This document shows, piece by piece, positions 1-64,000 of a DNA stretch of 64,000 bases. The stretch lies in contig CAVVMJ010000006.1 in assembly GCA_963749445.1 (NCBI GenBank), positions 10,979 through 74,978 on the forward strand, given 5' to 3'. The stretch comes from an uncultured bacterium (lineage in GTDB: Bacteria; Patescibacteriota; Doudnabacteria; UBA920). The stretch's first letter is position 1; the number at the start of each line of letters is the position of its first letter. Both the position numbers and the translations under genes were made by a program. The notes under the pieces were generated by a model. It was not told the DNA's origin and searched no databases. It was given only the letters and a program-made list of their open reading frames with translations.

Positions 1-404
1 AGGACATTAAGGAGCTGTTCCGGGATTTGTTCACGCACACGGAATATAAGATGTTCGCGAAAAGGCTGGAAATTGCCAGGCGCTTGCTCTATCGGGAAAA
101 TTATAAAGACATCCAGAACGCCCTGAACGTGACGTCCAATACCATTTCCCGAATCAATAATGTTTTAAGCGAAAAGGGCGGCGGCTTAAGAAAGGCGCAT
201 AAAAAGTTGGAACAGCTGGAAGAAAAGCACAGGGAAAAGCAAAAAGAGACGATCAAAAATTTGGAGAACCCTTTCCGGGCCAAAATTAGACATCATGGCC
301 AGACAGTGCTTGGGCAGGCGATTAAAGCCGGCGCAATACAATTGGACAAAGTTATATCCCAAAAATTAAAGCAGCGAACGGCTCGTAAAAATTTGCCTGT
401 TTAA
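1..404 (+). CDS. YerC/YecD-like TrpR-related HTH protein. The 5' end runs off the window: the frame stays open upstream of the TTG at 27.
   Basis: Translation DIKELFRDLF..FAKRLEIARRLL..NALNVTSNTISRINNVL matches the YerC/YecD pattern (..MA.RLEVAR.L...TG.S.ATISRV). Confidence 0.55.
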   Translation, partial: DIKELFRDLFTHTEYKMFAKRLEIARRLLYRENYKDIQNALNVTSNTISRINNVLSEKGGGLRKAHKKLEQLEEKHREKQKETIKNLENPFRAKIRHHGQTVLGQAIKAGAIQLDKVISQKLKQRTARKNLPV

Positions 405-492
405 GTTTGCTATCATACACTCCCGTATGATAGTGTTTTGTTTTTTTGACGGGGGTGGACAAATAGTGGAAAATAGGGGGAAAAACAGGCAT

Positions 493-520
493 TTGACATC
501 CTGCGTGGAAAGTCTACAAT
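493..520 (+). promoter_or_regulatory. Sigma70-like promoter, TTGACA-N16-TACAAT
   Basis: TTGACA at 493-498 and TACAAT at 515-520. There is no ORF downstream before a hairpin terminator at 679-716. Confidence 0.4.
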
Positions 521-535
521 ACAGTTAAACGCTTA

Positions 536-716
536 AATAAACAGGAAAAGAAAAACAAAAAAGCCATCTTATAGGAATTTCCCAGGGATGACTTTTTATT
601 TGTCGTCTTGAGCGGCTTATGACTGCCATTAAGACCAATGTCGCAAAATACACCACAAGCGAATTATTTAACAGCCACCCCAAAAAAGGGCGTCCTTTTT
701 TGGAATTTTTTTAATG
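536..716 (+). ncRNA. Candidate small RNA of about 180 nt, bracketed by a promoter and an intrinsic terminator. Its family is unknown.
   Basis: A promoter at 493-520 and the hairpin CCCAAAAAAGGGCGTCCTTTTTTGG plus a T-run at 679-716 enclose a stretch with no credible ORF. Confidence 0.25.
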
Positions 717-1136
717 TTTTAATTTAGAATATAGGCCTAAAACCGGCATTAAATTCTACTGCTGATTCGGGGTTTATATTTTAAAAGGTCGAGCGTTCCG
801 ATTTATCGGGACGGGAAAATATAAAGAGCCCCGCGTTTGCTTGTAACAAACGCAGAGCCCAAACTTTAGAGCAGCGCCGCTATAAACTTTCGTGGTTTTT
901 AGTATGCGCGTCTCTATAAAGTAATACGCAAAAAGCGTATAAAACGGTTCAAACAAAAATTCGCCTGCGTTAGGCCCCCAAAATGGGGCCGAGCACAATC
1001 ATATTTAATGATAGTGGTTGCTCCACATTGGGGGCTTTGAAAAAAGTTCCCCAAATAATCAAAAAAATTATTCGGAGGTTTAGGCAGGCAAACAGGATAA
1101 CGATTAATAATTCACAATTAACGATTAACAACAATT

Positions 1137-2114
1137 ATGAAAAAAATCTTAATCAGCTTTAGTACAATTGCTTTGGTCGCAATACTGGCCGTCGGCGCCA
1201 CCAGGTCATACTTCAGCGCCACCCAGACTTCCACCGGCAATACCATTACCGCTGGAACAATTGCTATTTCTGTTGATGACCAAAATCCCTGGACTAAAAC
1301 TTACTCCCAGAACTTACTGGATATGAAGCCAGGGATGACCAGAACGATTACTTTTGTGGTTAAAAACACAGGTACAAACCCGGTTGTTTTAAGAAAACAA
1401 GTCGGCGGATTTGAATTGGGTGGTACGTTGACTTCAGGTTATTGCACTGCAAACGGTGGTATCACGAGTGGGTCTGCTTGTCTTAATGCAAGCACGACTC
1501 CACCTCAAGATTTATCCAATGTCATGACTTACGACATGACTGTTACTTCAGCTAGTGGCACAACCGTAATGATCCCAGATTCGTGGAATGTAAAAATGAG
1601 CGATATCAAAGATCTTTGGATTCCATTGGGCACACTTCAACCTAACGATACGCTTTCTGTTACACAGAGCTATCATTTTGACGAAGCAACAGGCAACTGG
1701 GCACAGGGCGACACCTTGGCCTTCAATATCAGCTTGTATGCTGAACAAGTAGGTGGAGTTGGTCCTAACACAATCGCTGGTGTAGTATTGGACAACAAAG
1801 ATACTACTTCCTGGGCTTCTTTAGTTGACGGAACACTGGGTATTTTGAGATGGGATGCTACTACTGGAGCTTACACACTGAAAGCGTTCGGCCTAACTAA
1901 CGGCTTAACTTATGGAGTGGCTTATTGGAACGGTTCAACCGAAACTCTCATCGACGCCGTCTCCGGAGCACCCACTAGCGGCCAACTGACTCTTTCAGGA
2001 ACTTATGCCGCGTTCAACACTAATTCCAAGGCTAAATATTGGCTAAGACCTATTCCTTGGACATCAACTAGCGACGTAAACACTCTTTGGGAAGATAACT
2101 TAGTCCATCAATAA
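1137..2114 (+). CDS. TasA/camelysin-like secreted protein with a SipW-cognate signal peptide
   Basis: N-terminal hydrophobic segment followed by TRSYFSATQTSTGNTITAGT, the signature motif of SipW-cognate signal peptides. Confidence 0.6.
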   Translation: MKKILISFSTIALVAILAVGATRSYFSATQTSTGNTITAGTIAISVDDQNPWTKTYSQNLLDMKPGMTRTITFVVKNTGTNPVVLRKQVGGFELGGTLTSGYCTANGGITSGSACLNASTTPPQDLSNVMTYDMTVTSASGTTVMIPDSWNVKMSDIKDLWIPLGTLQPNDTLSVTQSYHFDEATGNWAQGDTLAFNISLYAEQVGGVGPNTIAGVVLDNKDTTSWASLVDGTLGILRWDATTGAYTLKAFGLTNGLTYGVAYWNGSTETLIDAVSGAPTSGQLTLSGTYAAFNTNSKAKYWLRPIPWTSTSDVNTLWEDNLVHQ

Positions 2115-2182
2115 TTATCTGATTTAAGTTCTTTCCACCCAGCCCCTGCGCGCAAGGGCTGGGGAATAAGCACTTAAAAAAT

Positions 2183-2773
2183 TTGATAATGGCAAATAAA
2201 TTCTTTAAAGTTTTATATTGCGTATTTTTTACCGTTATTGGAGTAATCGCTTTAATCCTGATTTTATCCGCCGTACCGGGCAAGAATATGCCCAAGACTT
2301 TTGTGGTTTTGTCTGGGTCTATGCAGCCGGCCATTAAGACGGGAAGCGTGGTGTTGGTCTGGCCGGTGAGCCAATATAAAATCGGGGATGTTATTACTTT
2401 TGGCCCCAATACCGGCACGCAAATCCCGACCACGCACCGGATTGTGGAAATGCGGGCGCAAACCGGCCAGCCGGTTTATGTAACCAGGGGCGATGCCAAT
2501 AACGCGGTTGACCAAAGGGAAGTGTCCGGCAAAGACATTTTAGGCAAAGTCCATTTGGCGGTCCCTTATATCGGTTATGCCGTAGATTTTGCCAAAAAGC
2601 CGGTTGGGCTTATGTTGATAATTATTGTTCCGGCCGTGATTATTATTTATGATGAATTAAGGAAAATAGTCGAGGAAGCCGCGAGAATAAAGAAAAAGAA
2701 AAAAGCAGGCGCTTTAGGCATGCCGGAAGAAATGCTACCGGCAGGATTAAAGCCGGAAGATAAAAAAGAGTAA
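2183..2773 (+). CDS. sipW: Signal peptidase I, SipW type (S26B, archaeal/ER-like)
   Basis: An N-terminal TM helix followed by VLSGSMQPAIKTGSVVLV, which carries the catalytic Ser. It sits between two SipW-cognate substrate genes. Confidence 0.7.
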   Translation: MIMANKFFKVLYCVFFTVIGVIALILILSAVPGKNMPKTFVVLSGSMQPAIKTGSVVLVWPVSQYKIGDVITFGPNTGTQIPTTHRIVEMRAQTGQPVYVTRGDANNAVDQREVSGKDILGKVHLAVPYIGYAVDFAKKPVGLMLIIIVPAVIIIYDELRKIVEEAARIKKKKKAGALGMPEEMLPAGLKPEDKKE

Positions 2774-2779
2774 ATTTTT

Positions 2780-5041
2780 ATGCGAGTTAAGATCAGAAAA
2801 TATAACCGTGACAAATTAGGGCGATTTAAGGCTGTTCGGCCCATGCGTTTGGATTTTAATTTTGCCAAAAAATTCGCGGTAGCGGTTTTGGTTTTTGGCC
2901 TGATGCTGCAGGGCGGCGGTTTTGCTATATTAAAAACTTCTGCCTATTTTAGCGACAGCGCGACATCTTCCGCCAATACTTTAACCGCCGGGACTTTGCA
3001 GTACGTTTTGTCTGGTTCGGATTTTTCACCGGCGACAATTAAAAAGGGCGAAACATCCGCCCGGGTAGTGGATATTTCCAATACCGGCAGTTTGGGTTTT
3101 AAATATGTAGCCAGCGCGGCCGATTTTGGCGCAGATACGGACTTATGCGATGCGCTGACGTTGCAGGCCGATTTGGCGACTACAACGGTGTACAGCGGAT
3201 TGTTGCAGAATTTTGTCGCCGCCACCACGACTTTTGACAACCTGTCGCCGGATTGGCATTTTACTGTCAGCTTGCCGGCGTCGGCTTCCGATTCTTTGCA
3301 AGACAAATCCTGCGGTTTTAAATTTATTTACAGCGGCTGGCAGGAAAATTTTTCCGGCCCGGCATCGGGTTTTACCGACGTGCAGGAAACTTCCAGCGTC
3401 ATAAATTCCGGGCATTGGGTAACGCCCCAGCCGGGCGATATTGACCCGTCGCCGATTATTGACGCCACCGTGAACCAGGCGAATCCGGCCAATAATTACG
3501 GCAGTATTTGCCACCTGAGCGTCGAGTCGCGAAACACCAACAAGAACCAACGCAGTTTTATCCGTTTTAATTTTAATTTGCCTGTTACCACAACCATCAA
3601 CTCCGCAAGCCTGGATTTGTTCATGAGTTCCGCCCCCGCGAGCTCGCGTACCTACCAATTAAAGCGGGCTTTAAGTTCCTGGGATGAATTGGGTATTACT
3701 TGGGATAACCAGCCGGCATCCGGCACAGTTGTGTCAAGCGCCACGACCGGAACCGCTGACAATCAATTGCTGGCTTGGGATGTTAAGACCGACGTGCAAA
3801 ATTTTGTAACTTCCCCGTCCGACAATTACGGCTGGGTTATCGGCGAAAGCAGCGAAGATGCAGGCGGCACCGGTTTTAACGCTTCCTTTGTCTCCCGCAA
3901 TGCCGCAGCGACCAATCCCGATCATCGGCCGCTGCTGCAAATCAACTTTACCGTTCCTCCGGCCGCTACCGATCATATGGTCATCAACGAAGTTTATCCC
4001 AATATCGGCCCGGGCAAAGGCAACGACCCGCGCGATGAGTGGGTGGAAATTTATAATCCCACTGCCGCGCCCCTGACCATGGCAGACTGGAAAATTTGCG
4101 ATAATACCAGTTGTGACGCTTTGCCGACCACCACTTTGCCTTCGTTAGGCTTTGGGGTAATCATTACCAGCACCTCGCAAGTTACCGGCAATTGGTCAAT
4201 CCCAAGCGGCGCCGCAATTATATATTTGGACAATACCACCATCGGTAACGGGTTGAGCAATACCGGTGATCGCGTGGAATTAAAAGATGCGGGCGGTAAT
4301 TTGGTTGACGCCATGAGTTATGGTACGGACCACACTTATTTTTCCACTTTAGCTGCGCCGCAGAGCGGAAATTCTTTGGCCCGTGTTGTCAAAGGCTATG
4401 ATACGGACAGCGCGGTAGACTGGGTGGAGAGCGCCACGCCCAATCCAGGGACTAATCCGGGTTTAATCGCAAGCGGTGACGGCAGCGAAGTTATCCGTTT
4501 TACTTCGGATGGGATTATGATAGCGGCCAATCAAAGCGATTTGCCTGCGATTGACGCCGGCACGGATCAGGCGCAAAATGCGCCGTCTTTGGACGAACCG
4601 GATGGTTCTTCCGTTTTGCCTGCAGCGGTTTCGGCAGATATGTCGGGATCGGGTGATAATGCGTTGTGTTCGGGAGGCACGCCTTCCGCAGACGATTTAC
4701 CTGTAAGCCCATCGCCAAGCGCTGTTCCTGATACCGCCGGCGGCCAAGGCCAAGATATCGTTGCGCCGCCTGGAGATCCTGTTTCGCCGGCTTCGGACGC
4801 GCCTGATCAAAAAAGCGGTTCAAACACCGGCGATGCAAATAACACGCCGCAAACCGATCAGTCTCCGGCCGTTGAACCTCCGGCGCAGGACATTGTTTCT
4901 CCGGACCCGCCTGCTGTTGTAACGGCATCCCCATCAGCCGAACCTGAGCAAATAATTCTCGCTCCGGCGGCAGTAGAACCCCTGGCCGCACCGGCGCCAG
5001 CACAGCCGGAGCTGCAGACGACTTCGGGAGGAGATGAATAA
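2780..5041 (+). CDS. Large secreted protein with a SipW-cognate signal (LKTSAYFSDSATSSANTLTAGTL), a DNRLRE-like region, a lamin-tail domain and a Pro/Ala-rich C-terminal tail. The true start is probably the internal Met near 2843.
   Basis: Lamin-tail domain signature MVINEVYPN..DEWVEIYNPT..GDRVELKDAGGNLVD. Low-complexity PAxxP tail. Confidence 0.55.
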   Translation: MRVKIRKYNRDKLGRFKAVRPMRLDFNFAKKFAVAVLVFGLMLQGGGFAILKTSAYFSDSATSSANTLTAGTLQYVLSGSDFSPATIKKGETSARVVDISNTGSLGFKYVASAADFGADTDLCDALTLQADLATTTVYSGLLQNFVAATTTFDNLSPDWHFTVSLPASASDSLQDKSCGFKFIYSGWQENFSGPASGFTDVQETSSVINSGHWVTPQPGDIDPSPIIDATVNQANPANNYGSICHLSVESRNTNKNQRSFIRFNFNLPVTTTINSASLDLFMSSAPASSRTYQLKRALSSWDELGITWDNQPASGTVVSSATTGTADNQLLAWDVKTDVQNFVTSPSDNYGWVIGESSEDAGGTGFNASFVSRNAAATNPDHRPLLQINFTVPPAATDHMVINEVYPNIGPGKGNDPRDEWVEIYNPTAAPLTMADWKICDNTSCDALPTTTLPSLGFGVIITSTSQVTGNWSIPSGAAIIYLDNTTIGNGLSNTGDRVELKDAGGNLVDAMSYGTDHTYFSTLAAPQSGNSLARVVKGYDTDSAVDWVESATPNPGTNPGLIASGDGSEVIRFTSDGIMIAANQSDLPAIDAGTDQAQNAPSLDEPDGSSVLPAAVSADMSGSGDNALCSGGTPSADDLPVSPSPSAVPDTAGGQGQDIVAPPGDPVSPASDAPDQKSGSNTGDANNTPQTDQSPAVEPPAQDIVSPDPPAVVTASPSAEPEQIILAPAAVEPLAAPAPAQPELQTTSGGDE

Positions 5042-6365
5042 TATGAAGCTATTATTTATTAAAAAAGTATTATTCGGCGCGGCAGTTGCAGGCGGTTTAA
5101 TGCTTGCGTTGCCGGCTTTGGCCCAAACGCCCCCACCGGATTTGCAAGTGGTGTTTAACCCGAATCCGTTGTTCAGCCAGGTGAATTTCGCGCCCGGGCA
5201 GACTACGACCGGCAGTATCCATGTAACAAACAATACCGCGCAGACGCAAAAAGCGCAGATTGAAGCCGTCAATCAAATCAATGCCGGCGGTTTGGCCGAA
5301 CAGTTTGATTTTGTCGTCAAGCTGAACGGGAATACTTTGTATGAAAAAACTTTAAAGGAATTTTTTGACGCCGGGCAGGTGTATTTGTCCGATGTGGCGA
5401 GCGGCGCGACCGTGCAATACGACCTTAGCGTGACTTTTAAGCCCGAAGCCAATAATGATTTTCAGGGAAAGACAGTCGGTTTTGATTTGGATGCGGGCTT
5501 TTTGGGTCAGGAGGGCATAACGCCGCCGACTAATCCTGGTTCTTACGGCGGCGGCGGGGGAGTGTCCGGCGGTCTGCCGCAAGGGCTTTCTATTTACGAA
5601 GATAAAATTATAGCTACGGTAACCGGCCCGACCACGGCAACCATCAGCTGGACCACCAGCTACGATTCCACCAGCCAGGTGGTTTACGCTTCCGACGCCG
5701 AGTTTCCCTCCGTAACTTTTGTGGTCAGTCCTCCGGATTTTGGTTATCCGCATTATACTGCGGATGATTTAACCAAGGTAACGTCGCATATCGTATTTTT
5801 GACCGGTTTGATTCCAAGCACGCATTATCATTTTCGCGTAATTTCCCACGCCTCGCCTCCCACGGTCAGTTTTGACCACTCTTTTACCACCTGGCCGGTG
5901 GGGCTTACCGTACCCAACCCAACCGTGGCCGGAGCGGAAACCGCCGCGCCCCCTTTGGGACAGATTGACGGAGCCGCGTCCACCAGGGGAAATTTATTAG
6001 CCGCGGCCGGCGGAAACGGCGGGCAGGCATCGCAGCCGTCCGGCGAAGTCTTGGGAGTGGCAACTGCACCGCCGGCCAATCCGGCTTCCGAAATTTGCAT
6101 TAAAAATCCGCTATGGGATTTTGGTTATTTGGTTTACGCCCTGTTGCTGTTAATCGGCTTGGCGTTTTATAAAAAATTGAGTTTCAAAAATTATTCTTCG
6201 GGCGCCGCCGCAGCCGCCTTAGCCGCGCTGCTTTGGTGGTGGTTTGAGCCGTGTCCGCGGCACTTGTGGTTGTGGCCGGCGGCCATATTAGCCGCAGCCG
6301 TGATTGCCGTTTTTATGGCGTGGCTGCTGGCAAAAAAAATCGCGCCCAACCCACCCCCAACATAA
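5034..6365 (+). CDS. Secreted protein with a signal peptide, an FN3/Ig-like region and a C-terminal TM anchor. It overlaps the upstream gene by 8 nt, suggesting an operon.
   Basis: N-terminal AVAGGLMLALPALAQ and C-terminal hydrophobic helices. Confidence 0.45.
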   Translation: MNNMKLLFIKKVLFGAAVAGGLMLALPALAQTPPPDLQVVFNPNPLFSQVNFAPGQTTTGSIHVTNNTAQTQKAQIEAVNQINAGGLAEQFDFVVKLNGNTLYEKTLKEFFDAGQVYLSDVASGATVQYDLSVTFKPEANNDFQGKTVGFDLDAGFLGQEGITPPTNPGSYGGGGGVSGGLPQGLSIYEDKIIATVTGPTTATISWTTSYDSTSQVVYASDAEFPSVTFVVSPPDFGYPHYTADDLTKVTSHIVFLTGLIPSTHYHFRVISHASPPTVSFDHSFTTWPVGLTVPNPTVAGAETAAPPLGQIDGAASTRGNLLAAAGGNGGQASQPSGEVLGVATAPPANPASEICIKNPLWDFGYLVYALLLLIGLAFYKKLSFKNYSSGAAAAALAALLWWWFEPCPRHLWLWPAAILAAAVIAVFMAWLLAKKIAPNPPPT

Positions 6366-6407
6366 TAGACCCAGGACACCTTCCTATTGGATATTAAACC
6401 TCTTAAA

Positions 6408-6436
6408 ATCTCCCTTATAAAAGGGAGATTTTATTA
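6408..6436 (+). terminator. Intrinsic terminator hairpin
   Basis: ATCTCCCTT-ATAAA-AGGGAGAT followed by TTTATT. Confidence 0.5.
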
Positions 6437-6446
6437 TGCTGATTAT

Positions 6447-6475
6447 TTGACATAGTATATAGTTTATGCTATACT
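6447..6475 (+). promoter_or_regulatory. Promoter, TTGACA-N17-TATACT. The promoter at 13986 shares its extended -10 region, TATACTAGTAGTAA.
   Basis: Read directly from the sequence; it lies upstream of the 6571 gene. Confidence 0.45.
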
Positions 6476-6570
6476 AGTAGTAATTAAATTTCCTAGCTAA
6501 ATTTTACCCTTCGACTCCGGCCTGCCAAACAGGCCTACGCTCAGGGTGAATTTATTTAAAAAATAAATTC

Positions 6571-7659
6571 ATGGGCATTTTAGATACCATCATTCATACC
6601 AAACAAAGCGAATCCCGGGCGGATTTTAAAGCCGCGGACATCGTTAAGGAATTGCTGGCCCAGCTTAAGGAGCGCGACCGGCAGATTTTGCTTAACCGCT
6701 ATGGCTTGGAAGGCAATTCCACCAAAACTTTGGCTGCCATAGGCTCAGAGCAAAACCTCACCCGCGAGCGCGTCCGCCAGATTGAAAAGGATTTGCTCAA
6801 ACACTTAAGGAAAGGCGGCGGCGCCGTGCCGGCTTTTAAGCAGGCCAAAGACTTTTTATTGGACATCATTACGGAACACGGCCGGATTATTGCCGAGGAA
6901 AATTTGCTTTTGTATTTAAACGTCCAGGATGAAAGGGAAAAGAACGCCGTGATTTTTTTGCTGCACTTGATTGAGGAACTGGAACATTTTATCCACGACA
7001 ACTACAAAAAGAGCTGGGTGGCAACGCTGTTTAATCAACAGCTGCTCCACGATTTTACCTCCGAAAGCAAAAAAATCCTGGACGAACACAAACTGCCTTT
7101 GGCCACGGAACAATTCCTGGAGCATTTTAAGCAAACCGAGTTTTACCGCCAAAACAGTTCGGAGCTCAGTGATAAAGTTATTTTGAACTTTTTGGATTTG
7201 GCGATTGATATTGAAAAAAACGTTTTTGGCGCCTGGGGACTGGCTTATTGGAAGGAAATCACGCCCAAGGATGTCGGCGACAAAGCTTATTTGGTGATGA
7301 AGCACCACGGCAAGCCGGAGCATTATTCCGGCATTACCGGGATGATCAACAAGTATAAATTTGACGGCCGCACGGCCTACAAAGAAACCGTGCATAACGA
7401 GCTGATTAAGGACAAACGGTTCATTTTAATCGGCCGCGGCATTTACGCCTTGGCGGAATGGGGCTATAAGCCCGGCGTGGTCTCCGACGTCATTGCCGAA
7501 GTCCTCAAAACCGCCGGCAAGCCCTTAAGCCGCGACCAGATCATTGACGAAGTGCTGAAAAAGCGCATGGTCAAAAAAAATACCATTTTGGTCGGCCTGT
7601 CCAACAAGAAATTATTCCGCAAAGCCGCCAAAAACGTTTACGCTTTAGCGGCAGATTAA
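6571..7659 (+). CDS. Sigma-70 region-4-like HTH domain protein
   Basis: LLNRYGLEG..KTLAAIGSEQNLTRERVRQIEKDLLKHLR matches the sigma70 region 4 pattern. Confidence 0.5.
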   Translation: MGILDTIIHTKQSESRADFKAADIVKELLAQLKERDRQILLNRYGLEGNSTKTLAAIGSEQNLTRERVRQIEKDLLKHLRKGGGAVPAFKQAKDFLLDIITEHGRIIAEENLLLYLNVQDEREKNAVIFLLHLIEELEHFIHDNYKKSWVATLFNQQLLHDFTSESKKILDEHKLPLATEQFLEHFKQTEFYRQNSSELSDKVILNFLDLAIDIEKNVFGAWGLAYWKEITPKDVGDKAYLVMKHHGKPEHYSGITGMINKYKFDGRTAYKETVHNELIKDKRFILIGRGIYALAEWGYKPGVVSDVIAEVLKTAGKPLSRDQIIDEVLKKRMVKKNTILVGLSNKKLFRKAAKNVYALAAD

Positions 7660-7676
7660 GTATCCCCAGTTTACAA

Positions 7677-7760
7677 TCGTATTTCAACTTTATTTCTATC
7701 ATATTTCAACCGTATTTTCTGATATACGATAGAAATACAATGGAAATATTAAATTACCAT
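7677..7760. repeat. Array of TAGAAATA/TATTTCTA-type inverted repeats (member A). Related copies sit at 9244, 25820 and 26236.
   Basis: cgtatttcaactttatttctatcatatttcaaccgtatt ... atacgatagaaatacaatggaaata. Confidence 0.5.
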
Positions 7761-7884
7761 TGAGACAAAAAGTAAATTCACCCGCCAAAACTTTGCGAAA
7801 AATGTTTTTGAATCTGAATACTAAATTGCATCCGTTAAAAATTAACTACGCCCAAAATAACTGGGCAAAGTTTAAGGCGGGTAA

Positions 7885-9231
7885 ATGAGCGGATTGTTTC
7901 CCGATTTTTCAGTGATTTTTAAAATTTTCAGCCAGTTCCTGGTATTTTACTACGGCTGGGTGTTTTTTGTTTTAGGCTTGGTTTACATGCTCTGGCGCCT
8001 TTACCGCACGGAAATTATGATGCAGCACTGGCGCAAACAAAAATGGGTTTTTTTAAGCATCAAAGTGCCCAGGGACAACCGCGTCAGCACCGTTGGCGTA
8101 GACAACATTTTTTCCCAGCTGCATTCTTTGCAGGTCAACAAAACTTTTATGGAAAAATACGTGGAAGGGCAATTATTCCAGCTGTGGTACAGTTTTGAGC
8201 TGGTCAGCATGGGCGGCAAAATTTCGTTTATCATCCGTTCCCCGGAACGGATGCGGCACAACGTGGAAGCGGCGATTTATTCCCAATACCCGACGGCCGA
8301 AATCAGCGAAGTCGCCGATTATATGGAAAACATTAACTACAATCCGGACAAGCCCGGGGACTTTGACATTTTCGGCACGGAATGGAAATTGGACCAGAGC
8401 GACGTCATTCCCATAAAAACCTACACGGATTTTGAGCACCCCGCGGCCGACGAAAAAATCCTGGATCCGCTCAGCCACATGTTTGAAAGTTTGGCCAAAA
8501 TGGAACCACACGAATTTTTCGGCGTGCAAATTCTTGCCATGCCCCTGGCCGACGAGGAGTGGAAACTCAAGTCCGAAACGAAAATTAAGGAACTGACCGG
8601 GGAAGAAATGCCCCATCAGCGCACCCTTGCCGGCGTGCTTTTGGCGCCGTTCGGAATCCTCGGAGGCAAGACCGCCATCCAGGCTTTCCGCGGCGGCGAC
8701 AGCCACGGCCACGGCCCGCATCCCAACGAGCAGCAAAACAAGCCGCGCAACAACTGGCTGTCCATGACCGAAGCGGAAAAAATGCGCGTGACTTTAATAG
8801 AAAATAAAGCCAATAAACCCGGCTACCGGACTAAAATCAGATTTCTGTATATTGCCCCCAAAGACAGGTTTGACCGGAGCAAGCCGTTTATGGTGGTGGG
8901 CGCTTATCGGCCCTTTTCCGCGCCGATGTACAATAAAGTCAAACCGGACATCCACACCACCTGGACGCACATTGACGCTTACATTTCCCCAACCCTGGAA
9001 AGGCCGGTTTTGGAATGGAAGCTCAAATACAAAAAACGCTGGCTGTTCAAGGGTTATAAAAAACGCGACTGGGATGTTGGCAGTCCGCTGTTTATTTTAA
9101 ATACGGAAGAATTGGCCACGCTTTACCATTTCCCGATTACCACGGAAACCACGACCGTGCATCCGGCCATTGAACAGACCTTAAGCAAGACCAGCCAGCC
9201 GCCGGCCAACTTGCCGATTGCGGAAATGTAG
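7885..9231 (+). CDS. Membrane protein with an N-terminal TM helix, encoded immediately upstream of the T4CP-like ATPase. Function unknown.
   Basis: 448-aa ORF bracketed by the TAGAAATA repeat arrays. Confidence 0.4.
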   Translation: MSGLFPDFSVIFKIFSQFLVFYYGWVFFVLGLVYMLWRLYRTEIMMQHWRKQKWVFLSIKVPRDNRVSTVGVDNIFSQLHSLQVNKTFMEKYVEGQLFQLWYSFELVSMGGKISFIIRSPERMRHNVEAAIYSQYPTAEISEVADYMENINYNPDKPGDFDIFGTEWKLDQSDVIPIKTYTDFEHPAADEKILDPLSHMFESLAKMEPHEFFGVQILAMPLADEEWKLKSETKIKELTGEEMPHQRTLAGVLLAPFGILGGKTAIQAFRGGDSHGHGPHPNEQQNKPRNNWLSMTEAEKMRVTLIENKANKPGYRTKIRFLYIAPKDRFDRSKPFMVVGAYRPFSAPMYNKVKPDIHTTWTHIDAYISPTLERPVLEWKLKYKKRWLFKGYKKRDWDVGSPLFILNTEELATLYHFPITTETTTVHPAIEQTLSKTSQPPANLPIAEM

Positions 9232-9243
9232 TTAATATCAACC

Positions 9244-9331
9244 TTATTTCTACTTATTTCGCGAAGCGTATTTCTATTGTGTTTCTGAAATACGGTTGAA
9301 ATAGAGTAGAAATAAAATAGAAATATATTGC
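9244..9331. repeat. TAGAAATA-type inverted-repeat array (member B). It ends in the conserved block ATACGGTTGAAATA..AAATAGAAATATATTGCATGC, which directly abuts the ATG at 9332.
   Basis: The same block precedes the ATG of the four-helix-bundle gene at 25853. Confidence 0.55.
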
Positions 9332-11246
9332 ATGCCCACCGATAATCAAATTACAGTTTTCGCCAAAACCAACTTCCGAGGCAGAGAAGCGCCTTTTGGC
9401 ATTAAAGCCGACGACCGGCGCCGCCACATGTACATTATCGGCAAGACCGGCATGGGTAAAACCACGCTCATGGAAAACATGGTCATTCAGGACATCCGTA
9501 ACGGTCACGGCGTGGCGTTTTTGGATCCGCACGGCGACTCTGTCCAGCGGATTTTGGATTCCGTGCCCTCCGGCCGCGTCAATGACGTCATTTATTTTAA
9601 CCCGGCGGATTTGGACTTTCCGGTTGCTTTTAACATTTTGGAATCCGTGGACCCCAAGTATAAGCACTTGGTGGCTTCGGGTTTGATGGGCGTGTTTACC
9701 AAAATTTGGGCGAATTTGTGGTCGGCCAGGATGGAATACATTTTGAATAACACGATTTTGGCTTTGCTGGACAGCCCGGGCAACACCCTTTTGGGCATTA
9801 CCCGGATGTACGTGGACAAAAAATACCGCAAACGGATTGTGGACAACGTCAAAGACCCAATGGTCCGCGCTTTTTGGGTGGATGAGTTCGCCAATTACAA
9901 CGAAAAGTACCGCACCGAAGCCATCGCGCCCATCCAAAACAAAGTCGGCCAATTTTTATCCAGCGCTATTATCCGCAACATTGTGGGCCAGCCCAAGAGC
10001 ACCATTGACTTGCGCGAAATTATGGACCAGCGCAAAATTTTGATTATGGATTTGTCCAAAGGCCGGATGGGCGAGGACAACTCGGCGCTGCTTGGCGCCA
10101 TGCTGGTGACCAAGCTGCAGCTGGCCGCCATGTCGCGCACCGACGTTGGAGGAAAAAGACCGCGAAGATTTTTACTTTTACGTGGACGAATTCCAGAATT
10201 TTGCCACGGAAAGCTTTGCCACAATTTTGAGCGAAGCGCGCAAATACCGCTTGAACCTGATTGTCGGCCACCAATATATTGCCCAGCTGGAGCAGGACAA
10301 GAGCACCAAAGTCCGCGACGCGATTTTCGGCAACGTCGGCACTATAGTAATTTTCCGCATCGGCGCCGAGGACGCGGAATTTTTGGTAAACGGAATTTGA
10401 GCCGGTCTTTACCCCCGTCTGATTTGGTGAACTTGCCCAAATACCAAATTATTTTAAAATTGATGATTAACGGCGTGGCTTCCGAGCCGTTTTCCGCCAC
10501 GACTTTGGCGCCCAAGCCCGAGCACAACACGGGCAACATCGGACAAAGTCATCAAGGTCTCGCGCGAGCGCTATAGCAATCCGGCCGCGGAAGTGGAAGA
10601 AAAAATTTCCCGCTGGATGGGCGCGGAATACCACCAGGAGTCGGCTTTGCAAATTGGCTCCGGGCAGACGGCGGAGCACCAGGAAGAGGAATCTTCTGAT
10701 AATTCAGTCAGCCCACCCGTTCCGGCGCCGCAAATTAAAAGTCCTGATATCAAAAAAGAAATGCCCGCGCCCCAACTATCAAATGAACTTGAATTTACCG
10801 ACGTAGGGGAGGGTTTAAAACCCTCCCCTACGGGGACGCAAAAAAATCAGGAACCCAAGCCCCAAAACCAGCAACGCGCCGATCGTCGTCCGGACCAACA
10901 TCGTAGCCAGCGCCAAGACCAACATAATCCCCATCGCGATAGAGAGAATCGCCGCCAATCGGATAACCGCCATCAGCAAAGCGGACAAAAGCCCAAACAA
11001 CCCGAACGCAAAGAAAACCCCATTTGGCAAACCGTACACGACATCCACAGCCAAAAACAAAAGCAAAATTCTGAGCAGACAAACCGCGCGGTGGCAAAAA
11101 TTTTCAAACCCGCAGAGCAGGTAAAAAACCCATCGGCTGATGAATTTTCGCGGCAAGATCTGTCTCCAGTTGTCCCACAACCCCCAACCCCTCCCAAACC
11201 CGCCGAGCGCACCGTCCTCAAACCCAACCAGCAATATAAAATTTAG
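9332..11246 (+). pseudogene. TraD/VirD4/TraG-family type IV coupling-protein-like P-loop ATPase. As written the gene is disrupted by four +1 frame changes at roughly 10143, 10392, 10416 and 10541. It ends in a long disordered Gln/Arg/Pro-rich tail.
   Basis: Walker A HMYIIGKTGMGKTTL..FLDPHGD in frame 2. Walker B YFYVDEFQNF and LIVGHQYIAQL in frame 0 (ORF 10146..10400). EFEPVFTP is in frame 1. SDLVNLPKYQIILKLMINGVASEPFSATTLAPKPEH is back in frame 2. DKVIKVSRERYSNPAAEVEEKISRWM is in frame 0 (ORF 10593..11246). Every shift sits at a homopolymer. Confidence 0.55.
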
Positions 11247-11567
11247 CTGGCGGGTTTGGAACGGTTTGACCAAAAATAAACCGTGGCATAAAATAGGTAA
11301 ACAACAATAACAAATATATGTTATCCACAGACGATATCAAAAAACTGACAGATTATCAAATCGAGGTTTTTAAAGATGTTTTTGCCACACAAAAAAATGG
11401 CTGATCTCCAATATTCCGTGGATTCTTTTGCCAAGGATAAGCGGACCAAAGACCAAGAAATCCCCGTCCCCGGCCGCAGAATTAAGGACGTGGGGAATTG
11501 GATAGACAAAGCCGCGCTCACAAAGTGGGCGTAAGCTTTGAACATTTTTGAACATTAGCGTTAGTTT

Positions 11568-11600
11568 TAAAAACCGCTGCCCCGAGCAGCGGTTTTTTGT
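11568..11600 (+). terminator. Intrinsic terminator AAAACCGCTGCCCCGAGCAGCGGTTTTTTG. A near-identical copy sits at 13616.
   Basis: GC stem followed by a T-run. Both copies are preceded by the identical string ttgaacattagcgttagtttt. Confidence 0.6.
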
Positions 11601-11679
11601 AAACGCGTGCGTGTGTATTATTAAATAGGTGATAGTCGGGGGAGGGCAGGGATTTTTACATTTCAGTATTCAAAAAAAT

Positions 11680-11713
11680 GTTACATTTGCGCGTACGTAC
11701 TCGCAAATGTAAC
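11680..11713. repeat. Palindrome TTACATTTGCGCGTACGTACTCGCAAATGTAA, an operator-like inverted repeat. A degenerate copy sits at 13720-13753.
   Basis: Perfect 11-bp arms around a CGTACGTAC centre. Confidence 0.5.
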
Positions 11714-11744
11714 AAAAAAAGGCTTTCAATAACGATAACAAAAT

Positions 11745-11768
11745 AATGGGTCATGTCCCCATTTGTCC
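11745..11768. repeat. Hairpin repeat AATGGGTCATGTCCCCATTTG. Further copies at 12726-12748 and 13926-13970.
   Basis: Three copies, each 100-250 nt upstream of a toxin-antitoxin cassette. Confidence 0.45.
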
Positions 11769-11874
11769 TATAAAGGTCTTGCCCAAAAAAACCGTTACTT
11801 CGGTAACGGGTTTTTTGTATTTAAAAAATTGGTGACAAATTTATGGGAATACGGGAAAGAAACTTTTGGCAAAA

Positions 11875-11919
11875 GTTGATGGCTTGTGCAAAATGCCAAA
11901 TGTCCAGACTTGACCCCCC
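11875..11919. repeat. About 50-nt repeat GTTGATGGCTTGTGCAAAATGCCAAATGTCCAGACTTGACCCCCC (rep50 copy 1 of 4). Other copies at 12895, 13791 and 14701. Its GTCAAGACTTGACCCC core is REP-like and also forms the terminal repeats of the Y1 transposase.
   Basis: Found by direct sequence comparison. Confidence 0.6.
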
Positions 11920-11994
11920 TTTCCTATCCTTTCCCAAGAAAACAGAGTTTACGCCGGACTTTTCAAAATCGCCATTTTATGATACCATACGGGT

Positions 11995-12276
11995 ATGAAT
12001 ATAGAAGAAATTAAAGTTAAAATTACCCCGATACTTTTAAGGCACGGGGTCAAGCGTGCCGCGGTTTTTGGCAGTGTGGCCAGGGGAGAGGAGCGGCCGG
12101 ACAGCGATGTTGATGTGGTTATAGAAATATCCAGACCGTACGGATTGTTTGAGTTTGTGGAGATAAAGCACGGTATGGAAGATACTTTGGGCAAAAAAGT
12201 TGACTTAGTTGAGTATAGTTCCATTAAACCCAGAATCAAAGATAATATCATCAAAGACCAAGTGCGGATATTATGA
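11995..12276 (+). CDS. Nucleotidyltransferase (MntA-type antitoxin of an MNT/HepT pair)
   Basis: GS..RG....SD.D sequence AAVFGSVARGEERPDSDVDVVI. Confidence 0.7.
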   Translation: MNIEEIKVKITPILLRHGVKRAAVFGSVARGEERPDSDVDVVIEISRPYGLFEFVEIKHGMEDTLGKKVDLVEYSSIKPRIKDNIIKDQVRIL

Positions 12277-12617
12277 TTAATCCGGGCGCGAGAGGATACC
12301 TTGAAGATATTTTGGAAGCTTTGGAAAAAATCCAAAGATATGTCTTTGGTATGTCCCTGGAACAGTTTAGGAATGATGAAAAGACGCAAGATTCAGTTAT
12401 TCGGAATTTTGAAATCATCGGCGAGGCGGTTAAGCGCATTTCAGAGGAATTTAAGAACAGCCACCCCGAAGTTCCATGGCGCTCCGCCGCGGGGATGAGA
12501 GACGCTTTGATTCATGATTATCCTAATATTGTGGCGGATGTTGTCTGGAAAACTGCGGTGGAAGATTTGCCGGTATTTAAAAAACAGATTACCGGATTAC
12601 TGAAGGATAATCCGTAA
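12273..12617 (+). CDS. HepT-like (DUF86) toxin
   Basis: It overlaps the MNT gene by 4 nt. RNFEIIGEAVKRISEEFK..PEVPW..GMRDALIHDY matches the HepT/DUF86 pattern. Confidence 0.7.
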   Translation: MINPGARGYLEDILEALEKIQRYVFGMSLEQFRNDEKTQDSVIRNFEIIGEAVKRISEEFKNSHPEVPWRSAAGMRDALIHDYPNIVADVVWKTAVEDLPVFKKQITGLLKDNP

Positions 12618-12894
12618 GGTTGGCGATTATTGTAAAATATCAAATGTCAAAATTTGACCCCCTGACGTTTAAGATTTGACCCCTGACGATGGGCGGTAAG
12701 ATATCCCGGCAAGCCAAAAGCTAAATAATGGGCCATGTCCCCATTTGCATTTGTCATCTTTGAGCATTAATATCACTTTTAAGAACCGCTTCTTATAGGG
12801 CGGTTTTTTGTTTTTGTCCAATTTTGAAATAACGCGCAGCCGAGCGTAAAGTCAACAAGGGTAATTTAGTGGGGGACGCATTATTTAAAACAAG

Positions 12895-12950
12895 ATGGTA
12901 AAAGCTGATGGCTTGTGCAAAATGTCAAAAATTCGGACTTGGCCCCCTGA
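12895..12950. repeat. rep50 copy 2
   Basis: GCTGATGGCTTGTGCAAAATGTCAAAAATTCGGACTTGGCCCCCTGACC. Confidence 0.55.
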
Positions 12951-12997
12951 CCTTGATACTTCCAGAAGTTCTGCTATAATACCACCAATAAACCTTT

Positions 12998-13288
12998 ATG
13001 AATTTAGAACAAATCAAGAAAAAAGTCAGCCCTGTGCTTCGCAAATACCGAGTGGAATACGCGGGTGTTTTTGGTTCGGTTGCCAGAGGCCAGGCGCGGC
13101 CGGACAGCGACGTGGATCTTTTGGTCAGGTTTGAAAAGGTTCCGAGCTTAGTGCAGTTTATCCGAATGGAAAACGAGCTTAAAGAAACATTGCGGACTAA
13201 AGTTGATGTGGTGGTGCAGGGTTCGGAAAAATTTCTTATTAAGCCCGGCATTGAAAAAGACTTAGCTTTACTTTATGGACAGAGATGA
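12998..13288 (+). CDS. Nucleotidyltransferase (MntA-type antitoxin), a paralog of the 11995 gene
   Basis: GVFGSVARGQARPDSDVDLLV. Confidence 0.7.
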   Translation: MNLEQIKKKVSPVLRKYRVEYAGVFGSVARGQARPDSDVDLLVRFEKVPSLVQFIRMENELKETLRTKVDVVVQGSEKFLIKPGIEKDLALLYGQR

Positions 13289-13598
13289 ACAATACAAACA
13301 GGATATTTTGGAAGCGATTTCCAAAATTGAGCAATCCGCGGCAGACTTGACTTATGAAAGTTTTGTAAACGATGCCGATACCTTTGACGCCTGTGTCAGG
13401 CGCTTGGAGATTATAGGAGAAGCAGTTAAGCGTTTATCCGGCGACATTAAAGACAAGGCACCGGACGTTCCCTGGAAAGAAATCGCGGGCTTTCGGGATA
13501 AAGCGATCCATGATTATGCGAGTTTAAATGCCGCCATTGTATGGGAAACTATCCGCACCGACGTACCGCAACTTAAAGCGGCTTTGTTGAAGCTTTGA
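13275..13598 (+). CDS. HepT-like (DUF86) toxin, a paralog of the 12273 gene
   Basis: RRLEIIGEAVKRLSGDIKDKAPDVPWKEIAGFRDKAIHDY. Confidence 0.7.
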   Translation: MDRDEQYKQDILEAISKIEQSAADLTYESFVNDADTFDACVRRLEIIGEAVKRLSGDIKDKAPDVPWKEIAGFRDKAIHDYASLNAAIVWETIRTDVPQLKAALLKL

Positions 13599-13615
13599 AC
13601 ATTAGCGTTAGTTTT

Positions 13616-13648
13616 AAAAATCGCTGCACCAAGCAGCGGTTTTTTGTA
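13616..13648 (+). terminator. Intrinsic terminator, a copy of the one at 11568
   Basis: AAATCGCTGCACCAAGCAGCGGTTTTTTG. Confidence 0.6.
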
Positions 13649-13790
13649 AAAATGCCGGTTGTTTAATATACGCGAGGTATTTCAGCGGAAAGTGCTCTTC
13701 TTGGGATGTGCAAAATATTGTTACATTTGCGCGTACGTACGCGAAAACGCAACAAAGGGGAAAAAGATTTGTAACGGATTTATTTTGAAA

Positions 13791-13836
13791 GTTGATGGCT
13801 TGTGCAAAAATGTCCAATGTCAAGACTTGACCCTCT
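13791..13836. repeat. rep50 copy 3. Its core contains the perfect palindrome GTCAAGACTTGAC.
   Basis: GTTGATGGCTTGTGCAAAAATGTCCAATGTCAAGACTTGACCCTCTG. Confidence 0.55.
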
Positions 13837-13847
13837 GTTTATTTAAT

Positions 13848-13920
13848 GGCGACAAAGTTAGGCTTAAATTCCACTTTAAGACGTCGCGGTGACCTAAAAA
13901 AGGTTCCTGACACCTTTTTC
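13848..13920. repeat. About 70-nt repeat GGCGACAAAGTTAGGCTTAAATTCCACTTTAAGACGTCGCGGTGACCTAAAAAAGGTTCCTGACACC (rep70 copy 1). Copy 2 is at 14804-14878.
   Basis: Two near-identical copies flank the HigBA cassette. Confidence 0.6.
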
Positions 13921-13985
13921 TTCCTAATGGGTCATGTCCCATTTGTCCTCCTTTGTCCCATTTGTCATTCCTGCTTTTTGCCCAC

Positions 13986-14013
13986 TTGACAGGCATATCT
14001 TATATGATATACT
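13986..14013 (+). promoter_or_regulatory. Promoter TTGACA-N16-TATACT with the TATACTAGTAGTAA extension
   Basis: Shares its extended -10 with the 6447 promoter. It lies 20 nt upstream of the higB-like start. Confidence 0.45.
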
Positions 14014-14032
14014 AGTAGTAAAATAAACACTT

Positions 14033-14398
14033 ATGGACGAATATAAAATTACGTTTTTTTATAATCCGGATACGGGGAAAATTCCGGTTCGGGAGTACTT
14101 GGACGGCATCGCCCAAAAGGAAAGGGCTAAAATTTTAAAGTACATTGAATTTTTAAGGGAACACAAAGGCGTACTTGATGAGCCATATGCCAAGCATATT
14201 CGGGATAAAATCAGGGAATTGCGCGTGGATTTTGGCGGAAACAGGCATCGAGTTTTCTTTTTTACTTTTGTCGGAAAAAATATTATTCTGCTCCACGCTT
14301 TTCTTAAAAAAACCACGGCAACTCCGGAATCGGAAATAGGCAAAGCGTTAAACAATTACCATCAAATTATTAATAACCCAAAGCTTTATGAAAACTAG
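14033..14398 (+). CDS. HigB-like toxin (Gp49/RelE-ParE superfamily)
   Basis: Pattern ..REYLD..KERAKIL..I..L..LRVDFGGN.HRVFF..GKNIILLHAFLKKT..TP..EI, followed by a 3'-overlapping HTH antitoxin gene. Confidence 0.6.
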   Translation: MDEYKITFFYNPDTGKIPVREYLDGIAQKERAKILKYIEFLREHKGVLDEPYAKHIRDKIRELRVDFGGNRHRVFFFTFVGKNIILLHAFLKKTTATPESEIGKALNNYHQIINNPKLYEN

Positions 14399-14687
14399 AA
14401 TAAGTCTAAAAAAATCAATAAGCTTTCAGGCTTACTTAAAAGCCCAGCTTAAAAATCCGCAAGTTAAAAAACATTACGATGAAGCCGGCAAGCGCTTAGA
14501 AATCGCTTATCAAGTGATTCAGTTGCGCAAGGAGGGAGGGGTATCCCAGTCGCAATTGGCGAAAAAACTGGGTACAACGCAAAGTAATGTTGCCCGCATA
14601 GAAGCCGGACAGCAAAATTTTACCGCAGAAACTTTGCAGAAAATCGCAAAAGCATTCCGGCGCGATTTGCGCATTGAATTTGTCTAG
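14388..14687 (+). CDS. XRE-family HTH antitoxin (HigA-like)
   Basis: LRKEGGVSQSQLAKKLGTTQSNVARIE helix-turn-helix. Confidence 0.6.
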   Translation: MKTRISLKKSISFQAYLKAQLKNPQVKKHYDEAGKRLEIAYQVIQLRKEGGVSQSQLAKKLGTTQSNVARIEAGQQNFTAETLQKIAKAFRRDLRIEFV

Positions 14688-14700
14688 AAGCGGTTAAAAA

Positions 14701-14746
14701 GCTGATGATTTATGTAAACTGTTCAATGTCTAGACTTGGCCCCCTA
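14701..14746. repeat. rep50 copy 4 (degenerate)
   Basis: GCTGATGATTTATGTAAACTGTTCAATGTCTAGACTTGGCCCCCTATCGC. Confidence 0.45.
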
Positions 14747-14803
14747 TCGCTTCTCTATGAAAAGAGGTGGCCCACTAGGAAAAGATTCCTGGGTAACTGT
14801 GAT

Positions 14804-14878
14804 GGCGACAAAGTTAGGCTTAAATTTCACTTTAAGACGTCGCGGTAGACCTAAAAAAGGTTCCTGACACCTTTTCTT
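14804..14878. repeat. rep70 copy 2
   Basis: GGCGACAAAGTTAGGCTTAAATTTCACTTTAAGACGTCGCGGTAGACCTAAAAAAGGTTCCTGACACC. Confidence 0.6.
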
Positions 14879-15102
14879 TGTCCAAAAAAAACAGGACCGG
14901 CGTTCCACAGGGGGAACGTCGGTCCGCGAGTTTGCCAGTTATTTGTGCCTGCGTTGGGCGCACCCGCTGGAACGGGGCTAGTAGGAGGCGACATACAGCG
15001 TCCCTCCGCTGACAGCCAGGTAAATGTTGTCGGAGAGCCGGGCAGTGCCCAGGTCAACTTGGCTCATTGCGCCGGCTGATAATGAGATACGATATACGAT
15101 AC

Positions 15103-16186
15103 GGGGTCAAGTCTATATTCTTGACAAAATATATTTGAGTTGATATTGTTTGATTATGGCCAGACCATTAAGAATAGAATACGAAGGTGCTTTTTATCAT
15201 GTTATTAATCGTGGTCTGGAACGCCGGGAAATATTCCGCCAGCCTAAAGACTACGAATATTTTTTAGGGCTGCTCGAATATATATACGAGAAATACGGAG
15301 TTATCGTTTACGCCTTTTGCCTAATGCCTAATCACTACCATCTATACCTCCAAACTCCCCAGGGAAACTTAAGCAAAGCCATGCGCCAGTTAGATGGCAA
15401 CCATACTCAGAAATTTAATAAACGCTATAAGAGAGTAGGCCCGCTGTTTCAAGGGCGTTACAAGGCAGTTTTAGTAGACAGCGACAGTTATTCCCTGCAA
15501 TTGGCCAAATATATCCATTTAAATCCTGTCAAAGCCAAACTAATACAAAAGCCCGAAGATTATCAACATTCCAGCTACTCCTCATATATCGGTAAAACCA
15601 AAGCCCCGATATTTCTTAACACTAAATGGGTGCTTTCTCAATACGCCAAGTCAAAAGGTAAAGCTGTTAAAGAGTTAAAAAAGCATACACTCGAAGCCCA
15701 AGAGGAAGATTGGGAGCCCGAAAAAGATACTTTTAAGAGCTTGATTTTAGGTGGCAGTGATTTTGTTAACCAAATACAGGAAGAATTTTTACAGGGAAAA
15801 GAAAATTTTGAAATTCCTAAGCTTAAAGCTGTTCAAAAAGTTTTATCCGCGCATGAAATAATTGCTAAAATTGACAGGCTTAAATTGGGTGAAAATGACA
15901 AGACCAAAATTATTGTTTACGCGTTAAAGAGGTACAGTCCGTTGACCTTAAAAGAGATAGGGGAGCAGTTTAATAATTTGCATTATTCCGCTGTCGCACA
16001 GATACTCATCCGACTGCAAAAGAAATTATCTACAGATAAACAGCTTGCAAAAACTGTCATTGAGGTTGATAAACTGTTTAACAATAAGTTAAAAATATAG
16101 ACTTGACCCCATATTCATATTCAAAAACTGTCATTGAGGTTGATAAACTGTTTAATAAGTTAAAAATATAGACTTGACCCCATATT
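15103..16186 (+). mobile_element. IS200-like / REP-associated-type Y1 (HuH) transposase element. Left terminal repeat GGGGTCAAGTCTATA at 15103-15117, right terminal repeat TATAGACTTGACCCC at 16096-16110, and a 62-67-nt tandem duplication of the right end (16050-16116 and 16125-16186).
   Basis: The terminal repeats are exact reverse complements of each other. The same core occurs in the rep50 copies scattered upstream. Confidence 0.6.
15150..16100 (+). CDS. Y1 HuH transposase (IS200/IS605-type or REP-associated tyrosine-transposase-like) with a roughly 170-aa C-terminal extension
   Basis: YHVINRG..ERREIF..DYEYFL..YAFCLMPNHYHLYL (the HuH motif) ..GPLFQGRYKAVLV..YIHLNPVKA..HSSYSSY. Confidence 0.7.
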   Translation: MIMARPLRIEYEGAFYHVINRGLERREIFRQPKDYEYFLGLLEYIYEKYGVIVYAFCLMPNHYHLYLQTPQGNLSKAMRQLDGNHTQKFNKRYKRVGPLFQGRYKAVLVDSDSYSLQLAKYIHLNPVKAKLIQKPEDYQHSSYSSYIGKTKAPIFLNTKWVLSQYAKSKGKAVKELKKHTLEAQEEDWEPEKDTFKSLILGGSDFVNQIQEEFLQGKENFEIPKLKAVQKVLSAHEIIAKIDRLKLGENDKTKIIVYALKRYSPLTLKEIGEQFNNLHYSAVAQILIRLQKKLSTDKQLAKTVIEVDKLFNNKLKI

Positions 16187-16354
16187 GACTATAACCGGCG
16201 GGGGCGGATAAATCAGCTTTAAACTTTTCCCGCCAAAATTTAAATTTAAGTTTTAGCGGAAAATGTGCTAAAATATAATCCCTATTGAATAGGGATTTAA
16301 ATATTTTGATGATATTTTTGGCTTAAGTAAAAGTAATTTTAAATTGAGGGGTTA

Positions 16355-16383
16355 TTGACAAAACTGTTTTAAAGTAGTATAAT
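16355..16383 (+). promoter_or_regulatory. Strong consensus promoter TTGACA-N17-TATAAT
   Basis: Read from the sequence; about 290 nt upstream of the 16671 gene. Confidence 0.4.
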
Positions 16384-16670
16384 ATAAAGTTAAATTGTAA
16401 AAAAATCTTTTATTAACTCTTATTAACTTTAGGATTTTTACGCCGGATAAATTTTAGATGGATATTTTTCAAACTCACGGCAGGCGAACTTAAATAAGGT
16501 TGAGGAGTAACGGATAGTTTTGTTTTCCTGCCATGCGTTTGATGATAGCAATTAGTTTGGCTTATTGTTAAAGCGCTAAAAATCAAGGAGGCCTATTGCG
16601 GGCTCAATATTCTGAGTGATTTGGGTATAATTTTTGTACCCGGTTCGCTCAGAAGTATTGGGCAAATAGT

Positions 16671-17429
16671 TTGCAAGGGAGTATTCAAATGATGAAGACG
16701 TTTTCCCTCGCGGTGCTCACCGCGATTCTCGCGCTGGCTGTTATGCCAAGCGCTTCCGCTCAGGGCTTCAGCGCTGTGACGCTGGACGCTTCGGCCGTAA
16801 GTTCTCACGGCGCGTGCCTGGTCGGGCAGATTGTGCCCAAGCCTGGCGCGTCAGTGGCAGGGGCCACACCGTATACGCAATTCGTTTACAACCCGGACTC
16901 GCCGCCGACGCCGAGTAATGGCGTAGGCGCCCCGTATGTCAGTCAATATGCACCCTCCGACGGGACAGGCCCGGTCGTGATGGATGTGGTTTCTTGCATC
17001 GGTCCGATTTTGCCAACGACCACGTATTATTTCAAGCTGACGGGCTCAACTAATTTCTACGTGGCCGGCAACGTGGTGACGTTCACAACCCTCGATGAGG
17101 GAGCTCCCTTCATCGATCCGGGATATGGCACCAAGCCCATCCCCGGATCCGGCAATCTCAAGGGTTGCGCGGGCTGTCAGGTCGCCGTGGTCGGGGAGAA
17201 CTTTGGGCCCTTGACCCAAGTTTACTTCAACGACACGCCGATCGATCCTAGCCTCGTATATGTCACCTTTGACCGACTACTCACCTTCCAACTTCCCGAC
17301 CGGCTTCCAGTCGGCTCGGTGTGGACCGTCCGGGTCGTGAACAACGGCCTAAGGTCAAACAGCGTCCCGCTCGTGGTCATCCCGGCGTCGGTCGCAAACG
17401 CGACCCCGAACCCCCCGAACACGAGGTGA
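16671..17429 (+). CDS. Secreted protein with a signal peptide and a C-terminal IPT/TIG-like domain. GC-rich relative to its flanks.
   Basis: Signal LAVLTAILALAVMPSASAQG. C-terminal VAVVGENFGP..VYFNDTPI..VTFDRLLTFQLP..VWTVRVVNNGLRSNSVPLVV. Confidence 0.45.
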   Translation: MQGSIQMMKTFSLAVLTAILALAVMPSASAQGFSAVTLDASAVSSHGACLVGQIVPKPGASVAGATPYTQFVYNPDSPPTPSNGVGAPYVSQYAPSDGTGPVVMDVVSCIGPILPTTTYYFKLTGSTNFYVAGNVVTFTTLDEGAPFIDPGYGTKPIPGSGNLKGCAGCQVAVVGENFGPLTQVYFNDTPIDPSLVYVTFDRLLTFQLPDRLPVGSVWTVRVVNNGLRSNSVPLVVIPASVANATPNPPNTR

Positions 17430-17700
17430 CGCCGCCATGCCACTTCGCCATCAACCTCGGGCGTGCCCCCGCATGCACGTCCGAGCGCAACACAGAGGGC
17501 CACCACCCAAGTATTTCTCGGTGGCCCTCTTTTTTTGTTTAAAAATATGTTAATTGCATCAATCAGGCCGAATATTTGCGATAATTGACAGGTGGATTGA
17601 TTTACGATTATACTATAAATACCATTCTTTTCCAGACTTTTCAATAGCTTGATTTTGTTCTATAATAAATTATACACATTAAGTTCCATGTTTTATCTCC

Positions 17701-18291
17701 ATGGACCAAAATTTAGAAACAAACCCACAACCAAATAATCTTAATACCGCCCCGAATGTCGGTGGCGGCAATTATCCTGTCCCTCCGGTTCCCATCCCCA
17801 GTAGCCACCACAGGAAAATCTGGATTATTATAGTTATAATAATTTTGGCTGTTTTGGCAGTCGCGATTTTTGCAGCAGTAAATAAAAAATATCAATGGGG
17901 AATAAATAACTTCGCAGTTAATTCCCCGCAAACCCTTAAAAATTTAGTAATCCCGGTTTCGTCGGACGAAGTCAGAAGATATTTTTTCACAGCAGGATCG
18001 GGTACTTTATTGTTACACGAAGACAGTCAGCAACAAGGGAATGTGGCTAGTTTCATTTTAAATTTTGTGAGTGGGCTGACGGTAACCGAGGCCGTGACCA
18101 GTTATGAGAACCTTTTTAAGAACAGCGACTGGACGTATACATTGAATAAAAATAATACCGACCTACTTGTGTCAATGCATGCGACTAATAAAGATGGAAC
18201 ACAGGGGGCTATTATAAGACTTGCGAAAAATGGCGCGGACAAAGAAGCCAATATATTAGTAATTTATTATATCGCAAAGAAAGGGAGTTAA
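17701..18291 (+). CDS. Membrane-anchored hypothetical protein
   Basis: Pro-rich N-terminus, then a TM helix IWIIIVIIILAVLAVAIFAAV. Confidence 0.35.
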   Translation: MDQNLETNPQPNNLNTAPNVGGGNYPVPPVPIPSSHHRKIWIIIVIIILAVLAVAIFAAVNKKYQWGINNFAVNSPQTLKNLVIPVSSDEVRRYFFTAGSGTLLLHEDSQQQGNVASFILNFVSGLTVTEAVTSYENLFKNSDWTYTLNKNNTDLLVSMHATNKDGTQGAIIRLAKNGADKEANILVIYYIAKKGS

Positions 18292-18295
18292 TAAT

Positions 18296-21200
18296 ATGGC
18301 AACACCCAAAACAAAATTTGCTTTGTTCACTTTCGTTATTGTGATGGGCTTGTTTTTATTTATTCCCTTTGCGTACGGTTGCACTGAAGGGGACAGTTGT
18401 ATCTATGCTAGCGACCCGCCGCCAGTAATGTATGGGATTTGTCTGTCAGGATCGTGCGTTTGGAACGGCCCCGCCCCAGCTCCTACTGGGGACGGTTGTC
18501 ACTCTGATGCAGATTGCCAAGCTTTGGATCCATATCCCGCATCTTGCTCCGACAGTTATTGCATGCCCCCTGATTGTCACTTTTATATAACAGGCGACTG
18601 CGGAGGGACTACTCCACCTCCTCCTTCCTGCACCGGCGATTCTGATTGCACCGGCGGCGCGCGTTGCCGAAACGGAGTTTGCACCACTGCTTGCACCATA
18701 GCCTGCAACAGCAATTCGGATTGCGGGACGGATGAGTGGTGCGACGTCCCGGGTTCTTGCGGTTCCTATTGCGTGTCTGATTTTACGCACAGCGTATGTG
18801 AAGGCTCTTCCTGTAGGACATATTCAGGCCCCGGCAGCCAAGACTGTAATTCCGAGGCCGACTGCGTCCCCACTCAAACCTGCGTCAACGACGGCATTTG
18901 CCACAGCGGGGAAACCTGCAGTCTTTGCCCCGTTGATTGCGGCGCCTGCATTGTTAACGGAGCCTGCCAAAATCCTCCCAACGGCAACATCTATGTTACG
19001 GCTCCGACCGGCACTTTATGCAGTAGCGGCATCGCTAGCCCTTCCACCCTTAGCGGCAGCGGCCCCTGGTCTTGGCAATGTACCAGCCCTAACGGTGGCA
19101 CCACTGCTTCCTGTTCCGCCTCCGTTCCCAATCAGCCCACGGCCCACATTACCGCTACCCCCGACTTCCTGCCAAGCCCAGGAGGCCCCACCCAACTTTA
19201 TGCGACTTTTACCAATGCCAATAATTGTTATGTGACTTCCAGCCCCACTGTGGACGCGGGGTTCTGGACAACGCTTGGGCCATACACATACAATCCTTAC
19301 ATAAACATCTCCGATGTAACCCAAACTACCGTTTTTACCGAAACCTGCACCTATAACAGCCCGGCTTATCCCTACTACATTCTTGGCCCCGTGACCAGTT
19401 CCGTGACGGTCAGTGTCGGTACAATCATTGGAACTTTAACCCCCTGCGAAACCGATATGTGTGCCATGACTTATTATGGCGACGGGACAAATCCGGCCAA
19501 CGCCACCTATCTTTACTATCCGTCCCATGATCAAATGATTTCCAGTTATTGTATTCCAGTATACGACAATTGCAGCAGCCCGGCTTACAACATCAACGGC
19601 ACGAATTATTGGATTAGGGAAGGCGGCAAAGACACATCAACCTGCTTAAATTTGCGAGCATCGCCTCCGGCCTGCGCTCCTGCCACCGCCAGTTTGACGG
19701 TTAACACGGCTTATGGTTCGGCCAGCAACAGCGGCAGCGTTTACACCCACGGCTACAACGACACCCCGACCCTGACCTGGTCATCCACCAACGCCAATTC
19801 TTGTACCTTAACCAGCAACAACAGTGACAGTAAAGCCGGCACCAACGGCACCAATGTGCCGGCCAATAGTTTAGGCAACGACAGCGGATCCGGACATGTT
19901 TGGACTTACACGCTAAGCTGCACCGGCAACGGCGGCAGCGGCAGCGCTTCCGTTAATGTTATTATCCCGCCCGCCCCGACTAACGTTATTATGATCACTC
20001 CCTCCGGATGCGGAACCAACGGCACCACTTTGGGTTTTCACTGGACCCTGCCGCTTGGCTACAGCACTTCTTATGTCAGGGTACACGACGACACCGCCGG
20101 CACCTATTTAGCTCTTAGTGATTCAACTTATGCCTCCACCAACTGGAGCGGCACCTCTGTTCCCGGACACACCTATTCCGACTGGTTCCACACCTCGGTT
20201 CCTTCCGGCGCCTACAGTATGGCAGCTTCCGGTCCGGCGGTTACCTGTAACAATCCTGGACCCAGTGTTACGCTTGCGGCCAATCCAAACCCCGTAAACT
20301 ACAACAGCCCGGCGACTTTAAGCTGGACTATATCTAACGCCACTGCCTGTACCGACGTCAACGGCAATATGCCGGCGGGCAACTGGAGCAGCGGCCAAAG
20401 CGGCAGCGCCTCTACCGGAAATTTGACGGCTTCCCAAACCGATGTGTTAACCTGCACCGGTCCCGGAGGCAGCGACACCAATGGCGTGGTGGTTAATGTT
20501 CTCCCTCCCGCCCCTACTCTTTCCGCCGCCACCTCCGGCGCCTGCGGCGGCAAGATCAGCGTATCCTGGAACAATGCTGCGGGCGCCACCAGCTATAACC
20601 TCTACCGCGACGGCTCTTCTATCAATTCCAACGCGACCAGTACTTATATAGATAGCGGTTTGGTTTTTGGTAGTTCCCACAACTACAAGGTGGTTGCCGT
20701 AAATTCCGCGGGCAATTCCCCTGATTCCAACACAGCCTCGGCCACCGCTTCGGCCGCCTGCGCGGTTAACAGCCCTCCGGTGGCCGTTGCCACCATTTCC
20801 AAAGACGGTTCAACTTACGCCAACAGCATTACTGTGGCTCAAGGCGTTTCAACCCACGTCTATTTGGCGGCCAGCAAAGGCGCGGGCAGTTCCGATCCCG
20901 ACGGCTGGGCCGATGCCAACTTTGGCGTCTCAAGCGGCGGCAAATGCGACTGGAACAGTGACCTTAACCAGGGCGCGCCGACTTACGAAACTACCGTTAA
21001 CAGCCCGGCCTCGGCCGCGGCTTGCGACATTGATTTGGGCAATAAAACCTTTAACGACACCGTTGGCACCTACACCTATTCCGTCCTGAGGATTACGGAC
21101 AAGCCGGGCGCGGTTTCCAACATCGCCACCGTGCAGGTGACGGTAGTCGCCGGCCCTCCGGGCGGCGGCGGCGGCGGTTCGTTGACCGCGACGGCAGGAG

Positions 21201-22393
21201 TTGCCATTTGTCCTAAAACAGGAATTAATCTTTACTGGCAGGCGGGCAGCGGCGCTACGACTTATAATGTTTATCGCAATACCGTAAACAACAGCCATAC
21301 TCCTGCCGACGTTCCGTCCGGCACGGCTCAAAAAATCGTTTCCGGCGTTCCTCAAGCGACCGTGGGTTCTCCGTATAACGATGTCATTACCACCGGCGGC
21401 CCTTACTACTATTGGGTGGAAAGCGTGGGCGGCGACGGCACGAGGGTTCCGGCCGACCAAAATACCGGTTCCCCGGCCGGCGTAATGCCCAATACCAGCT
21501 GTGCCACGGCTCCGAATCCGCCCACCGGCGGCGGCACCTGCAACTCCGATACCGGCACCATCTGCCCCGGCGGCGTGGGCAACCCGCCGGCTTGCCTCAA
21601 CTATGTCCGCCTGACTTGGACTGATAACTCCGACAACGAAACCGGCTTTAAGATTTATATGGACGGCATCTATCAGGTGACCGCCCCGGCCAGCAGCCCC
21701 GCCTCTTTAACCGGCGAAGAACTCTATTATGACTTCACGACTCCGGACAACAATATCCACAGCTATAGTATTGCGGCCACCAATGCTGTCGGCGATTCGG
21801 CCCACGTCCCGGAAACCAACACCATCGCTTCTTATGCCTGCGGGGCCAACCTCATCGGCTCGGACAAGGAAACCATCGCGGTCAATGGCGCTCTGGTGGA
21901 CAGCGCGAATATGGTCAGCAAAATGTGCAACGACGTCGGCAACCCCCTGCCCAGCTACGTTTCGCTCAAGTCCGGCGATATTCTGACTTTCTCGGTGGAT
22001 ATTTGCAACAAGGCCGGCACGAGCGACATGAAAAATATCAGCGTGGTTGACACCCTGGCTAACCTGCAAATCCCCGGCAGCGACTGGAAGATGTGTTACA
22101 GCACTACGCCGGATGTTCCCTGCGCCGGCAACACACTTAACCCCAGTCTGGCTGGCAGCCCGCCCAACCAGACGCTGACGGTTAATTTGACGGGCGTGAC
22201 CATTCCCGCCGGCCAGAACGGCTATCTGGTGTTTAACGCCATGATCCAGCCGGCCAGCTCCACCGGCTCAGCCAGCCGCCTGTTCCAGAATAGGGCTGTA
22301 ATAAGTTCCAACGCCGGTATCAAAAGTGTCTTCACGCCGCTGCAGCAGTTCCTAAACGGCAATAACGCGCCGATTATTCAGGAACGGCCGTAA
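18296..22393 (+). CDS. Giant (1365 aa) cysteine-rich secreted surface protein with multiple FN3/Ig-like repeats and a C-terminal DUF11-like repeat domain
   Basis: Signal anchor, then more than 40 Cys in the first 250 aa (..C..DSC, CxxxxDC patterns). FN3-like SWNNAAGATSYNLYRDG..YKVVAVNSAGNS. Confidence 0.5.
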   Translation: MATPKTKFALFTFVIVMGLFLFIPFAYGCTEGDSCIYASDPPPVMYGICLSGSCVWNGPAPAPTGDGCHSDADCQALDPYPASCSDSYCMPPDCHFYITGDCGGTTPPPPSCTGDSDCTGGARCRNGVCTTACTIACNSNSDCGTDEWCDVPGSCGSYCVSDFTHSVCEGSSCRTYSGPGSQDCNSEADCVPTQTCVNDGICHSGETCSLCPVDCGACIVNGACQNPPNGNIYVTAPTGTLCSSGIASPSTLSGSGPWSWQCTSPNGGTTASCSASVPNQPTAHITATPDFLPSPGGPTQLYATFTNANNCYVTSSPTVDAGFWTTLGPYTYNPYINISDVTQTTVFTETCTYNSPAYPYYILGPVTSSVTVSVGTIIGTLTPCETDMCAMTYYGDGTNPANATYLYYPSHDQMISSYCIPVYDNCSSPAYNINGTNYWIREGGKDTSTCLNLRASPPACAPATASLTVNTAYGSASNSGSVYTHGYNDTPTLTWSSTNANSCTLTSNNSDSKAGTNGTNVPANSLGNDSGSGHVWTYTLSCTGNGGSGSASVNVIIPPAPTNVIMITPSGCGTNGTTLGFHWTLPLGYSTSYVRVHDDTAGTYLALSDSTYASTNWSGTSVPGHTYSDWFHTSVPSGAYSMAASGPAVTCNNPGPSVTLAANPNPVNYNSPATLSWTISNATACTDVNGNMPAGNWSSGQSGSASTGNLTASQTDVLTCTGPGGSDTNGVVVNVLPPAPTLSAATSGACGGKISVSWNNAAGATSYNLYRDGSSINSNATSTYIDSGLVFGSSHNYKVVAVNSAGNSPDSNTASATASAACAVNSPPVAVATISKDGSTYANSITVAQGVSTHVYLAASKGAGSSDPDGWADANFGVSSGGKCDWNSDLNQGAPTYETTVNSPASAAACDIDLGNKTFNDTVGTYTYSVLRITDKPGAVSNIATVQVTVVAGPPGGGGGGSLTATAGVAICPKTGINLYWQAGSGATTYNVYRNTVNNSHTPADVPSGTAQKIVSGVPQATVGSPYNDVITTGGPYYYWVESVGGDGTRVPADQNTGSPAGVMPNTSCATAPNPPTGGGTCNSDTGTICPGGVGNPPACLNYVRLTWTDNSDNETGFKIYMDGIYQVTAPASSPASLTGEELYYDFTTPDNNIHSYSIAATNAVGDSAHVPETNTIASYACGANLIGSDKETIAVNGALVDSANMVSKMCNDVGNPLPSYVSLKSGDILTFSVDICNKAGTSDMKNISVVDTLANLQIPGSDWKMCYSTTPDVPCAGNTLNPSLAGSPPNQTLTVNLTGVTIPAGQNGYLVFNAMIQPASSTGSASRLFQNRAVISSNAGIKSVFTPLQQFLNGNNAPIIQERP

Positions 22394-22489
22394 AATAATT
22401 GACATAATTTAAAAGATTGACATAATTGACAAGAATGTCGGCAAAGGCGGATTCGCCTTATCGTTAAAATAATCAATGACTAAAAGATT

Positions 22490-22996
22490 ATGCACAGAAA
22501 CAAAATTATGATCAAAAAATATTGGGCGCCCCTGCTAATTCTGGTTTTGCTGGTTATTATCACAGTCGCGGCCAAAGTCCTGCCCAAGCGGCAAGCTGTG
22601 CCCAATTCTGCTTCCAAGCCTTCGGCCAGTTCTCAAGCCCAAACCCCTCCCCCGATGCCCCAGGTGGCGGCTGTGCCTCCGGCCAAGGTGCCGCCGGGCC
22701 TGCCTGCCAACCTGCCCTGGGAAAAAGGCGCCACTATCCTTCAGAACTTCACGGCCAAAGACCCTGTCTCCGGCAAAACCCAGTCCACGCGGGAGTACGT
22801 TAGCGCCAAGAGCCTGGATGACAATTTTAGCGTTTACCAAAAGTATCTAAAGGATAACGGCTGGACCGTGGTCTCCGGCATTAGCCAGCCCACCATCAAG
22901 AACCTTTCCGCCGCCAAAGCCGGTGCCCGCCTGGACGTGACCATATCCAAAACCCCGGACAACAAAGTTACGGTCATTGTCAGCTACGTGGATTAA
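22490..22996 (+). CDS. Membrane-anchored hypothetical protein with a Pro/Ala-rich linker
   Basis: N-terminal TM helix ILVLLVIITVAA. No recognisable domain. Confidence 0.35.
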   Translation: MHRNKIMIKKYWAPLLILVLLVIITVAAKVLPKRQAVPNSASKPSASSQAQTPPPMPQVAAVPPAKVPPGLPANLPWEKGATILQNFTAKDPVSGKTQSTREYVSAKSLDDNFSVYQKYLKDNGWTVVSGISQPTIKNLSAAKAGARLDVTISKTPDNKVTVIVSYVD

Positions 22997-23045
22997 CGAA
23001 AATTAAAATCCCTCGGAGAAATCCGAGGGATTTTAAAATATTTGT

Positions 23046-23366
23046 TTATAAGATAGTATTCAACTGCGCGACTATCGTCGCTTTGGGAGCCGCGCCGATA
23101 AGTTCGCTCACCAGTTTCCCGTTTTTGAAAAATTTCAGCGTCGGAATGCTCATCACGTTGTACTTCATCGCGAGATTATTGTTCTCATCCACGTTGACCT
23201 TGCCGACTTTGAGCTTGCCCGCGTATTCTTTGGCCAATTCTTCCACCAGCGGGCTCAAAACCTTGCACGGGCCGCACCAGACCGCCCAAAAATCCACCAG
23301 CACCGGCAAATCGGAAGCCAAAACTTCTTTGTCAAAATTTTTTTCGTTTAGCACAACTTCGGACAT
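23046..23366 (-). CDS. trxA: Thioredoxin. The start is assigned to the internal Met MSEVVLNEK, which has an upstream purine-rich site. The listed ORF extends further upstream.
   Basis: WAVWCGPCK active site with a thioredoxin fold. Confidence 0.8.
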   Translation of the reverse strand: MSEVVLNEKNFDKEVLASDLPVLVDFWAVWCGPCKVLSPLVEELAKEYAGKLKVGKVNVDENNNLAMKYNVMSIPTLKFFKNGKLVSELIGAAPKATIVAQLNTIL

Positions 23367-23619
23367 AAGTTTTTTTGTTACTTTTAAAGTGATACTAATA
23401 TACCCGTCTCGGTTGAAGGCACAAACCGAGGTCGGACGAATGGCATAGTAATGATACGAATTCGTGTCATTCGCGAGTATTCGTGAATTAGCGTCGCCAT
23501 TAAATCTTATCCACAATCGGAATCTTTGTCAACCCGGAAACCCAACATTTAATATGATATAATTATAAGGGAAATTAACTTTTATCCATAGCAAAATTTA
23601 TCGAAAAACCAAAACCCAG

Positions 23620-24603
23620 TTGTTTGAATTTTTAAAACACAAGCAAACCGCAATAGGCTACGGGATGTTGCTGCCGGCGTTTTTGGTCTTGGTGCAAGCC
23701 GCCGCGTATGTGTATTTTCCGCCCGTGCCGGCAAACGGCAGCGGCCGGCCTATCGCGGCTGACAAAGTTCCGCCAAACGGAACAGTCCTGGGCGCCAGTA
23801 CCGATCTTCGTAGCCGGGCGCCGGCCGCGGCCATGCCCACGCCGCCGGTTTTGAGCGTAGATGAACTGGCCCGCATCTCGGCTAAAAGTTTTTTAGTTTA
23901 CGACAAATCCGGCGGCGGCCAAATTCTGGCTGAGCGCCAAGGCCATCTTAAACTCGGCATCGCCAGCCTGACTAAATTGATGACCGGCCTTTTAGCCTAT
24001 GAATACTTGGATTTTGCCAAGCCTATCGCCATTGATAAAACAGGTTTGACGGCAGTCCGCCCCATAGTCAATTTTTCAGCAGGCGATGAAGTTTTGGCTG
24101 GGGATGTTTTTGATGCCATGATTGTGGGCTCGTGCAACGACGCGGCGCAGGTTTTGGCGCGGGCCGTGGAAAACGCCAGCGACAAAAAAATCGTTGACTT
24201 AATGAACCAAAAAGCCCAAGACCTGGGCATGATTGATACCAGTTTTGCCAATCCGGTGGGATTTGACAACGTCGGCAATTATTCCACGGCGACTGATTTG
24301 GAAAAGCTGATAACTGAAACCCAAACCTTGGCCGCGTTTGCCAACTTGGGCAAAACCGCGGCTGTGGATTTTTCCGGCTCGGCGGGAATTAATTATGAGG
24401 TGCCTGCCACCAATACGCTGCTGAAGCACCATTCGGATTTATTGGCGATCAAAACCGGGTTTACGGCGGGCTCGCAAGGCGCCATGGCCACCAAGGTGCT
24501 GGAAAACAATCACGAGATCATTATTTTAGTCCTGGGCAGTGCTGACCGCGAACAGGACACACTGACTTTAAAGCAGCTGGTTGCCGACCGGCTTTCGTGG
24601 TAA
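23620..24603 (+). CDS. Serine-type D-Ala-D-Ala carboxypeptidase (S11, PBP5/6 family)
   Basis: The three motifs are SLTKLMT (SxxK), GSCND (SxN) and KTGFTAGS (KTG). Confidence 0.7.
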   Translation: MFEFLKHKQTAIGYGMLLPAFLVLVQAAAYVYFPPVPANGSGRPIAADKVPPNGTVLGASTDLRSRAPAAAMPTPPVLSVDELARISAKSFLVYDKSGGGQILAERQGHLKLGIASLTKLMTGLLAYEYLDFAKPIAIDKTGLTAVRPIVNFSAGDEVLAGDVFDAMIVGSCNDAAQVLARAVENASDKKIVDLMNQKAQDLGMIDTSFANPVGFDNVGNYSTATDLEKLITETQTLAAFANLGKTAAVDFSGSAGINYEVPATNTLLKHHSDLLAIKTGFTAGSQGAMATKVLENNHEIIILVLGSADREQDTLTLKQLVADRLSW

Positions 24604-24620
24604 ATCAAAGCCGTTTAAAA

Positions 24621-24720
24621 TTGATGGGCATCTTCCAGCGGCTGTAAAAGTTAGCTGACATTCATAGGCAAACTGGCTCGTTACCGCCGGCTATAATCCG
24701 ATCCCGAAGATGCCCATCAA
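24621..24720. repeat. 100-nt element bounded by 15-bp inverted termini TTGATGGGCATCTTC / GAAGATGCCCATCAA. A second 100-nt member lies at 39588-39687.
   Basis: Identical terminal inverted repeats and identical length. Interiors partly related, both containing CGGCTG. Confidence 0.55.
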
Positions 24721-24773
24721 TCAATTCGCCAAATTTTAAAAAATTTGGCATATATCCATATTTGTGGTAAAAT

Positions 24774-25817
24774 TTGATTATGGCGTTTTCCCAGCTGACC
24801 AAAATTTTCATTCTGGTTTCCCTGGCGTTCATTACCGCTTTGGCTTTTACCCCAATATTGCTGGAGTTTTTGAGCCGCTACAAACTGGGCAAACAAATTC
24901 GCGACGACGGCGACACGCCGCTGTATTCTAAAATGCACGCGGCCAAAGCCGGCACTCCGAGCATGGGCGGCATTCTGGTCTGGGGGACGCTGGCCGTGTT
25001 ATTCGGGTTGTTCTGGTTTTTGAACCGGGTCGCGCATATCCCGTTCTTTTCCAACCTGGATTTTTACTCGCGGCGCGAAACTTTGCTGCCTTTTGGGGCG
25101 CTACTCGGCGCTTCCATCGTCGGTTTAATTGATGATTGGCTGGACATTAAACAGCTCGGCCACAAAGGGCGGGGGTTCCGTTTTAGGTTTAAATTTATTT
25201 TATACGCATTAGTCGCGATCATTGGCGCCTGGTGGTTTTATTTCAAACTCGGTTTTGCCGACGTCCACGTACCTTTTTACGGGGCATGGCATATGGGAAT
25301 CTGGTTTTTGCCGTTTTTCGTGCTCGCCGTGGTTTCCACGAGTTTCGCGGTAAACGAGGCCGACGGCCTGGACGGGCTGGCCGGCGGGACATTGCTGTTG
25401 GCATTTTTTGCCTATGGGTTAATCGCTTTTTTACAGGGCAAGCACGATCTGGCGGCTTTTTTGGCGGCCATTTGCGGCGCGCTGCTGGCATTTTTGTGGT
25501 TTAACGTGCACCCGGCCAAATTTATTATGGGCGATACCGGTTCCATGGGCCTGGGCGTGCTGCTGGCCGTGGTAGCTTTTTTAACGAATTCCATTTTTTT
25601 GCTGGCTTTAATCGGGTTTATTTTTTTGCTGGAGGCGGTGTCGGTGATTTTACAATTATTCTGGAAAAGATATTTTAAAAAGAAATTATTTTTGTCCGCG
25701 CCTGTCCACCACCATTTGCAGGCGCTCGGCTGGCCGGAATCGCAAATCACCATGCGCTTTTGGATTATTTCCGCGGTGATGTGTATTCTTGGAGTGGTTG
25801 TATACTTCATTGGTTAA
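24774..25817 (+). CDS. mraY: Phospho-N-acetylmuramoyl-pentapeptide transferase
   Basis: Ten predicted TM helices. NEADGLDGLAGG and FIMGDTGSMGLG motifs. Confidence 0.85.
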   Translation: MIMAFSQLTKIFILVSLAFITALAFTPILLEFLSRYKLGKQIRDDGDTPLYSKMHAAKAGTPSMGGILVWGTLAVLFGLFWFLNRVAHIPFFSNLDFYSRRETLLPFGALLGASIVGLIDDWLDIKQLGHKGRGFRFRFKFILYALVAIIGAWWFYFKLGFADVHVPFYGAWHMGIWFLPFFVLAVVSTSFAVNEADGLDGLAGGTLLLAFFAYGLIAFLQGKHDLAAFLAAICGALLAFLWFNVHPAKFIMGDTGSMGLGVLLAVVAFLTNSIFLLALIGFIFLLEAVSVILQLFWKRYFKKKLFLSAPVHHHLQALGWPESQITMRFWIISAVMCILGVVVYFIG

Positions 25818-25819
25818 AG

Positions 25820-25858
25820 ATATACGGTTGAAATAAAATAGAAATAAATTGTATGCAG
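25820..25858. repeat. TAGAAATA-type block ATACGGTTGAAATAAAATAGAAATAAATTGTATGC abutting the 25853 start codon (member C)
   Basis: Near-identical to the block upstream of the T4CP-like gene at 9332. Confidence 0.55.
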
Positions 25859-26236
25859 GAAAGCCCTTATATCAACCTTTATGAACTTGAGGTTTATAAG
25901 ATGTCCCGTGAGCTATCAAAGCTTGCATGGGAAATGTACGAACCATTGGACTGGAGGCTGAAAAAAATCAACGGCGACCAATTTATTGAGTCAACCGATT
26001 CCACCGGAGCCAATATAGCCGAAGGCTACGGACGATTCCACTATTTAGACCGGATTAAATTCTATTATAATTCCCGTGCTTCCTTGTTTGAATGCTGGCT
26101 ACATTGGTTAGATTTAATGGAAGAAAGAAGCATGGTTGATAAGGACAAGGCGGCCAAATTCAGGGAAATAGCCAAACAATTTTCTATCAAACTTAACAAC
26201 TTTATAACCGTAACGTATAAGAACCGCGACAAGTAG
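25853..26236 (+). CDS. Four-helix-bundle protein (TIGR02436-like, the 23S rRNA intervening-sequence protein family)
   Basis: MSRELSKLAWEMY..GANIAEGYGRFHYLDRIKFYYNSRASLFECWLHWLDLMEER is typical of the family. Confidence 0.6.
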   Translation: MQESPYINLYELEVYKMSRELSKLAWEMYEPLDWRLKKINGDQFIESTDSTGANIAEGYGRFHYLDRIKFYYNSRASLFECWLHWLDLMEERSMVDKDKAAKFREIAKQFSIKLNNFITVTYKNRDK

Positions 26237-26284
26237 CGCAATTTTATTTCTACATATTTCTACTATTTCTATCGTATTTCTTTT
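26236..26284. repeat. Inverted partner of the 25820 block (member D): GCAATTTTATTTCTACATATTTCTACTATTTCTATCGTATTTC
   Basis: Reverse complement resembles the upstream block. The pair brackets the four-helix-bundle gene. Confidence 0.5.
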
Positions 26285-27850
26285 ATGTACTCGCTACTCA
26301 TCAAGAACTCAAAACTGATTGACGGCATATCGGATAACCCGATAGTTGCCGACGTCGCCGTGCAGGGCGACGAGATTGTCAACATTGCGCCAAAAATTAA
26401 TATGCCGGCGGAAACCGTTTTGGACGCCTCGGGAAAAATTTTGGCTCCCGGCTTTATTGATTTGCAAAACCACAGCGACAGCTACTGGCAAATTTTTGAC
26501 AATCCCTCTTTGGACAGTTTAATCAGCCAAGGCTACACTACCATATTACTCGGCAACTGCGGGGCCAGTTTGGCGCCTCTTTTGAGCCCCGAGTCCCTTA
26601 AATCCATCCAAAAATGGCATAATTTGGAAGCGACCAACGTTAACTGGCAATCGTTTTCCGAATACATAGAGGAAATGTCCAAACAGCGCCTCGGCTGCAA
26701 CGTCGCCAGCCTGGTCGGCTATTCCACTTTGCGGCGCGGCCTGGTCGGCGACCAAATCCGGGGACTTACGCCCCAAGAGCTTAACGCGCTCAAACGCATT
26801 CTCAAAGAAAGCCTGGAAGCCGGGGCGTTCGGTTTGTCCAGCGGGCTGTCTTACGCGCACGAAATCATTATTTCGGAACTGGAACTTTTTGAGTTGGCCA
26901 AAATCGTCAAGCAGGACAAGGCTATGTTCTCCGTGCATTTGCGCAACGAAAGCGGGGAAGTCGTGGAAGCTTTGGATGAAGTTTTAGACATTGCGGCCAA
27001 TACCGGAGTCAATTTAAAAATTTCCCACTTTAAAGTCCGCGGCCGGGACCACTGGTCCAAATTGCCCGAAGCTTTAAATAAATTGGAAAGCGCCTACCAC
27101 CGCGGGACCAACGTGCATTTTGACGTTTATCCTTACGACACGGTCTGGCAGGTCTTGTACAGCTATTTACCCAAGTGGGCCGTGGAAGGCGGAAGAATCC
27201 TAATGCTTAAACATTTTGCCGACCCCACCCAAAAGAATAAAGTTTTGACGTACTTGAACAACAGCAACAACAAATTTCCGGCCATGATGGTGGCCTCCAC
27301 TTCCAACAAACTCAATTTTGCCGGCAAAACCATTGGCCAAATTGCCAAGAACATGGAATGCTCCAGCGAACAGGCGGTGCTGAACATCATTGAAAACGGC
27401 GGCAGCGAAGTTATGGTGTTTGATAAAAATTTGGATATGGACCAAGTCAACCAATTAGCCGCTCATCCATTGTCTTTTATCGGCACGGACGGCGCGGGTT
27501 TTGGACTTGATGTTAAGCACCGCCTGGTGCACCCGCGCTGTTTCGGCAGCGCCACCAAATTTTTGAAGCAGATGATAAATGGCGGCGGCTTGAGTTTGCC
27601 GCAGGCGATTAAAAAACTCACCTCCGGTCCGGCCAAAAAAGTCGGCTTTAAAAAACGCGGGGAAATTAAAACCGGGAGCTTTGCCGATTTGGTAATTTTT
27701 GATGAAAACGTTATCGCCGACAAAGCGACTTACGAAAATCCCTACCAATTTTCCAGTGGCATTGAACACGTCTTCGTCAACGGCAAGGAAGTTTTTACTA
27801 ACGGCCAACCGACCGGCAAGCTGCCGGGGTATGTGCTGAGAAAAAACTGA
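26285..27850 (+). CDS. Metal-dependent amidohydrolase, N-acyl-D-amino-acid deacylase (D-aminoacylase)-like
   Basis: IKNSKLIDG..ADVAVQGDEIVNI..VLDASGKILAPGFIDLQNHSD matches the N-terminal pattern of that family. Confidence 0.55.
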   Translation: MYSLLIKNSKLIDGISDNPIVADVAVQGDEIVNIAPKINMPAETVLDASGKILAPGFIDLQNHSDSYWQIFDNPSLDSLISQGYTTILLGNCGASLAPLLSPESLKSIQKWHNLEATNVNWQSFSEYIEEMSKQRLGCNVASLVGYSTLRRGLVGDQIRGLTPQELNALKRILKESLEAGAFGLSSGLSYAHEIIISELELFELAKIVKQDKAMFSVHLRNESGEVVEALDEVLDIAANTGVNLKISHFKVRGRDHWSKLPEALNKLESAYHRGTNVHFDVYPYDTVWQVLYSYLPKWAVEGGRILMLKHFADPTQKNKVLTYLNNSNNKFPAMMVASTSNKLNFAGKTIGQIAKNMECSSEQAVLNIIENGGSEVMVFDKNLDMDQVNQLAAHPLSFIGTDGAGFGLDVKHRLVHPRCFGSATKFLKQMINGGGLSLPQAIKKLTSGPAKKVGFKKRGEIKTGSFADLVIFDENVIADKATYENPYQFSSGIEHVFVNGKEVFTNGQPTGKLPGYVLRKN

Positions 27851-27906
27851 TTTTTTATATCAGATGTCCATTTCTCTGCAAAGCCGATTGATTAAAGTTT
27901 TATTCG

Positions 27907-29400
27907 ATGGAAATTGAAGATTTGCAAAATAAACTAATCGCCATTTTGGGGTATGGGCGGGAAGGCAAAGCGGTGACGAAGTATCTATTAAAGCACGGCA
28001 TAAAACCCGTGCTGTTTGATCAAAGGCCTTGGGAAGACTGGGATGAAATTGAGAAATCGGAAATTAGGAAATTGGGGTTAAATTTTATTTTTGGGCCGGA
28101 TGTTTTAAGGAGTTGATAGGGTTTGACGTGGCGTTTAGGAGTCCGGGGATTAGATTATCTGATATTGATCAGATGATGCCCCTCGGCTCAAGTGCGGCCC
28201 GTGCCCGAGGGGCATCATCGGCAGGCTTGGCCATAACATCTCAAACCAAATGGTTTTTTGAGCATTGCCCGTGCAAAATTATCGGTGTCACGGGAACAAA
28301 GGGAAAGGGGACGACAGTAAGTTTGATATATCAAATTTTAAGCTGTAGCGCGCCCATTTATCGGCTTCCAAGGTCGCCGATAAATCGGCACGCTAAACCG
28401 GGGAAACATTATCTCACCGGCAATATCGGCAAAGATTCAGCCTCTGGAGATTCTGGATGATTTGAAGACAGATGATTGGGTGGTTTACGAGCTGTCCAGT
28501 TTTCAACTGCAGGATTTGGACCGCAGCCCTCACGTCGGAGTTGTTCTGATGGTCACGAGCGAGCATTTGGATTATCACGCGAGCCAAAAAGAATACGTTG
28601 AAGCCAAATCGGCAATAACAAAATTCCAAACCGCTGATGATTTTGCCGTAGTGAACGCGGATTTTGAAAATTCAATAAAAATCGGCGAGCTGGGAAAAGG
28701 CAAAAAAATTTATTTCAGCAGACAAAAACTTTTAGGAGAGGGATGTTTTATAAAAGATGACAGCGTTTACTGTAGCGGCACGCCGTGGCGTGCCGAAGAA
28801 AAAGGCATGCCGCGGCATGCCCCTACAAGAGTATGTAACATTCTTGAAATAAAAAACCTACAACTCCGTGGAGCACACAATCTGGAAAACGTCTGCGCCG
28901 CGACCTGCGTCGGCAAGATTTTAAACATCGATGACAAAACCATCACCCAAGCCGTAACGGGATTCAAAGGTTTGGAACATCGCCTGGAATTCGTGACCGA
29001 AAAACAAGGTATAAAATTTTACAATGACTCCTTTTCTACCACGCCGGAAACCGCCATTGCAGCAATAAAATCTTTCGATGAACCATTGATTGTTATTTTA
29101 GGCGGCTCTTCCAAGCACGCAGACTTTACGGACCTGGGACGGACAATTACGGAAAGTAAAAATGTTAAAAGCGTAATTTTGATCGGCCAGGAGGCGGCCA
29201 AAATCAAGTCTGCGATAAATATCGGTAAAATAAAAACCCTGGAAGGCGCAAAAAATATGGCGGAAATTTTTTTCCAAATCAAATCCGTTGCAGCAGCGGG
29301 CGACGTGGTGCTGTTCAGCCCGGCTTGCGCCAGTTTTGATATGTTTAAAAATTACGCGGACCGGGGAAAGCAGTTTAAGTTACACGCTACATCTTTTTAA
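27907..29400 (+). CDS. murD: UDP-N-acetylmuramoylalanine--D-glutamate ligase. It is split into three ORFs by two frame changes (about 28102 in a TTTT run, about 28431 in an AAA run). It also carries three in-frame palindromic insertions.
   Basis: [11 protein letters not shown].., [16 protein letters not shown]-loop, [21 protein letters not shown] and the C-terminal ligase domain, read across frames 1, 0 and 1. Confidence 0.7.
28172..28219. repeat. In-frame palindromic insertion in murD: GATGATGCCCCTCGG..CCGAGGGGCATCATC. It encodes [16 protein letters not shown].
   Basis: Perfect 15-bp arms, absent from canonical MurD proteins. Confidence 0.6.
28344..28395. repeat. Family R2 palindromic element TGTAGCGCGCC-ATTTATCGGC..GCCGATAAATCGGCACGCTA, inserted in frame in murD. 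Intergenic copies at 45962-46011 and 47311-47370.
   Basis: Three copies by direct comparison. This copy encodes [19 protein letters not shown]. Confidence 0.65.
28777..28822. repeat. Family R3 double-hairpin element GGCACGCC-N-GGCGTGCC..GGCATGCC-N-GGCATGCC, inserted in frame in murD. Second copy in the helicase at 59953-59998.
   Basis: Two copies. They encode [16 protein letters not shown] in murD and KARLGVPDKNGMPRHATT in the helicase. Confidence 0.65.
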
Positions 29401-29495
29401 AATTTTTCTATCTTTACTAACTACTAATCAATACTAATATACGAATAGTGCGCTTGTATTAGTATATTCGTAAAAATTAGTAGTTAGTAAAGCCA

Positions 29496-30595
29496 GTGAA
29501 TAAACTTAGCATGATCAAAAAAAAGAAAACCAAGGGCGATTTTAACTGGCCGCTGTTTACCACCCTGATTCTGCTGCTGCTCTACGGGCTGGCGGCGCTG
29601 TATTCGGCTTCCACAGTGCAGTCCTACCAAAACTTCGGCACCACCACTTATTACATTTACCACCAGGTGCTTTACGGCGGCGCGCTTGGGTTGCTTGCGC
29701 TGCTGATTTTTTCTAAGGCCGATTACCACATCTGGCAAAAATATTTACCGGTTTTGCTGATTGTATCGCTGCTGCTTCTGGCCATGGTAAAAATCAGCGC
29801 GTTCGGCTTCAGCTCCGGCGGCGCCGAGCGCTGGCTGCATTTTGGGGCACTGTCCTTCCAGCCTTCGGAGCTGGCCAAGCTGGTGATTATTTTTTACATC
29901 GCCTCCTGGGTAGACAAAAAACGCCGGGCGCTGAACAATTTTTATTTCGGCTTGCTCCCGTCTTTAGTGATTGTGGCTCTGTTTGCCGCTTTGATTTTGT
30001 GGCAGCCGGACTTGGGCACCATGCTGGTTTTGGTGGGCGTGGCCTTAGGCATGCTGTTTGAAGCCGGTGTGGATTTTAAAATTTTTTTTGGCATCGTTTT
30101 GGCCGGCCTGCTGTTGCTGTTTGTGTTTGTCCGGCTGGAACCGTACCGCGCCCAGCGCCTGACCAGCTTTTTTAACCCTTCGGTCGACAAACAAAACGCC
30201 AGCTACCAGATCAACCAATCGCTTTTAGCCATCGGCTCCGGGGAAGTCTGGGGTTACGGCTACGGCCTGTCACGCCAAAAACACAATTATTTGCCGGAAG
30301 CAATGAACGATTCCATTTTTGCCGTGACCTCGGAAGAGCTCGGCTTTGCCCGCGTAATTTTTATTTTGGGCCTGTTCGGCCTGCTGGCGGTCCAGGGTTT
30401 TTTGGTCAGTAGGCGCGCGCCCGACATGTTCGGCAAGCTGGCCGCCGGAGGCATTACCTTATGGATAATTTTACAGGCAGTTGTCAACATCGGCGCCATG
30501 GTTGGTTTGCTGCCGCTTACCGGCATCCCGCTGCCGTTTTCAGTTACGGCAGCACCGCTCTGCTGATTAATCTTGCCGCTATGGGGATTGTGTTT
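29496..30595 (+). CDS. ftsW: Peptidoglycan glycosyltransferase / lipid II flippase of the SEDS family (FtsW/RodA). There is a frame change near 30535 in a TTTT run. The listed ORF stops at 30566, but the true C-terminus reads ..PFVSYGSTALLINLAAMGIVFNISRQGS.
   Basis: Ten TM helices and SEDS motifs. The C-terminal SYGSTALL continues in the adjacent frame. Confidence 0.7.
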
Positions 30596-30629
30596 AATAT
30601 TTCAAGACAGGGGAGTTGATAGAACCTTA

Positions 30630-30745
30630 GGACTATGCTGCCGACGTTCCATTTCGAGCCCAAGGACATAGGGCGAGAAATCTGTGATTAAACAGATCCC
30701 TCCCGCCTCCGCCAAGGCTACGGCGGGCAAGCCACTTGCCAGCGT
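30630..30745 (+). ncRNA. Conserved motif of about 90-115 nt of unknown class, CCATTTCGAGCCCAAGGACATAGGGCGAGAAATCT...CAGATCCCTCC...GGCTACGG (copy 1). Copy 2 is at 34822-34935, upstream of lepA. Possibly a structured RNA or leader.
   Basis: The two copies share a 35-nt near-identical core plus a downstream CCTCC..GGCTACG block. Neither can be coding. Confidence 0.3.
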
Positions 30746-30888
30746 CGGCTTTGCCCGACGAACCCCGGATCTCAGTCCGGGGGAAGTCGGGTCGGGATGG
30801 AGAAACCTCGAGACTAAAATCCATTTATCATGAACATCGGCCAAACTTAGTTTATGGCTTCCTGGTCATACCTGTCTAAAAATAGCAT

Positions 30889-33057
30889 ATGAAGCAACAA
30901 AAATTTAAATTTTACACCCAAAAAGGCCGTTACTTAAATTTTGTCGGGGAGCGGCAAAATTTGACCTGGAAAACCGCGCTGAAAACCTTGCCAAAATTTA
31001 TTTGGGCAATTGTTGTCGGCGTATGCTTTCGCTTCGGCAGCGCGGTCTACGGGTTTTTCAGTCGGTCGCTGGCGTTCATCCAAAAACAGCTTGCCGCGAC
31101 AGCCGCAGCGGCGCGGCAAAGATTAGCCTTGATAAAAAACGGTCATCTGGGTAAAACCCTGGCCACCTTTCTGGTTATCGCGCTTTTGAGTTATGGCGGA
31201 CTGGCCGCGTTTCATTTATTGGCCAAAGGACTGGAGCTCAAAAATCGCCTCGTGAACGTGGCCCTGCTCGGCAGCCAGGATTTAGCTGATGCCAAAAATG
31301 CTTTACAAGATCAAAATTTTAGCGAAGCCGGGGCAAAATTTCAACAGGCTTATCAGGCCTTTGCCACCGGACAAAAACAGTTGGCGGATGAAAACCGCGG
31401 ACTCAACGATTTGCTGAATTTGCTGCCGCAAAAACAGGATTCCGACAAATTGTTCGCGGCCGCGGCGCTGTTGTCGGGCGCGGGCGAGAATTTTACCAAA
31501 GCCTGCCAAAATTTCGGCAGTTTGAGCATTACGGCCGTTGGCCTTTCCGGCAATGGACAAAATAATCCCGATTTAGCCGCTTCCAAAACGCTCATCGATA
31601 CAGCTTTGGCTCAAATTAACCAAGCCGGGAACTTGGTTCAAAGCGTCAACTCCAATTTGCTGCCCGGAGCTTATCGCGAAAAACTGGCGGCCCTGCAGCA
31701 AAATTACGTCATTATCCAGCGGGCTTTTGAGGATTTGCGCGATACCGTAAATTTGGCTTTTGGCCTGTTAAACGGCGACAAGCGCGTACTGCTTTTAATG
31801 GAAAACAATAACGAACTCCGGCCGACCGGCGGCTTTATGGGCACTTTTGGCGATGCCCATATTGTTAATGGCAACCTCCTATCCTTAAACGTCAGCAGTA
31901 TTTACGATTTAGACGGTCAGCTGTCCCAAAAAATCCAGCCGCCGTTTCCGATTTACGCGGTCAATGACCGCTGGTTTTTACGCGATGCCAACTGGTTCGC
32001 GGATTTTCCGTCCACGGCCCAAAAAATCACCCACTTCTACGAACAGGAGGGCGGCCAGACTCCGGACGAGATTGTCGCGTTAACGCCCACGGTTTTACAA
32101 AATCTGCTGGCCCTCACCGGGCCAATCCAACTGCCGCGCTACGGCGTCACTTTGACGCCTGACAATTTTATTGAAACTATTCAAATCCAGTCTTCGATTT
32201 ATTACAATGGCTCGGACAACAAGCCCAAACAAATTTTGGCTGATTTGTTTCCGGTTTTGCTCACGCGGCTCGGCAGCCTGCCCAAAGAACAATTTCCACA
32301 GCTACTGCAGATTATCCAAGACAGCTTTAACCAAAAACAGCTGGTTTTATACGCGCGCGACAACCCAACCGAAACCCAAATCAAAGCCTACAACTGGGGC
32401 GGCGGGATTTTGGACGCTGACCGTGACTATTTAAATATTATCAGCGCCAATTTAAACGGCAGCAAAACCGATTTGTATTTAAAACAAAGCCTTAACCTAA
32501 AAACATCGATTGCCAAAGACGGCCAGCTCACCGACCAGCTCATTATCACGCGCACCAACACCATGCCCGACCTTCCGGGCACGGCCAACGCCAGCTTTAT
32601 CAGGATCATGGTGCCGCAGGGCTCTACGCTCGTCAGCAACGCGGGTTTTGACTATAATACCGGCACGCCTCCGGACACTGCCGGATACCAAACCGACCCA
32701 GATGTTGCGGTCTGGGAACAAAGTATTGTCAAGGATTTTGTCTCCGGCACCAGCATCGGCCGCGAGGCGGGCAAAACTTTTTTCGGCAACTGGCTCACGG
32801 TCAAAGGCGGCCAAACCAAGACCGTGACATTGACCTATAGGTTGCCGTTCAAACTGGCAAGCCTTGATCATTTTAGCCTCTTGGCGCAAAAGCAAATCGG
32901 CGCCCTGCCCGCGGATTTTTCCTACAGCCTGGATTTTCCGGCGCGGCATTTGCTCTGGCAGAATTTTTCGCCGGATAATTTACAGGCTGACCATTTCACT
33001 TATAATTTCAGTTTGGATAAAGACACTTTGCTTGGGGAAGTGTTTGGTGGGTATTAA
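30889..33057 (+). CDS. DUF4012 domain envelope protein
   Basis: N-terminal TM helix and the signature LLLMENNNELRPTGGFMGTFG. Confidence 0.6.
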   Translation: MKQQKFKFYTQKGRYLNFVGERQNLTWKTALKTLPKFIWAIVVGVCFRFGSAVYGFFSRSLAFIQKQLAATAAAARQRLALIKNGHLGKTLATFLVIALLSYGGLAAFHLLAKGLELKNRLVNVALLGSQDLADAKNALQDQNFSEAGAKFQQAYQAFATGQKQLADENRGLNDLLNLLPQKQDSDKLFAAAALLSGAGENFTKACQNFGSLSITAVGLSGNGQNNPDLAASKTLIDTALAQINQAGNLVQSVNSNLLPGAYREKLAALQQNYVIIQRAFEDLRDTVNLAFGLLNGDKRVLLLMENNNELRPTGGFMGTFGDAHIVNGNLLSLNVSSIYDLDGQLSQKIQPPFPIYAVNDRWFLRDANWFADFPSTAQKITHFYEQEGGQTPDEIVALTPTVLQNLLALTGPIQLPRYGVTLTPDNFIETIQIQSSIYYNGSDNKPKQILADLFPVLLTRLGSLPKEQFPQLLQIIQDSFNQKQLVLYARDNPTETQIKAYNWGGGILDADRDYLNIISANLNGSKTDLYLKQSLNLKTSIAKDGQLTDQLIITRTNTMPDLPGTANASFIRIMVPQGSTLVSNAGFDYNTGTPPDTAGYQTDPDVAVWEQSIVKDFVSGTSIGREAGKTFFGNWLTVKGGQTKTVTLTYRLPFKLASLDHFSLLAQKQIGALPADFSYSLDFPARHLLWQNFSPDNLQADHFTYNFSLDKDTLLGEVFGGY

Positions 33058-33073
33058 TCATAAGCTTTACTGC

Positions 33074-33148
33074 CATCCCGGAATTTTTTGCGCAGATGGT
33101 TATCGCAAGCCGCAAAAAATATCCGGGATCCAGATTCTGGATCCCGCA
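33074..33148. repeat. Family R-hp intergenic hairpin element CATCCCGGAATTTTTTGCGCAGATGGTTATCGCAAGCCGCAAAAAATATCCGGGATC (copy 1 of 3). Others at 44583-44668 and 49318-49400.
   Basis: Three near-identical copies, all just 3' of genes. Arms CCCGGAATTTTTTGCG / CGCAAAAAATATCCGGG. Confidence 0.65.
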
Positions 33149-33216
33149 ATTTTTCAGGACCGATAAAATCCCAAAACCTGAAAAATTGCGGGATGACACC
33201 TAAATAAAAATTCATT

Positions 33217-34800
33217 ATGAAATCCTTCTCATCCCTCGAAAACGAATTCACCGTCGGCAAAGCCGCCTTTATTATCGGCATTTTTACTTTGCTGGCCAAG
33301 CTGGTGGCGCTGTTCCGCGACCCGCTGATAATTGCCAAAATCGGGGTGGGGGATTTGTCCGACATTTATTTTTCCGCCTTCCGAGTGCCGGATTTTATTT
33401 TTAATTTGCTGGTTTTAGGCACGCTATCGGTTGCTTTAATCCCCATAATCAGCGAATGGCTGCTAAAAGACAAGGCACGGGCTTACCGGATTGCTAATTC
33501 CGTTCTGAATTTGTCTTTTTTAGTGATGGCCGGAATTTGCCTGCTGCTATTCTTTTTTGCGCCGAACCTCACCAAACTTTTAGTGCCGGGATTTTCCGGT
33601 GAAAAACTTCTCCGCACCACCCAAATGATGCGCCTGTTTTTGCTGTCGCCGGTTATATTTACCTTATCCAACACCTTTAGCAGCATTTTAACTTCCCACA
33701 AAAAATTCCTGATCTTAAGCCTGGCGCCGGTGCTTTATAATCTCGGGATTATTTTGGACTTGTGGTATTTTACCCGCATTTTGGGCTCACTGGCCTGGGC
33801 TGGGGCGTGATTTTAGGCGCGCTTTTACACATGTTTGTCCAATTTTTGGAAAGCCGCCGCCTCGGCTTTGTCTGGCAGCCGATTATAGACTGGCACAGTC
33901 CGGAGCTAAAAAAAATCTTTAAACTGTTTTTGCCCCGCGTCATCGGTATGGATATTTCCCAGGTCAGTTTGATAATTGCCACCACGGTCGGCTCCATTTT
34001 AACCGCGGGTTCGGTCACGATTTTTACCGCGGCCAACAATTTGGCGGCCGTGCCTTTCGGGGATTTTTGCGCTATCCGTAGCCACCGCTTCCTTCCCGCT
34101 GCTGTCGGAATATTTTGCGGCCAAAAACCAAACCGGTTTTTTGGAAACACTCGGCAAAAACATTACCGACGTGCTGTTTTTTATGGTGCCCCTGTCCGTG
34201 TTAATGATTATTTTCCGCGCCTTCATTGTGCGCGTAATTTACGGGCACGGCAATTTTAACTGGGACAACACGATTGCCCTGTTTACGGTATTCGGAATTT
34301 TGACTTTGTCCTTGGTAAGCCAATCGCTAAGTCCGCTGTTTTCGCGCAGCTTTTACGCGCGGCAGAACACCATAATTCCGGTTCGGTCAACGTCTGTTCC
34401 ATTATTTTGAACGGCGGTTTTGGCTTATGTTAGGCAAACGTTTTGGCCTGATGGGCATTGCTTGGGGTTTTGCCATTGCCTGCAGCGTTTGACTCTTTAT
34501 TGATGTTTATTTGTTTGCGCTACCGGCTAAATTAAAGAAGGTTTGTCTTTGATTGATTTTGACAGAACGATAATGGTGTTTATCGGCAAAATTTTGGCCG
34601 CCTCGGTTTTGATGGGTTTTGCTGGCTACGGCGCTCTGTATTTTCTGGCTTCCCGCCTGCAAACCGATACCACAATAGGGAGTTTAATTCAGTCGGCCAT
34701 AGCCGGAATTTTCGCAATTTTGGTTTTTCTGTTCTGCGCCAACAGTCTGGGCTTAAAACAGGCCAAAACCGCCATGGATTTTTTCCGCCGATTAATGTAG
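33217..34800 (+). CDS. murJ: Lipid II flippase MurJ/MviN. It is fragmented into at least four ORFs by five or more frame changes (about 33790, 34075, 34385, 34440-34540).
   Basis: N-terminal motif FIIGIFTLLAKLVALFRDPLIIAKIGVGDLSDIYFSAFRVP. Successive ORFs at 33762, 34141 and 34543 continue the MurJ TM topology. Confidence 0.6.
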
Positions 34801-34821
34801 ACTAGATAAACTATAATTTAC

Positions 34822-34935
34822 CATTTCGAGCCCAATGACCAAGGGCGAGAAATCTATCGTTCCCTGACGTTTCAAATACAGATTCCTCCACTCCTCGCCC
34901 ATTCGGCTACGCTCAGGGCGACCCTGAGTTCAACC
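34822..34935 (+). ncRNA. Copy 2 of the conserved CCATTTCGAGCCCAA-GACCAAGGGCGAGAAATCT motif, in the lepA 5' region
   Basis: See the 30630 entry. GGCTACGCTCAGGGCGA also resembles GGCCTACGCTCAGGGTGA in the 5' region of the 6571 gene at 6527-6544. Confidence 0.3.
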
Positions 34936-34977
34936 GAAAGGGTCGGATGCACTCGTCGGTCGGAATGGAAAAAGATT

Positions 34978-36824
34978 ATGCCCCAAGAAAACATTCGAAA
35001 CTTCTGCATCATCGCCCATATCGACCATGGCAAATCCACTTTGGCTGACCGGCTTTTGGAAATTACCCATACCGTGAGCAGAGGGATATGAAAGACCAGC
35101 TTTTGGACCAGATGGATTTGGAAAGAGAGCGGGGAATTACCATAAAGCTGCAGCCGGTCAGGATGGAATATCGTTTGCCGGATGTAGGGGCGGATACCCT
35201 CCGCCCGAACAATGGGAAGATAATATCTTCCCCTACGCCTTACATCTTGAATCTGATTGATACCCCGGGACACGTTGATTTCACCTATGAAGTCATCCAG
35301 ATCATTAGCCTGCTGTGAAGGCGCGATTTTGGTGGTGGACACCACCCAGGGCATAGAAGCGCAAACTTTGGCTAACGTGCACTTGGCAATGGAGCATAAT
35401 TTGACGTTAATTCCCGTCGTCAATAAAATTGATTTGCCCAATTCCAACCGCAAAAAAACCGCGGAGGAACTAAAAGCCGCCTTTGGGTTTACGGAAGATG
35501 AAATTTTGTACGCATCCGGCAAAACCGGCGAAGGCGTGGAGGAAATTATTAAAGGAAGTCATAGAAAAAGTGCCGCCGCCCAAGGGCGACGAGCAAAAGC
35601 CTTTTAGAGGATTAATTTTTGACTCGCTGTATGATATTCATCGGGGAGTGATAGTATACGTGCGCTGTTTTGAAGGCGAGCTGAAGGCGCGGCAAAAAAT
35701 CTTTGCCATTGGCAGCCAAACCGAGGCGGAAAGTTTGGAGGTCGGCTATTTCCACCCCAAAATGGAAAAACAGCGATGGAATTAAAACCGGCGAAGTCGG
35801 CTATATTGTCACCGGGCTTCGCGACGTGTCAAAGGCGCGGGTAGGCGACACCATTACACTGTTTGACCGCAAAACCGAGTCCAGCAGCTTCCAGGCTACA
35901 AACATATAAAGCCAATGGTTTACGCCACCATTTTCCCGGTATCCGGCGATGATTATCCTATTTTAAGGGACGCGATGAATAAACTAAAGTTCAGCGACGC
36001 ATCCTTGGACTTTGAGCCGATAAACATCCCGTCAATCGGTTTTGGCTTCCGGACCGGTTTCTTCGGCCTTTTCATATGGACATTGTGCAGGAGCGGCTTA
36101 ACGCGCGAATATAATTTAGATTTGGTGCTCACCGCGCCGTCCGTCGCATATCGCATTATTAAAACCAACAACGAAGAACTCTACATCCACAACCCGGCCG
36201 AAATGCCCGATCCCAGCGTCATCAAAGAAATGTACGAGCCGTGGATGACCGTTAACATTTTGACGCCCGCCGAATACATCGGGCCGGTTATGGAAATCGC
36301 CACCCAGCGCCGCGCCATTTCCAAAGACATTAAATACATCGGAAGCTCCCGCGTGGATATGCATTTTGAAATGCCGCTTTCCAACATTATTATAGATTTT
36401 TATGATAAATTAAAATCCGTCTCTTCACGGATACGCCTCGCTCAATTATGAATTTATAGAGGAGCGACTAGGGGATTTGGTTAAAGTGGATATTTTGGTG
36501 GCCGGCGAGCCGGTGCCGGCCTTGGCCGCGCTGATGTACCGCGGCACCGCTGCCAATGACGGCAAAGAACTCGTGGAGAAATTAAAAAAACTGATTCCGC
36601 GCCACCAGTTTGAAATCGCCATCCAAGCCGCCATCGGCGGCAAAATCATCGCCCGCGAAACCATTTCCGCCCTCCGCAAAGACGTCACCGGCTATTTCTA
36701 TGGCGGCGACGTCACCCGCAAAATGAAACTTTTGCAAAAACAAAAAAAGGGAAAGAAACGGATGAAAAGGATTGGAAAAGTTGATATACCTCAAGAGGCG
36801 TTCTTGGCTGTTTTGAAAAAATAA
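34978..36824 (+). CDS. lepA: Translation elongation factor 4 (LepA). It is fragmented into about seven ORFs by frame changes. It also contains an in-frame palindromic insertion at 35184-35236.
   Basis: [75 protein letters not shown], and the C-terminal [40 protein letters not shown]. Confidence 0.7.
35184..35236. repeat. In-frame nested palindromic insertion in lepA: GTAGGGGCGGATACCCTCCGCCC..GGGAAGATAATATCTTCCCCTAC. It encodes [22 protein letters not shown].
   Basis: GTAGGGG/CCCCTAC outer arms and GGGAAGATA/TATCTTCCC inner arms. Absent from canonical LepA G-domains. Confidence 0.55.
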
Positions 36825-36931
36825 CCAATAATGGTATACTTAGGTTGATCAGCCAGAATATAAATTGAAACAAACCTACTTGACATACGTTACAAATTAT
36901 GATAGAGTTAATTTTCATTTAATCATTATCA

Positions 36932-37258
36932 TTGCGTATGTTTAATAACCCTTTCAAACAAATTGACCCAGAAGTGGCAACGGCGTTAAAATACAAATTT
37001 CCGGAAAGACTGGTAGTCAATATCAAACCGTCACAAGACGGCGGTTTTGTGGTATTCGTAGAGAACTTACCCGGCTGCATGACCCAAGCAGAGAACGGGA
37101 AAGAAATTTTTGAAATGGTGAACGACGCCGTTTATACATATCTGAATATTCCAAGACAATATCAAGCCTATATGCCTGCGTTTTTGCCAAATGACGAACA
37201 AAAAGAAAGATTTAAAATTTCCATCCCTGAAACTAAAATCCTGCTACAAAGAGTCTGA
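36932..37258 (+). CDS. HicB-like antitoxin (UPF0150 fold)
   Basis: GGFVVFVENLPGCMTQAENGKEIFEMVNDAV. The stop overlaps the start of the next gene (ATGA). Confidence 0.5.
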   Translation: MRMFNNPFKQIDPEVATALKYKFPERLVVNIKPSQDGGFVVFVENLPGCMTQAENGKEIFEMVNDAVYTYLNIPRQYQAYMPAFLPNDEQKERFKISIPETKILLQRV

Positions 37259-37491
37259 TGAGTGAATTTTACTTTCCAGTCAAAAGAAGAAAACTGCTGA
37301 AAACCCTAAAAAAGTTAGGGCTTTCAATAATTGGAGGCGGCAAACATGACCGAGCCGCTTGCTTAAAAAATGGGGGAACAACAACAGTTCCCAGACATGC
37401 CGAAATTAAAAGGGAAATAGTTGACAGTATTGCAAAATTTTTACTTGATAAGGAATACGATCGCGAACAGCTAATTAAATTGCTTAGATAA
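37258..37491 (+). CDS. HicA-like toxin (YcfA family)
   Basis: LLKTLKKLGLSIIGGGKHD..LKNGGTTTVPRHAEIKREIVDSIAKFL matches K..L...GW......GSHH......G...T.P.H. Confidence 0.45.
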   Translation: MSEFYFPVKRRKLLKTLKKLGLSIIGGGKHDRAACLKNGGTTTVPRHAEIKREIVDSIAKFLLDKEYDREQLIKLLR

Positions 37492-37520
37492 AATCGGCAA
37501 AAGGCCGGTTTTTTGCTAAA
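37492..37520 (+). terminator. Terminator-type hairpin AATCGGCAAAAGGCCGGTTTTTTGC. Related copies at about 37938 and 38500.
   Basis: Three copies of ATCGGCAAAAGGCCGATTTTTTG after consecutive small genes. Confidence 0.5.
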
Positions 37521-37543
37521 ATGCAAATCGAATAAATAAACTT

Positions 37544-37864
37544 ATGGAATTACTGGACCAAAACCCAAGCCCAACCTTGTTTGAACTCGGCAAACCGGAA
37601 CGAACCCACCACCATTGGACAGCCGATGATAAGCGTATTATGGAAACCGCCCGTTACAATTTAGACGAGTTTCTGAGGATTTTACAGCAAAAAGGCGACT
37701 GGCAAACATTTGCCGCCGACTTGGTAAAAAACGATATCCCGACATTGGCGAGGCTCTTAGAAATTAAAGGTTTAATCGAGACGCAAAAGGAAGAAATTAG
37801 AGGTCTCATCACGGAAATTAATGAAGCGGTTCCGGAGTCGTTTGAGTTGCCTGAAAAAAGTTAA
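37544..37864 (+). CDS. Hypothetical protein
   Basis: ORF with an upstream purine-rich site and a terminator-like hairpin after it. Confidence 0.3.
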   Translation: MELLDQNPSPTLFELGKPERTHHHWTADDKRIMETARYNLDEFLRILQQKGDWQTFAADLVKNDIPTLARLLEIKGLIETQKEEIRGLITEINEAVPESFELPEKS

Positions 37865-38001
37865 GAAAAAAGGCTGCAGTAAAATCTTTAATCCAACATG
37901 GTAACTATTCGCACGAATAGTTACCGGATTTGAATTAATCGGCAAAAAGCCGATTTTTTGCTATAGTAAAGGTACGGTTTCACAAAGGAGGAACCGTTCT
38001 T

Positions 38002-38382
38002 ATGGGCACCGCACAATTGGACGTTTTGAATGCCAACGCAAGGCTGCACGACGCAATCTTCACGGTTTTAAATACAGAAGAACTGAGGCCAGAGGTAGTG
38101 GCCATCAATTACTTCTTAATAGAACCGGACGAATTCCTGCCGTGCAAACCCAAGCTAATAGGAACTTGGACGGACAATGAGCTGCCAGAACAGTTTCAGG
38201 TCACTTTCAATGGCAAATGGAAAGAACCGGGTAAGATCATTTACTTCTGTACGCCCGTACCTTCAACCCCGCACTTGGAAAACGTCGACTTGAGGCTGGA
38301 GTACGACACTCGTTCACACCAGATGACCGGACACTGCATCAATCCGTTCAAACCGGACGACCATGTCGTAAGAGCTGGCTAG
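38002..38382 (+). CDS. Hypothetical protein
   Basis: ORF preceded by AAGGAGG. Confidence 0.3.
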   Translation: MGTAQLDVLNANARLHDAIFTVLNTEELRPEVVAINYFLIEPDEFLPCKPKLIGTWTDNELPEQFQVTFNGKWKEPGKIIYFCTPVPSTPHLENVDLRLEYDTRSHQMTGHCINPFKPDDHVVRAG

Positions 38383-38703
38383 TGCCGCCTGCCCGGACAC
38401 GGCAGCGCCGCCTGCCGCACCCAAACGCTCCCCCAAACGTGGCGGCGCGAGACCAGACCCCTCCGCCGCCACAAAACTTAATTAGCATTTTTACAATATC
38501 GGCAAAAGGCCGATTTTTTGTTTTTTGCCCAAAGTGTGATAAAATACTGCCAGAATGTCCATATTCAGAAACCGAAAATATCTTAATAAAGTCATGGCCA
38601 TTGTGATGGTGGTCGTGGTAACAAGCATGGTGGTGGCGCTGTTTGGTGCGGCGTTTATTAACGGCCGGCATTAAAAATTGGCTTTACCGGTAACCAAACG
38701 ATT

Positions 38704-39189
38704 ATGTTCTCCCTAGACCTCCAGCCGAACGAAAAAGTTTTCCGGATTTACCGGCAGACGGAATGGGCGCTCGGCAAGCCCATTCTGATTATTTTTGTTT
38801 TGCTCTACGTGCCCTGGTTTTTGCTGGCGCGCGCCGGGCTGTTCGCGGATTTTGGCAAATGGTTTTTGGTTTGGACTTTGCTTTTACTTTTGTACGGCGT
38901 ATACCGTTACCTGCTGTGGCTGGCCAATTCCTACGTGGTCACGGACCAAAGGCTGATTGTTGTCCGCTATGTGTCATTATTCAAAAAACAGGTTACCGAA
39001 TCGCCGCTTAACCGTATCCAAAACATCAGCTATTCCACCACCGGCTTTTTTTCGTCCTTGCTGAATTACGGCAACGTCCAGGTCCGCGTGGCCGGGCTGG
39101 ACCAGCCGCTGCTTTTGGAACGCCTGCGCGAGCCGGAAAATTTGAAAACTTTTTTGTGGGCTTTACAATCGCATCAACCTAAAGTTTAA
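38704..39189 (+). CDS. Bacterial PH-domain (bPH_2/YdbT-like) membrane protein
   Basis: Two TM helices, then VVTDQRLIVVRYVSLFKKQVTESPLNRIQNISY. Confidence 0.5.
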   Translation: MFSLDLQPNEKVFRIYRQTEWALGKPILIIFVLLYVPWFLLARAGLFADFGKWFLVWTLLLLLYGVYRYLLWLANSYVVTDQRLIVVRYVSLFKKQVTESPLNRIQNISYSTTGFFSSLLNYGNVQVRVAGLDQPLLLERLREPENLKTFLWALQSHQPKV

Positions 39190-39195
39190 AAATTT

Positions 39196-39567
39196 ATGGC
39201 GCTTAAACTTAAATTATCGTCCAAGCTGACTTTACTGCTTTTGCTCGGCCTGTTTTTGTTTTTAGCGTATTTGCGCTACGGCCAATGGAAAAACCAGCTG
39301 GCCATAGACAAAGAGAGAAAAAAATTGCAGGACCAGATTACGGCGCTGAACGGGAAAAATCAGAGCCTCACCCAGTCTTTGTCATACCTCGGCTCCAGCG
39401 ATTTTAAGGAGCGCGCGGCGCGGGAGCAGCTTAACCTAAAACGCAACGGCGAAGTGGTGTTCGGTTTTACTGACGCGCCGCCAACGGTGGCGGCTGAAGC
39501 TGCCGGCCAAACCGATAACGCGCCGAATTATGAAAAATGGATTGAATATTTTTTCGGCAGTGATTGA
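39196..39567 (+). CDS. Septum formation initiator (FtsB/DivIC-like)
   Basis: TM helix followed by a coiled coil QLAIDKERKKLQDQITALNGKNQSLTQSL. Confidence 0.5.
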   Translation: MALKLKLSSKLTLLLLLGLFLFLAYLRYGQWKNQLAIDKERKKLQDQITALNGKNQSLTQSLSYLGSSDFKERAAREQLNLKRNGEVVFGFTDAPPTVAAEAAGQTDNAPNYEKWIEYFFGSD

Positions 39568-39587
39568 TTACTGTTATCCGTTTTTAG

Positions 39588-39687
39588 TTGATGGGCACTT
39601 TCCTGGTTCCACAAGCGCCGGCTGATAATTATCAGTTAACGATAAATAACGGCCAGGGCTTGTCTTGTCAGCGAAGGTGCCCATCAA
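39588..39687. repeat. Second 100-nt element with termini TTGATGGGCAC / GTGCCCATCAA
   Basis: See the 24621 entry. Confidence 0.55.
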
Positions 39688-39716
39688 TCATAAACAAATA
39701 TTGAATACACAGCCCG

Positions 39717-40583
39717 ATGAAACCAATTTTAAAAAAACTCCTGAAGTCCGCCATTATAGTTATTGCAATAGTTATCGTTTTTCTCATCGGCTCCTGGGCT
39801 TGGCTGTCGTACGGCTCCTTAACCCCGGCCAAAGAAAAGGTCTTCAGCGTCTTGCCGTTTCCGGCCGCGCTGGTGGGCGGGCGGCCCGTGACCGTCAAAG
39901 CTTTTATTGGGCGATACAATCTGGCACAAAATTTTGCCGGGCAAAATACGGATAACCTCAAGGCCTCCGTCTTTGACCGCCTCATCGCGGAAAAAAAACT
40001 GGAAATCGTAGCCGCGGAAAAACACGCCAGCCCGACATCCGGCCAAATTGACCGGGAATTCAACAGCTTAAAGACCCAAAACCAAACAAACCTCAGCGCG
40101 CAATTGTCCCAATACGGCCTCACAGAATCAAACTACAAAAGCGAAGTATTAAGCGCGCAAGTCACGGCCGCCAATGTAACGGCGTGGTTTTACGGCCAGC
40201 GCGCGCTGAACAACCAAGCTTACACCCAAGCGGACCAAATTGTAAATCAATTTAACAACGGCGCATCCTTTGCCGAGCTGGCGCAAAACTTCAGCCAGGA
40301 CCAATCAACCAAAAATCTGGGAGGCGACCTGGGTTTTGTGGAGCCGGATAAAATCCTGCCGGAAGTGGCCAACGCCTTAAACAACGCCGCGGCCGGACAA
40401 ATCAAAATTATCCCAACGCGCTACGGCATTGAGTTGGTTTTTGTGGAAGACAAAGACAACCACGGCCCAAACGGTGGGCTTCGGCTCCATTTGCGGCAAA
40501 TTTTTTTGGCAGGCGGGGATTTTAACGCCTGGTACCAGCAGGAGACACAAAACCTTAAAGTCATAAAAATCGTCAATTTATAA
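39717..40583 (+). CDS. Parvulin-type peptidyl-prolyl isomerase (PrsA/SurA-like)
   Basis: ASFAELAQNFSQDQSTKNLGGDLGFVEPDKILPEV rotamase motif. Confidence 0.6.
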   Translation: MKPILKKLLKSAIIVIAIVIVFLIGSWAWLSYGSLTPAKEKVFSVLPFPAALVGGRPVTVKAFIGRYNLAQNFAGQNTDNLKASVFDRLIAEKKLEIVAAEKHASPTSGQIDREFNSLKTQNQTNLSAQLSQYGLTESNYKSEVLSAQVTAANVTAWFYGQRALNNQAYTQADQIVNQFNNGASFAELAQNFSQDQSTKNLGGDLGFVEPDKILPEVANALNNAAAGQIKIIPTRYGIELVFVEDKDNHGPNGGLRLHLRQIFLAGGDFNAWYQQETQNLKVIKIVNL

Positions 40584-40661
40584 AATTTTGGCTTGTGGAT
40601 TAGTAAAATTCAAAATAGGTGTATAATTATTAAGGCTAATACCCTAATTAAAATAAAAACC

Positions 40662-43019
40662 ATGGAAATAGAAATTGTCAGCTACATTAAGGAAGCCCGG
40701 CAGCACGGGCTGCAAGATCAGGAAATTAAACAAAATCTGCTGGATGTCGGGTGGAATTCCGGCGAAGTGGAAGACAGTTTTTCCTACGCGCGCCTGGAAA
40801 GCAGCCCGCCGCAGCAGCGCGGGCCGTTGCCCGCCGTCGGCAATTTACCGGTTCAGCCGAGCAATGCGGCAACGCAATTTTCCCCGGCCGCAACCCAAAC
40901 CGCCAAACCGGCGGCGCAACCGGCCGGCCAAAGGCCCGCGGTTTTTCCGGCCCAGACTGCCCCGGCGGTTATGCACGTCCATTTTGCTGAACAGGATCTT
41001 AATTCCAAAGCCGGGCCCGCTGACCAACTTCAAACCCAACCGCCGGCTACGCCAAAATTTCCCGGACAACCGGCCGGTCAAACACCAAGGGAAGCGGCTT
41101 TGCCGCCGGGAACAGCTTTAAGCGACACCCATTTCGGCGGGACCAAGCCGGCCAAAAAAATTATTTTGGCGGCTATTGGAGTCATCATTCTGGCGGCGCT
41201 TGGGGCAGGCGGCTACTTTGCCTACGCCAATTTTATCAACCCCTCGCCGGCCAAAATCTGGAATAATTTTGCTGCGGCCAAAAAAAATCCCATCGGCAAA
41301 TCCGCTTTTAACATCAACTACAGCGACCCCGGGGTCGCCGATTCTTCCGGCAAAACCCAACCTTTCACTTTTTCCCTAAAAGGCACGGCCTATTCCGACA
41401 CAACCAATGCCTCCACAACGGTTGGAAATTCCGACCTCACCTTGGGTTACCAAATCCCCCAAAGTTCGCTGAGCGCCGCCCAGTCGGGCAGCGTGGAGTT
41501 TAAGCTTATGGTTTTGGGCAAGGTAATTTATGCCGATTTAAGCAACATTCCGGGAATAAGCCAGGCGGCCGGCCAGCAGATAAATTGGATAAAACTAGAT
41601 CTTGACGAGGCCGAAAAATTCGCTTCGTCCTCGCCTTTAACCGCCAGTTACAGCGCGCAATTTGACCGGCAAAAGCAGATTCAGGCCAAAATGCAGGCTG
41701 ACCTTGCCAACATTTTAAAGAACAAACAGGTGGTTACGCCGACAAAAATGCTCGGCAGCGAAACCGTCAGCGGCGTGGCGACCTACCATCTGCAAAACCA
41801 AGTGGACAAATCAGTCTTAAAAACGGCCGTCGGCGTGATTTTTGACGATGCTTACGCCTCCTCAACGCTTGCGCAAACCGCCGAAGCCGGGGCCGTCAAA
41901 CAAGTCATGATTTCGGCCATAGACAAAATCACCATCGCCGATTTTGAAACCTGGACCGGCAAAAAAGATTCCCAACTCTACAAAATCCACCTTGACCTAA
42001 AATTTCCCGGAGTGGCTTCCTGGGCCGACGGCGCCGGCAACCCTTTGGGTATTGCCCGCTCGGATTCCCGCGACGCCAAAAGAATCGCCGATGTCAGGCA
42101 AATGGCCGCGGCACTGGAGCTCTACTACAATGACCACAACGGCTATCCTGCCTCCCAAAACGGCCAGGCAATCGGCATTGCGCCAAAATACATCGGTTCC
42201 CAGCCTGTCGCGCCACAGCCTAGCGACGGGGACTGCAGCGACTATTATAACGCCTACTGGTACTTGGCCGGCGGCACACCAACGACCAATAACGGTTTAC
42301 TGGTTTATCCATCCTATACTTTGACATTCTGCCTGGGCGGCGCGACCGGCAGCTATCCGCCCGGGCTGGCCAAACTTACGCCTGAAGGCATACAGGGCGG
42401 CGTCGTTTGCAATGACACTCCGGCCAACTGCCACAAACAGGCCGATGTCCAGCAACCGGCGCCCGATAACAAGCCCGCGCCGCAGGCTGACTTGACTTTT
42501 GACGCCACCTACTCGGACTACGGCAAAAAAGAAACCGTAACCGCCCCGGCCAACGCGCTTGACCTTATCCAATACATCCAACAACAAATGGGGTCGGGAA
42601 TGTCGGCCCTGACGCCGACAGGCAGTTTGCCGAACCAGGGGATTGACGATTCAAAACTGGAAGGGCAAAGCCAGTCTCTAGATAGCAAACGGCTAGCCGA
42701 TATGGAACAGCTTGCGAGTGCTTTGGAACTTTATTATAACGATAAAAATCAATACCCGAATTCTTTGAACGATTTAGTTCCAAAATACATAGCTCAAGTC
42801 CCGACTGCACCGGTGCCGCCAGGGGGAAATTGCAATGCTACGCAAAACAGTTACAATTATTCGGTTTCCGATCACTATACGACTACAGGACCAACCGGAA
42901 AAACAATAAATTCCAACCCCTCCCCAAACAGCAACTACGAAATATCTTTTTGTTTAGGCGGCCCAACCAGCAGTTACAACCCGGGTATACACTCGGTAAG
43001 CCCGTTTGGCATAAAGTAG
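40662..43019 (+). CDS. Large secreted protein with a Pro-rich N-terminus, a TM anchor and two type IV pilin / T2SS-pseudopilin-like globular domains. These domains lack the N-terminal pilin helix.
   Basis: RDAKRIADVRQMAAALELYYNDHNGYP and DSKRLADMEQLASALELYYNDKNQYP..KYIAQVPTAP. The start is assigned to the Met at 40662. Confidence 0.5.
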   Translation: MEIEIVSYIKEARQHGLQDQEIKQNLLDVGWNSGEVEDSFSYARLESSPPQQRGPLPAVGNLPVQPSNAATQFSPAATQTAKPAAQPAGQRPAVFPAQTAPAVMHVHFAEQDLNSKAGPADQLQTQPPATPKFPGQPAGQTPREAALPPGTALSDTHFGGTKPAKKIILAAIGVIILAALGAGGYFAYANFINPSPAKIWNNFAAAKKNPIGKSAFNINYSDPGVADSSGKTQPFTFSLKGTAYSDTTNASTTVGNSDLTLGYQIPQSSLSAAQSGSVEFKLMVLGKVIYADLSNIPGISQAAGQQINWIKLDLDEAEKFASSSPLTASYSAQFDRQKQIQAKMQADLANILKNKQVVTPTKMLGSETVSGVATYHLQNQVDKSVLKTAVGVIFDDAYASSTLAQTAEAGAVKQVMISAIDKITIADFETWTGKKDSQLYKIHLDLKFPGVASWADGAGNPLGIARSDSRDAKRIADVRQMAAALELYYNDHNGYPASQNGQAIGIAPKYIGSQPVAPQPSDGDCSDYYNAYWYLAGGTPTTNNGLLVYPSYTLTFCLGGATGSYPPGLAKLTPEGIQGGVVCNDTPANCHKQADVQQPAPDNKPAPQADLTFDATYSDYGKKETVTAPANALDLIQYIQQQMGSGMSALTPTGSLPNQGIDDSKLEGQSQSLDSKRLADMEQLASALELYYNDKNQYPNSLNDLVPKYIAQVPTAPVPPGGNCNATQNSYNYSVSDHYTTTGPTGKTINSNPSPNSNYEISFCLGGPTSSYNPGIHSVSPFGIK

Positions 43020-43093
43020 ACATCATCTAAAGGACCGCCCTTACAGCAAGGGCGGTCCTTTCTGATTGAGCGGATTTCAGCTATAATAAACTT

Positions 43094-43996
43094 ATGAAAA
43101 TCGGAATTTTTGACTCCGGCCTAGGCGGGTTGGTAATTGCCAAAGCTATTTTTTCCGCCAAAGGCTCGCCTCGCATTCGCGAGAGCGAAGCGGGCGGACC
43201 CGCCTCTCATTCGAGTCCGAGCGATGCTCGTCCCTCAGAGTCGAGGACCGGCGGGAAAAACTTATCCGCCTATGATTACATCTACTTGGGCGACACCAAG
43301 CGCCTGCCATACGGCAACCGGTCGGCGGATGAAGTTTATAAATTTACCCGCAACGCGGTTAAGTATCTTTTTGACCGTAATTGCCAGCTGGTAATTTTAG
43401 CCTGCAACACAGCCTCGGCTTTGGCATTGCGGAAAATCCAGCAGGAATTTTTGCCCAAGTTTTATCCTGAAAGGCGCGTGCTGGGCGTAGTCATTCCGAC
43501 TTTGGAAGAAGCGGATAAAAATCACAAACAAAAAATCATCGGGGTAATCGGCACGGCAGCAACTATCCGCTCCCATATATATAAGAAAGAACTGATGAAA
43601 ATTGACCCCAACGCAAAAATTATTGAGCTGGCAACGCCAAAATTAGTGCCACTAATTGAACAAAATGCTTTACAAAAGGCAGAAAATGCCTTAAAATTAT
43701 ACTTAAAGCCGCTTCAAAAACAGGGGATTGGAGCGCTGATTTTAGGTTGTACCCATTACCCGATTTTAGCGCGGCAGATAAAAAAAATCGTCGGCAAAAA
43801 AATTAAAGTCGTTTCGCAAACCGACTTTCTTCCAAACAAACTCGGCGACTATTTAAAACGGCATCCGGAAATAAACAGCAAGCTGTCAAAAAGCCGTAAG
43901 CGACTATTTTTGGTAACCAATTATAATCACAAATTCGGCGAAGTGGCAAAGAGGTTATTTGGAAGAAGTTTGGAGTTTAAGGTTGTAAGTTTATAA
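43094..43996 (+). CDS. murI: Glutamate racemase carrying an in-frame, roughly 30-aa GC-rich insertion at about 43163-43255
   Basis: IGIFDSGLGG, ACNTASA and GCTHYP motifs. The insertion is GSPRIRESEAGGPASHSSPSDARPSESRTGG. Confidence 0.8.
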   Translation: MKIGIFDSGLGGLVIAKAIFSAKGSPRIRESEAGGPASHSSPSDARPSESRTGGKNLSAYDYIYLGDTKRLPYGNRSADEVYKFTRNAVKYLFDRNCQLVILACNTASALALRKIQQEFLPKFYPERRVLGVVIPTLEEADKNHKQKIIGVIGTAATIRSHIYKKELMKIDPNAKIIELATPKLVPLIEQNALQKAENALKLYLKPLQKQGIGALILGCTHYPILARQIKKIVGKKIKVVSQTDFLPNKLGDYLKRHPEINSKLSKSRKRLFLVTNYNHKFGEVAKRLFGRSLEFKVVSL

Positions 43997-44004
43997 GTTT
44001 AACC

Positions 44005-44125
44005 GCAGAGCTCTCTCCTCTTGAGGAGAGATGTCCCGACTTCAGTCGGGACAGAGAGGTTGCAGTAATCGGCGATGGATACAACCTCTCCCCAACCCTC
44101 CCCTCAGGAGGGGAGGGGGCTCCGA
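44005..44125. repeat. Multi-hairpin GC-rich element, a variant of the R4 family: CTCTCCTCTTGAGGAGAG / GTCCCGACTTCAGTCGGGAC / CCCTCCCCTCAGGAGGGGAGGG
   Basis: Four consecutive perfect hairpins immediately upstream of the tRNA-Thr. Confidence 0.5.
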
Positions 44126-44142
44126 GATTTTGCAAATAACAC

Positions 44143-44218
44143 GCCGACGTAGCTCAATTGGTAGAGCAACGGTATCGTAAACCGTAGGTTATCGGTTCAA
44201 TTCCGATCGTCGGCTCCA
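44143..44218 (+). tRNA. tRNA-Thr (anticodon CGT), CCA encoded
   Basis: Cloverleaf GCCGACG/CGTCGGC acceptor, anticodon loop ATCGTAA, T-arm GGTTCAATTCC. Confidence 0.8.
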
Positions 44219-44306
44219 TAAGTGATTGATATCAAAATGTCAAGCCACTCAATTTTAACCGGTCTTGACAAGACCGTCTATTTCCAACATCATTAAAACA
44301 GTTTGA

Positions 44307-44567
44307 ATGGAAAATTCGCCAAAAGAACCGGACAAACCTCCTAAGAACCCCGAGCAAAAACTGGTCGGCATACTAATGCTGGAAGCGGGGATAGAGTTTG
44401 CCTTTTTAATTGCCGCGCCGCTTTTGGCCGGAGTGCTGGTTGGCAAATGGCTAGATGACAAATATCATCATAATTTCTTCGTGATTATCGGGATTTTAGC
44501 CGGATTAGCCATAACCTGCTTTGCGATTTACAAAAGAATTATTGATTACAAAAAGATGCTTAAATGA
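44307..44567 (+). CDS. AtpZ/AtpI-like small membrane protein preceding atpB
   Basis: Two TM helices. Position and pattern LIAAPLLAGVLVGKWLDDKY. Confidence 0.45.
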   Translation: MENSPKEPDKPPKNPEQKLVGILMLEAGIEFAFLIAAPLLAGVLVGKWLDDKYHHNFFVIIGILAGLAITCFAIYKRIIDYKKMLK

Positions 44568-44582
44568 CCGCCCTGCGGCGGT

Positions 44583-44668
44583 CATCCCGGATTTTTTTGC
44601 GCTGATGATTATCGCAAGCCGCAAAAAATATCCGGGATCGAAAAAATAGATTCCGGATATTTTGCAAA
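44583..44668. repeat. R-hp hairpin element copy 2
   Basis: GTCATCCCGGATTTTTTTGCGCTGATGATTATCGCAAGCCGCAAAAAATATCCGGGATCG. Confidence 0.65.
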
Positions 44669-44699
44669 ACATGGCAAAATTCCGGAATGACAAAAGCCT

Positions 44700-45563
44700 A
44701 TGTTAAACCTCCCGCCGCTCGCGGCTGAACCCATCTTCAATCTCTTGGGCCTGCCCGTAACCAACGCCATGATCAATGCCGTGGCGGCTTTGGCAATTTT
44801 CGTGATATTTGCTTTTTTCCTCAACCGCGGCATCAAAAAATATTATGCCGATGATCGCGCGCCCAAAGGTTTGGTGAATTTTTTTGAAACCATTTTGGAA
44901 GTTTTGCTGGCGCAAATAGATAACGTTACCAAGGACCGCAAAAAAACCCTAAAGTTCCTGCCCATTGTCGGCGGAATCTTTTTATTTATTCTGACTTCCA
45001 ACTGGCTGGGAATTTTTCCGGGGATAAGCAGCATTGTGGTCCAGCGCGGCGGCGAAGCCGTGCCGCTGCTGCGTTCGGCCAATACTGATCTCAATTTGAC
45101 TCTGGCTATGGCCGTATTTGCCGTAGTCTTGTCACATTTTGCGGGGATTATTACTATCGGCTTTTTTAAATATGCCAACAAGTTTATAAAGCTGGGCGAT
45201 ATCTACCGGGCCGTAAAATCCTTAAGCCCGATGAACATTTTGGTCGCGATAATTGAATTTTTTGTGGGACTTTTGGAAATTATTTCCGAAATTGCCAAAA
45301 TGGTTTCTTTGTCACTCCGGTTATTCGGCAACATTTTCGCCGGCGAGGTTTTACTCACGGTCATCGGGTCCTTGATTGCCGGCTATGGTGCCTTTTTTAT
45401 TCCGCTGCCATTTATGGCTTTGGAGCTGTTAGTCGGCATCATTCAAGCTATGGTATTTTCCATTTTGACCCTAGTCTATTTAACCATTGCCACGGCCCAA
45501 ATCCAGGAGCATACCGAAATTAACCATCACGAAATTGAAGTTGACGAGGTGGAAGCGATATAG
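44700..45563 (+). CDS. atpB: F0F1 ATP synthase subunit a
   Basis: SLSLRLFGNIFAGE arginine motif and multiple TM helices. Confidence 0.85.
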   Translation: MLNLPPLAAEPIFNLLGLPVTNAMINAVAALAIFVIFAFFLNRGIKKYYADDRAPKGLVNFFETILEVLLAQIDNVTKDRKKTLKFLPIVGGIFLFILTSNWLGIFPGISSIVVQRGGEAVPLLRSANTDLNLTLAMAVFAVVLSHFAGIITIGFFKYANKFIKLGDIYRAVKSLSPMNILVAIIEFFVGLLEIISEIAKMVSLSLRLFGNIFAGEVLLTVIGSLIAGYGAFFIPLPFMALELLVGIIQAMVFSILTLVYLTIATAQIQEHTEINHHEIEVDEVEAI

Positions 45564-45737
45564 GTAAATGGTTATAGGTTATAGAAACCAGTATAGTTGT
45601 AAGTAGTAAGTTATAGGTTACTTAAACCCATAAACTTATTACCAAACTGGTTTCCATAACTTATAACTATTAACTCACACAAGGCGACATTAAACAATAA
45701 TATAAACTGTCGACCAACTGTGAAAAGAAGGAAACTT

Positions 45738-45959
45738 ATGGAACCGCAAGCAGTGCTTAACCTGGCCAAAGCTTTGGCCATTGCCGTCGGCGGATTCGCG
45801 CCGGCCTTAGCCATCGGCCGCATCGCCGGCAAAGCCATGGAAAGCATCGGCCGCAACCCCGAAAGCACGGACAAAATCTTTGTCCCGATGCTGCTCGGTA
45901 TGGCGTTTGCCGAAGCCATCGCGATTTATGCGCTAGTCGTCACCTTTACATTAAAATAG
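45738..45959 (+). CDS. atpE: F0F1 ATP synthase subunit c. The start is assigned to the ATG at 45738, which follows AAGGAAA.
   Basis: Two-helix proteolipid with the GxGxGxG-like AIAVGGFAPALAIG and the conserved acidic residue in helix 2 (MAFAEAIAIYALV). Confidence 0.8.
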   Translation: MEPQAVLNLAKALAIAVGGFAPALAIGRIAGKAMESIGRNPESTDKIFVPMLLGMAFAEAIAIYALVVTFTLK

Positions 45960-45961
45960 CG

Positions 45962-46011
45962 TGTAGCGCGCCCAATTTATTGGGCTGCAGCCGATAAATC
46001 GGCACGCTACA
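45962..46011. repeat. R2 palindromic element, intergenic copy
   Basis: TGTAGCGCGCCCAATTTATTGGGCTGCAGCCGATAAATCGGCACGCTACA. Confidence 0.65.
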
Positions 46012-46183
46012 TTAGGTTTTAGAACTGATGATTGTCGCTTTGACGATCATCAGGATTTACAACTTAAAATACCTCTACTAAATACTAAAGTATACTAAAA
46101 GTACGAAATACGAAACAGAAGTTAGCTAGTTTAGTATTTAGTATATTTAGTACCTTTTAGTATTTAGTAGAAGAATATAACCC

Positions 46184-46738
46184 ATGAACATGCTTGATAT
46201 TCTCATCCCCATTGCCCGCGCCGCGGACGAAGCCGCCAACTCCGGCAGTCCGGTCGCGGTGCTGGGGCTGAACGCAAAACTGTTTATTGCCCAGCTGATT
46301 AACTTTGGCGTGGTTTTGTTTGTCTTATGGAAATGGGTGTTCACGCCGGTGGCCAAAAAACTGCAAGAGCGCACCGACCGGATTGAAAAAGCGATGAAGA
46401 ACGCGGCCTCCACGGAAAAAGAAAAACAAGAATTCGGCAAATGGAAAGAGCTGGAAATGGTTAAAGTCCGCAGCCAGTCTACGGCCATTGTTACGGCCGC
46501 GCAAAACGAAGCCGGCAAAGCCAAACAGGCAATAATGGACCAAACTAAACAAGATCAGCAAAAACTCGTTGACCAAGCCAAAGCGCAAATTGAATCGGAA
46601 AAGAATAAGTCAGTAATGGAGGCCAAAACTGAACTGGCGGATTTGGTGACGAACGCGACGGAGAAGATATTAAGGCATAAGCTGGACGCCAAGACAGATC
46701 AGCAGTTAATAAAAGAATCGTTAGCAGATGTGAAATAA
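46184..46738 (+). CDS. atpF: F0F1 ATP synthase subunit b
   Basis: N-terminal TM helix, a long charged helix, and operon position. Confidence 0.7.
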   Translation: MNMLDILIPIARAADEAANSGSPVAVLGLNAKLFIAQLINFGVVLFVLWKWVFTPVAKKLQERTDRIEKAMKNAASTEKEKQEFGKWKELEMVKVRSQSTAIVTAAQNEAGKAKQAIMDQTKQDQQKLVDQAKAQIESEKNKSVMEAKTELADLVTNATEKILRHKLDAKTDQQLIKESLADVK

Positions 46739-46744
46739 GCAACG

Positions 46745-46884
46745 CCACGGAGTTTCTCCTCCTTTCAAAGGAGGAGTACCCGCCACAGGCGGGGGAGGTG
46801 GTGAAATAAAACGCAGGCCAAACTCCAACCACCCCGTCGGCTATCGCCGCCACCCCTCCTCAGCAAGGAGGGAAGCTCCGCAGT
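46745..46884. repeat. R4 composite multi-hairpin element, intergenic copy A (module order 2-1)
   Basis: ..GAGTTTCTCCTCCTTTCAAAGGAGGAG..GGGGGAGGTGGTG...CTCCAACCACCCCGTCGGCTATCGCCGCCACCCCTCCTCAGCAAGGAGGGAAGCTCCGCAG. Confidence 0.65.
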
Positions 46885-46904
46885 AAGTCCTTGATGAAAT
46901 TCCT

Positions 46905-47315
46905 ATGCCCAAACTTACCTCAAACCAATACGCCCAAGCGCTGTTTGAAGCAGTTACGGAAACCCATCCCAAAGACCACGACGCGGTTTTAGATAATTTT
47001 GTGCGGATTTTGGCGCAAAACGGGGATTTGGGAAAATACGATGAAATAGACGCCGAATTCCGTAAATTAAAATTATCATCCGAAGGTATAAAAGAAGCCA
47101 AAGTGACCGTTGCAAGGGAAGCCGAGTTGAACCATCAGATCATCCAAGAATTAAACGCTGTAGTGCAGGCCACCGGCCTGCCCGCCAAGCTGGAAATCAA
47201 GCAAAAAATTGACCAATCCATAATCGGCGGCGTGGTAGTACGAGTGGACGACACGCTGATTGACGCGAGCGTAAGAACGCAGTTGAATAATTTAAATAGA
47301 GAATTAAAACTGTAG
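46905..47315 (+). CDS. atpH: F0F1 ATP synthase subunit delta (short, 136 aa)
   Basis: Operon position and the C-terminal pattern IIGGVVVRVDDTLIDASVRTQL. Confidence 0.6.
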   Translation: MPKLTSNQYAQALFEAVTETHPKDHDAVLDNFVRILAQNGDLGKYDEIDAEFRKLKLSSEGIKEAKVTVAREAELNHQIIQELNAVVQATGLPAKLEIKQKIDQSIIGGVVVRVDDTLIDASVRTQLNNLNRELKL

Positions 47316-47370
47316 CGCGCCGATTTATCGGCTGGATTTATTACTGCAGCCCATAAATGGGTACGCTACA
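47311..47370. repeat. R2 palindromic element, rearranged intergenic copy
   Basis: TGTAGCGCGCCGATTTATCGGC..GCAGCCCATAAATGGGTACGCTACA. Confidence 0.6.
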
Positions 47371-47397
47371 AAAACATAGATTCCCGCCCTTGCGGGA

Positions 47398-47796
47398 ATG
47401 ACAAGAAAGGAAAATATGTTTGATAATAGAAATGAAAGAGGGCTGTCCCCGGTCGATAAAATTTCGTTTGAGGCCAAAAACGGCGTTCTAAGTGGAGTAG
47501 CAAAATTTTATACAGAATGGAGAAGCCAGAGATATGGCAATCCTGGAGCAAACATACCGGAAAATCCTGATATGCCAAATTGGAAAAAGTATGCAGATAC
47601 CCAAAGAAATAAAATTGTAAATTCCATTTTAAATGAGCCAGAAACACAAAAATACACCGCAGATCCTAATTTTGATGTTTCGGATAATCAAAAGAGAGTT
47701 CGGCAGGTTATAGAAGCCATAGACTTTGAAATACAAACAGGTGTTGTTCAAAAATACGATAACCCCGAAGCTGCAAGGACAGCGAAAGGAAAATAA
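47398..47796 (+). CDS. Small AT-rich hypothetical ORF inserted between atpH and atpA
   Basis: 132-aa ORF with lower GC than the flanking atp genes and no recognisable domain. Confidence 0.3.
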   Translation: MTRKENMFDNRNERGLSPVDKISFEAKNGVLSGVAKFYTEWRSQRYGNPGANIPENPDMPNWKKYADTQRNKIVNSILNEPETQKYTADPNFDVSDNQKRVRQVIEAIDFEIQTGVVQKYDNPEAARTAKGK

Positions 47797-47802
47797 TATT
47801 TT

Positions 47803-49302
47803 ATGGCCTCAACAAACATAGTAGAACAACTAAAAAATAAAATCGCCGCGTTCCAGGCGGACGTGAGGGTAGAAAAAGTCGGGACAGTTTTGGAGGTGGG
47901 GGACGGCGTGGCACGCGTGAGCGGGCTTAAGGATGCCGCCAGTATGGAAATGTTGGATTTCGGAAACGGAGTTTTTGGCGTGGCGCTGAACCTGGAAGAA
48001 AGCGTTATCGGCTCCATCATCTTGGGCGATTATACGCATATTAAAGTCGGGGACACGGTACGTTTGACAGGAAAAATTTTGTCCGTGCCTGTCGGCGAAG
48101 CGGTTGTCGGCCGCACCGTAAGCGCGCTTGGCGAACCTAAGGATGGTAAGGGGCCGATTAAATCAGACAAATTTTATCCGACAGAAAAAATCGCGCCGGG
48201 CGTAATCACGCGCCAAAAAGTCAGCCAGCCGGTGCAAACCGGCATCAAAACCATTGACTCGCTTATTCCAATCGGCCGCGGCCAGCGAGAACTGATTATC
48301 GGCGACCGCCAAACCGGCAAGACCGCCATTGCCATAGACACCATCATCAACCAAAAAGGCCAGAATATGATTTGCGTTTACGTAGCTATTGGCCAAAAAG
48401 AAAGCAAGGTTGCCAAAATTGTCGCGGAACTGGAAAAGCACGGCGCCATGGAATACACCATTGTGGTCTCGGCTTCGGCTTCGGATCCGGCCGCTTTGTC
48501 TTATATTGCGCCGTACGCGGGTTGCGCGATGGGCGAATATTTTATGGACCAGGGTAAGGACGTGTTGGTGGTTTATGATGACCTGTCCAAGCAAGCGGTT
48601 GCTTATCGTGAGATATCACTTTTGCTCCGCCGCCCGCCGGGACGCGAAGCTTATCCCGGTGATGTGTTTTATTTACATTCCCGATTGTTGGAACGCGCCG
48701 CAAGATTAAATAAAGATTTTGGCGGCGGGTCATTAACGGCTTTGCCGATTGTGGAAACCCAGGCCGGCGACGTTACCGCTTACATTCCCACTAATGTGAT
48801 TTCAATTACTGATGGACAGATATTTTTGGAAACCGATTTATTCTATAAAGGCATCCGCCCGGCATTAAACGTCGGCATTTCCGTTTCGCGCGTCGGCGCA
48901 GCCGCGCAGACAAAAGCGATGAAGAAAGTCGCCGGCAAATTAAAACTACAATTGGCGCAATTCCGCGAATTGGAAGCCTTTGCGCAGTTTGGCTCCGATC
49001 TAGACCCCGAAACCCAAAGGCAACTTGACCTTGGCCGCCGCATGACCGAAGTCCTAAAACAGCCGCAATACACGCCTTTTGCCTTGGAAAAAGAAGTTAC
49101 AGTCCTTTACGCGGTCAACAACGGCTACTTTAATCCAATTCCCGTTGAAAAAATGGCGGAAACCGAGAGCAAATTTCACCAGTATATGTCCACCCAAGCC
49201 AAAGACGTCCTGGAAGAAATCCGCACCACCCGCGAACTCTCCGACTCCACGGAAGCCAAATTAAAAAAGGCAATTGAACAGTTTGTGCAGACGGTAAAAT
49301 AA
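47803..49302 (+). CDS. atpA: F0F1 ATP synthase subunit alpha
   Basis: [16 protein letters not shown]-loop and alpha-type flanking motifs. Confidence 0.9.
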
Positions 49303-49317
49303 CCCGCCCGACGTGTC

Positions 49318-49400
49318 CATCCCGGAATTTTTTGCGCAGATGGTTATCGTGAGCCGCAAAAAATATCCGGGATCCAGACTTAAGCTCGTCTCTGGATCCC
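49318..49400. repeat. R-hp hairpin element copy 3
   Basis: CATCCCGGAATTTTTTGCGCAGATGGTTATCGTGAGCCGCAAAAAATATCCGGGATCCAGACTTAAGCTCGTCTCTGGATCCCGG. Confidence 0.65.
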
Positions 49401-49415
49401 GGCTCTCGGCTGCAC

Positions 49416-49715
49416 TTGGCCGGGATGGAACGATTAAGATTTAAAAATATGTCGGAAGACTTTAGGAAAAAACTATCAAGCGCATCAAAGGAGTTGGGGA
49501 TAGAACCAACACCAGAAGGCCAAGAACCGATTATTGGAATTGGTAATAGAATTAGTTTTTTTATTTCCGCCCCAACAGGTGCCGGACGTTATCAAGAACA
49601 TGGAATTATTACAAGCAAACGAACAGATGAAAACGGAACTTTTATTACCCTGGATGATAGGAAGCAGATAGAATTTAGGGTAGAATCAATGGAAGAACTA
49701 AAAAAGATTCAATAA
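49416..49715 (+). CDS. Small hypothetical ORF inserted between atpA and atpG
   Basis: 99-aa AT-rich ORF that ends 2 nt before the atpG start. Confidence 0.3.
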   Translation: MAGMERLRFKNMSEDFRKKLSSASKELGIEPTPEGQEPIIGIGNRISFFISAPTGAGRYQEHGIITSKRTDENGTFITLDDRKQIEFRVESMEELKKIQ

Positions 49716-49717
49716 TT

Positions 49718-50765
49718 ATGCCAGGTATTAAAGAACTTAAAACCCGAATAAAGTCCATTAGCGGCACGCGCAAGGTGACGCGGGCTATGCAAATGGTGAG
49801 CGCGGCCAAGATGCGCAAGAGCCAGGACGCTACTTTACGCAGCCGATCGTACGCGAGTTTGGCGTGGGAGCTGATTGGGAATTTGTCATCATTTAGTGAA
49901 ATTGCGAGGAGTGCACCCGACGAAGCAATCCCATCAGATGACGAGACTGCTTCGGCTGCACTCGCAGTTTCCGACTTGCTTAAAATCCACCCCAAAGCCA
50001 CCAAAATCGCGGTTTTAATCCTCACAACCAACAGGGGAATGGTGGGAAGTTTGAATACGAATTTAATAAATTTAGTCCAAAAAACCATCAACGAATCAAC
50101 ACTTAGCCCTAACACCTTAGCCCTTAGCCCTGACTACATCACCTACGGCCGCAAAGGCCGCGACGTCATGGTTCGCAGCCACAAAGAAGTCCTGGCAGAC
50201 TTTGAAAAATTTGACCGCACAATTTCCACGGAAGATATTTTTCCAATTTCAAAACTTATTACCGAATTATATTCTTCGGACAAATACCAAAAAGTTTTGA
50301 TTTTTTATAACCATTTTGTGTCCACGTTAACGCAAAAACCGACGGTAAAGCAGTTGCTGCCATTTACTCCAACCACCCCGTCGGCTAACGCCGCCACCCC
50401 TCCTCTGCAAGGAGGGAAAGCTCCGCGGTTATCCCGCAATACCGCGGAGCCTCTCCCCCTGCCAAGGGGGAGTACCGCCGAAGCGCGGGGAGGGGGTTGG
50501 AGAAGCAACCGATTATCTTTTTGAACCAAATCCTAAAGAAGTTTTTGAGCACCTCTTGCCCCGCATCATCGAATCCCAAATTTACCAAACCATCCTGGAA
50601 TCCGAAGCCTCCGAGCAATCCGCCCGCATGGTCATGATGAAAAACGCCACCGAAGCCGCCGGAGATTTAATATCCGATCTGACTTTAACCTACAACAAAT
50701 TAAGGCAGAATAAAATAACCACCGAGCTTGCCGAGATAACAGCAGGTAAGATCGCTTTGGAATAA
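49718..50765 (+). CDS. atpG: F0F1 ATP synthase subunit gamma. It contains an in-frame TTAGCCC-type insertion at 50102-50132 and an R4 composite element at 50367-50502. The frame changes within the R4 element, so the listed ORFs split at 50524 and 50556.
   Basis: N-terminal ELKTRIKSISGTRKVTRAMQMVSAAKMRKSQ. C-terminal DYLFEPNPKEVFEHLLPRIIESQIYQTILESEASEQSARMVMMKNAT is readable only in the second frame. Confidence 0.75.
50367..50502. repeat. R4 composite element, copy B, inside atpG (module order 1-2)
   Basis: CTCCAACCACCCCGTCGGCTAACGCCGCCACCCCTCCTCTGCAAGGAGGGAAAGCTCCGCGG..CCGCGGAGCCTCTCCCCCTGCCAAGGGGGAGTACCGCCGAAGCGCGGGGAGGGGGTTGGAG. Confidence 0.7.
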
Positions 50766-50768
50766 TTT

Positions 50769-51143
50769 ATGAAAAATAGATCTGATTACAGCGACCCCGA
50801 AAAAATCAAGGCAAGCACAACTTACAAAAATAGTTTACTAATGCGTCTTGCAGGGGGAATATGGAATAAACTTTACGGCTCAACGCCAGACGGGGCAAAA
50901 CAATTTTCTCAAGATCGGAGAAATCAATCGGGAAAATTTAAAGAAGCTTCAGGCCATCTACAGTCACCAGAAACAGCACTAGAGTATGCAAGACAACTTG
51001 GAATCGAAAATGAGGAATTAGCAAAGATACAATACGAGGCATTAAATGACGCATCACGGTTAGGGGATATTTACGTGGCAGGATCACCCGAAGAACTTGG
51101 TCAAATAGTCAAAGATTTATCCAAAAAGAAGCCAGTTAGTTAA
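50769..51143 (+). CDS. Small hypothetical ORF inserted between atpG and atpD
   Basis: 124-aa ORF with no recognisable domain. Confidence 0.3.
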   Translation: MKNRSDYSDPEKIKASTTYKNSLLMRLAGGIWNKLYGSTPDGAKQFSQDRRNQSGKFKEASGHLQSPETALEYARQLGIENEELAKIQYEALNDASRLGDIYVAGSPEELGQIVKDLSKKKPVS

Positions 51144-52712
<1,569 letters not shown>

Positions 52713-52724
52713 AATCTAAACCTT

Positions 52725-53024
52725 ATGGTAAGTAGACAAGAAATGATAAATTTTGGTCAAGACTCCATAGGGAGGGAAAACCCACCCTTGCCTTATGATA
52801 TGGAAAAATTAGAGACTAGATTTAATATGCTTAGCAAGTCACCCCGAAAATTAGAAATAGCCGGTTTATGGGCGCAAAATCTGACAGCGCCTAAAATTGC
52901 TCAGATCACCGGTTTAACTAAGCATATGGTCGAATCACACATACACGAGATTTACGCCCATTTTTTAATTCACTCAAAGCGAGAGTTACAGGATGTCTGG
53001 AAACTCCTGCACCAAAATTCTTAG
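52725..53024 (+). CDS. Small LuxR/GerE-type HTH protein inserted between atpD and atpC
   Basis: LSKSPRKLEIAGLWAQNLTAPKIAQITGLTKHMVESHIHEIYAHF matches LuxR-family HTH spacing. Confidence 0.4.
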   Translation: MVSRQEMINFGQDSIGRENPPLPYDMEKLETRFNMLSKSPRKLEIAGLWAQNLTAPKIAQITGLTKHMVESHIHEIYAHFLIHSKRELQDVWKLLHQNS

Positions 53025-53034
53025 AATTTCGGTT

Positions 53035-53490
53035 ATGCCCAAACTCCATTTTCAACTCGTCACTCCGGAACGCACGGTTCTACACGAAGAACTGGATTCT
53101 TTGTCGTGCCCTACGACCTTGGGACAAATTACCATTTTGCCCGGACACATCCCTTTGGTAGCGACTTTAACGGCAGGGGAGTTGATTGCCAGAACGGGAG
53201 GGAAAGAGGAAAATATAGCGGTTACAGGCGGTTTTATTGAGGTTCGGGCCAATAATGAGGTAGTCGCGCTGGCTGACGCGGCCGAGCATTCTTACGAAAT
53301 TGACGTCCATAAAACCGAAGAGGCGGTCAAGCGCGCGCAAACCGCGATGAAAGAAACAAAAATGTCTTCCGAAGAATACGCCCGCGTCGCGGCCAGCCTA
53401 AACCAAAGCCTGACCAAACTGAATATCGCGCGCAAGCATTCCCACCGCCTTGGCGAGCCGATAACGGGCGAAGGAGTCTTCAAGGAATAA
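53035..53490 (+). CDS. atpC: F0F1 ATP synthase subunit epsilon. The start is assigned to the ATG at 53035; the listed ORF begins upstream, inside the preceding gene.
   Basis: LHFQLVTPERTVLHEELDSLSCPTTLGQITILPGHIPLVATL pattern of epsilon's N-terminal beta sandwich. Confidence 0.7.
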   Translation: MPKLHFQLVTPERTVLHEELDSLSCPTTLGQITILPGHIPLVATLTAGELIARTGGKEENIAVTGGFIEVRANNEVVALADAAEHSYEIDVHKTEEAVKRAQTAMKETKMSSEEYARVAASLNQSLTKLNIARKHSHRLGEPITGEGVFKE

Positions 53491-53497
53491 ACAAAAC

Positions 53498-53637
53498 GCG
53501 GAGCCTCTCCTCCTTCTCAAGGAGGAGTACCGCCCGCAGGGCGGGGAGGTGGTTGGAGTTGCTGACGGTAATACTCCAACCCTTCCGTCTCGCTGCGCGA
53601 TCCACCTTCCCTTTTTAAGGGAAGGAAGCTCCGCGGA
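53498..53637. repeat. R4 composite element, intergenic copy D (module order 2-1)
   Basis: CGCGGAGCCTCTCCTCCTTCTCAAGGAGGAGTACCGCCCGCAGGGCGGGGAGGTGGTTGGAG...CTCCAACCCTTCCGTCTCGCTGCGCGATCCACCTTCCCTTTTTAAGGGAAGGAAGCTCCGCGG. Confidence 0.65.
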
Positions 53638-53643
53638 TGTGCT

Positions 53644-54339
53644 ATGATATACCATCCAAAAACCAATCTTGAAAAATTTGGATTTAAAATCTACAATTTG
53701 CTTGTGGAAAACTTTCCGCAAACTTTCTACGTCGGCGGCATGGTAAGAGATCTTCTGCTGCGCAAAACCGTAACCGATATTGACATCGCGACAGAGGCCG
53801 GGCCCGAACAGGTGGCCGGCCTTTTGTCGTCTGCCGGCGTTTCCGCTGACCGGGCGCACCAAAATTTTGGAATCATTATTGCGAAAAATTCCAAACACAA
53901 AATCGAAATCGCAACCTTTCGTCGCGACTCCTACGGCAAAACGCGCTATCCTAAAGTAACTTTTGTCAAAAATCCCAAAACCGACAGCATGCGGCGCGAC
54001 TTTACCGTAAATGCCTTATACTTTAGCCCAAAAAACGGCAAAATCCTTGATTTCCACGGGGGATTGAAAGATTTAAAATTGAAAAATTTAAAATTCATCG
54101 GCGATCCGGCTAAGCGAATCAAAGAAGACCCGCTAAGGATAATCAGGGCAATCCGCTTCGCCCTGCAATTAAATTTTAAATTTGAAAATAAAACCAAGCT
54201 TGGCCTGGAAAAAAACTTTGGGATGATAAACCAGTTGACTGCCGCGCGGGTCAAGTCGGAATTGGACAAAATTTTAGATACCCGGAAAAAACAAATCGCC
54301 CGCGCGGTCATCAATCATAAAAAATTTCTTGACAAATAA
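53644..54339 (+). CDS. tRNA nucleotidyltransferase (CCA-adding enzyme or poly(A) polymerase family, short form)
   Basis: FYVGGMVRDLLL..DIDIAT and RRDFTVNALY head-domain motifs. Confidence 0.65.
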   Translation: MIYHPKTNLEKFGFKIYNLLVENFPQTFYVGGMVRDLLLRKTVTDIDIATEAGPEQVAGLLSSAGVSADRAHQNFGIIIAKNSKHKIEIATFRRDSYGKTRYPKVTFVKNPKTDSMRRDFTVNALYFSPKNGKILDFHGGLKDLKLKNLKFIGDPAKRIKEDPLRIIRAIRFALQLNFKFENKTKLGLEKNFGMINQLTAARVKSELDKILDTRKKQIARAVINHKKFLDK

Positions 54340-54639
54340 AATTTTTCCGCGTAAAATGATATTGACGGCTGACGGAGGCAGAAAGAAAATCCAGAGTGAC
54401 CAGCGTTTGGATCCGCGCCACGATTTGTTTTCCGGTTGGCGAACCGCGCGATCCGCGTTTTACTACTCAACCCGGGATCAAATTTAGTCCCGAGATACCG
54501 GAGTAGAAATTAATCAAGGGCGGCCAAAATCAGTCGCGCTTGAGGGAGACTAGCCCACATGGCTAAGAAAAAGAAGAAAGCGGCAAAAAGGAAGAAGCGC
54601 CGCTAGTCTTTGCTTCCCGATTGCATCGGGATAAACAAG

Positions 54640-54673
54640 ACCACCCCAAAATTTAGGGTGGTTTTGTTGTTTT
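54640..54673. terminator. Bidirectional intrinsic terminator hairpin ACCACCC-CAAAATTTA-GGGTGGT with T-runs on both strands
   Basis: Located at the 3' side of the minus-strand tRNA cluster. Confidence 0.5.
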
Positions 54674-54681
54674 ATATAAAC

Positions 54682-54759
54682 TGGCGGACCGGACGGGATT
54701 CGAACCCGCGATCTCCTCCGTGACAGGGAGGCGTGTTAACCAGGCTACACTACCGATCC
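54682..54759 (-). tRNA. tRNA-Asp (anticodon GTC)
   Basis: Reverse complement GGATCGGTAGTGTAGCCTGGTTAACACGCCTCCCTGTCACGGAGGAGATCGCGGGTTCGAATCCCGTCCGGTCCGCCA. Confidence 0.8.
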
Positions 54760-54768
54760 AGAAAAATT

Positions 54769-54845
54769 TGGTGCCGAGGAGAGGAATTGCACCTCTGACC
54801 TTGGGCTTATGAGTCCCACGCTCTAACTAACTGAGCTACCCCGGC
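54769..54845 (-). tRNA. tRNA-Met (anticodon CAT; elongator, or possibly the Ile2 type)
   Basis: Reverse complement GCCGGGGTAGCTCAGTTAGTTAGAGCGTGGGACTCATAAGCCCAAGGTCAGAGGTGCAATTCCTCTCCTCGGCACCA. Acceptor stem fully paired. Confidence 0.7.
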
Positions 54846-54991
54846 ATGAATGCAAACAATTAACAATTGACGATTAACTGTTGACTAACCAAAAAACCTC
54901 CGGACAGAAGGCTTTAAAATCTGTCACGATTTTTAGGTTATTCGATATTTAACCCGGTCAGTTTTCCATCAATAAAGATGAAAAACTAGCT

Positions 54992-55067
54992 TGGTTGCGG
55001 GACCCGGACTCGAACCGGGAACCTCAAGGTTATGAGCCTTGCGAGCTGCCAATTGCTCTATCCCGCG
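54992..55067 (-). tRNA. Initiator tRNA-fMet (anticodon CAT)
   Basis: Reverse complement CGCGGGATAGAGCAATTGGCAGCTCGCAAGGCTCATAACCTTGAGGTTCCCGGTTCGAGTCCGGGTCCCGCAACCA. It has the C1-A72 mismatch and closely resembles E. coli tRNA-fMet. Confidence 0.75.
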
Positions 55068-55135
55068 ATAAGCAGACATTATTATACATTAAAACGTTAA
55101 TTGATGCAAATCAAATTTAATGCTAACATACACTC

Positions 55136-56149
55136 ATGCAAAACACTATTCTTCTTATTATAATTTTAGTACTGTTGGCTGGTTTTGGTGTGCTTTTGTA
55201 TTTTTTGATAGACCTCAAAAAACGCTCGGAAAAACCACAGGACGACCAAGGTATGAAGGTTATGATGGAGTGGATGAAGGAAATCAAGCAGGGGACGGAC
55301 CAAACCAGGGTGGGCATGCAAAAATCCATTGACGATACTAACAAGGCCATTAACGAGCGCCTCGATAATGCCGGGCGGGTAATAGCGGCTTTGACAAAAG
55401 AACTTGGCGGAATATCGCAAGTAGGACCGGATATTAGACGGTTGACAGAAACCCTAGCCAGCCCAAAACTCCGCGGCAACTTTGGTGAAGAGATGTTGGA
55501 AAATATGCTTAGCCAGGCGTTACCAAAAAGCGGGTATCAAATCCAGTATAAATTTAAGAACGGAGAAGTGGTAGATGCCATAATTTATGTGGGCGAAAAA
55601 ATTCTGCCGATTGACAGCAAGTTTAGTATGGAAAATTTCCGTCTCTATAAAGAAGCCACAACTGACGAAGCCAAAGAAGCGCTCAAAAAAACTTTTCTAA
55701 AAGACGTCAAAAAACGCGTGGACGAAATCCATAAAAAATACATTTTGCCGCAGGAAAATACTTTTGACTTCGCGCTGATGTATATCCCTTCCGAGGGCGT
55801 GTTTAGCGAAGTGCTGGATGACACGCCAACGTTGGGCTATGGCCGCGAAAAGAAAGTTTACTTTGTCAGCCCGAACACGCTTTATCATCACCTGCAAATA
55901 ATTCTCCTGTCGCTCCGCGGCCAAAAAGTCAACGAAGCCGCCCAGCAAATTTTAGCGATGATAGCCGGCATTAAACAGGAATCCGATAAATTCGGGCGCA
56001 ACCTTGACGTCTTAGGCAACCATATCAAGAATGCCGGAAATACGATGGGCACCGTCACCAACGACTTTGCCAAACTCAAAACCAGCATCACCAACGCCTC
56101 ATCGCTTAAATTGGACGAACAAAAGGAAGACCAAAAATTATTGGAATAA
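55136..56149 (+). CDS. rmuC: DNA recombination protein RmuC
   Basis: N-terminal TM helix, coiled coil, then RGNFGEEMLENML..ILPIDSKF..YIPSEGVF. Confidence 0.7.
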   Translation: MQNTILLIIILVLLAGFGVLLYFLIDLKKRSEKPQDDQGMKVMMEWMKEIKQGTDQTRVGMQKSIDDTNKAINERLDNAGRVIAALTKELGGISQVGPDIRRLTETLASPKLRGNFGEEMLENMLSQALPKSGYQIQYKFKNGEVVDAIIYVGEKILPIDSKFSMENFRLYKEATTDEAKEALKKTFLKDVKKRVDEIHKKYILPQENTFDFALMYIPSEGVFSEVLDDTPTLGYGREKKVYFVSPNTLYHHLQIILLSLRGQKVNEAAQQILAMIAGIKQESDKFGRNLDVLGNHIKNAGNTMGTVTNDFAKLKTSITNASSLKLDEQKEDQKLLE

Positions 56150-56151
56150 CT

Positions 56152-56706
56152 ATGAGAAGATATGCCAAAGGCGAACAAATCGGAACTGGGGCACACAAAG
56201 ACGTTTTTGACGCCGCCGAAAACCCAAAACGTGTTGTCGCAGAATACAAAAAAAATGAAACTTTATCGGATGACCAAATTAAAAACGCTTATTATTTACA
56301 AAAAATTGCGCACATTTTTTTCCCAAAAAATATTCCTGATATAGAAGCGGCTTTTAATTATCCCGCAAACCCCAATGACCTAAACCCTGATACTAACAAA
56401 AAAACAAAAACTGGCCCAAGTTCTTTATATATTGAAAAGGGTTTTAGGGATGAAGGGCATGATTTAATTAATAAACACTTCGTTAAGTTATTTAGAAACG
56501 GTTTTCGACAAGGTTTTCCTGCAACTTCAGAGCATCAATCAGCCAAGATGCTTATAAGACTAAACGAGGATGATCCTGATGTGATTGATCTAATAAAATT
56601 TGCTAAGGAACGTGGCATAATCCTAGACAGAGGGGGACAAAATTTTTCACGGGACCCCGAAGCGAAACATTGTGTACCTAGAAACGAACCCCGCATGGAC
56701 CATTAA
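56152..56706 (+). CDS. Hypothetical protein
   Basis: 184-aa ORF with no recognisable domain. Confidence 0.3.
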   Translation: MRRYAKGEQIGTGAHKDVFDAAENPKRVVAEYKKNETLSDDQIKNAYYLQKIAHIFFPKNIPDIEAAFNYPANPNDLNPDTNKKTKTGPSSLYIEKGFRDEGHDLINKHFVKLFRNGFRQGFPATSEHQSAKMLIRLNEDDPDVIDLIKFAKERGIILDRGGQNFSRDPEAKHCVPRNEPRMDH

Positions 56707-56840
56707 GGATGACCGCAGTATATTTTATTATGCTGAACCAAATAAACTTAGGGACGCGATAATAAATTTAAAAAATCCCGACGAAAGAGACCAAGCCATT
56801 AAATACTATCAAAGATTAATAGAATTAATGCCAAAATAAT

Positions 56841-57359
56841 ATGTCTATAAGAAACCCGGACCAGCGTGTCGGCGTGTTCGTGGATGTGCAAAATTTGTAC
56901 TATTCCGCGCGCAATATGTATAACGCCAGAGTCAAGTTTAACGAAGTGTTGGAAGCGGCCGTGGGCGGCAGAAGGCTAATCCGCGCCATTGCTTACTGCG
57001 TCAAAGCCGATATGCCCGAAGAGCATACTTTTTTTGAAGCTTTGGAAAAGGCCGGCTTTGAAGTTAAAATTAAAGAGCTGCAGACGTTTGCCGGCGGGCA
57101 CCAAAAAGGGGATTGGGATGTCGGGATCGCCATGGATATTATTAAGCTGATGAACAAGCTGGACGTAATTGTCCTGTGCAGCGGCGACGGCGACTATCTC
57201 CCGCTTTTGGAATACCTGCAAATGTCCGGTCAATTTACTGAAACCCTAGCCTTTGGCAAATCCTGCTCGGGCAAAGTCAAGGAAGTTACTGACTTTTTCA
57301 TTGACCTAGATGAAAATCCGCGCAAATTTTTAATGCCCATAAAAAATGCGCGAAAATAA
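56841..57359 (+). CDS. NYN-domain (LabA/DUF88-like) protein
   Basis: RVGVFVDVQNLYYSAR..IRAIAYC..DVIVLCSGDGDYLPLLEYLQ. Confidence 0.6.
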   Translation: MSIRNPDQRVGVFVDVQNLYYSARNMYNARVKFNEVLEAAVGGRRLIRAIAYCVKADMPEEHTFFEALEKAGFEVKIKELQTFAGGHQKGDWDVGIAMDIIKLMNKLDVIVLCSGDGDYLPLLEYLQMSGQFTETLAFGKSCSGKVKEVTDFFIDLDENPRKFLMPIKNARK

Positions 57360-57642
57360 CACTCCAAGCACTGAGTCAAAAAGAGGTGTTTTGCCCGAAA
57401 GATTAACTGTCGGGGATCATATTCTACGGGCGGGCTTGAGCCAAAATGAATCTGACTTACACACCGGTTTCCTTAAACAGGCAAGCGAGGTTGGCTCAAG
57501 AACAATTCTCGTCCAAGCTCCGCCCAAGACACCGCATAATGAGTTTGCGGTATCCTTAAATCGTTTGCAAAAATTGGGCTTTATTTCGTACGTTAGAGAT
57601 GAGTCTGGTAAAAATTTTAAGATTACCATTATTAAAGAATAA
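57346..57642 (+). CDS. Hypothetical protein overlapping the 3' end of the NYN gene
   Basis: 98-aa ORF. Confidence 0.25.
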   Translation: MRENNTPSTESKRGVLPERLTVGDHILRAGLSQNESDLHTGFLKQASEVGSRTILVQAPPKTPHNEFAVSLNRLQKLGFISYVRDESGKNFKITIIKE

Positions 57643-57680
57643 GAAATTTGATGCCAATTAAAGCCGGAAGGAAATAATTT

Positions 57681-57926
57681 ATGGGCGAAACAAAATTTAA
57701 AGGCGAAAGAGCCAGTTTGTCACCATCGGCCATCCGAATGTGCGAACAAATTTTAAAATTTTTTCCTGATCAAGAATTCTCAATGGCACAGCTAAAAAGC
57801 AAACTGGGCAATCCACCCGATTTTACAATGGTTTTTAATGAATTGATTGGAAATAAAGTTAGCATGTCGGGTACAAGAGATACTGGGCCGCAAAAATCTG
57901 TTGTGGTTTTTAAGCTGAATAAATAA
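57681..57926 (+). CDS. Small protein, putative antitoxin partner of the downstream PIN gene (stop and start abut as TAAATG)
   Basis: Position and size only. Confidence 0.25.
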   Translation: MGETKFKGERASLSPSAIRMCEQILKFFPDQEFSMAQLKSKLGNPPDFTMVFNELIGNKVSMSGTRDTGPQKSVVVFKLNK

Positions 57927-58373
57927 ATGAAAATCGTACTTGATACCAACGTTTTAATCAACGGCTTTAAGGACGAATATTTCTACGAAAAAAAGATTAT
58001 TGACGCCGTGATTGCCGGGGAAATAGAGGCTTTTGCCAATAAACAGACCTTGCGGGAGAATAAGCTAATTAGCTCGCAACTGATTGACAACGACGAGTAC
58101 AAAAACCAACTCAACGATTTATTTGCGCAAATTAATTGGGTCGAAAATCATCGGAACATCCGCATAGTCTCCGACCCCGAAGACAATAAAATTCTGGAAA
58201 GCGCGGTAGAGGCGGAAGCGGATTTTTTGATAACATCCGATAACGCGCTTTTGGGCATCGGCAAATATCAAAGCGTAAAAATCACCACCCCGGCGCAGTT
58301 TTGGGCAAACTACAAGGATGAGGGGATGGACTTGTGGAAGCAATGGACAAATTTTATTTCCAAAGACAAATAA
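57927..58373 (+). CDS. PIN-domain nuclease (putative toxin)
   Basis: MKIVLDTNVLI..DPEDNKILESAVEAEADFLITSDNALL matches the PIN acidic triad spacing. Confidence 0.55.
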   Translation: MKIVLDTNVLINGFKDEYFYEKKIIDAVIAGEIEAFANKQTLRENKLISSQLIDNDEYKNQLNDLFAQINWVENHRNIRIVSDPEDNKILESAVEAEADFLITSDNALLGIGKYQSVKITTPAQFWANYKDEGMDLWKQWTNFISKDK

Positions 58374-58374
58374 T

Positions 58375-58430
58375 CCGAAACTTCGAAAGGCAATGCGAAA
58401 CTGCGAAAATAAATACGAAACTTCAAACCG
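58375..58430. repeat. CGAAA-motif inverted repeat flanking the GxxExxY gene: GAAACTTCGAAAGGCAATGCGAAACTGCGAAAATAAATACGAAACTTC. Its partner lies at 58812-58865.
   Basis: The right-flank reverse complement is AAATGCGAAACTTCGAAATAAAACTGAAACTACGAAAAAATCTACGAAAG. Confidence 0.5.
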
Positions 58431-58432
58431 GT

Positions 58433-58813
58433 ATGGCAAATCCAAAATTAATAAGAAACGACATTCTTTACCCTGACTTATCTTACAAAATTACTGGGCT
58501 TTGTTTGGAGGTTAAAAAAGAATTGGGACGTTTTGCCAGAGAAAAACAGTTTTGTGACAGGTTGGAACAAAAATTTAAAGAAAACGACATGAACTACGTC
58601 AGGGAGTTTATTATAAAGGGAACCGGCAATCGGGTTGACTTTATCGTTGAAGACTCAATCTTGCTTGAGATAAAGACAAAACCCTTTATCGAAAAAGCCG
58701 ATTACTTCCAGACCCAAAGATACTTAAAAGTACTGAATTTAAAACTTGGCCTAATTGTGAATTTTCAAAGTATTTACCTAAAACCCCAGAGAGTGATTAA
58801 TTTCCAAAGTTAA
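58433..58813 (+). CDS. GxxExxY protein (PD-(D/E)XK-like, TIGR04256-type). The start is assigned to the ATG at 58433.
   Basis: LSYKITGLCLEVKKELG..GNRVDFIVEDSILLEIKTK..QRYLKVLNLKLGLIVNF. Confidence 0.6.
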   Translation: MANPKLIRNDILYPDLSYKITGLCLEVKKELGRFAREKQFCDRLEQKFKENDMNYVREFIIKGTGNRVDFIVEDSILLEIKTKPFIEKADYFQTQRYLKVLNLKLGLIVNFQSIYLKPQRVINFQS

Positions 58814-58867
58814 CTTTCGTAGATTTTTTCGTAGTTTCAGTTTTATTTCGAAGTTTCGCATTTATAA

Positions 58868-61800
58868 ATGAACAAACTTCTTGAGAACTTAAATGACGAA
58901 CAAAAACAGGCGGTCACGCATGGCGGCGGGCCGCTTTTGATTGTGGCCGGGGCGGGAACGGGGAAGACGACCGTGATAACAAGGCGGATTGCTTATCTGA
59001 TTGAACAGGGTTTGGCAAAACCTGATGAGATTCTGGCGCTGACGTTTACCGACAAAGCGGCCGGGGAAATGCGGGAACGCGCCGATTTATTACTGCCTTT
59101 GGGCTACTACGATATGTGGATTTCCACTTTCCACAGCTTTTGCCAGCGGGTTTTGGAACAGCACGGCCTGGACATTGGTTTACCCGGGGATTTTAAACTG
59201 CTTAACGAAACCCAAGGCTGGATACTTATCCACAACAATCTGAACAAGTTTAATTTGGATTATTACCGGCCTTTGGGCAATCCCAAAAAGTTCATTTCAG
59301 CTTTGCTAAAACATTTTTCGCGATGTAAAGATGAATTGATTACGCCACAAAGCTATCTGGAATATGCGCAGGGTTTGAGGCTGCAAACGGACATCCCAAC
59401 AAGGGCTAAGCGTGTAGGGCTAAGCGCTAAGTCGCAAAACCTTAGCCCTAGCCCCTTAGCCCTTAGCCCTGAAACTGAAATCTCCCGCCTGGAAGAAATC
59501 GCCAACGCTTTCCATGTTTACCAAAAGCTGCTGCTGGACAATAATTTTTTGGATTTTGGAGATCTGATAAATTACACCTTAGACTTGTTCAACAAGCGCC
59601 CCAAAATTTTGCAATTTTATCAGGAAAAATTTAAATACATTTTGGTGGACGAATTCCAGGACACCAATTACGCCCAATACCAGCTGGTAAAACTATTGGC
59701 GGCTGATGACAAAAATCTTGCCGTCGTCGGCGACGACGACCAGTCCATTTATAAATTCCGCGGCGCCTCAGTTTCCAACATTTTAAAATTTAAGGATGAT
59801 TTTCCCCGGCTCAAACAGATTACCCTTACGGAAAATTACCGCAGCGGGCAAAAAATTCTAGACTTGGCCTATGATTTTATCCAGGCCAACAACCCCGACC
59901 GGCTGGAGGTGAAATTAGGCATTAATAAAAGATTGCGTTCAAATAATGTAAAGGCACGCCTCGGCGTGCCTGATAAAAACGGCATGCCACGGCATGCCAC
60001 TACAAGGACAATCGAGGTACTGGAAGGCAAGGATTTAAGCGAAGAATTAAACCTAATCGCAACCACCACCAATCGGCTCAAATCGGAAAATCCCGATTCA
60101 ACCTGGAACGATTTTGCAATACTGCTTCGCAGCAACGCCGCGGCACTGGAAATTTTGCCGGTGCTGTCCCAGCACAACATTCCGCACACCTTTGTGGCCA
60201 ATACCGGCCTATACCAAAAGCCGCTGGTTGCCGATCTCATCGCGTATTTGCGCTGCCTGAATAATTTCCACGATTCCTTCGCGCTTTACCGCGTTCTGTC
60301 TTTTCCGGTCTTTCAATTTCCGTCCCGGGATTTAGCCACACTTTTGGCCAACTCGGATAAAAGAACTTTGTCGCTTTATGAAATGCTCAACGCGGCCAAA
60401 ACTTTGACCGCCATAGGCCAAGGCAGCCAAAAAACAATAGAAACAGTTTTGGCGTCTTTGCATCGGCACGCCAAACTGGCACAGGAGAAATCGGCTAACG
60501 AGGCTTTTGTGGAGATTGCCCGCGATTTGCAAATCCAAAAAATGCTGGAGGCAGACAATCTGGAAAACGCGGAAAACCGCGAACTGTTGGAGCAATTTTA
60601 CAAAAAAATTGAAAGCTTCGTGCAAGAGAACGCCGACAAAAGCCTGCACCATTTTTTGCATCTGCTGGAGCTGGAACAGGAAGCGGGGGACGAAGGGCAG
60701 ATTAAATTTGACCCGAATCTTGGGCCGGAATGCTTAAAAGTCCTGACTGTGCATTCGGCCAAAGGTTTGGAGTTTGAAAACGTCTTCATCCCAAACCTTG
60801 TGGAACAGCGTTTTCCCACCCGGGCCAGGGGCGAGCAAATCGAAATCCCAACCCCGCTGATTAAAGACATTCTACCGGAAGGGGACTTTCATTTGCAGGA
60901 AGAACGAAGACTATTTTACGTCGGCCTGACCCGCGCCAAAAGCCGCCTTTATTTGTCCTGGGGCAAAGATTACGGCGGAGCCAAAACCAAACGCCCATCG
61001 CTTTTTTTGCAGGAAACCAAATTGGTGCCCGGGCCGCACACCACCGAGGCCACCGGCAAGGTAATTTTTTCCCAGCCCGTTAAAAAAACCCAAAGCGATG
61101 TCATGCTGCCGGCTTCTTTTTCCTTTTCCGGCATCAAAGCCTTCCAAACCTGCCCCCTGCAGTATAAGTATCAATATTATCTCAAATTACCCCTGCCCGG
61201 CAGCAGCTACTTCAGCTTCGGACAGACCATGCATAAAGTTTTTGAGTTGTATTTAAAGGATTACCAATCGCGCAAAAATCAAAACCAGCAAGACCTGTTT
61301 GGCAAAAACCCAAAACAAATTGCGCCCGGGGATTTTAAGCTGCTTGAAGAACTTTATGAAAAATATTGGATTGATGAGTGGTATAAAGATAAAAAACAAA
61401 AAGAAGATTACCGAAAAAAAGGCAGGGAAATTTTAAAAATCTTTTATGATTACACCGCCGCCCATCCGCCGCGTCCAAAATATCTGGAGCAGTTTTTCTC
61501 TTTGCCTTTGGGCGGCTATAAATTCGTAGGCAAAATTGACCGGGCCGACGAAAGCCAAGGCGGCTTGGAAATTATCGATTACAAAACCGGCGAAAACATC
61601 CCGGCCAAAAACGACAAGGACGGCTTGGACCAGCTGCACGTTTACCAGTGGGCCGCCGAAGAGTATTTAAAGGAAAAAGTCTCGGGGTTAAATTACTGGT
61701 ATTTGCAAAACCATAAATTTTTGCCCGAACAAACTGCCGACGCCAAAGAGATTAATGGATTGAAAAATCGGCTTTTGGAAACAATTGAACTTATTGTCCA

Positions 61801-61879
61801 AACCGTCAAATCCGATAACTTTAAAAACCTGCACCGGCAGACCCGCGGCCACAACTGCCAGTTTGAAGGCTTGGGATAG
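58868..61879 (+). CDS. UvrD/PcrA-family SF1 helicase fused to a C-terminal PD-(D/E)XK (RecB/Cas4-like) nuclease domain. It carries in-frame insertions at 59401-59470 and 59953-59998.
   Basis: GPLLIVAGAGTGKTTV Walker A, VDEFQDTN, and YRSGQ. C-terminal FQTCPLQYKY, IDYKTG and a terminal Cys/His cluster. Confidence 0.75.
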   Translation: MNKLLENLNDEQKQAVTHGGGPLLIVAGAGTGKTTVITRRIAYLIEQGLAKPDEILALTFTDKAAGEMRERADLLLPLGYYDMWISTFHSFCQRVLEQHGLDIGLPGDFKLLNETQGWILIHNNLNKFNLDYYRPLGNPKKFISALLKHFSRCKDELITPQSYLEYAQGLRLQTDIPTRAKRVGLSAKSQNLSPSPLALSPETEISRLEEIANAFHVYQKLLLDNNFLDFGDLINYTLDLFNKRPKILQFYQEKFKYILVDEFQDTNYAQYQLVKLLAADDKNLAVVGDDDQSIYKFRGASVSNILKFKDDFPRLKQITLTENYRSGQKILDLAYDFIQANNPDRLEVKLGINKRLRSNNVKARLGVPDKNGMPRHATTRTIEVLEGKDLSEELNLIATTTNRLKSENPDSTWNDFAILLRSNAAALEILPVLSQHNIPHTFVANTGLYQKPLVADLIAYLRCLNNFHDSFALYRVLSFPVFQFPSRDLATLLANSDKRTLSLYEMLNAAKTLTAIGQGSQKTIETVLASLHRHAKLAQEKSANEAFVEIARDLQIQKMLEADNLENAENRELLEQFYKKIESFVQENADKSLHHFLHLLELEQEAGDEGQIKFDPNLGPECLKVLTVHSAKGLEFENVFIPNLVEQRFPTRARGEQIEIPTPLIKDILPEGDFHLQEERRLFYVGLTRAKSRLYLSWGKDYGGAKTKRPSLFLQETKLVPGPHTTEATGKVIFSQPVKKTQSDVMLPASFSFSGIKAFQTCPLQYKYQYYLKLPLPGSSYFSFGQTMHKVFELYLKDYQSRKNQNQQDLFGKNPKQIAPGDFKLLEELYEKYWIDEWYKDKKQKEDYRKKGREILKIFYDYTAAHPPRPKYLEQFFSLPLGGYKFVGKIDRADESQGGLEIIDYKTGENIPAKNDKDGLDQLHVYQWAAEEYLKEKVSGLNYWYLQNHKFLPEQTADAKEINGLKNRLLETIELIVQTVKSDNFKNLHRQTRGHNCQFEGLG
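59401..59470. repeat. In-frame insertion of GGGCTAAG / CTTAGCCC repeats in the helicase. A related CTTAGCCCTAACACCTTAGCCCTTAGCCCTGA insert lies in atpG at 50102-50132.
   Basis: AGGGCTAAGCGTGTAGGGCTAAGCGCTAAG..CCTTAGCCCTAGCCCCTTAGCCCTTAGCCCTG. It encodes ..LSPSPLALSP. The atpG insert encodes LSPNTLALSP. Confidence 0.55.
59953..59998. repeat. R3 double-hairpin element, copy in the helicase
   Basis: GGCACGCCTCGGCGTGCCTGATAAAAACGGCATGCCACGGCATGCC. Confidence 0.65.
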
Positions 61880-62116
61880 ATATATTGCCATAAATGACAT
61901 AATTTACCTGCCCGCCAATGCCGTTTGTCATATTTTGAAGGGGATTGATTATTTCATCCGACTTCACTCTTTATCTAAATTGGACAATTGGCGTAGGCAG
62001 GCGGGAATAATTGACAAACTATAATTTATTGATATAGCTGTCATCCCGAGCGAGCAAAGCGAGCCGAGGGATCCCTCACTTCGTTCGGGACGGCCCAAGG
62101 GCCGTTTTGCTCAATT

Positions 62117-62533
62117 ATGCTCAATTTTGTCAATATTGATATTTGTGGTATAATCAAAATGTTGAAATCCGCAAAAGAACAAATCACTTTTATCAGCGCC
62201 TCAATAATTTTGACGGGTTTTGCGCTGGCTGCCATCGTCAATTTTACCGACCCCAAGACCGCCTCCCGCCTTACCCACGTGTTTTTCTACCTTAGCCTCT
62301 TCCTGTTTATTCTGGGGGTATTCACTTTAATCGGCTTGGGGCTCCGCCTGTGGCTGTCGGATAAAATTTACGTCGTCAATTTGGCCGCCAGCTTTCGCCA
62401 GGGTTTACTTTTAGCCCTGCTGACAACCGCTTCCTTTCTGCTTTTGGCGGGCCGTTTGCTGTTTTGGTGGGTGGAGGCCGCCCTGATTCTGTTCTTTTTG
62501 TGCGTTGAAGTTTTTTTGAACCTGAAAATTTGA
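62117..62533 (+). CDS. Membrane protein with four predicted TM helices, hypothetical
   Basis: Hydrophobic 138-aa ORF. Confidence 0.35.
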   Translation: MLNFVNIDICGIIKMLKSAKEQITFISASIILTGFALAAIVNFTDPKTASRLTHVFFYLSLFLFILGVFTLIGLGLRLWLSDKIYVVNLAASFRQGLLLALLTTASFLLLAGRLLFWWVEAALILFFLCVEVFLNLKI

Positions 62534-62550
62534 AGAATTTGTCCGCAATT

Positions 62551-64000
62551 ATGGACCCAAGCCTTTCGGAAAACCAAAAACCAACCAGCGCGGAGCAGCC
62601 AAAACCCGGCAGCAGCCAGGCGCCTTCACGGTATTCCCAGTTCGACCCGCCCAACGCGACCGATGACAGCTACCTATTTTTTAACGTTATGCCTAAAGCC
62701 AATTCCGCCGCGGACAGCCTGGTGCAACCGACCATAAAAGTAGTCGAGCAATCGGGCCAGGAGAAGCCTTCAGGCGGCAAACTGCCGGATTTTATAAAAA
62801 AATACCGGCGGTACATTTTAATTTCGGTAGGTGCTTTGATTTTGCTGGGCATCGGTTATTTCGCCTTTGTCAAACTCACCGCGGTCAAACAGGAAAATAT
62901 CCTAAACAACTCCACGACCAAAACTACCCCGGCGCCGGCCGCGACCAGCAGCAGCCCATCCGTGGTGACCACCTCGGCCGCGTGGCAGCAAAAATACTTT
63001 AACAATTCCGCTTGCCAAGACCCGGCGATTTGCGGCGACGCCGCCGACCCGGACCGCGACGGCCTAACCAATAAGGAAGAATTCGCCCTAGGGACGGATC
63101 CCAACAATCCGGATTCAGACGGCGACGGTTTGGCTGACGGCGACGAAGTCCATGTTTTTGGCAGTAATCCTCTGAGCAACCACACGGGCCATGACCAAAA
63201 ATACACGGACAGCGACTACGTTAAGGGCGGCTACGACTTTAAAACCGACCAAAAACTGACTGCGGACCAGCTGAACCAAATTACCAATAAAATGAAGCAG
63301 TACGGCCTGCACGAACCGACCATTTCCACCCTGGGCAACTTGTTAATCAGCTTGTATAACTTTACCAACTGGACAATCAGCAATCCTGTTTCCGCTTCCT
63401 CCACCGCGAGCAGCACTTTGCCGACGATAGCTTCCACCACCCCGGCTTCCACTTCGCCCTTAAGCGGTCTGGATACCTCTGTTTCAGCCGAACAGGACCG
63501 CGACGCCCAAAGAAGCAGCGCCATCCAAAACATCGGCATGGCTTTGCTAAAATACCACGCCGACACCAACAGCTATCCGCAAACCTCTTCGTTTACCGAT
63601 ATGTATACCGCCGTCAAACCGTACATCAAAGTCGCTACCCGGCCTGACGATCCGGTCAACAAAGACCCGTATGTTTATACCTACCAAGCCAGCCCGGACG
63701 GCAAGGATTTTACGCTGTCCTTTTACAGCGAAGTGGCAGACCAGGTAATTAAAAAGCACGCGGCCGACGCGCAAAAAGACGCTGATAATTTGCAAGCCGG
63801 CATTTACGACGACCAGCGCAAGACCGATTTGGAAATGATTAAAACCGCTTTGCTGCTTTATTCCAACAAAAATGTGGCCGGCAACCAGGTTTACGTTTTC
63901 CCGACCGAAGACAAATACAAAACCGATTTGGTGCCCGAATTTATCCCGCAGCTTCCGAAAGATCCCAAAACCGGCGATGATTATGAATACGCCGTGTCCG
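62551..64000 (+). CDS. Large secreted or anchored protein. The 3' end runs off the window. It has an N-terminal TM anchor, thrombospondin type-3-like Ca-binding repeats and two pilin-like globular domains.
   Basis: Frame open from the ATG at 62551 to the window end. DPDRDGLTNKEEFALGTDPNNPDSDGDGLADGDE, RDAQRSSAIQNIGMALLKYHADTNSYP, and RKTDLEMIKTALLLYSNKNVAGNQVYVFP..FIPQLPKDP. Confidence 0.5.
   Translation, partial: MDPSLSENQKPTSAEQPKPGSSQAPSRYSQFDPPNATDDSYLFFNVMPKANSAADSLVQPTIKVVEQSGQEKPSGGKLPDFIKKYRRYILISVGALILLGIGYFAFVKLTAVKQENILNNSTTKTTPAPAATSSSPSVVTTSAAWQQKYFNNSACQDPAICGDAADPDRDGLTNKEEFALGTDPNNPDSDGDGLADGDEVHVFGSNPLSNHTGHDQKYTDSDYVKGGYDFKTDQKLTADQLNQITNKMKQYGLHEPTISTLGNLLISLYNFTNWTISNPVSASSTASSTLPTIASTTPASTSPLSGLDTSVSAEQDRDAQRSSAIQNIGMALLKYHADTNSYPQTSSFTDMYTAVKPYIKVATRPDDPVNKDPYVYTYQASPDGKDFTLSFYSEVADQVIKKHAADAQKDADNLQAGIYDDQRKTDLEMIKTALLLYSNKNVAGNQVYVFPTEDKYKTDLVPEFIPQLPKDPKTGDDYEYAVS

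Follow-up and report, generated by a model that had tools for sequence, protein, structure and literature searches.

The element analysed here is very probably a TIRtron, in which one TIRYT gene lies between terminal inverted repeats (TIRs) of 24–27 nt and the repeats upstream and downstream of it are truncated right ends. Its locus in the window (the whole 64-kb stretch of DNA that was analysed) is a new example of a published, little-studied kind of element and not a new type of system. In the excerpts available of the two papers concerned, the TIRYT/TIRtron class was described with its GGGGWSAS motif (Di Nocera, De Gregorio and Rocco, 2013, BMC Genomics 14:522, PMC3733652), and the TnpA_REP subclass 2.1 (subgroup 2.1.2), which has Bac_DnaA_C and lacks REPs, was reported as the largest RAYT-like subclass, with 14.9% of the strains surveyed (Quentin et al., 2018, BMC Genomics 19:475, PMC6006769). 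No experimental work on any TIRYT was found in the literature searched, in which these two papers alone name the class.

The transposase gene and its ends

The element and its borders comprise the following features.

14842–15085, minus strand: segment B, which adjoins the left side of the element and duplicates the 3' end of a gene on the minus strand
15086–15102, plus strand: short tandem repeat GATAC-GATATAC-GATAC abutting the left end, seen in the sequence; its last 4 nt (ATAC) belong to the inverted repeat as its outer portion
15099–15125, plus strand: left TIR, ATAC-GGGGTCAAGTCT-ATATTCTTGAC, with the exact core at 15103–15117; also present in homologues in unrelated contexts
15121–15149, plus strand: promoter-like site TTGACA-17-TATTGT, TG-extended, a consensus match only, with its -35 hexamer within the left repeat
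15156–16100, plus strand: TIRYT gene, 314 aa, with its stop codon TAG inside the right repeat
16088–16115, plus strand: right TIR, ...AATATAGACTTGACCCC-ATATT, from the sequence and an inverted-repeat search
16122–16192, plus strand: second right-end copy (last ~16 codons and repeat), 71–74 nt downstream of the first

An earlier note, made from the letters of this DNA, had placed the gene at 15150–16100; the reading frame and its end hold, and the start was moved from TTG 15150 to ATG 15156 because the family alignment begins MARPLRIEY. The protein has an N-terminal Y1 HUH nuclease domain (residues ~1–145), with the HUH residues H60/H62 at 15333–15341, the catalytic Tyr119 at 15510–15512 and Asn123 at 15522–15524, followed past a linker by a DnaA-domain-IV-like helix-turn-helix (HTH) at residues ~228–312 (15837–16091). 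Pfam reports Y1_Tnp (1.3e-15) and, weakly, Bac_DnaA_C (E = 0.011), the latter being matched in 13 of 45 family members with E down to 2.6e-5. The residues H60, Y61, H62, Y119, H121 and N123 are invariant in the alignment of 45 homologues, and H60/H62/Tyr119/Asn123 align to H59/H61/Y115/N119 of the TnpA_REP structure 4er8, in keeping with the RAYT-type motifs of HUH and a catalytic Tyr within a YIxxNP helix. In a profile search against the PDB, E. coli TnpA_REP 4er8 came first and DnaA domain IV chains followed, while a single-sequence PDB search was uninformative for the 314-aa protein. In Foldseek, its AlphaFold model (pLDDT 87.8) matched 4er8 with E 2.5e-7 and TMt 0.72, and also, with an equal TMt of 0.72, the DnaA DNA-binding domain 3pvp.

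A Y1 HUH enzyme nearer to the RAYTs than to IS200 TnpA is therefore supported for this protein by profiles and model. The HMM classification proposed in the earlier note leans to the RAYT side: NCBIfam REP_Tyr_transpos (NF047646) gives 79.6 bits, just under its cutoff of 80, and transpos_IS200 (NF033573) gives 20 bits against a cutoff of 55. A missing catalytic Tyr would have spoken against the RAYT reading; the HUH motif and Tyr119 are both present, so the reading stands on this point. The same note had remarked on the length of the protein and on a C-terminus of about 170 aa that it could not assign. The protein is indeed twice as long as a RAYT, and the extension is a predicted DnaA-domain-IV-like HTH, a guess of that note which Pfam, the PDB profile search and Foldseek bear out. 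A long protein with a C-terminal HTH is the norm among TIRYTs in the excerpts of both papers (PMC3733652, PMC6006769).

The exact reverse-complement repeats noticed earlier at 15103 and 16096 around the gene are both there, as GGGGTCAAGTCTATA at 15103–15117 and TATAGACTTGACCCC at 16096–16110, and the inverted repeat stretches to 27 nt at 89% identity (15099–15125 / 16088–16114). The left repeat fits the family-wide TIR GGGGTCA[G/A]GTCT..., which is ~24–26 nt long, and can be divided into an outer part GGGGTCAAGTCT and an inner part ATATTCTTGACAA. Comparison with other copies sets the limits of the element a few nt beyond the G/C runs, at ~15098–16115 (~1.02 kb). Copies at least 98.5% identical occur in five different right-flank contexts, and the common sequence stops after CCCCATATT in all five. 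On the left side, homology with the uninterrupted segment B copy of L217 stops at ~15085, and the adjoining GATAC units number two in close strains against about three in the window. In the window, L001 and L094 the GGGG is preceded by GAYAC, which may belong to the repeat, since other lineages show a different 3–5 nt on both sides. No direct target-site duplication was seen at the element, and likewise no empty site was demonstrated.

The duplication of the right end with its last codons, noticed earlier some 70 nt downstream, was recovered at ~71 nt and 97–100% identity (16048–16084 against 16122–16158, 97%; 16083–16115 against 16154–16186, 100%), with a 3-nt deletion. The duplicate re-encodes ...KTVIEVDKLF-NKLKI and is missing or different in the close strains L216, L217, L220 and L221.

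These ends are a property of the family. Among 124 full-length homologous loci from many phyla, 100 (70 unique) have ends of the form GGGGTCA[G/A]GTCT.... Positions 1–10 of the TIR are conserved between lineages, and positions 11–22 vary by lineage, yet the left and right repeats agree there at 0.70–0.99, falling to ~0.25–0.3 beyond position 25. Within the repeats, autocorrelation at lag 7 reaches 0.387, compared with 0.265 for shuffled sequence, and the family-wide majority at TIR positions 17–22 reads TTGACA.

Solo right ends in a toxin-antitoxin island

The region upstream of the element holds toxin-antitoxin cassettes and right ends that stand alone (RE1–RE5).

11848–11918, plus strand: solo right end RE1, relic codons NTGKKLLAKVDGLCKMPNVQT with stop, then the right repeat
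11995–14687, plus strand: three toxin-antitoxin cassettes between solo right ends, MNT/HepT at 11995–12617 and 12998–13598, and Gp49 (HigB-like)/HTH_3 at 14033–14687
12604–12662, plus strand: solo right end RE2 (RIIRKVGDYCKISNVK...), which begins at the first HepT stop codon
12667–12683, plus strand: tip-only tandem copy of RE2 (GATTTGACCCC-TGACG), from the core scan
12889–12947, plus strand: solo right end RE3 (NKMVKADGLCKMSKIRT with stop), 51 nt before the second MNT gene and 85% identical to RE1
13764–13835, plus strand: solo right end RE4 (...FILKVDGLCK, frameshift, MSNVKT and stop), including a 13-nt palindrome GTCAAGACTTGAC
14693–14744, plus strand: solo right end RE5, degenerate, 6 nt past the stop of the HTH antitoxin gene

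The core GACTTGACCCC, with at most one mismatch, occurs nine times in the 64-kb window against 0.86 expected, a count reached in none of 100 shuffles. Eight of the nine matches fall in 11907–16181, and six of these recur 0.4–3.2 kb upstream of the element. The ninth, at 54247, was rejected as a chance match because it lies inside a CCA-adding-enzyme-like ORF, and no genuine copy of the core was found in the ~58 kb of the window outside 11.85–16.19 kb. The 'rep50' family of the earlier note corresponds to 52-nt copies at 11867, 12611, 12896, 13784 and 14693, a few nt from where that note had put them, and the two extra cores that it saw within 12643–12700 lie at 12651 and 12673.

To judge from their alignment, the upstream repeats are 5'-truncated right ends of related TIRtrons and not REPs or REPINs. 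They align with the 3' ends of intact transposase genes and still encode the final 13–21 TIRYT residues, ...KVDGLCKM(P/S)NV(Q/K)T and stop. They share a single orientation, and all lie on the upstream side of the element, none more than 3.3 kb from it. Since some have flanks in common (RE1 and RE3 with the MNT gene, RE4 and RE5 with the repeat D4), the copies are better explained by segmental duplication than by dispersal. A weaker relic before RE4 may extend back to ~13700. The description of the solo right ends as one discrete module of ~60 nt was weakened, as L136 retains ~140 nt and L221 only 34 nt; across the window, L133, L136, L219 and L221 the 5'-truncated copies span this whole range of 34 to ~140 nt.

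The neighbourhood varies among close strains. L216 is without 12665–13806, which amounts to one cassette bounded by right ends, and has an RE2 allele joined to the right flank of RE4. A second copy of segment B lies downstream of the element in L216 and L217, and in L217 it continues into an ORF of at least 120 aa. L219 holds a second, truncated copy of the window element ~650 nt downstream, together with four more right ends within ~650 nt; a tRNA suspected beside its element was not found by ARAGORN. In L086, extra end copies surround a two-gene unit beside its TIRtron. Pfam on the neighbouring ORFs of L086, L136 and L217 gave only a sub-threshold Peptidase_C58 match, in an ORF of L136 (21.3 bits against a cutoff of 23).

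Mobility of the family and competing explanations

The TIRtron family looks recently mobile, because 99.9% identical copies stand in unrelated flanks and near-identical strains differ past the right end and by one cassette. L084 and L085, relatives of the window element at 70% identity, are 99.9% identical over 1005 nt, with homology starting from the repeat tip and unrelated left flanks. The same ends recur among different neighbouring genes in L001 and L094, relatives whose proteins are 85% and 81% identical to that of the window. In a scan of genome contigs, the relatives among the matches listed were all at most 47% identical. A pattern scan of metagenomes gave at least 184 tips in at least 120 loci, 21 of those tips beside a gene, and at least 26 gene-less inverted pairs of 42–241 bp that are REPIN-like; the pattern has 15 fixed bases and the collection is very large, so that, roughly estimated, chance may account for some of the single matches, though not for the 26 inverted pairs.

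A domesticated or decaying TIRYT gene, whose strain differences come solely from homologous recombination among the right-end direct repeats, is unlikely, if by no means negligible as an explanation. The left flank in the three close strains L216–L218 is identical to that of the window, and therefore this copy may be fixed and the variation on its right side may stem from right-end recombination. The indel junction of L216 lies inside a right end, as from unequal crossing-over, the P0022 homologue lies in the same neighbourhood at the eight places listed of 21 contigs, and the gene is single in the window, as no second TIRYT gene was found within the 64 kb. Against a fixed gene stand an intact ORF with every catalytic residue, two intact ends, the 99.9% identical copies of the 70% identical relative in unrelated flanks and the truncated second copy in L219; several contigs (L220, L221) also break at the element ends, as repeated sequence does.

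The earlier note read the locus as resembling a RAYT with a cloud of REP/REPIN sequences. In such a system a domesticated single-copy RAYT would disperse short palindromic REPs, with the upstream repeats among them. The RAYT-like protein of this reading was upheld, and its REPs were not. Some copies of the core are partial palindromes (GTCAAGACTTGAC in RE4, GTCAAAATTTGAC in RE2), the metagenome tips and REPIN-like pairs agree with dispersal, and repeat families are reported for some TIRYTs in the excerpts of Di Nocera et al. (PMC3733652). On the other side, the hairpins looked for in the terminal repeats by single-strand DNA folding are not stable: at the left end there is a weak stem of 6 bp (-4.1 kcal/mol, z -1.7, equalled by 17 of 200 shuffles), and the right end (z about -1.5, for an unrelated stem) and the five upstream copies (z ~ -1.1 to +1.8) fold no better than shuffles. 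A GTAG-type tag is absent from the flanking and upstream repeats, and Rfam at the gathering threshold found four tRNAs only in the 64-kb window, none of them in 11–17 kb. The relic codons, variable length, single orientation and clustering of the copies, with some flanks in common, count against REPs as well, and the 15-base metagenome pattern may include chance matches, so that a REP cloud is very improbable. Scarcely probable at all is an integron-like system in which the right ends are recombination sites where the HUH enzyme inserts and excises toxin-antitoxin cassettes beside its own gene. An integron array has an IntI tyrosine recombinase gene and structured attC sites (R/L boxes) after each cassette. 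Here three co-oriented cassettes do lie between co-oriented right ends by the TIRYT gene, one such unit is missing from L216, and L086 has its two-gene unit amid extra ends. However, relic gene sequence accounts for the repeats, the RE1/RE3 and RE4/RE5 units are duplications by their common flanks, and the ~650 nt of L219 with four more right ends and a truncated copy leave too little room for cassettes. Among the matches listed, gene-less ends in metagenomes follow ORFs of every size (46–1226 aa) and not small cassettes specifically, the L216 junction fits ordinary homologous recombination, and Pfam found no integrase in the six cassette ORFs and four flanking ORFs scanned. An attC reading of the repeats was set aside on the same grounds, as they align to gene 3' ends, lack structure and, among the matches listed, follow ORFs of any size in metagenomes.

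Relation to known systems and a proposed mechanism

The TIRtron assignment, our preferred reading, rests on several likenesses: a ~300-aa RAYT-like Y1 HUH protein with a C-terminal HTH of the Bac_DnaA_C type (the class feature being Bac_DnaA_C, HTH_23 or HTH_28), long TIRs starting GGGG[AT][CG]A[CG] in place of REP hairpins, a right repeat that overlaps or closely follows the 3' end of the gene, and extra single, paired or grouped repeat copies in some genomes. The window sequence GGGGTCAA fits GGGGWSAS at seven of eight positions, its last base being A and not S; this base is G in 66% of the 70 unique ends anchored at GGTCR. The window differs in its host, apparently a Patescibacteria/CPR-type organism to judge by the names of homologues. 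The available excerpts of the TIRtron papers make no mention of coding relics in solo copies, of a lineage-specific inner repeat with 7-nt periodicity or of strain-level polymorphism, and Quentin et al. remark that the repeat is unlike a DnaA box (PMC6006769).

The RAYT/REPtron of E. coli TnpA_REP (PDB 4er8) provides the closest solved structure and the closest sequence model, shares the HUH, Tyr and Asn active site, and likewise has its gene bracketed by inverted copies of its presumed substrate sequence. At the level of the window family, the gene-less inverted doublets also recall RAYT/REPtrons, including Pseudomonas RAYTs with REPINs. A REP is an imperfect palindrome of 20–40 nt with a stable hairpin and a conserved 5' tetranucleotide of the GTAG type, whereas the window element has neither a stable hairpin nor the tag; its protein has double the length and an extra HTH of the dsDNA type, the 64-kb window shows no sign of hundreds of dispersed copies, and there are signs of whole-element movement. 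With IS200/IS605 (IS608, ISDra2 TnpA) the window shares the catalytic fold (Foldseek E 3e-5 to 1e-3) and the form of a small single-gene element. IS200/IS605 elements do not duplicate their target, and each inserts on the 3' side of a fixed tetra- or pentanucleotide. They lack TIRs and carry a distinct subterminal hairpin at each end, and their transposases have ~130–150 aa and no HTH, in contrast to the TIRs, the hairpin-free right end and the 314-aa protein with an extra domain in the window.

The mechanism proposed here for the TIRtron is inferred, from where and on which strand it cuts to what its HTH does. The HUH domain would recognise the outer stretch shared across the family at each end, GGGGTCA[A/G]GTCT, and cut there, and the C-terminal HTH would bind the inner part, which differs by lineage, agrees between the left and right repeats of an element and has a 7-nt periodicity, and which may make each transposase specific for the ends of its own element. 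Against this role of the HTH count the periodicity of 7 nt, since an HTH that touches a single face of the duplex would not be expected to show it, and the unlikeness of the repeat to a DnaA box. The left repeat may supply the -35 box of the promoter of the transposase gene, and the element would move as a unit. Right-end relics of this and related TIRtrons, themselves prone to recombination, would have accumulated, partly by segmental duplication, in the toxin-antitoxin island. An improbable variant is that copy transposition initiated at the right end, or an enzyme recombining right ends, leaves the 5'-truncated copies, which would make the array a product of HUH-driven cassette shuffling and not of decay. 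If it were true, piled-up right ends would bound toxin-antitoxin cassettes that are gained and lost as right-end-to-right-end units.

For annotation, the locus is a warning that 'REP-like' repeats by such genes can be truncated element ends with relic codons. Together with its strain variants it is a compact natural test case, comprising a 1-kb element that is intact, nearly identical copies whose junctions differ and 99.9% identical relatives in different flanks. With such material one could study how inverted repeats and an HTH of the duplex type are put to use by an HUH nuclease that acts on single strands.

Ends of the element and its enzyme

The sequence GGGGTCAAGTCTATA at 15103-15117 and its exact reverse complement at 16096-16110 bracket a single ORF, which bears out the terminal inverted repeats described in the earlier note, and the repeat lengthens to 27 nt at 89% identity (15099-15125/16088-16114). 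The most likely start of the TIRYT gene is ATG 15156 (MARPLRIEY...), a start found in all homologues, and TTGACA within the left repeat is the -35 box of a promoter-like (predicted) site. The element's terminal ~65 nt, which comprise about 16 codons and the repeat, are duplicated at 16122-16186 with a 3-nt deletion, so that the tandem duplication of the right end, last codons included, was correctly seen. Short tandem repeats touch both tips, GATAC two to three times on the left (15086-15102) and ATATTC twice on the right (16111-16122), and the number of left GATAC units differs among strains. At L084, a relative's locus, CCCC(C)TAATGG occurs five times after the right end (1500-1570; repeat unit CCCCTAATGG). 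A perfect sigma-70 consensus (TTGACA-17-TATAAT, 12/12) lies at 16355-16383, ~240 nt downstream of the element, and precedes an ORF (16671-17429) that has no Pfam match.

Features of the locus (window coordinates)
11547-11603, 12759-12815, 13594-13650: terminator-like module, TTTGAACATTAGCGTTAGTTTTAAAAACCGCTGC...GCAGCGGTTTTTTGTAAA
11679-11714, 13718-13755: D9, 36-nt near-perfect palindrome, TGTTACATTTGCGCGTAC/GTACTCGCAAATGTAACA
11741-11765, 12723-12747, 13922-13946: D8, 25-nt imperfect palindrome, AAATAATGGGTCATGTCCCCATTTG
11848-11918: RE1, solo right end; 52-nt repeat from 11867
12604-12662: RE2, likewise; from 12611
12889-12947: RE3, likewise; from 12896
13764-13835: RE4, likewise; from 13784
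14693-14744: RE5, likewise; from 14693
13846-13922, 14802-14878: D4, 77-nt repeat, after RE4 and RE5
about 15098-16115: the element, with the TIRYT gene (314 aa) ending at 16100

Pfam assigns Y1_Tnp to the protein (1.3e-15) and Bac_DnaA_C weakly to residues 251-281, and classification by HMM falls on the RAYT side, as the NCBIfam model of REP-associated tyrosine transposases gave 79.6 bits (cutoff 80) versus 20 bits (cutoff 55) for the IS200 model. The database homologues number >7,000 proteins, mostly of about 310 aa and full length, the few source-named ones being labelled Patescibacteria/CPR, Omnitrophica or Methylomirabilales; a separate reference-genome scan found relatives in many other phyla among the matches listed. 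An alignment of 45 homologues shows no variation at H60, Y61, H62, Y119, H121 and N123, and conservation extends to the C-terminal third. The catalytic residues H59, H61, Y115 and N119 of TnpA_REP (PMC3479197) align with H60, H62, Y119 and N123, and the tyrosine expected after the HYH motif is therefore present. The profile of this alignment matched E. coli TnpA_REP (4er8) best in the PDB, followed by several DnaA chains over residues ~215-308, and Bac_DnaA_C was matched individually by 13 of the 45 members. The AlphaFold model (pLDDT 87.8) likewise has 4er8 as its best fold match (E 2.5e-7, TMt 0.72), then IS200/IS608/ISDra2 transposases, and its C-terminal domain fits the DNA-binding domain of M. 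tuberculosis DnaA (3pvp, TMt 0.72). Sequence models, alignment and structure matches together show an enzyme that looks intact and is RAYT-like, its C-terminal extension comprising a linker and the DnaA domain IV-like HTH that the earlier note had considered.

A class with these properties has been described. Quentin et al. (2018; PMC6006769) describe TnpA_REP subclass 2.1, whose long members end in a Bac_DnaA_C/HTH domain and have no REPs close by; its equivalent in Di Nocera et al. (2013; PMC3733652) is named "TIRYT". The latter paper places TIRYT genes between long terminal inverted repeats with a common GGGGWSAS ("TIRtrons") and reports that some genomes contain moderately abundant copies of the repeat, either single, as dimers or in groups. 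The window repeat begins GGGGTCAA and agrees with this motif at 7 of 8 positions. In the literature searched the term TIRYT/TIRtron occurred only in these two papers, and that literature yielded no experimental work on the class.

The repeats upstream of the element

With at most one mismatch, GACTTGACCCC occurs nine times in the window versus 0.86 expected, and eight matches fall in 11907-16181; the ninth, inside a coding region, is attributed to chance. The recurrent "rep50" copies of the earlier note were recovered as a 52-nt family at five sites. By tblastn each copy encodes the last 13-21 TIRYT residues (NTGKKLLAKVDGLCKMPNVQT; RIIRKVGDYCKISNVK; NKMVKADGLCKMSKIRT; and, frameshifted, ...FILKVDGLCK / MSNVKT), and all copies align with the 3' ends of intact TIRYT genes; that of a 60%-identical homologue (L086), GTTGATGGGTTATGCAAAATGTAAAATGTCAAGACTTGACCCC, nearly matches window 11875-11917. 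The earlier note had read these repeats as REP/REPIN sequences, a reading rejected because they encode TIRYT C-termini and align with intact gene 3' ends. Both observations point to coding relics, and the repeats are right ends left on their own (solo ends) by related TIRtrons and truncated on the 5' side. Folding of the repeats was no better than that of shuffles.

The inner repeat of the solo ends is of the type TGTCNAA-TGTCNAG, versus GTCAAGA-ATATAGA at the left end of the intact element. RE1 and RE3 have a downstream MNT gene in common and RE4 and RE5 have D4 in common, so that part of the array is a product of segmental duplication; two MNT/HepT pairs and one Gp49/HTH pair lie between the solo ends. 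Solo ends are also present in L133, and relics measure 34 nt in L221, a close strain, and about 140 nt in L136, where the relic adjoins what we take, from a translation read by eye, to be an IS3-like ORF. This variation in length disfavours a single discrete module. Right ends predominate over left at this locus.

Repeat conservation, gene-less copies and mobility

A repeat anchored at GGTCR is present in 100 of the 124 loci that have a full-length homologue, drawn from GTDB genomes, metagenomes and close relatives, and these give 70 unique ends. In most loci the left tip precedes the ATG by about 45-105 nt, and the right tip is usually no more than about 20 nt away from the stop codon. Conservation between lineages covers positions 1-10 (GGTCAGGTCT), whereas positions 11-22 are lineage-variable, yet agree between the left and right ends of one element (0.70-0.99), and agreement drops to background past position 25. 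The repeat has a 7-nt periodicity (lag-7 autocorrelation 0.387 vs 0.265 in shuffles), as in TCGACAT-TCGACAT, TAAAGAA-TAAAGAA and TTAATTA-TTAATTA. The right repeat overlaps the 3' end of the gene: translated (ATG TCA AAT GTC AAG ACT TGA), it yields the family's conserved C-terminal peptide, ...MSNVKT*.

A metagenome scan for AANNTNNAGACTTGACCCC found at least 120 loci; among the matches listed, the TIRYT gene adjoins only 21 of 184 tips, and at least 26 gene-less inverted pairs of 42-241 bp occur. Because the pattern fixes 15 bases and the collection is very large, some single matches may be chance; for the inverted pairs chance is excluded, and they are miniature derivatives, consistent with Di Nocera's repeat families. 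Non-autonomous copies of the ends of a RAYT-like gene, as the earlier note had proposed, thus exist in the family, and the proposal fails as regards REPs and copies visible in the window. The miniature elements, some of them nearly perfect long palindromes, are made up of a left and a right repeat alone and are frequent among metagenome contigs with the tip.

Gene-less elements with left and right repeats
L105: 1890-1949, 2015-2081, 2803-2862
L106: 8778-8834
L113: 2973-3019
L173: 4763-4812
L209: 4871-4920
L119, L202: likewise

Relatives of the element move as a ~1-kb unit, and several comparisons point to activity in the recent past. The elements of L084 and L085 are the same (99.9% over 1005 nt), with homology starting exactly at the repeat tip and unrelated left flanks. 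Relatives of 85% and 81% protein identity have the window element's ends in other contexts. In the close strains L216-L221 the element is 98.5-99.5% identical and the left flank is kept where known; the sequence after ...GACTTGACCCCATATT varies. Window 12665-13806, exactly one right-end-bounded unit, is absent in L216, the junction lying inside a right end.

Right flank after ...GACTTGACCCCATATT
Window: CATATT and right-end copy
L216, L217: CATATT and second copy of window 14842-15092, in L217 running into an ORF
L219: within 650 nt, four further right ends belonging to several subfamilies, followed by truncated second element copy from position 15571
L220: other sequence, then different right end
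L221: 18 nt, then 34-nt right-end copy

At L001, directly after the 85%-identical element, 10969-11262 presumably encodes (read by eye) the last ~97 aa of a UDP-glucose 4-epimerase-like protein whose N-terminus is missing, suggesting that the upstream portion of that gene was lost upon insertion. The repeat has a conserved outer and a lineage-specific inner part, and the enzyme is of the HUH/Tyr type with an added HTH; the HUH domain would act at the outer tip, the HTH may read the inner part and set specificity, and truncation or recombination at the right end, or copying aborted there, might give rise to the relics.

Island context and place in the TIRYT class

The island is a mosaic of common intergenic modules. 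The terminator-like module follows two different genes at 11547-11603 and 13594-13650 (95% identical). The D8 centre GGGTCA|TGtCCCC resembles a left tip fused to a right tip, an element without interior, and the motif recurs in L148 (~1160-1180) about 30 nt upstream of a solo right end. The D9 copies, separated by 2 kb, precede RE1 and RE4, and the second may partly coincide with a longer relic derived from the HTH-coding region of a TIRYT gene (weak tblastn match, E 0.03). The 3' half of D4 (TAGACCTAAAAAAGGTTCCTGACACCTTTTCTTTG) recurs at several rearrangement junctions of close strains (L216 ~370-410 and 3403-3439; L217 1906-1942; L219 1610-1645), one of which, in L216 and L217, immediately follows the right flank of the element. 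L216 5-283 is a 76%-identical paralogue of window gene 22673-22952 and lies upstream of the toxin-antitoxin array; in the window that gene is about 11 kb downstream of the array, and therefore the left border of the island also differs between strains.

In the window the element sits in a toxin-antitoxin island, and in three CPR-type relatives it is inside or beside polymorphic-toxin loci, namely SpvB/RHS/YD-shell (L001 1-8039), RHS fragments with small ORFs (L086 438-5722) and EndoU toxin cassettes (L094 1-5849, 6991-7572). TIRtrons may prefer, or be tolerated in, variable toxin regions. The element adds a member to the TIRYT/TIRtron kind already described and apparently belongs to a CPR-type genome, and this locus, together with its variants in other strains, offers a possible test case for the TIRYT class.

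Follow-up and report, generated by a model that had tools for sequence, protein, structure and literature searches.

Palindromic repeats read in frame within the housekeeping genes of a Doudnabacteria-like CPR bacterium: likeness to Rickettsia palindromic elements and GTAG-tagged REPs

Rickettsia conorii has a genome of about 1.27 Mb. A review counts in it 44 copies of Rickettsia palindromic elements (RPE), nearly half of them within ORFs (PMC10969869), the elements RPE-1 to RPE-10 being those of Ogata et al. 2000 and 2002 (summarised in PMC10969869 and PMC3733652). Outside Rickettsia, intragenic GTAG-tagged REPs are already known from several phyla (Di Nocera et al. 2013, PMC3733652), those listed being Proteobacteria, Cyanobacteria, Chloroflexi and PVC. 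RAYT Y1 transposases are believed to mobilise such REPs and REP dimers (REPIN/BIME), and the intragenic dimers encode 20-30 aa (PMC3733652). In-frame fusion of bacterial MITEs with genes is exemplified by the Coxiella QMITEs (PMC5896051) and by ERIC, Correia and the Anabaena MITEs (reviewed in PMC10969869), and in Nematomorpha mitochondria coding palindromes occur as long perfect inverted repeats (PMC6649704).

We surveyed copies of palindromic elements in a 64-kb stretch of DNA, the whole of which we call the window, and in short loci from other assemblies. It is quite probable that this Doudnabacteria-like CPR genome has been colonised by several non-autonomous repeat families of the REP/RPE/MITE kind, whose members are short, rich in GC and able to form hairpins. 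A sequence-only reading of the window had proposed that these are selfish palindromic repeats tolerated in frame within housekeeping genes, like RPEs. Sequence comparison supports this, as independent CPR assemblies have the same families in frame in other, unrelated genes, ortholog sites are empty or filled differently, and in alignments with solved homologs the points of insertion coincide with gaps that separate secondary-structure elements. The analogy holds, but RPEs are neither the only precedent nor the closest (GTAG REPs, PMC3733652). This would be a known type of selfish DNA, the novelty residing in the phylum (CPR) and in an unusually high density; we found no description of intragenic GTAG REPs in CPR in the literature.

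With RPEs the elements have in common that palindromic repeats are read in frame in unrelated housekeeping genes with a conserved peptide per family, at fold-compatible sites, with both coding and intergenic copies and with some insertions common to related species. However, this host is an unrelated bacterium and a kinship in sequence between the two sets is not claimed, RPEs end in CGTC whereas the elements here have GTAG or other ends, most are shorter (36-57 nt, R4 alone being RPE-sized at 138 nt), the same loops are re-used by different families, and the local density is far higher, some 12 copies lying inside genes over 32 kb. R2, R3, the lepA element and the palindrome at 10803 are GTAG-tagged REPs in the form of inverted dimers, short GC-rich GTAG-headed stem-loops like those described in PMC3733652; R4, R5 and the TTAGCCC and GGCGG/CCGCC types stand apart, having ends other than GTAG. 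The genic dimers, at about 17-19 aa, come near the published length, a UvrD/Rep-type helicase, DNA ligase and a tRNA synthetase are again among the hosts, and a RAYT-like gene lies within the window. Unlike the described GTAG REPs, these belong to a phylum (CPR/Patescibacteria) off the published list, the GTAG-bounded copies in the window are mostly genic, not extragenic, and the RAYT-like gene has unrelated TIRs (TIRtron-like), not these REPs. MITEs are likewise non-autonomous and strongly structured, carry inverted repeats at their termini (in R4, ACTCCAACC...GGTTGGAGT) and may add peptides to host proteins, but here neither a target-site duplication nor a parent insertion sequence was found and the elements are far smaller than most MITEs. 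Yeast mitochondria carry GC clusters and 'byp' elements, the latter bypassed and not translated. Organelle palindromes of these kinds are also hairpin-forming inserts in conserved protein-coding genes of a reduced genome, whereas the copies here are non-organellar, in frame, stop-free and frame-consistent.

Palindromic insertions in host genes

Perfect hairpins with a stem of at least 8 bp number 71 in the window, against 11-17 in shuffles. Strong dyad symmetry, which the sequence-only reading had ascribed to all eleven coding sites it listed, is borne out by folding energies (MFE) at nine, atpD1 being weak and atpG1 not a palindrome. Most segments align as insertions relative to orthologs, the exceptions being hel1 and atpG1, which occupy hypervariable linkers and do not qualify as clean insertions. 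The host genes, all on the + strand as are the coding elements, had been called essential, a loose term for lepA and the UvrD-like helicase. The inserts appear to be translated as extra loops in ATP-synthase, cell-wall and other housekeeping proteins. Their peptides are as rich in Gly, Pro, Ser, Ala and Arg as had been proposed (60%, against 37% in the host proteins), and the proposed loop positions agree with the alignment of inserts to gaps in solved homologs of F1-beta, MurI and gamma. Read-through in frame stands at both atpD sites, in murI and at both helicase sites, and locally at the three murD sites and in lepA; at atpG2 it does not.

The murD gene (27909..29400) occupies three reading frames, with shifts near 28105 and 28437 where, relative to L017 and L018, a T is missing and a G is extra, respectively, and lepA (34978..36824) is broken by at least eight single-base indels; the frame breaks in both genes, from such clustered indels, are probably assembly errors. 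murD1 (28172..28219, MFE -32 kcal/mol) is a 48-nt palindrome with a perfect 15-bp stem, read as a 17-letter peptide and found by ortholog comparison in the window and L017 and missing from L018, its stem in L017 showing a compensatory G:C to T:A change. murD2 (28345..28396, -28 kcal/mol), a GTAG-tagged hairpin dimer of the R2 family with a degenerate 3' tag CTAA and a 17-letter peptide, is by contrast found in the window and L018, the site being empty in L017 and filled also in P0122, P0124 and P0125. murD3 (28772..28826, -36 kcal/mol), a tail-to-tail GTAG-REP dimer of the R3 family read as an 18-letter peptide, is present in the window and in neither L017 nor L018, and its site holds a different palindrome (VGAGLKPAPT) in P0121, P0122 and P0129. 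The lepA element (35184..35236, -27 kcal/mol) consists of two hairpins bounded by GTAG...CTAC and encodes an 18-letter peptide; exactly this site holds R3 in L012, the only common bases being GTAG, a central AACAATG and CTAC. In murI (43094..43996, intact, 300 aa) a 102-nt insertion (43154..43255, 34 aa, -48 kcal/mol) forms two composite hairpins with the GGCGGACCCGCC motif inside. It is missing in all ten aligned orthologs and falls between residues 24 and 31 of 2gzm_A, at the alpha1-beta2 junction of MurI. As murD1 and the murI insert are single-copy in the window and without GTAG, they could have another origin.

The atpD gene (51171..52712) is intact and encodes 513 aa, compared with 453-491 aa in homologs. 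atpD1 (51228..51263, 12 aa), built round a GGCGGGTCCGCC..GGCGGA core, is a weak palindrome (-9.8 kcal/mol) and a clean 36-nt insertion relative to L001, and its peptide type recurs at the same site in P0002, P0004 and P0098; the GGCGG-CCGCC block said to link murI and atpD reduces to a motif of about 15 nt. atpD2 (51316..51445, -80 kcal/mol) is an R4 copy in frame, of about 43-45 aa. Alignment to solved homologs places the two inserts at two beta-turns of the F1-beta N-terminal barrel, and in a low-confidence AlphaFold2 model of AtpD they are segments of pLDDT <50 between barrel strands.

In atpG (49718..50765) three sites in gamma align to gaps in solved homologs. An R5-family palindrome (49901..49966) read as IARSAPDEAIPSDDETASAALA had escaped the earlier reading, with further copies in ORFs of L014 and L015 and an R5-type peptide in the AtpD homologs P0029 and P0069. 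atpG1 (50102..50133), read as LSPNTLALSP, consists of a single arm, half of a TTAGCCC copy, with no palindrome by itself (-0.8 kcal/mol) and a net gain of about 4 aa over 9itj_G. atpG2 (50366..50502, 136-137 nt, -81 kcal/mol), an R4 head-to-head dimer forming a five-way junction, does not keep the frame in the sequence as it stands: compared with the R4 copies of 138 nt that are in frame, it has two 1-nt deletions that take the frame from 2 to 1 to 0, so that the host frame is lost within the copy and the C-terminal helix resumes in another frame, the gamma sequence downstream being intact and conserved. Both atpG2 and atpD2 take the place of other short inserts found in L001.

The UvrD/PcrA-like helicase gene (58868..61879) is intact and encodes 1003 aa. 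Its hel1 (59401..59472, -34 kcal/mol) is a TTAGCCC-type palindrome with zero net length gain relative to P0241, while hel2 (59948..60003, -26 kcal/mol), an R3 copy with a degenerate 5' tag GTAA and a 3' CTAC, is read as VKARLGVPDKNGMPRH, a 16-aa insertion missing in the closest orthologs.

Repeat families and their spread

Repeat comparison upheld most of the family assignments already made: R3 is common to murD and the helicase, the TTAGCCC type to atpG and the helicase (94% identity between atpG1 and 59441-59472), R2 has one coding and two intergenic copies, and R4 has two of each plus a divergent variant. Copy identity per family inside the window is 80-97%. The intergenic copies, which have no assigned strand, comprise R2 just 3' of atpE (45963..46010, found also in L016 and L001) and after atpH (47312..47369), and R4 between atpF and atpH (46748..46883) and after atpC (53497..53636), the dimer of both R4 copies being arranged the opposite way, so as to be circularly permuted with respect to coding R4; L001 too has R4-type elements between atpF and atpH and 3' of atpC. 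The divergent element (44005..44125), with four hairpins, lies upstream of tRNA-Thr and is conserved at L001 620-760. On the + strand at 10803..10831 a perfect GTAG...CTAC palindrome encodes VGEGLKPSPT in a P/Q-rich ORF tail.

R4 is a 138-nt, five-hairpin element. Two other Doudnabacteria MAGs also have it in frame at this length, one inside a Zn-dehydrogenase (L003), the other inside a GT2 glycosyltransferase (L004). The R4 copies form mosaics: in atpG2 the left half is 96% identical to the intergenic copy at 46822 and the right half 97% identical to atpD2; module B differs in sequence per copy with pairing always kept, and two R4 pairs covary. R3 is present in 12 metagenome loci and, in independent metagenomes, inside long ORFs for TypA/BipA, AtpD, LepA, LigA, CarB, AspS, PurL and an Fe-S protein. 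With a search pattern that left the flanks unspecified, GTAG opens 11 of the 14 R3 copies and CTAC closes all 14, bounds that also delimit R2, the lepA element and the 10803 palindrome. All ten non-redundant genic R3 copies have one orientation, the 3' half always GMPRHA; since the reverse frames are stop-free equally often, the chance of this is about 4e-4. Every genic copy other than atpG2, whether in the window or in 10 further genes, is free of stops and in frame, and keeps to a single reading frame.

Alternative explanations

The segments might instead be native, fast-evolving low-complexity loops or linkers, palindromic by chance and not mobile DNA. The linkers that contain hel1 and atpG1 do differ in both sequence and length across all orthologs, the window showing little or no net gain there, and of 82 parsed AtpD homologs about half have a turn 2 longer than the minimum of 8-9 residues. 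However, the same DNA, 80-97% identical, recurs in unrelated genes and in intergenic DNA, close orthologs have clean empty sites for murI, hel2, atpD1 and murD1-3, and the GTAG/CTAC tags are conserved; recurrence, empty sites and tags refute this explanation for the multi-copy families, and taken over all sites we regard it as distinctly improbable. An origin of the palindromes as artefacts of assembly or amplification, chimeric hairpins for instance, is scarcely credible: the clustered single-base indels do suggest imperfect consensus quality in the window, but JGI, ENA and NCBI assemblies, made independently from different samples, have the same families at defined places, and the elements are visible in deposited protein sequences.

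Local origin by template switching or hairpin-primed repair with gene conversion, without dedicated transposition machinery, would accommodate the mosaic R4 copies, the placing of coding R4 copies less than 5 kb from intergenic ones, the filling of one site by different families with only GTAG, spacer and CTAC in common, and the finding of neither target-site duplication nor cognate transposase. We nevertheless think it unlikely, as near-identical R3 and R4 copies occur in many unrelated genes of several genomes, conversion requires a homologous target already at each site, and directed mobilisation better fits the strict orientation and frame bias and the canonical RAYT-type GTAG tag. It is more doubtful still, indeed very improbable, that the elements go untranslated, whether removed from mRNA or skipped by the ribosome, in the manner of small introns or of the 'byp' elements in Magnusiomyces mitochondria. 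The break of frame at atpG2 ahead of an intact gamma sequence would suit this, but excised or bypassed sequence has no need of stop-free, in-frame, single-frame copies, the atpG2 break consists of two 1-nt deletions and indels of a like kind occur in lepA and murD outside any element, and no Rfam ribozyme or intron was matched.

Proposed movement and a candidate transposase

In the RPE-like reading that we favour, copies would insert into genes and intergenic DNA, and those surviving in genes would be the ones with a net length that is a multiple of three, a stop-free host frame and a permissive loop site. Transcribed and translated, they would become Gly/Pro/Ser/Ala/Arg-rich loop decorations on otherwise conserved proteins, with a presumably near-neutral effect. 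Turnover among close relatives by gain, loss and replacement would leave the same loops with different families in each genome; random insertion and selection alone leave this repeated filling unexplained. The elements may move as single-stranded hairpins, with a Y1/HUH (RAYT-type) transposase acting in trans, and we infer that an enzyme of this type moves them. Neither a target-site duplication nor a target motif was seen around the elements, and no further Y1 gene was found in the other fetched loci. The RAYT-like Y1 (HUH) gene of the window (15156..16097, + strand), a candidate trans-acting enzyme only, has a DnaA_C-like tail and matches the REP_Tyr_transpos profile at 79.6 bits, the cut-off being 80. 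No GTAG REPs flank it, its flanks carrying the unrelated inverted repeats GGGGTCAAGTCTATAT at 15103-15118 and 16095-16110 / 16166-16181.

Palindromic repeat families and their architecture

The 28-60 kb part of the window holds murD, ftsW, a DUF4012 protein gene, a murJ-like gene, lepA, murI, tRNA-Thr, the atp operon, tRNAs, rmuC and a UvrD/PcrA-like helicase gene (1003 aa), nearly all on the forward strand, and the best matches of AtpD, MurD and the helicase are MAGs of Candidatus Doudnabacteria / Patescibacteria. The strong dyad symmetry that the sequence-only reading had claimed for its coding sites is present at nine of the eleven listed, which fold at -26 to -81 kcal/mol; atpD1 (36 nt at 51228) folds weakly (-9.8 kcal/mol), and atpG1 (50102; -0.8 kcal/mol) is no palindrome, being a 94% copy of a single arm of the TTAGCCC palindrome in the helicase (hel1, 59401). 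The window contains 71 perfect hairpins whose stems reach 8 bp or more, compared with 11-17 after shuffling. Repeat comparison within the window bore out the family relationships proposed in that reading: R3 joins murD3 (28772) and the second helicase site, hel2 (59948); R2 joins murD2 (28345) and intergenic copies at 45963 and 47312; and R4 joins atpG2 (50366-50502), atpD2 (51316) and intergenic copies at 46748 and 53497, with a divergent relative at 44005. R5, an additional genic element absent from that list, lies in atpG at 49901-49966, has copies within ORFs of two metagenome loci, and has its peptide type in AtpD of other relatives. Each family has 2-4 copies in these 64 kb of genome, with further loci for R3 (12 in metagenomes) and R4 (2 in genomes). 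Rfam was searched with the whole window (gathering thresholds) and with 43.9-53.8 kb (E up to 1); the sole matches were tRNAs and chance microRNA hits, indicating that the multi-hairpin elements belong to no known RNA family.

R4 occurs in two forms, which represent both possible inverted-dimer arrangements of a unit of ~60 nt. The coding copies form a five-way junction closed by ACTCCAACC/GGTTGGAGT, and the intergenic copies are a circular permutation closed by CGCGGAGC/GCTCCGCG, found at the same positions, between atpF and atpH and 3' of atpC, in the atp operon of a close relative (locus L001). Stop codons in the AT-rich spacer of the intergenic arrangement can account for the finding that genes contain the coding arrangement alone. 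Pairing is kept as sequence changes, with module B reading GCCGCC/GGCGGC, GTCCGC/GCGGCC or GTCCAGC/GCTGGAC according to the copy, and two base pairs covary in the last hairpin. A pattern search for the coding type found R4 (138 nt) in two other Doudnabacteria MAGs, where it is read in frame as part of a Zn-dependent dehydrogenase in one and of a GT2 glycosyltransferase in the other, and encodes the same TPTTPS...GEGVGV peptide as in atpG and atpD.

The metagenome pattern for R3 consisted of its four inner half-sites only, with the flanks left unspecified, and matched 12 loci, 8 of them long ORFs (TypA/BipA, AtpD, LepA, LigA, CarB, AspS, PurL and an Fe-S protein). At these unspecified flanks GTAG is present in 11/14 copies and CTAC in 14/14, so that R3 is a tail-to-tail dimer of GTAG-tagged stem-loops. 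The same ends are found on R2, on the lepA element (35184) and on a palindrome at 10803..10831. A GTAG...CTAC census of the window is modest alone (5 elements against about 1.9 in shuffles), and the R3 flank tags are the stronger evidence. REPs typically lie outside genes, just 3' of ORFs; of the seven GTAG-type copies in the window, 2 are extragenic (45963, 47312) and 5 genic, a small sample chosen by the finding itself. An R3-like dimer is also present in the Fe-S protein of a GC-rich, possibly non-CPR organism (L006, a 92-kb metagenome contig, 3248-3289), with neighbouring peptide motifs (AHRDAP) typical of other GTAG REPs, which suggests that the R3 stem type is not limited to CPR.

Insertion sites and reading frame

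Comparison with orthologs separates true insertions from exchanges at the same site. The 34-aa murI block (43154-43255) is missing in 10/10 aligned orthologs, and in the search against representative proteins almost all matches listed align in two stretches that skip it; the 16 aa of hel2 are likewise missing in the closest helicase orthologs. The hel1 segment lies in a linker that is hypervariable in all orthologs and brings no net gain, so that it is not a clean insertion. L001, at about 80% nucleotide identity, served as DNA reference for atpD and atpG: atpD1 is a clean 36-nt insertion, the atpD2 site carries a different palindrome in the relative, swapped for R4 in the window, and atpG2 is an R4 copy in place of a 37-nt tandem-repeat segment. 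In a DNA alignment with two murD orthologs, L017 shares murD1 (28172) with the window but lacks murD2, L018 shares murD2 but lacks murD1, and neither has murD3; this incongruence requires repeated gain or loss.

The placement of the inserts at loops, as first proposed, appears compatible with the fold, since in sequence alignment they coincide with gaps against solved F1-beta (6q45_D), gamma (9itj_G) and MurI (2gzm_A). The two AtpD inserts (12 aa and about 45 aa) would fall in two turns of the N-terminal beta-barrel of 6q45_D, the murI insert between residues 24 and 31 of 2gzm_A, where helix 1 meets strand 2, and the three AtpG sites at alignment gaps of 9itj_G. An AlphaFold2 model of AtpD predicts both inserts to be unstructured (pLDDT <50) between confidently modelled barrel strands; the model as a whole is weak (20-sequence alignment, mean pLDDT 47) and was used for the N-terminal barrel only. 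The insert peptides are rich in Gly, Pro, Ser, Ala and Arg (60%, against 37% in the host proteins).

Several of these loops are occupied by different families in different genomes. AtpD turn 2 holds R4 in the window, R3 in L009 and P0072, R5 in P0029 and P0069, and another palindrome in L001, and in about half of the 82 homologs parsed this turn is longer than the minimum. The LepA loop holds R3 in L012 and another two-hairpin element in the window, with only GTAG, AACAATG and CTAC in common, and MurD site 3 holds either R3 or a VGAGLKPAPT palindrome. Genic R3 copies, taken non-redundantly, stand in one orientation in 10/10 cases, the 3' half reading GMPRHA in each (P about 4e-4 for an expected forward fraction of 0.455, the reverse frames being stop-free at least as often), a bias that may reflect either peptide selection or strand-specific insertion.

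The claim that all elements are read through in frame stands for atpD, murI and the helicase, whose intact ORFs run through their elements. The three murD elements are each read through locally, but the gene lies in three frames, broken relative to both orthologs by the loss of a T near 28105 and the gain of a G near 28437; lepA has at least 8 single-base indels against an intact ortholog, but none inside its element. At atpG2 the claim fails, the host frame being lost within the R4 copy. Alignment with three in-frame R4 copies (atpD2, L003 and L004) shows two separate 1-nt deletions, so that the canonical peptide runs in frame 2, then 1, then 0; an explanation by an inserted A at GGGAAAG, or by a slippery site, was dropped, as the same alignment shows a substitution there. 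A deposited 306-aa MurD fragment (P0126) is 100% identical to the window, so the break in murD is also in the deposited sequence. The indels are clustered (33217-36824, 27909-29400 and 50366-50502: the murJ-like gene has at least 2, lepA at least 8, and murD and the atpG R4 copy 2 each) and not limited to homopolymers. Real frameshifts or pseudogenisation would be the alternative, but ORFs of 800-1376 aa elsewhere in the window are intact and conserved protein sequence continues in every shifted piece, so that these are probably consensus errors left by poor local polishing of the assembly and not pseudogenes. One of the two R4 genome matches is MAG MFD04434.bin.1.36, whose name follows the style of a long-read project. 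Helicase orthologs from other assemblies (P0241, P0248, P0255, P0270 and P0298) have divergent tails, frameshifted in appearance, reflecting either indel-prone assemblies or real frameshifts common in this clade.

Relation to known elements, proposed movement and significance

The REPs that accompany RAYT Y1 transposases have GTAG as their signature (PMC3733652). R2, R3, the lepA element and the 10803 palindrome agree with REPs in their ends and as short (about 20-40 bp), GC-rich imperfect palindromes with stems of 7-13 bp and strong folds, and the REP-dimer layout is also seen, R2 and R3 running GTAG-hairpin, spacer, hairpin-CTAC and R4 occurring in both dimer arrangements. R4, R5, TTAGCCC, murD1, the murI insert and atpD1 lack GTAG and are therefore REP- or RPE-like in behaviour only, outside the GTAG-REP family. 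The likeness to Rickettsia palindromic elements proposed in the sequence-only reading is upheld in that repeats are read in frame with a conserved peptide per family (EARRGVPxxxGMPRHA for R3, TPTTPS...GEGVGV for R4) in 14 different host genes. RPE-1 to RPE-10, however, have a CGTC end tag and a Rickettsiales host, and with GTAG or ACTCCAACC ends and a CPR host the present elements are RPE-like in working but not classed as RPEs. A translational bypass element or small intron would show a frame break or stops, but apart from atpG2 every genic copy keeps the frame and is free of stops, and no Rfam match to such an element was found. IS-derived MITEs would share the TIR-like ends seen here, but none of the 4 R4 and 14 R3 borders shows a target-site duplication.

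The repeat families, GTAG tags, dimer forms, in-frame spread and turnover are established; the elements would move as ssDNA hairpins via a Y1/HUH enzyme. A RAYT-like protein is encoded at 15156-16097 (Y1_Tnp; REP_Tyr_transpos at 79.6 bits, cut-off 80; DnaA_C-like tail). Its gene was considered as the source of the mobilising enzyme and set aside, the link being unsupported: its flanks are inverted repeats of the D3 family, unrelated to the REPs, so no RAYT gene flanked by the same REPs (a REPtron) is seen in the window, and among the classes of PMC3733652 it resembles a "TIRtron" rather than a REPtron. A tblastn search for further copies of the Y1 gene found none in any fetched locus.

For genes of helicases, ligases and tRNA synthetases, Di Nocera et al. 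(2013) described REPs and REP dimers that lie within the coding sequence and encode 20-30 aa; they are most abundant in Opitutus terrae, and the R. conorii RPEs are their CGTC-tagged counterpart (PMC3733652). RPEs and intragenic GTAG REPs are already known; new are the lineage, the families, the local density and the re-use of hot-spot loops. No description of palindromic, MITE or in-frame elements in CPR/Patescibacteria was found in full-text literature searches, and a 2024 MITE review still treats RPEs as the extreme case, other prokaryotes being only speculated about.

About 12 genic copies lie within 32 kb, in AtpD, AtpG, MurD, MurI, LepA and the UvrD-like helicase. CPR/Patescibacteria genomes are small and usually seen as streamlined, and our data suggest that selfish hairpin DNA shapes CPR proteins much more than has been appreciated. 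Such elements enlarge and diversify "conserved" marker proteins of CPR phylogeny, lead to false N-terminal extensions and ORFan peptides when genomes are annotated, and flag loops that tolerate 12-45 added residues. With frame and orientation fixed, the metagenome-wide families offer a tractable system for REP-type movement and for repeated hits at some protein sites. A bolder reading, which we consider unlikely, is that the repeats in this CPR lineage are more than tolerated junk, through either directed insertion or replacement into pre-existing GTAG-bounded palindromes or a cis function of the hairpins. It draws on the repeated re-occupation of a few loops by different families, the upkeep of hairpins by compensatory change or cassette-like replacement, and the fixed orientation and frame. 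Directed insertion would be homing-like, with loops of essential proteins as heritable landing pads; a cis function would have the hairpin act at the DNA or RNA level within genes; and under either, genome-wide density would be well above that in Rickettsia.

Other repeats and small ORFs in the window

The Y1 gene (15156-16097) sits within an array of small cassettes (11500-16200) with nucleotidyltransferase/HEPN-like toxin-antitoxin-type ORFs, bounded by a repeat of ~52 nt ending in AGACTTGACCCC (11867, 12611, 12896, 13784, 14693, 16083 and 16154), and lies between inverted copies of the AGACTTGACCCC-type motif in a TIRtron-like arrangement. Long AT-rich intergenic palindromes with arms of 36-48 nt occur at 29412-29492, 45564-45674 and 46069-46176; that at 45564 is 78% identical to 5995-6099 of locus L016, so these too are a dispersed family. 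The D2 family comprises three nested palindromes, 72-95% similar (33045-33200, 44554-44665 and 49289-49430), laid out as ATCCCGGA-TTTTTTGCG...CGCAAAAAA-TCCGGGAT directly 3' of the stop codons of the DUF4012 gene, an atpI-like gene and atpA, and these are possibly terminators or REP-like 3' elements. A GC-rich palindromic segment at 62036-62115, just upstream of an ORF start, would read SCHPERAKRAEGSL.. and is another dispersed-repeat-like element.

Six AtpD homologs (P0012, P0061, P0062, P0066, P0069 and P0099) have N-terminal extensions ahead of the conserved NKG start, evidently a GGCGG/CCGCC element just upstream of the true start codon that was absorbed by gene callers. The atp operon of the window also holds small extra ORFs at 49353-49712, 50769-51143 and 52713-53021. 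The 124-aa ORF between atpG and atpD is without counterpart in L001, and the atpD-atpC gap, occupied in the window by the ORF at 52713-53021, holds a GerE/sigma-70 region 4-like ORF in L001.
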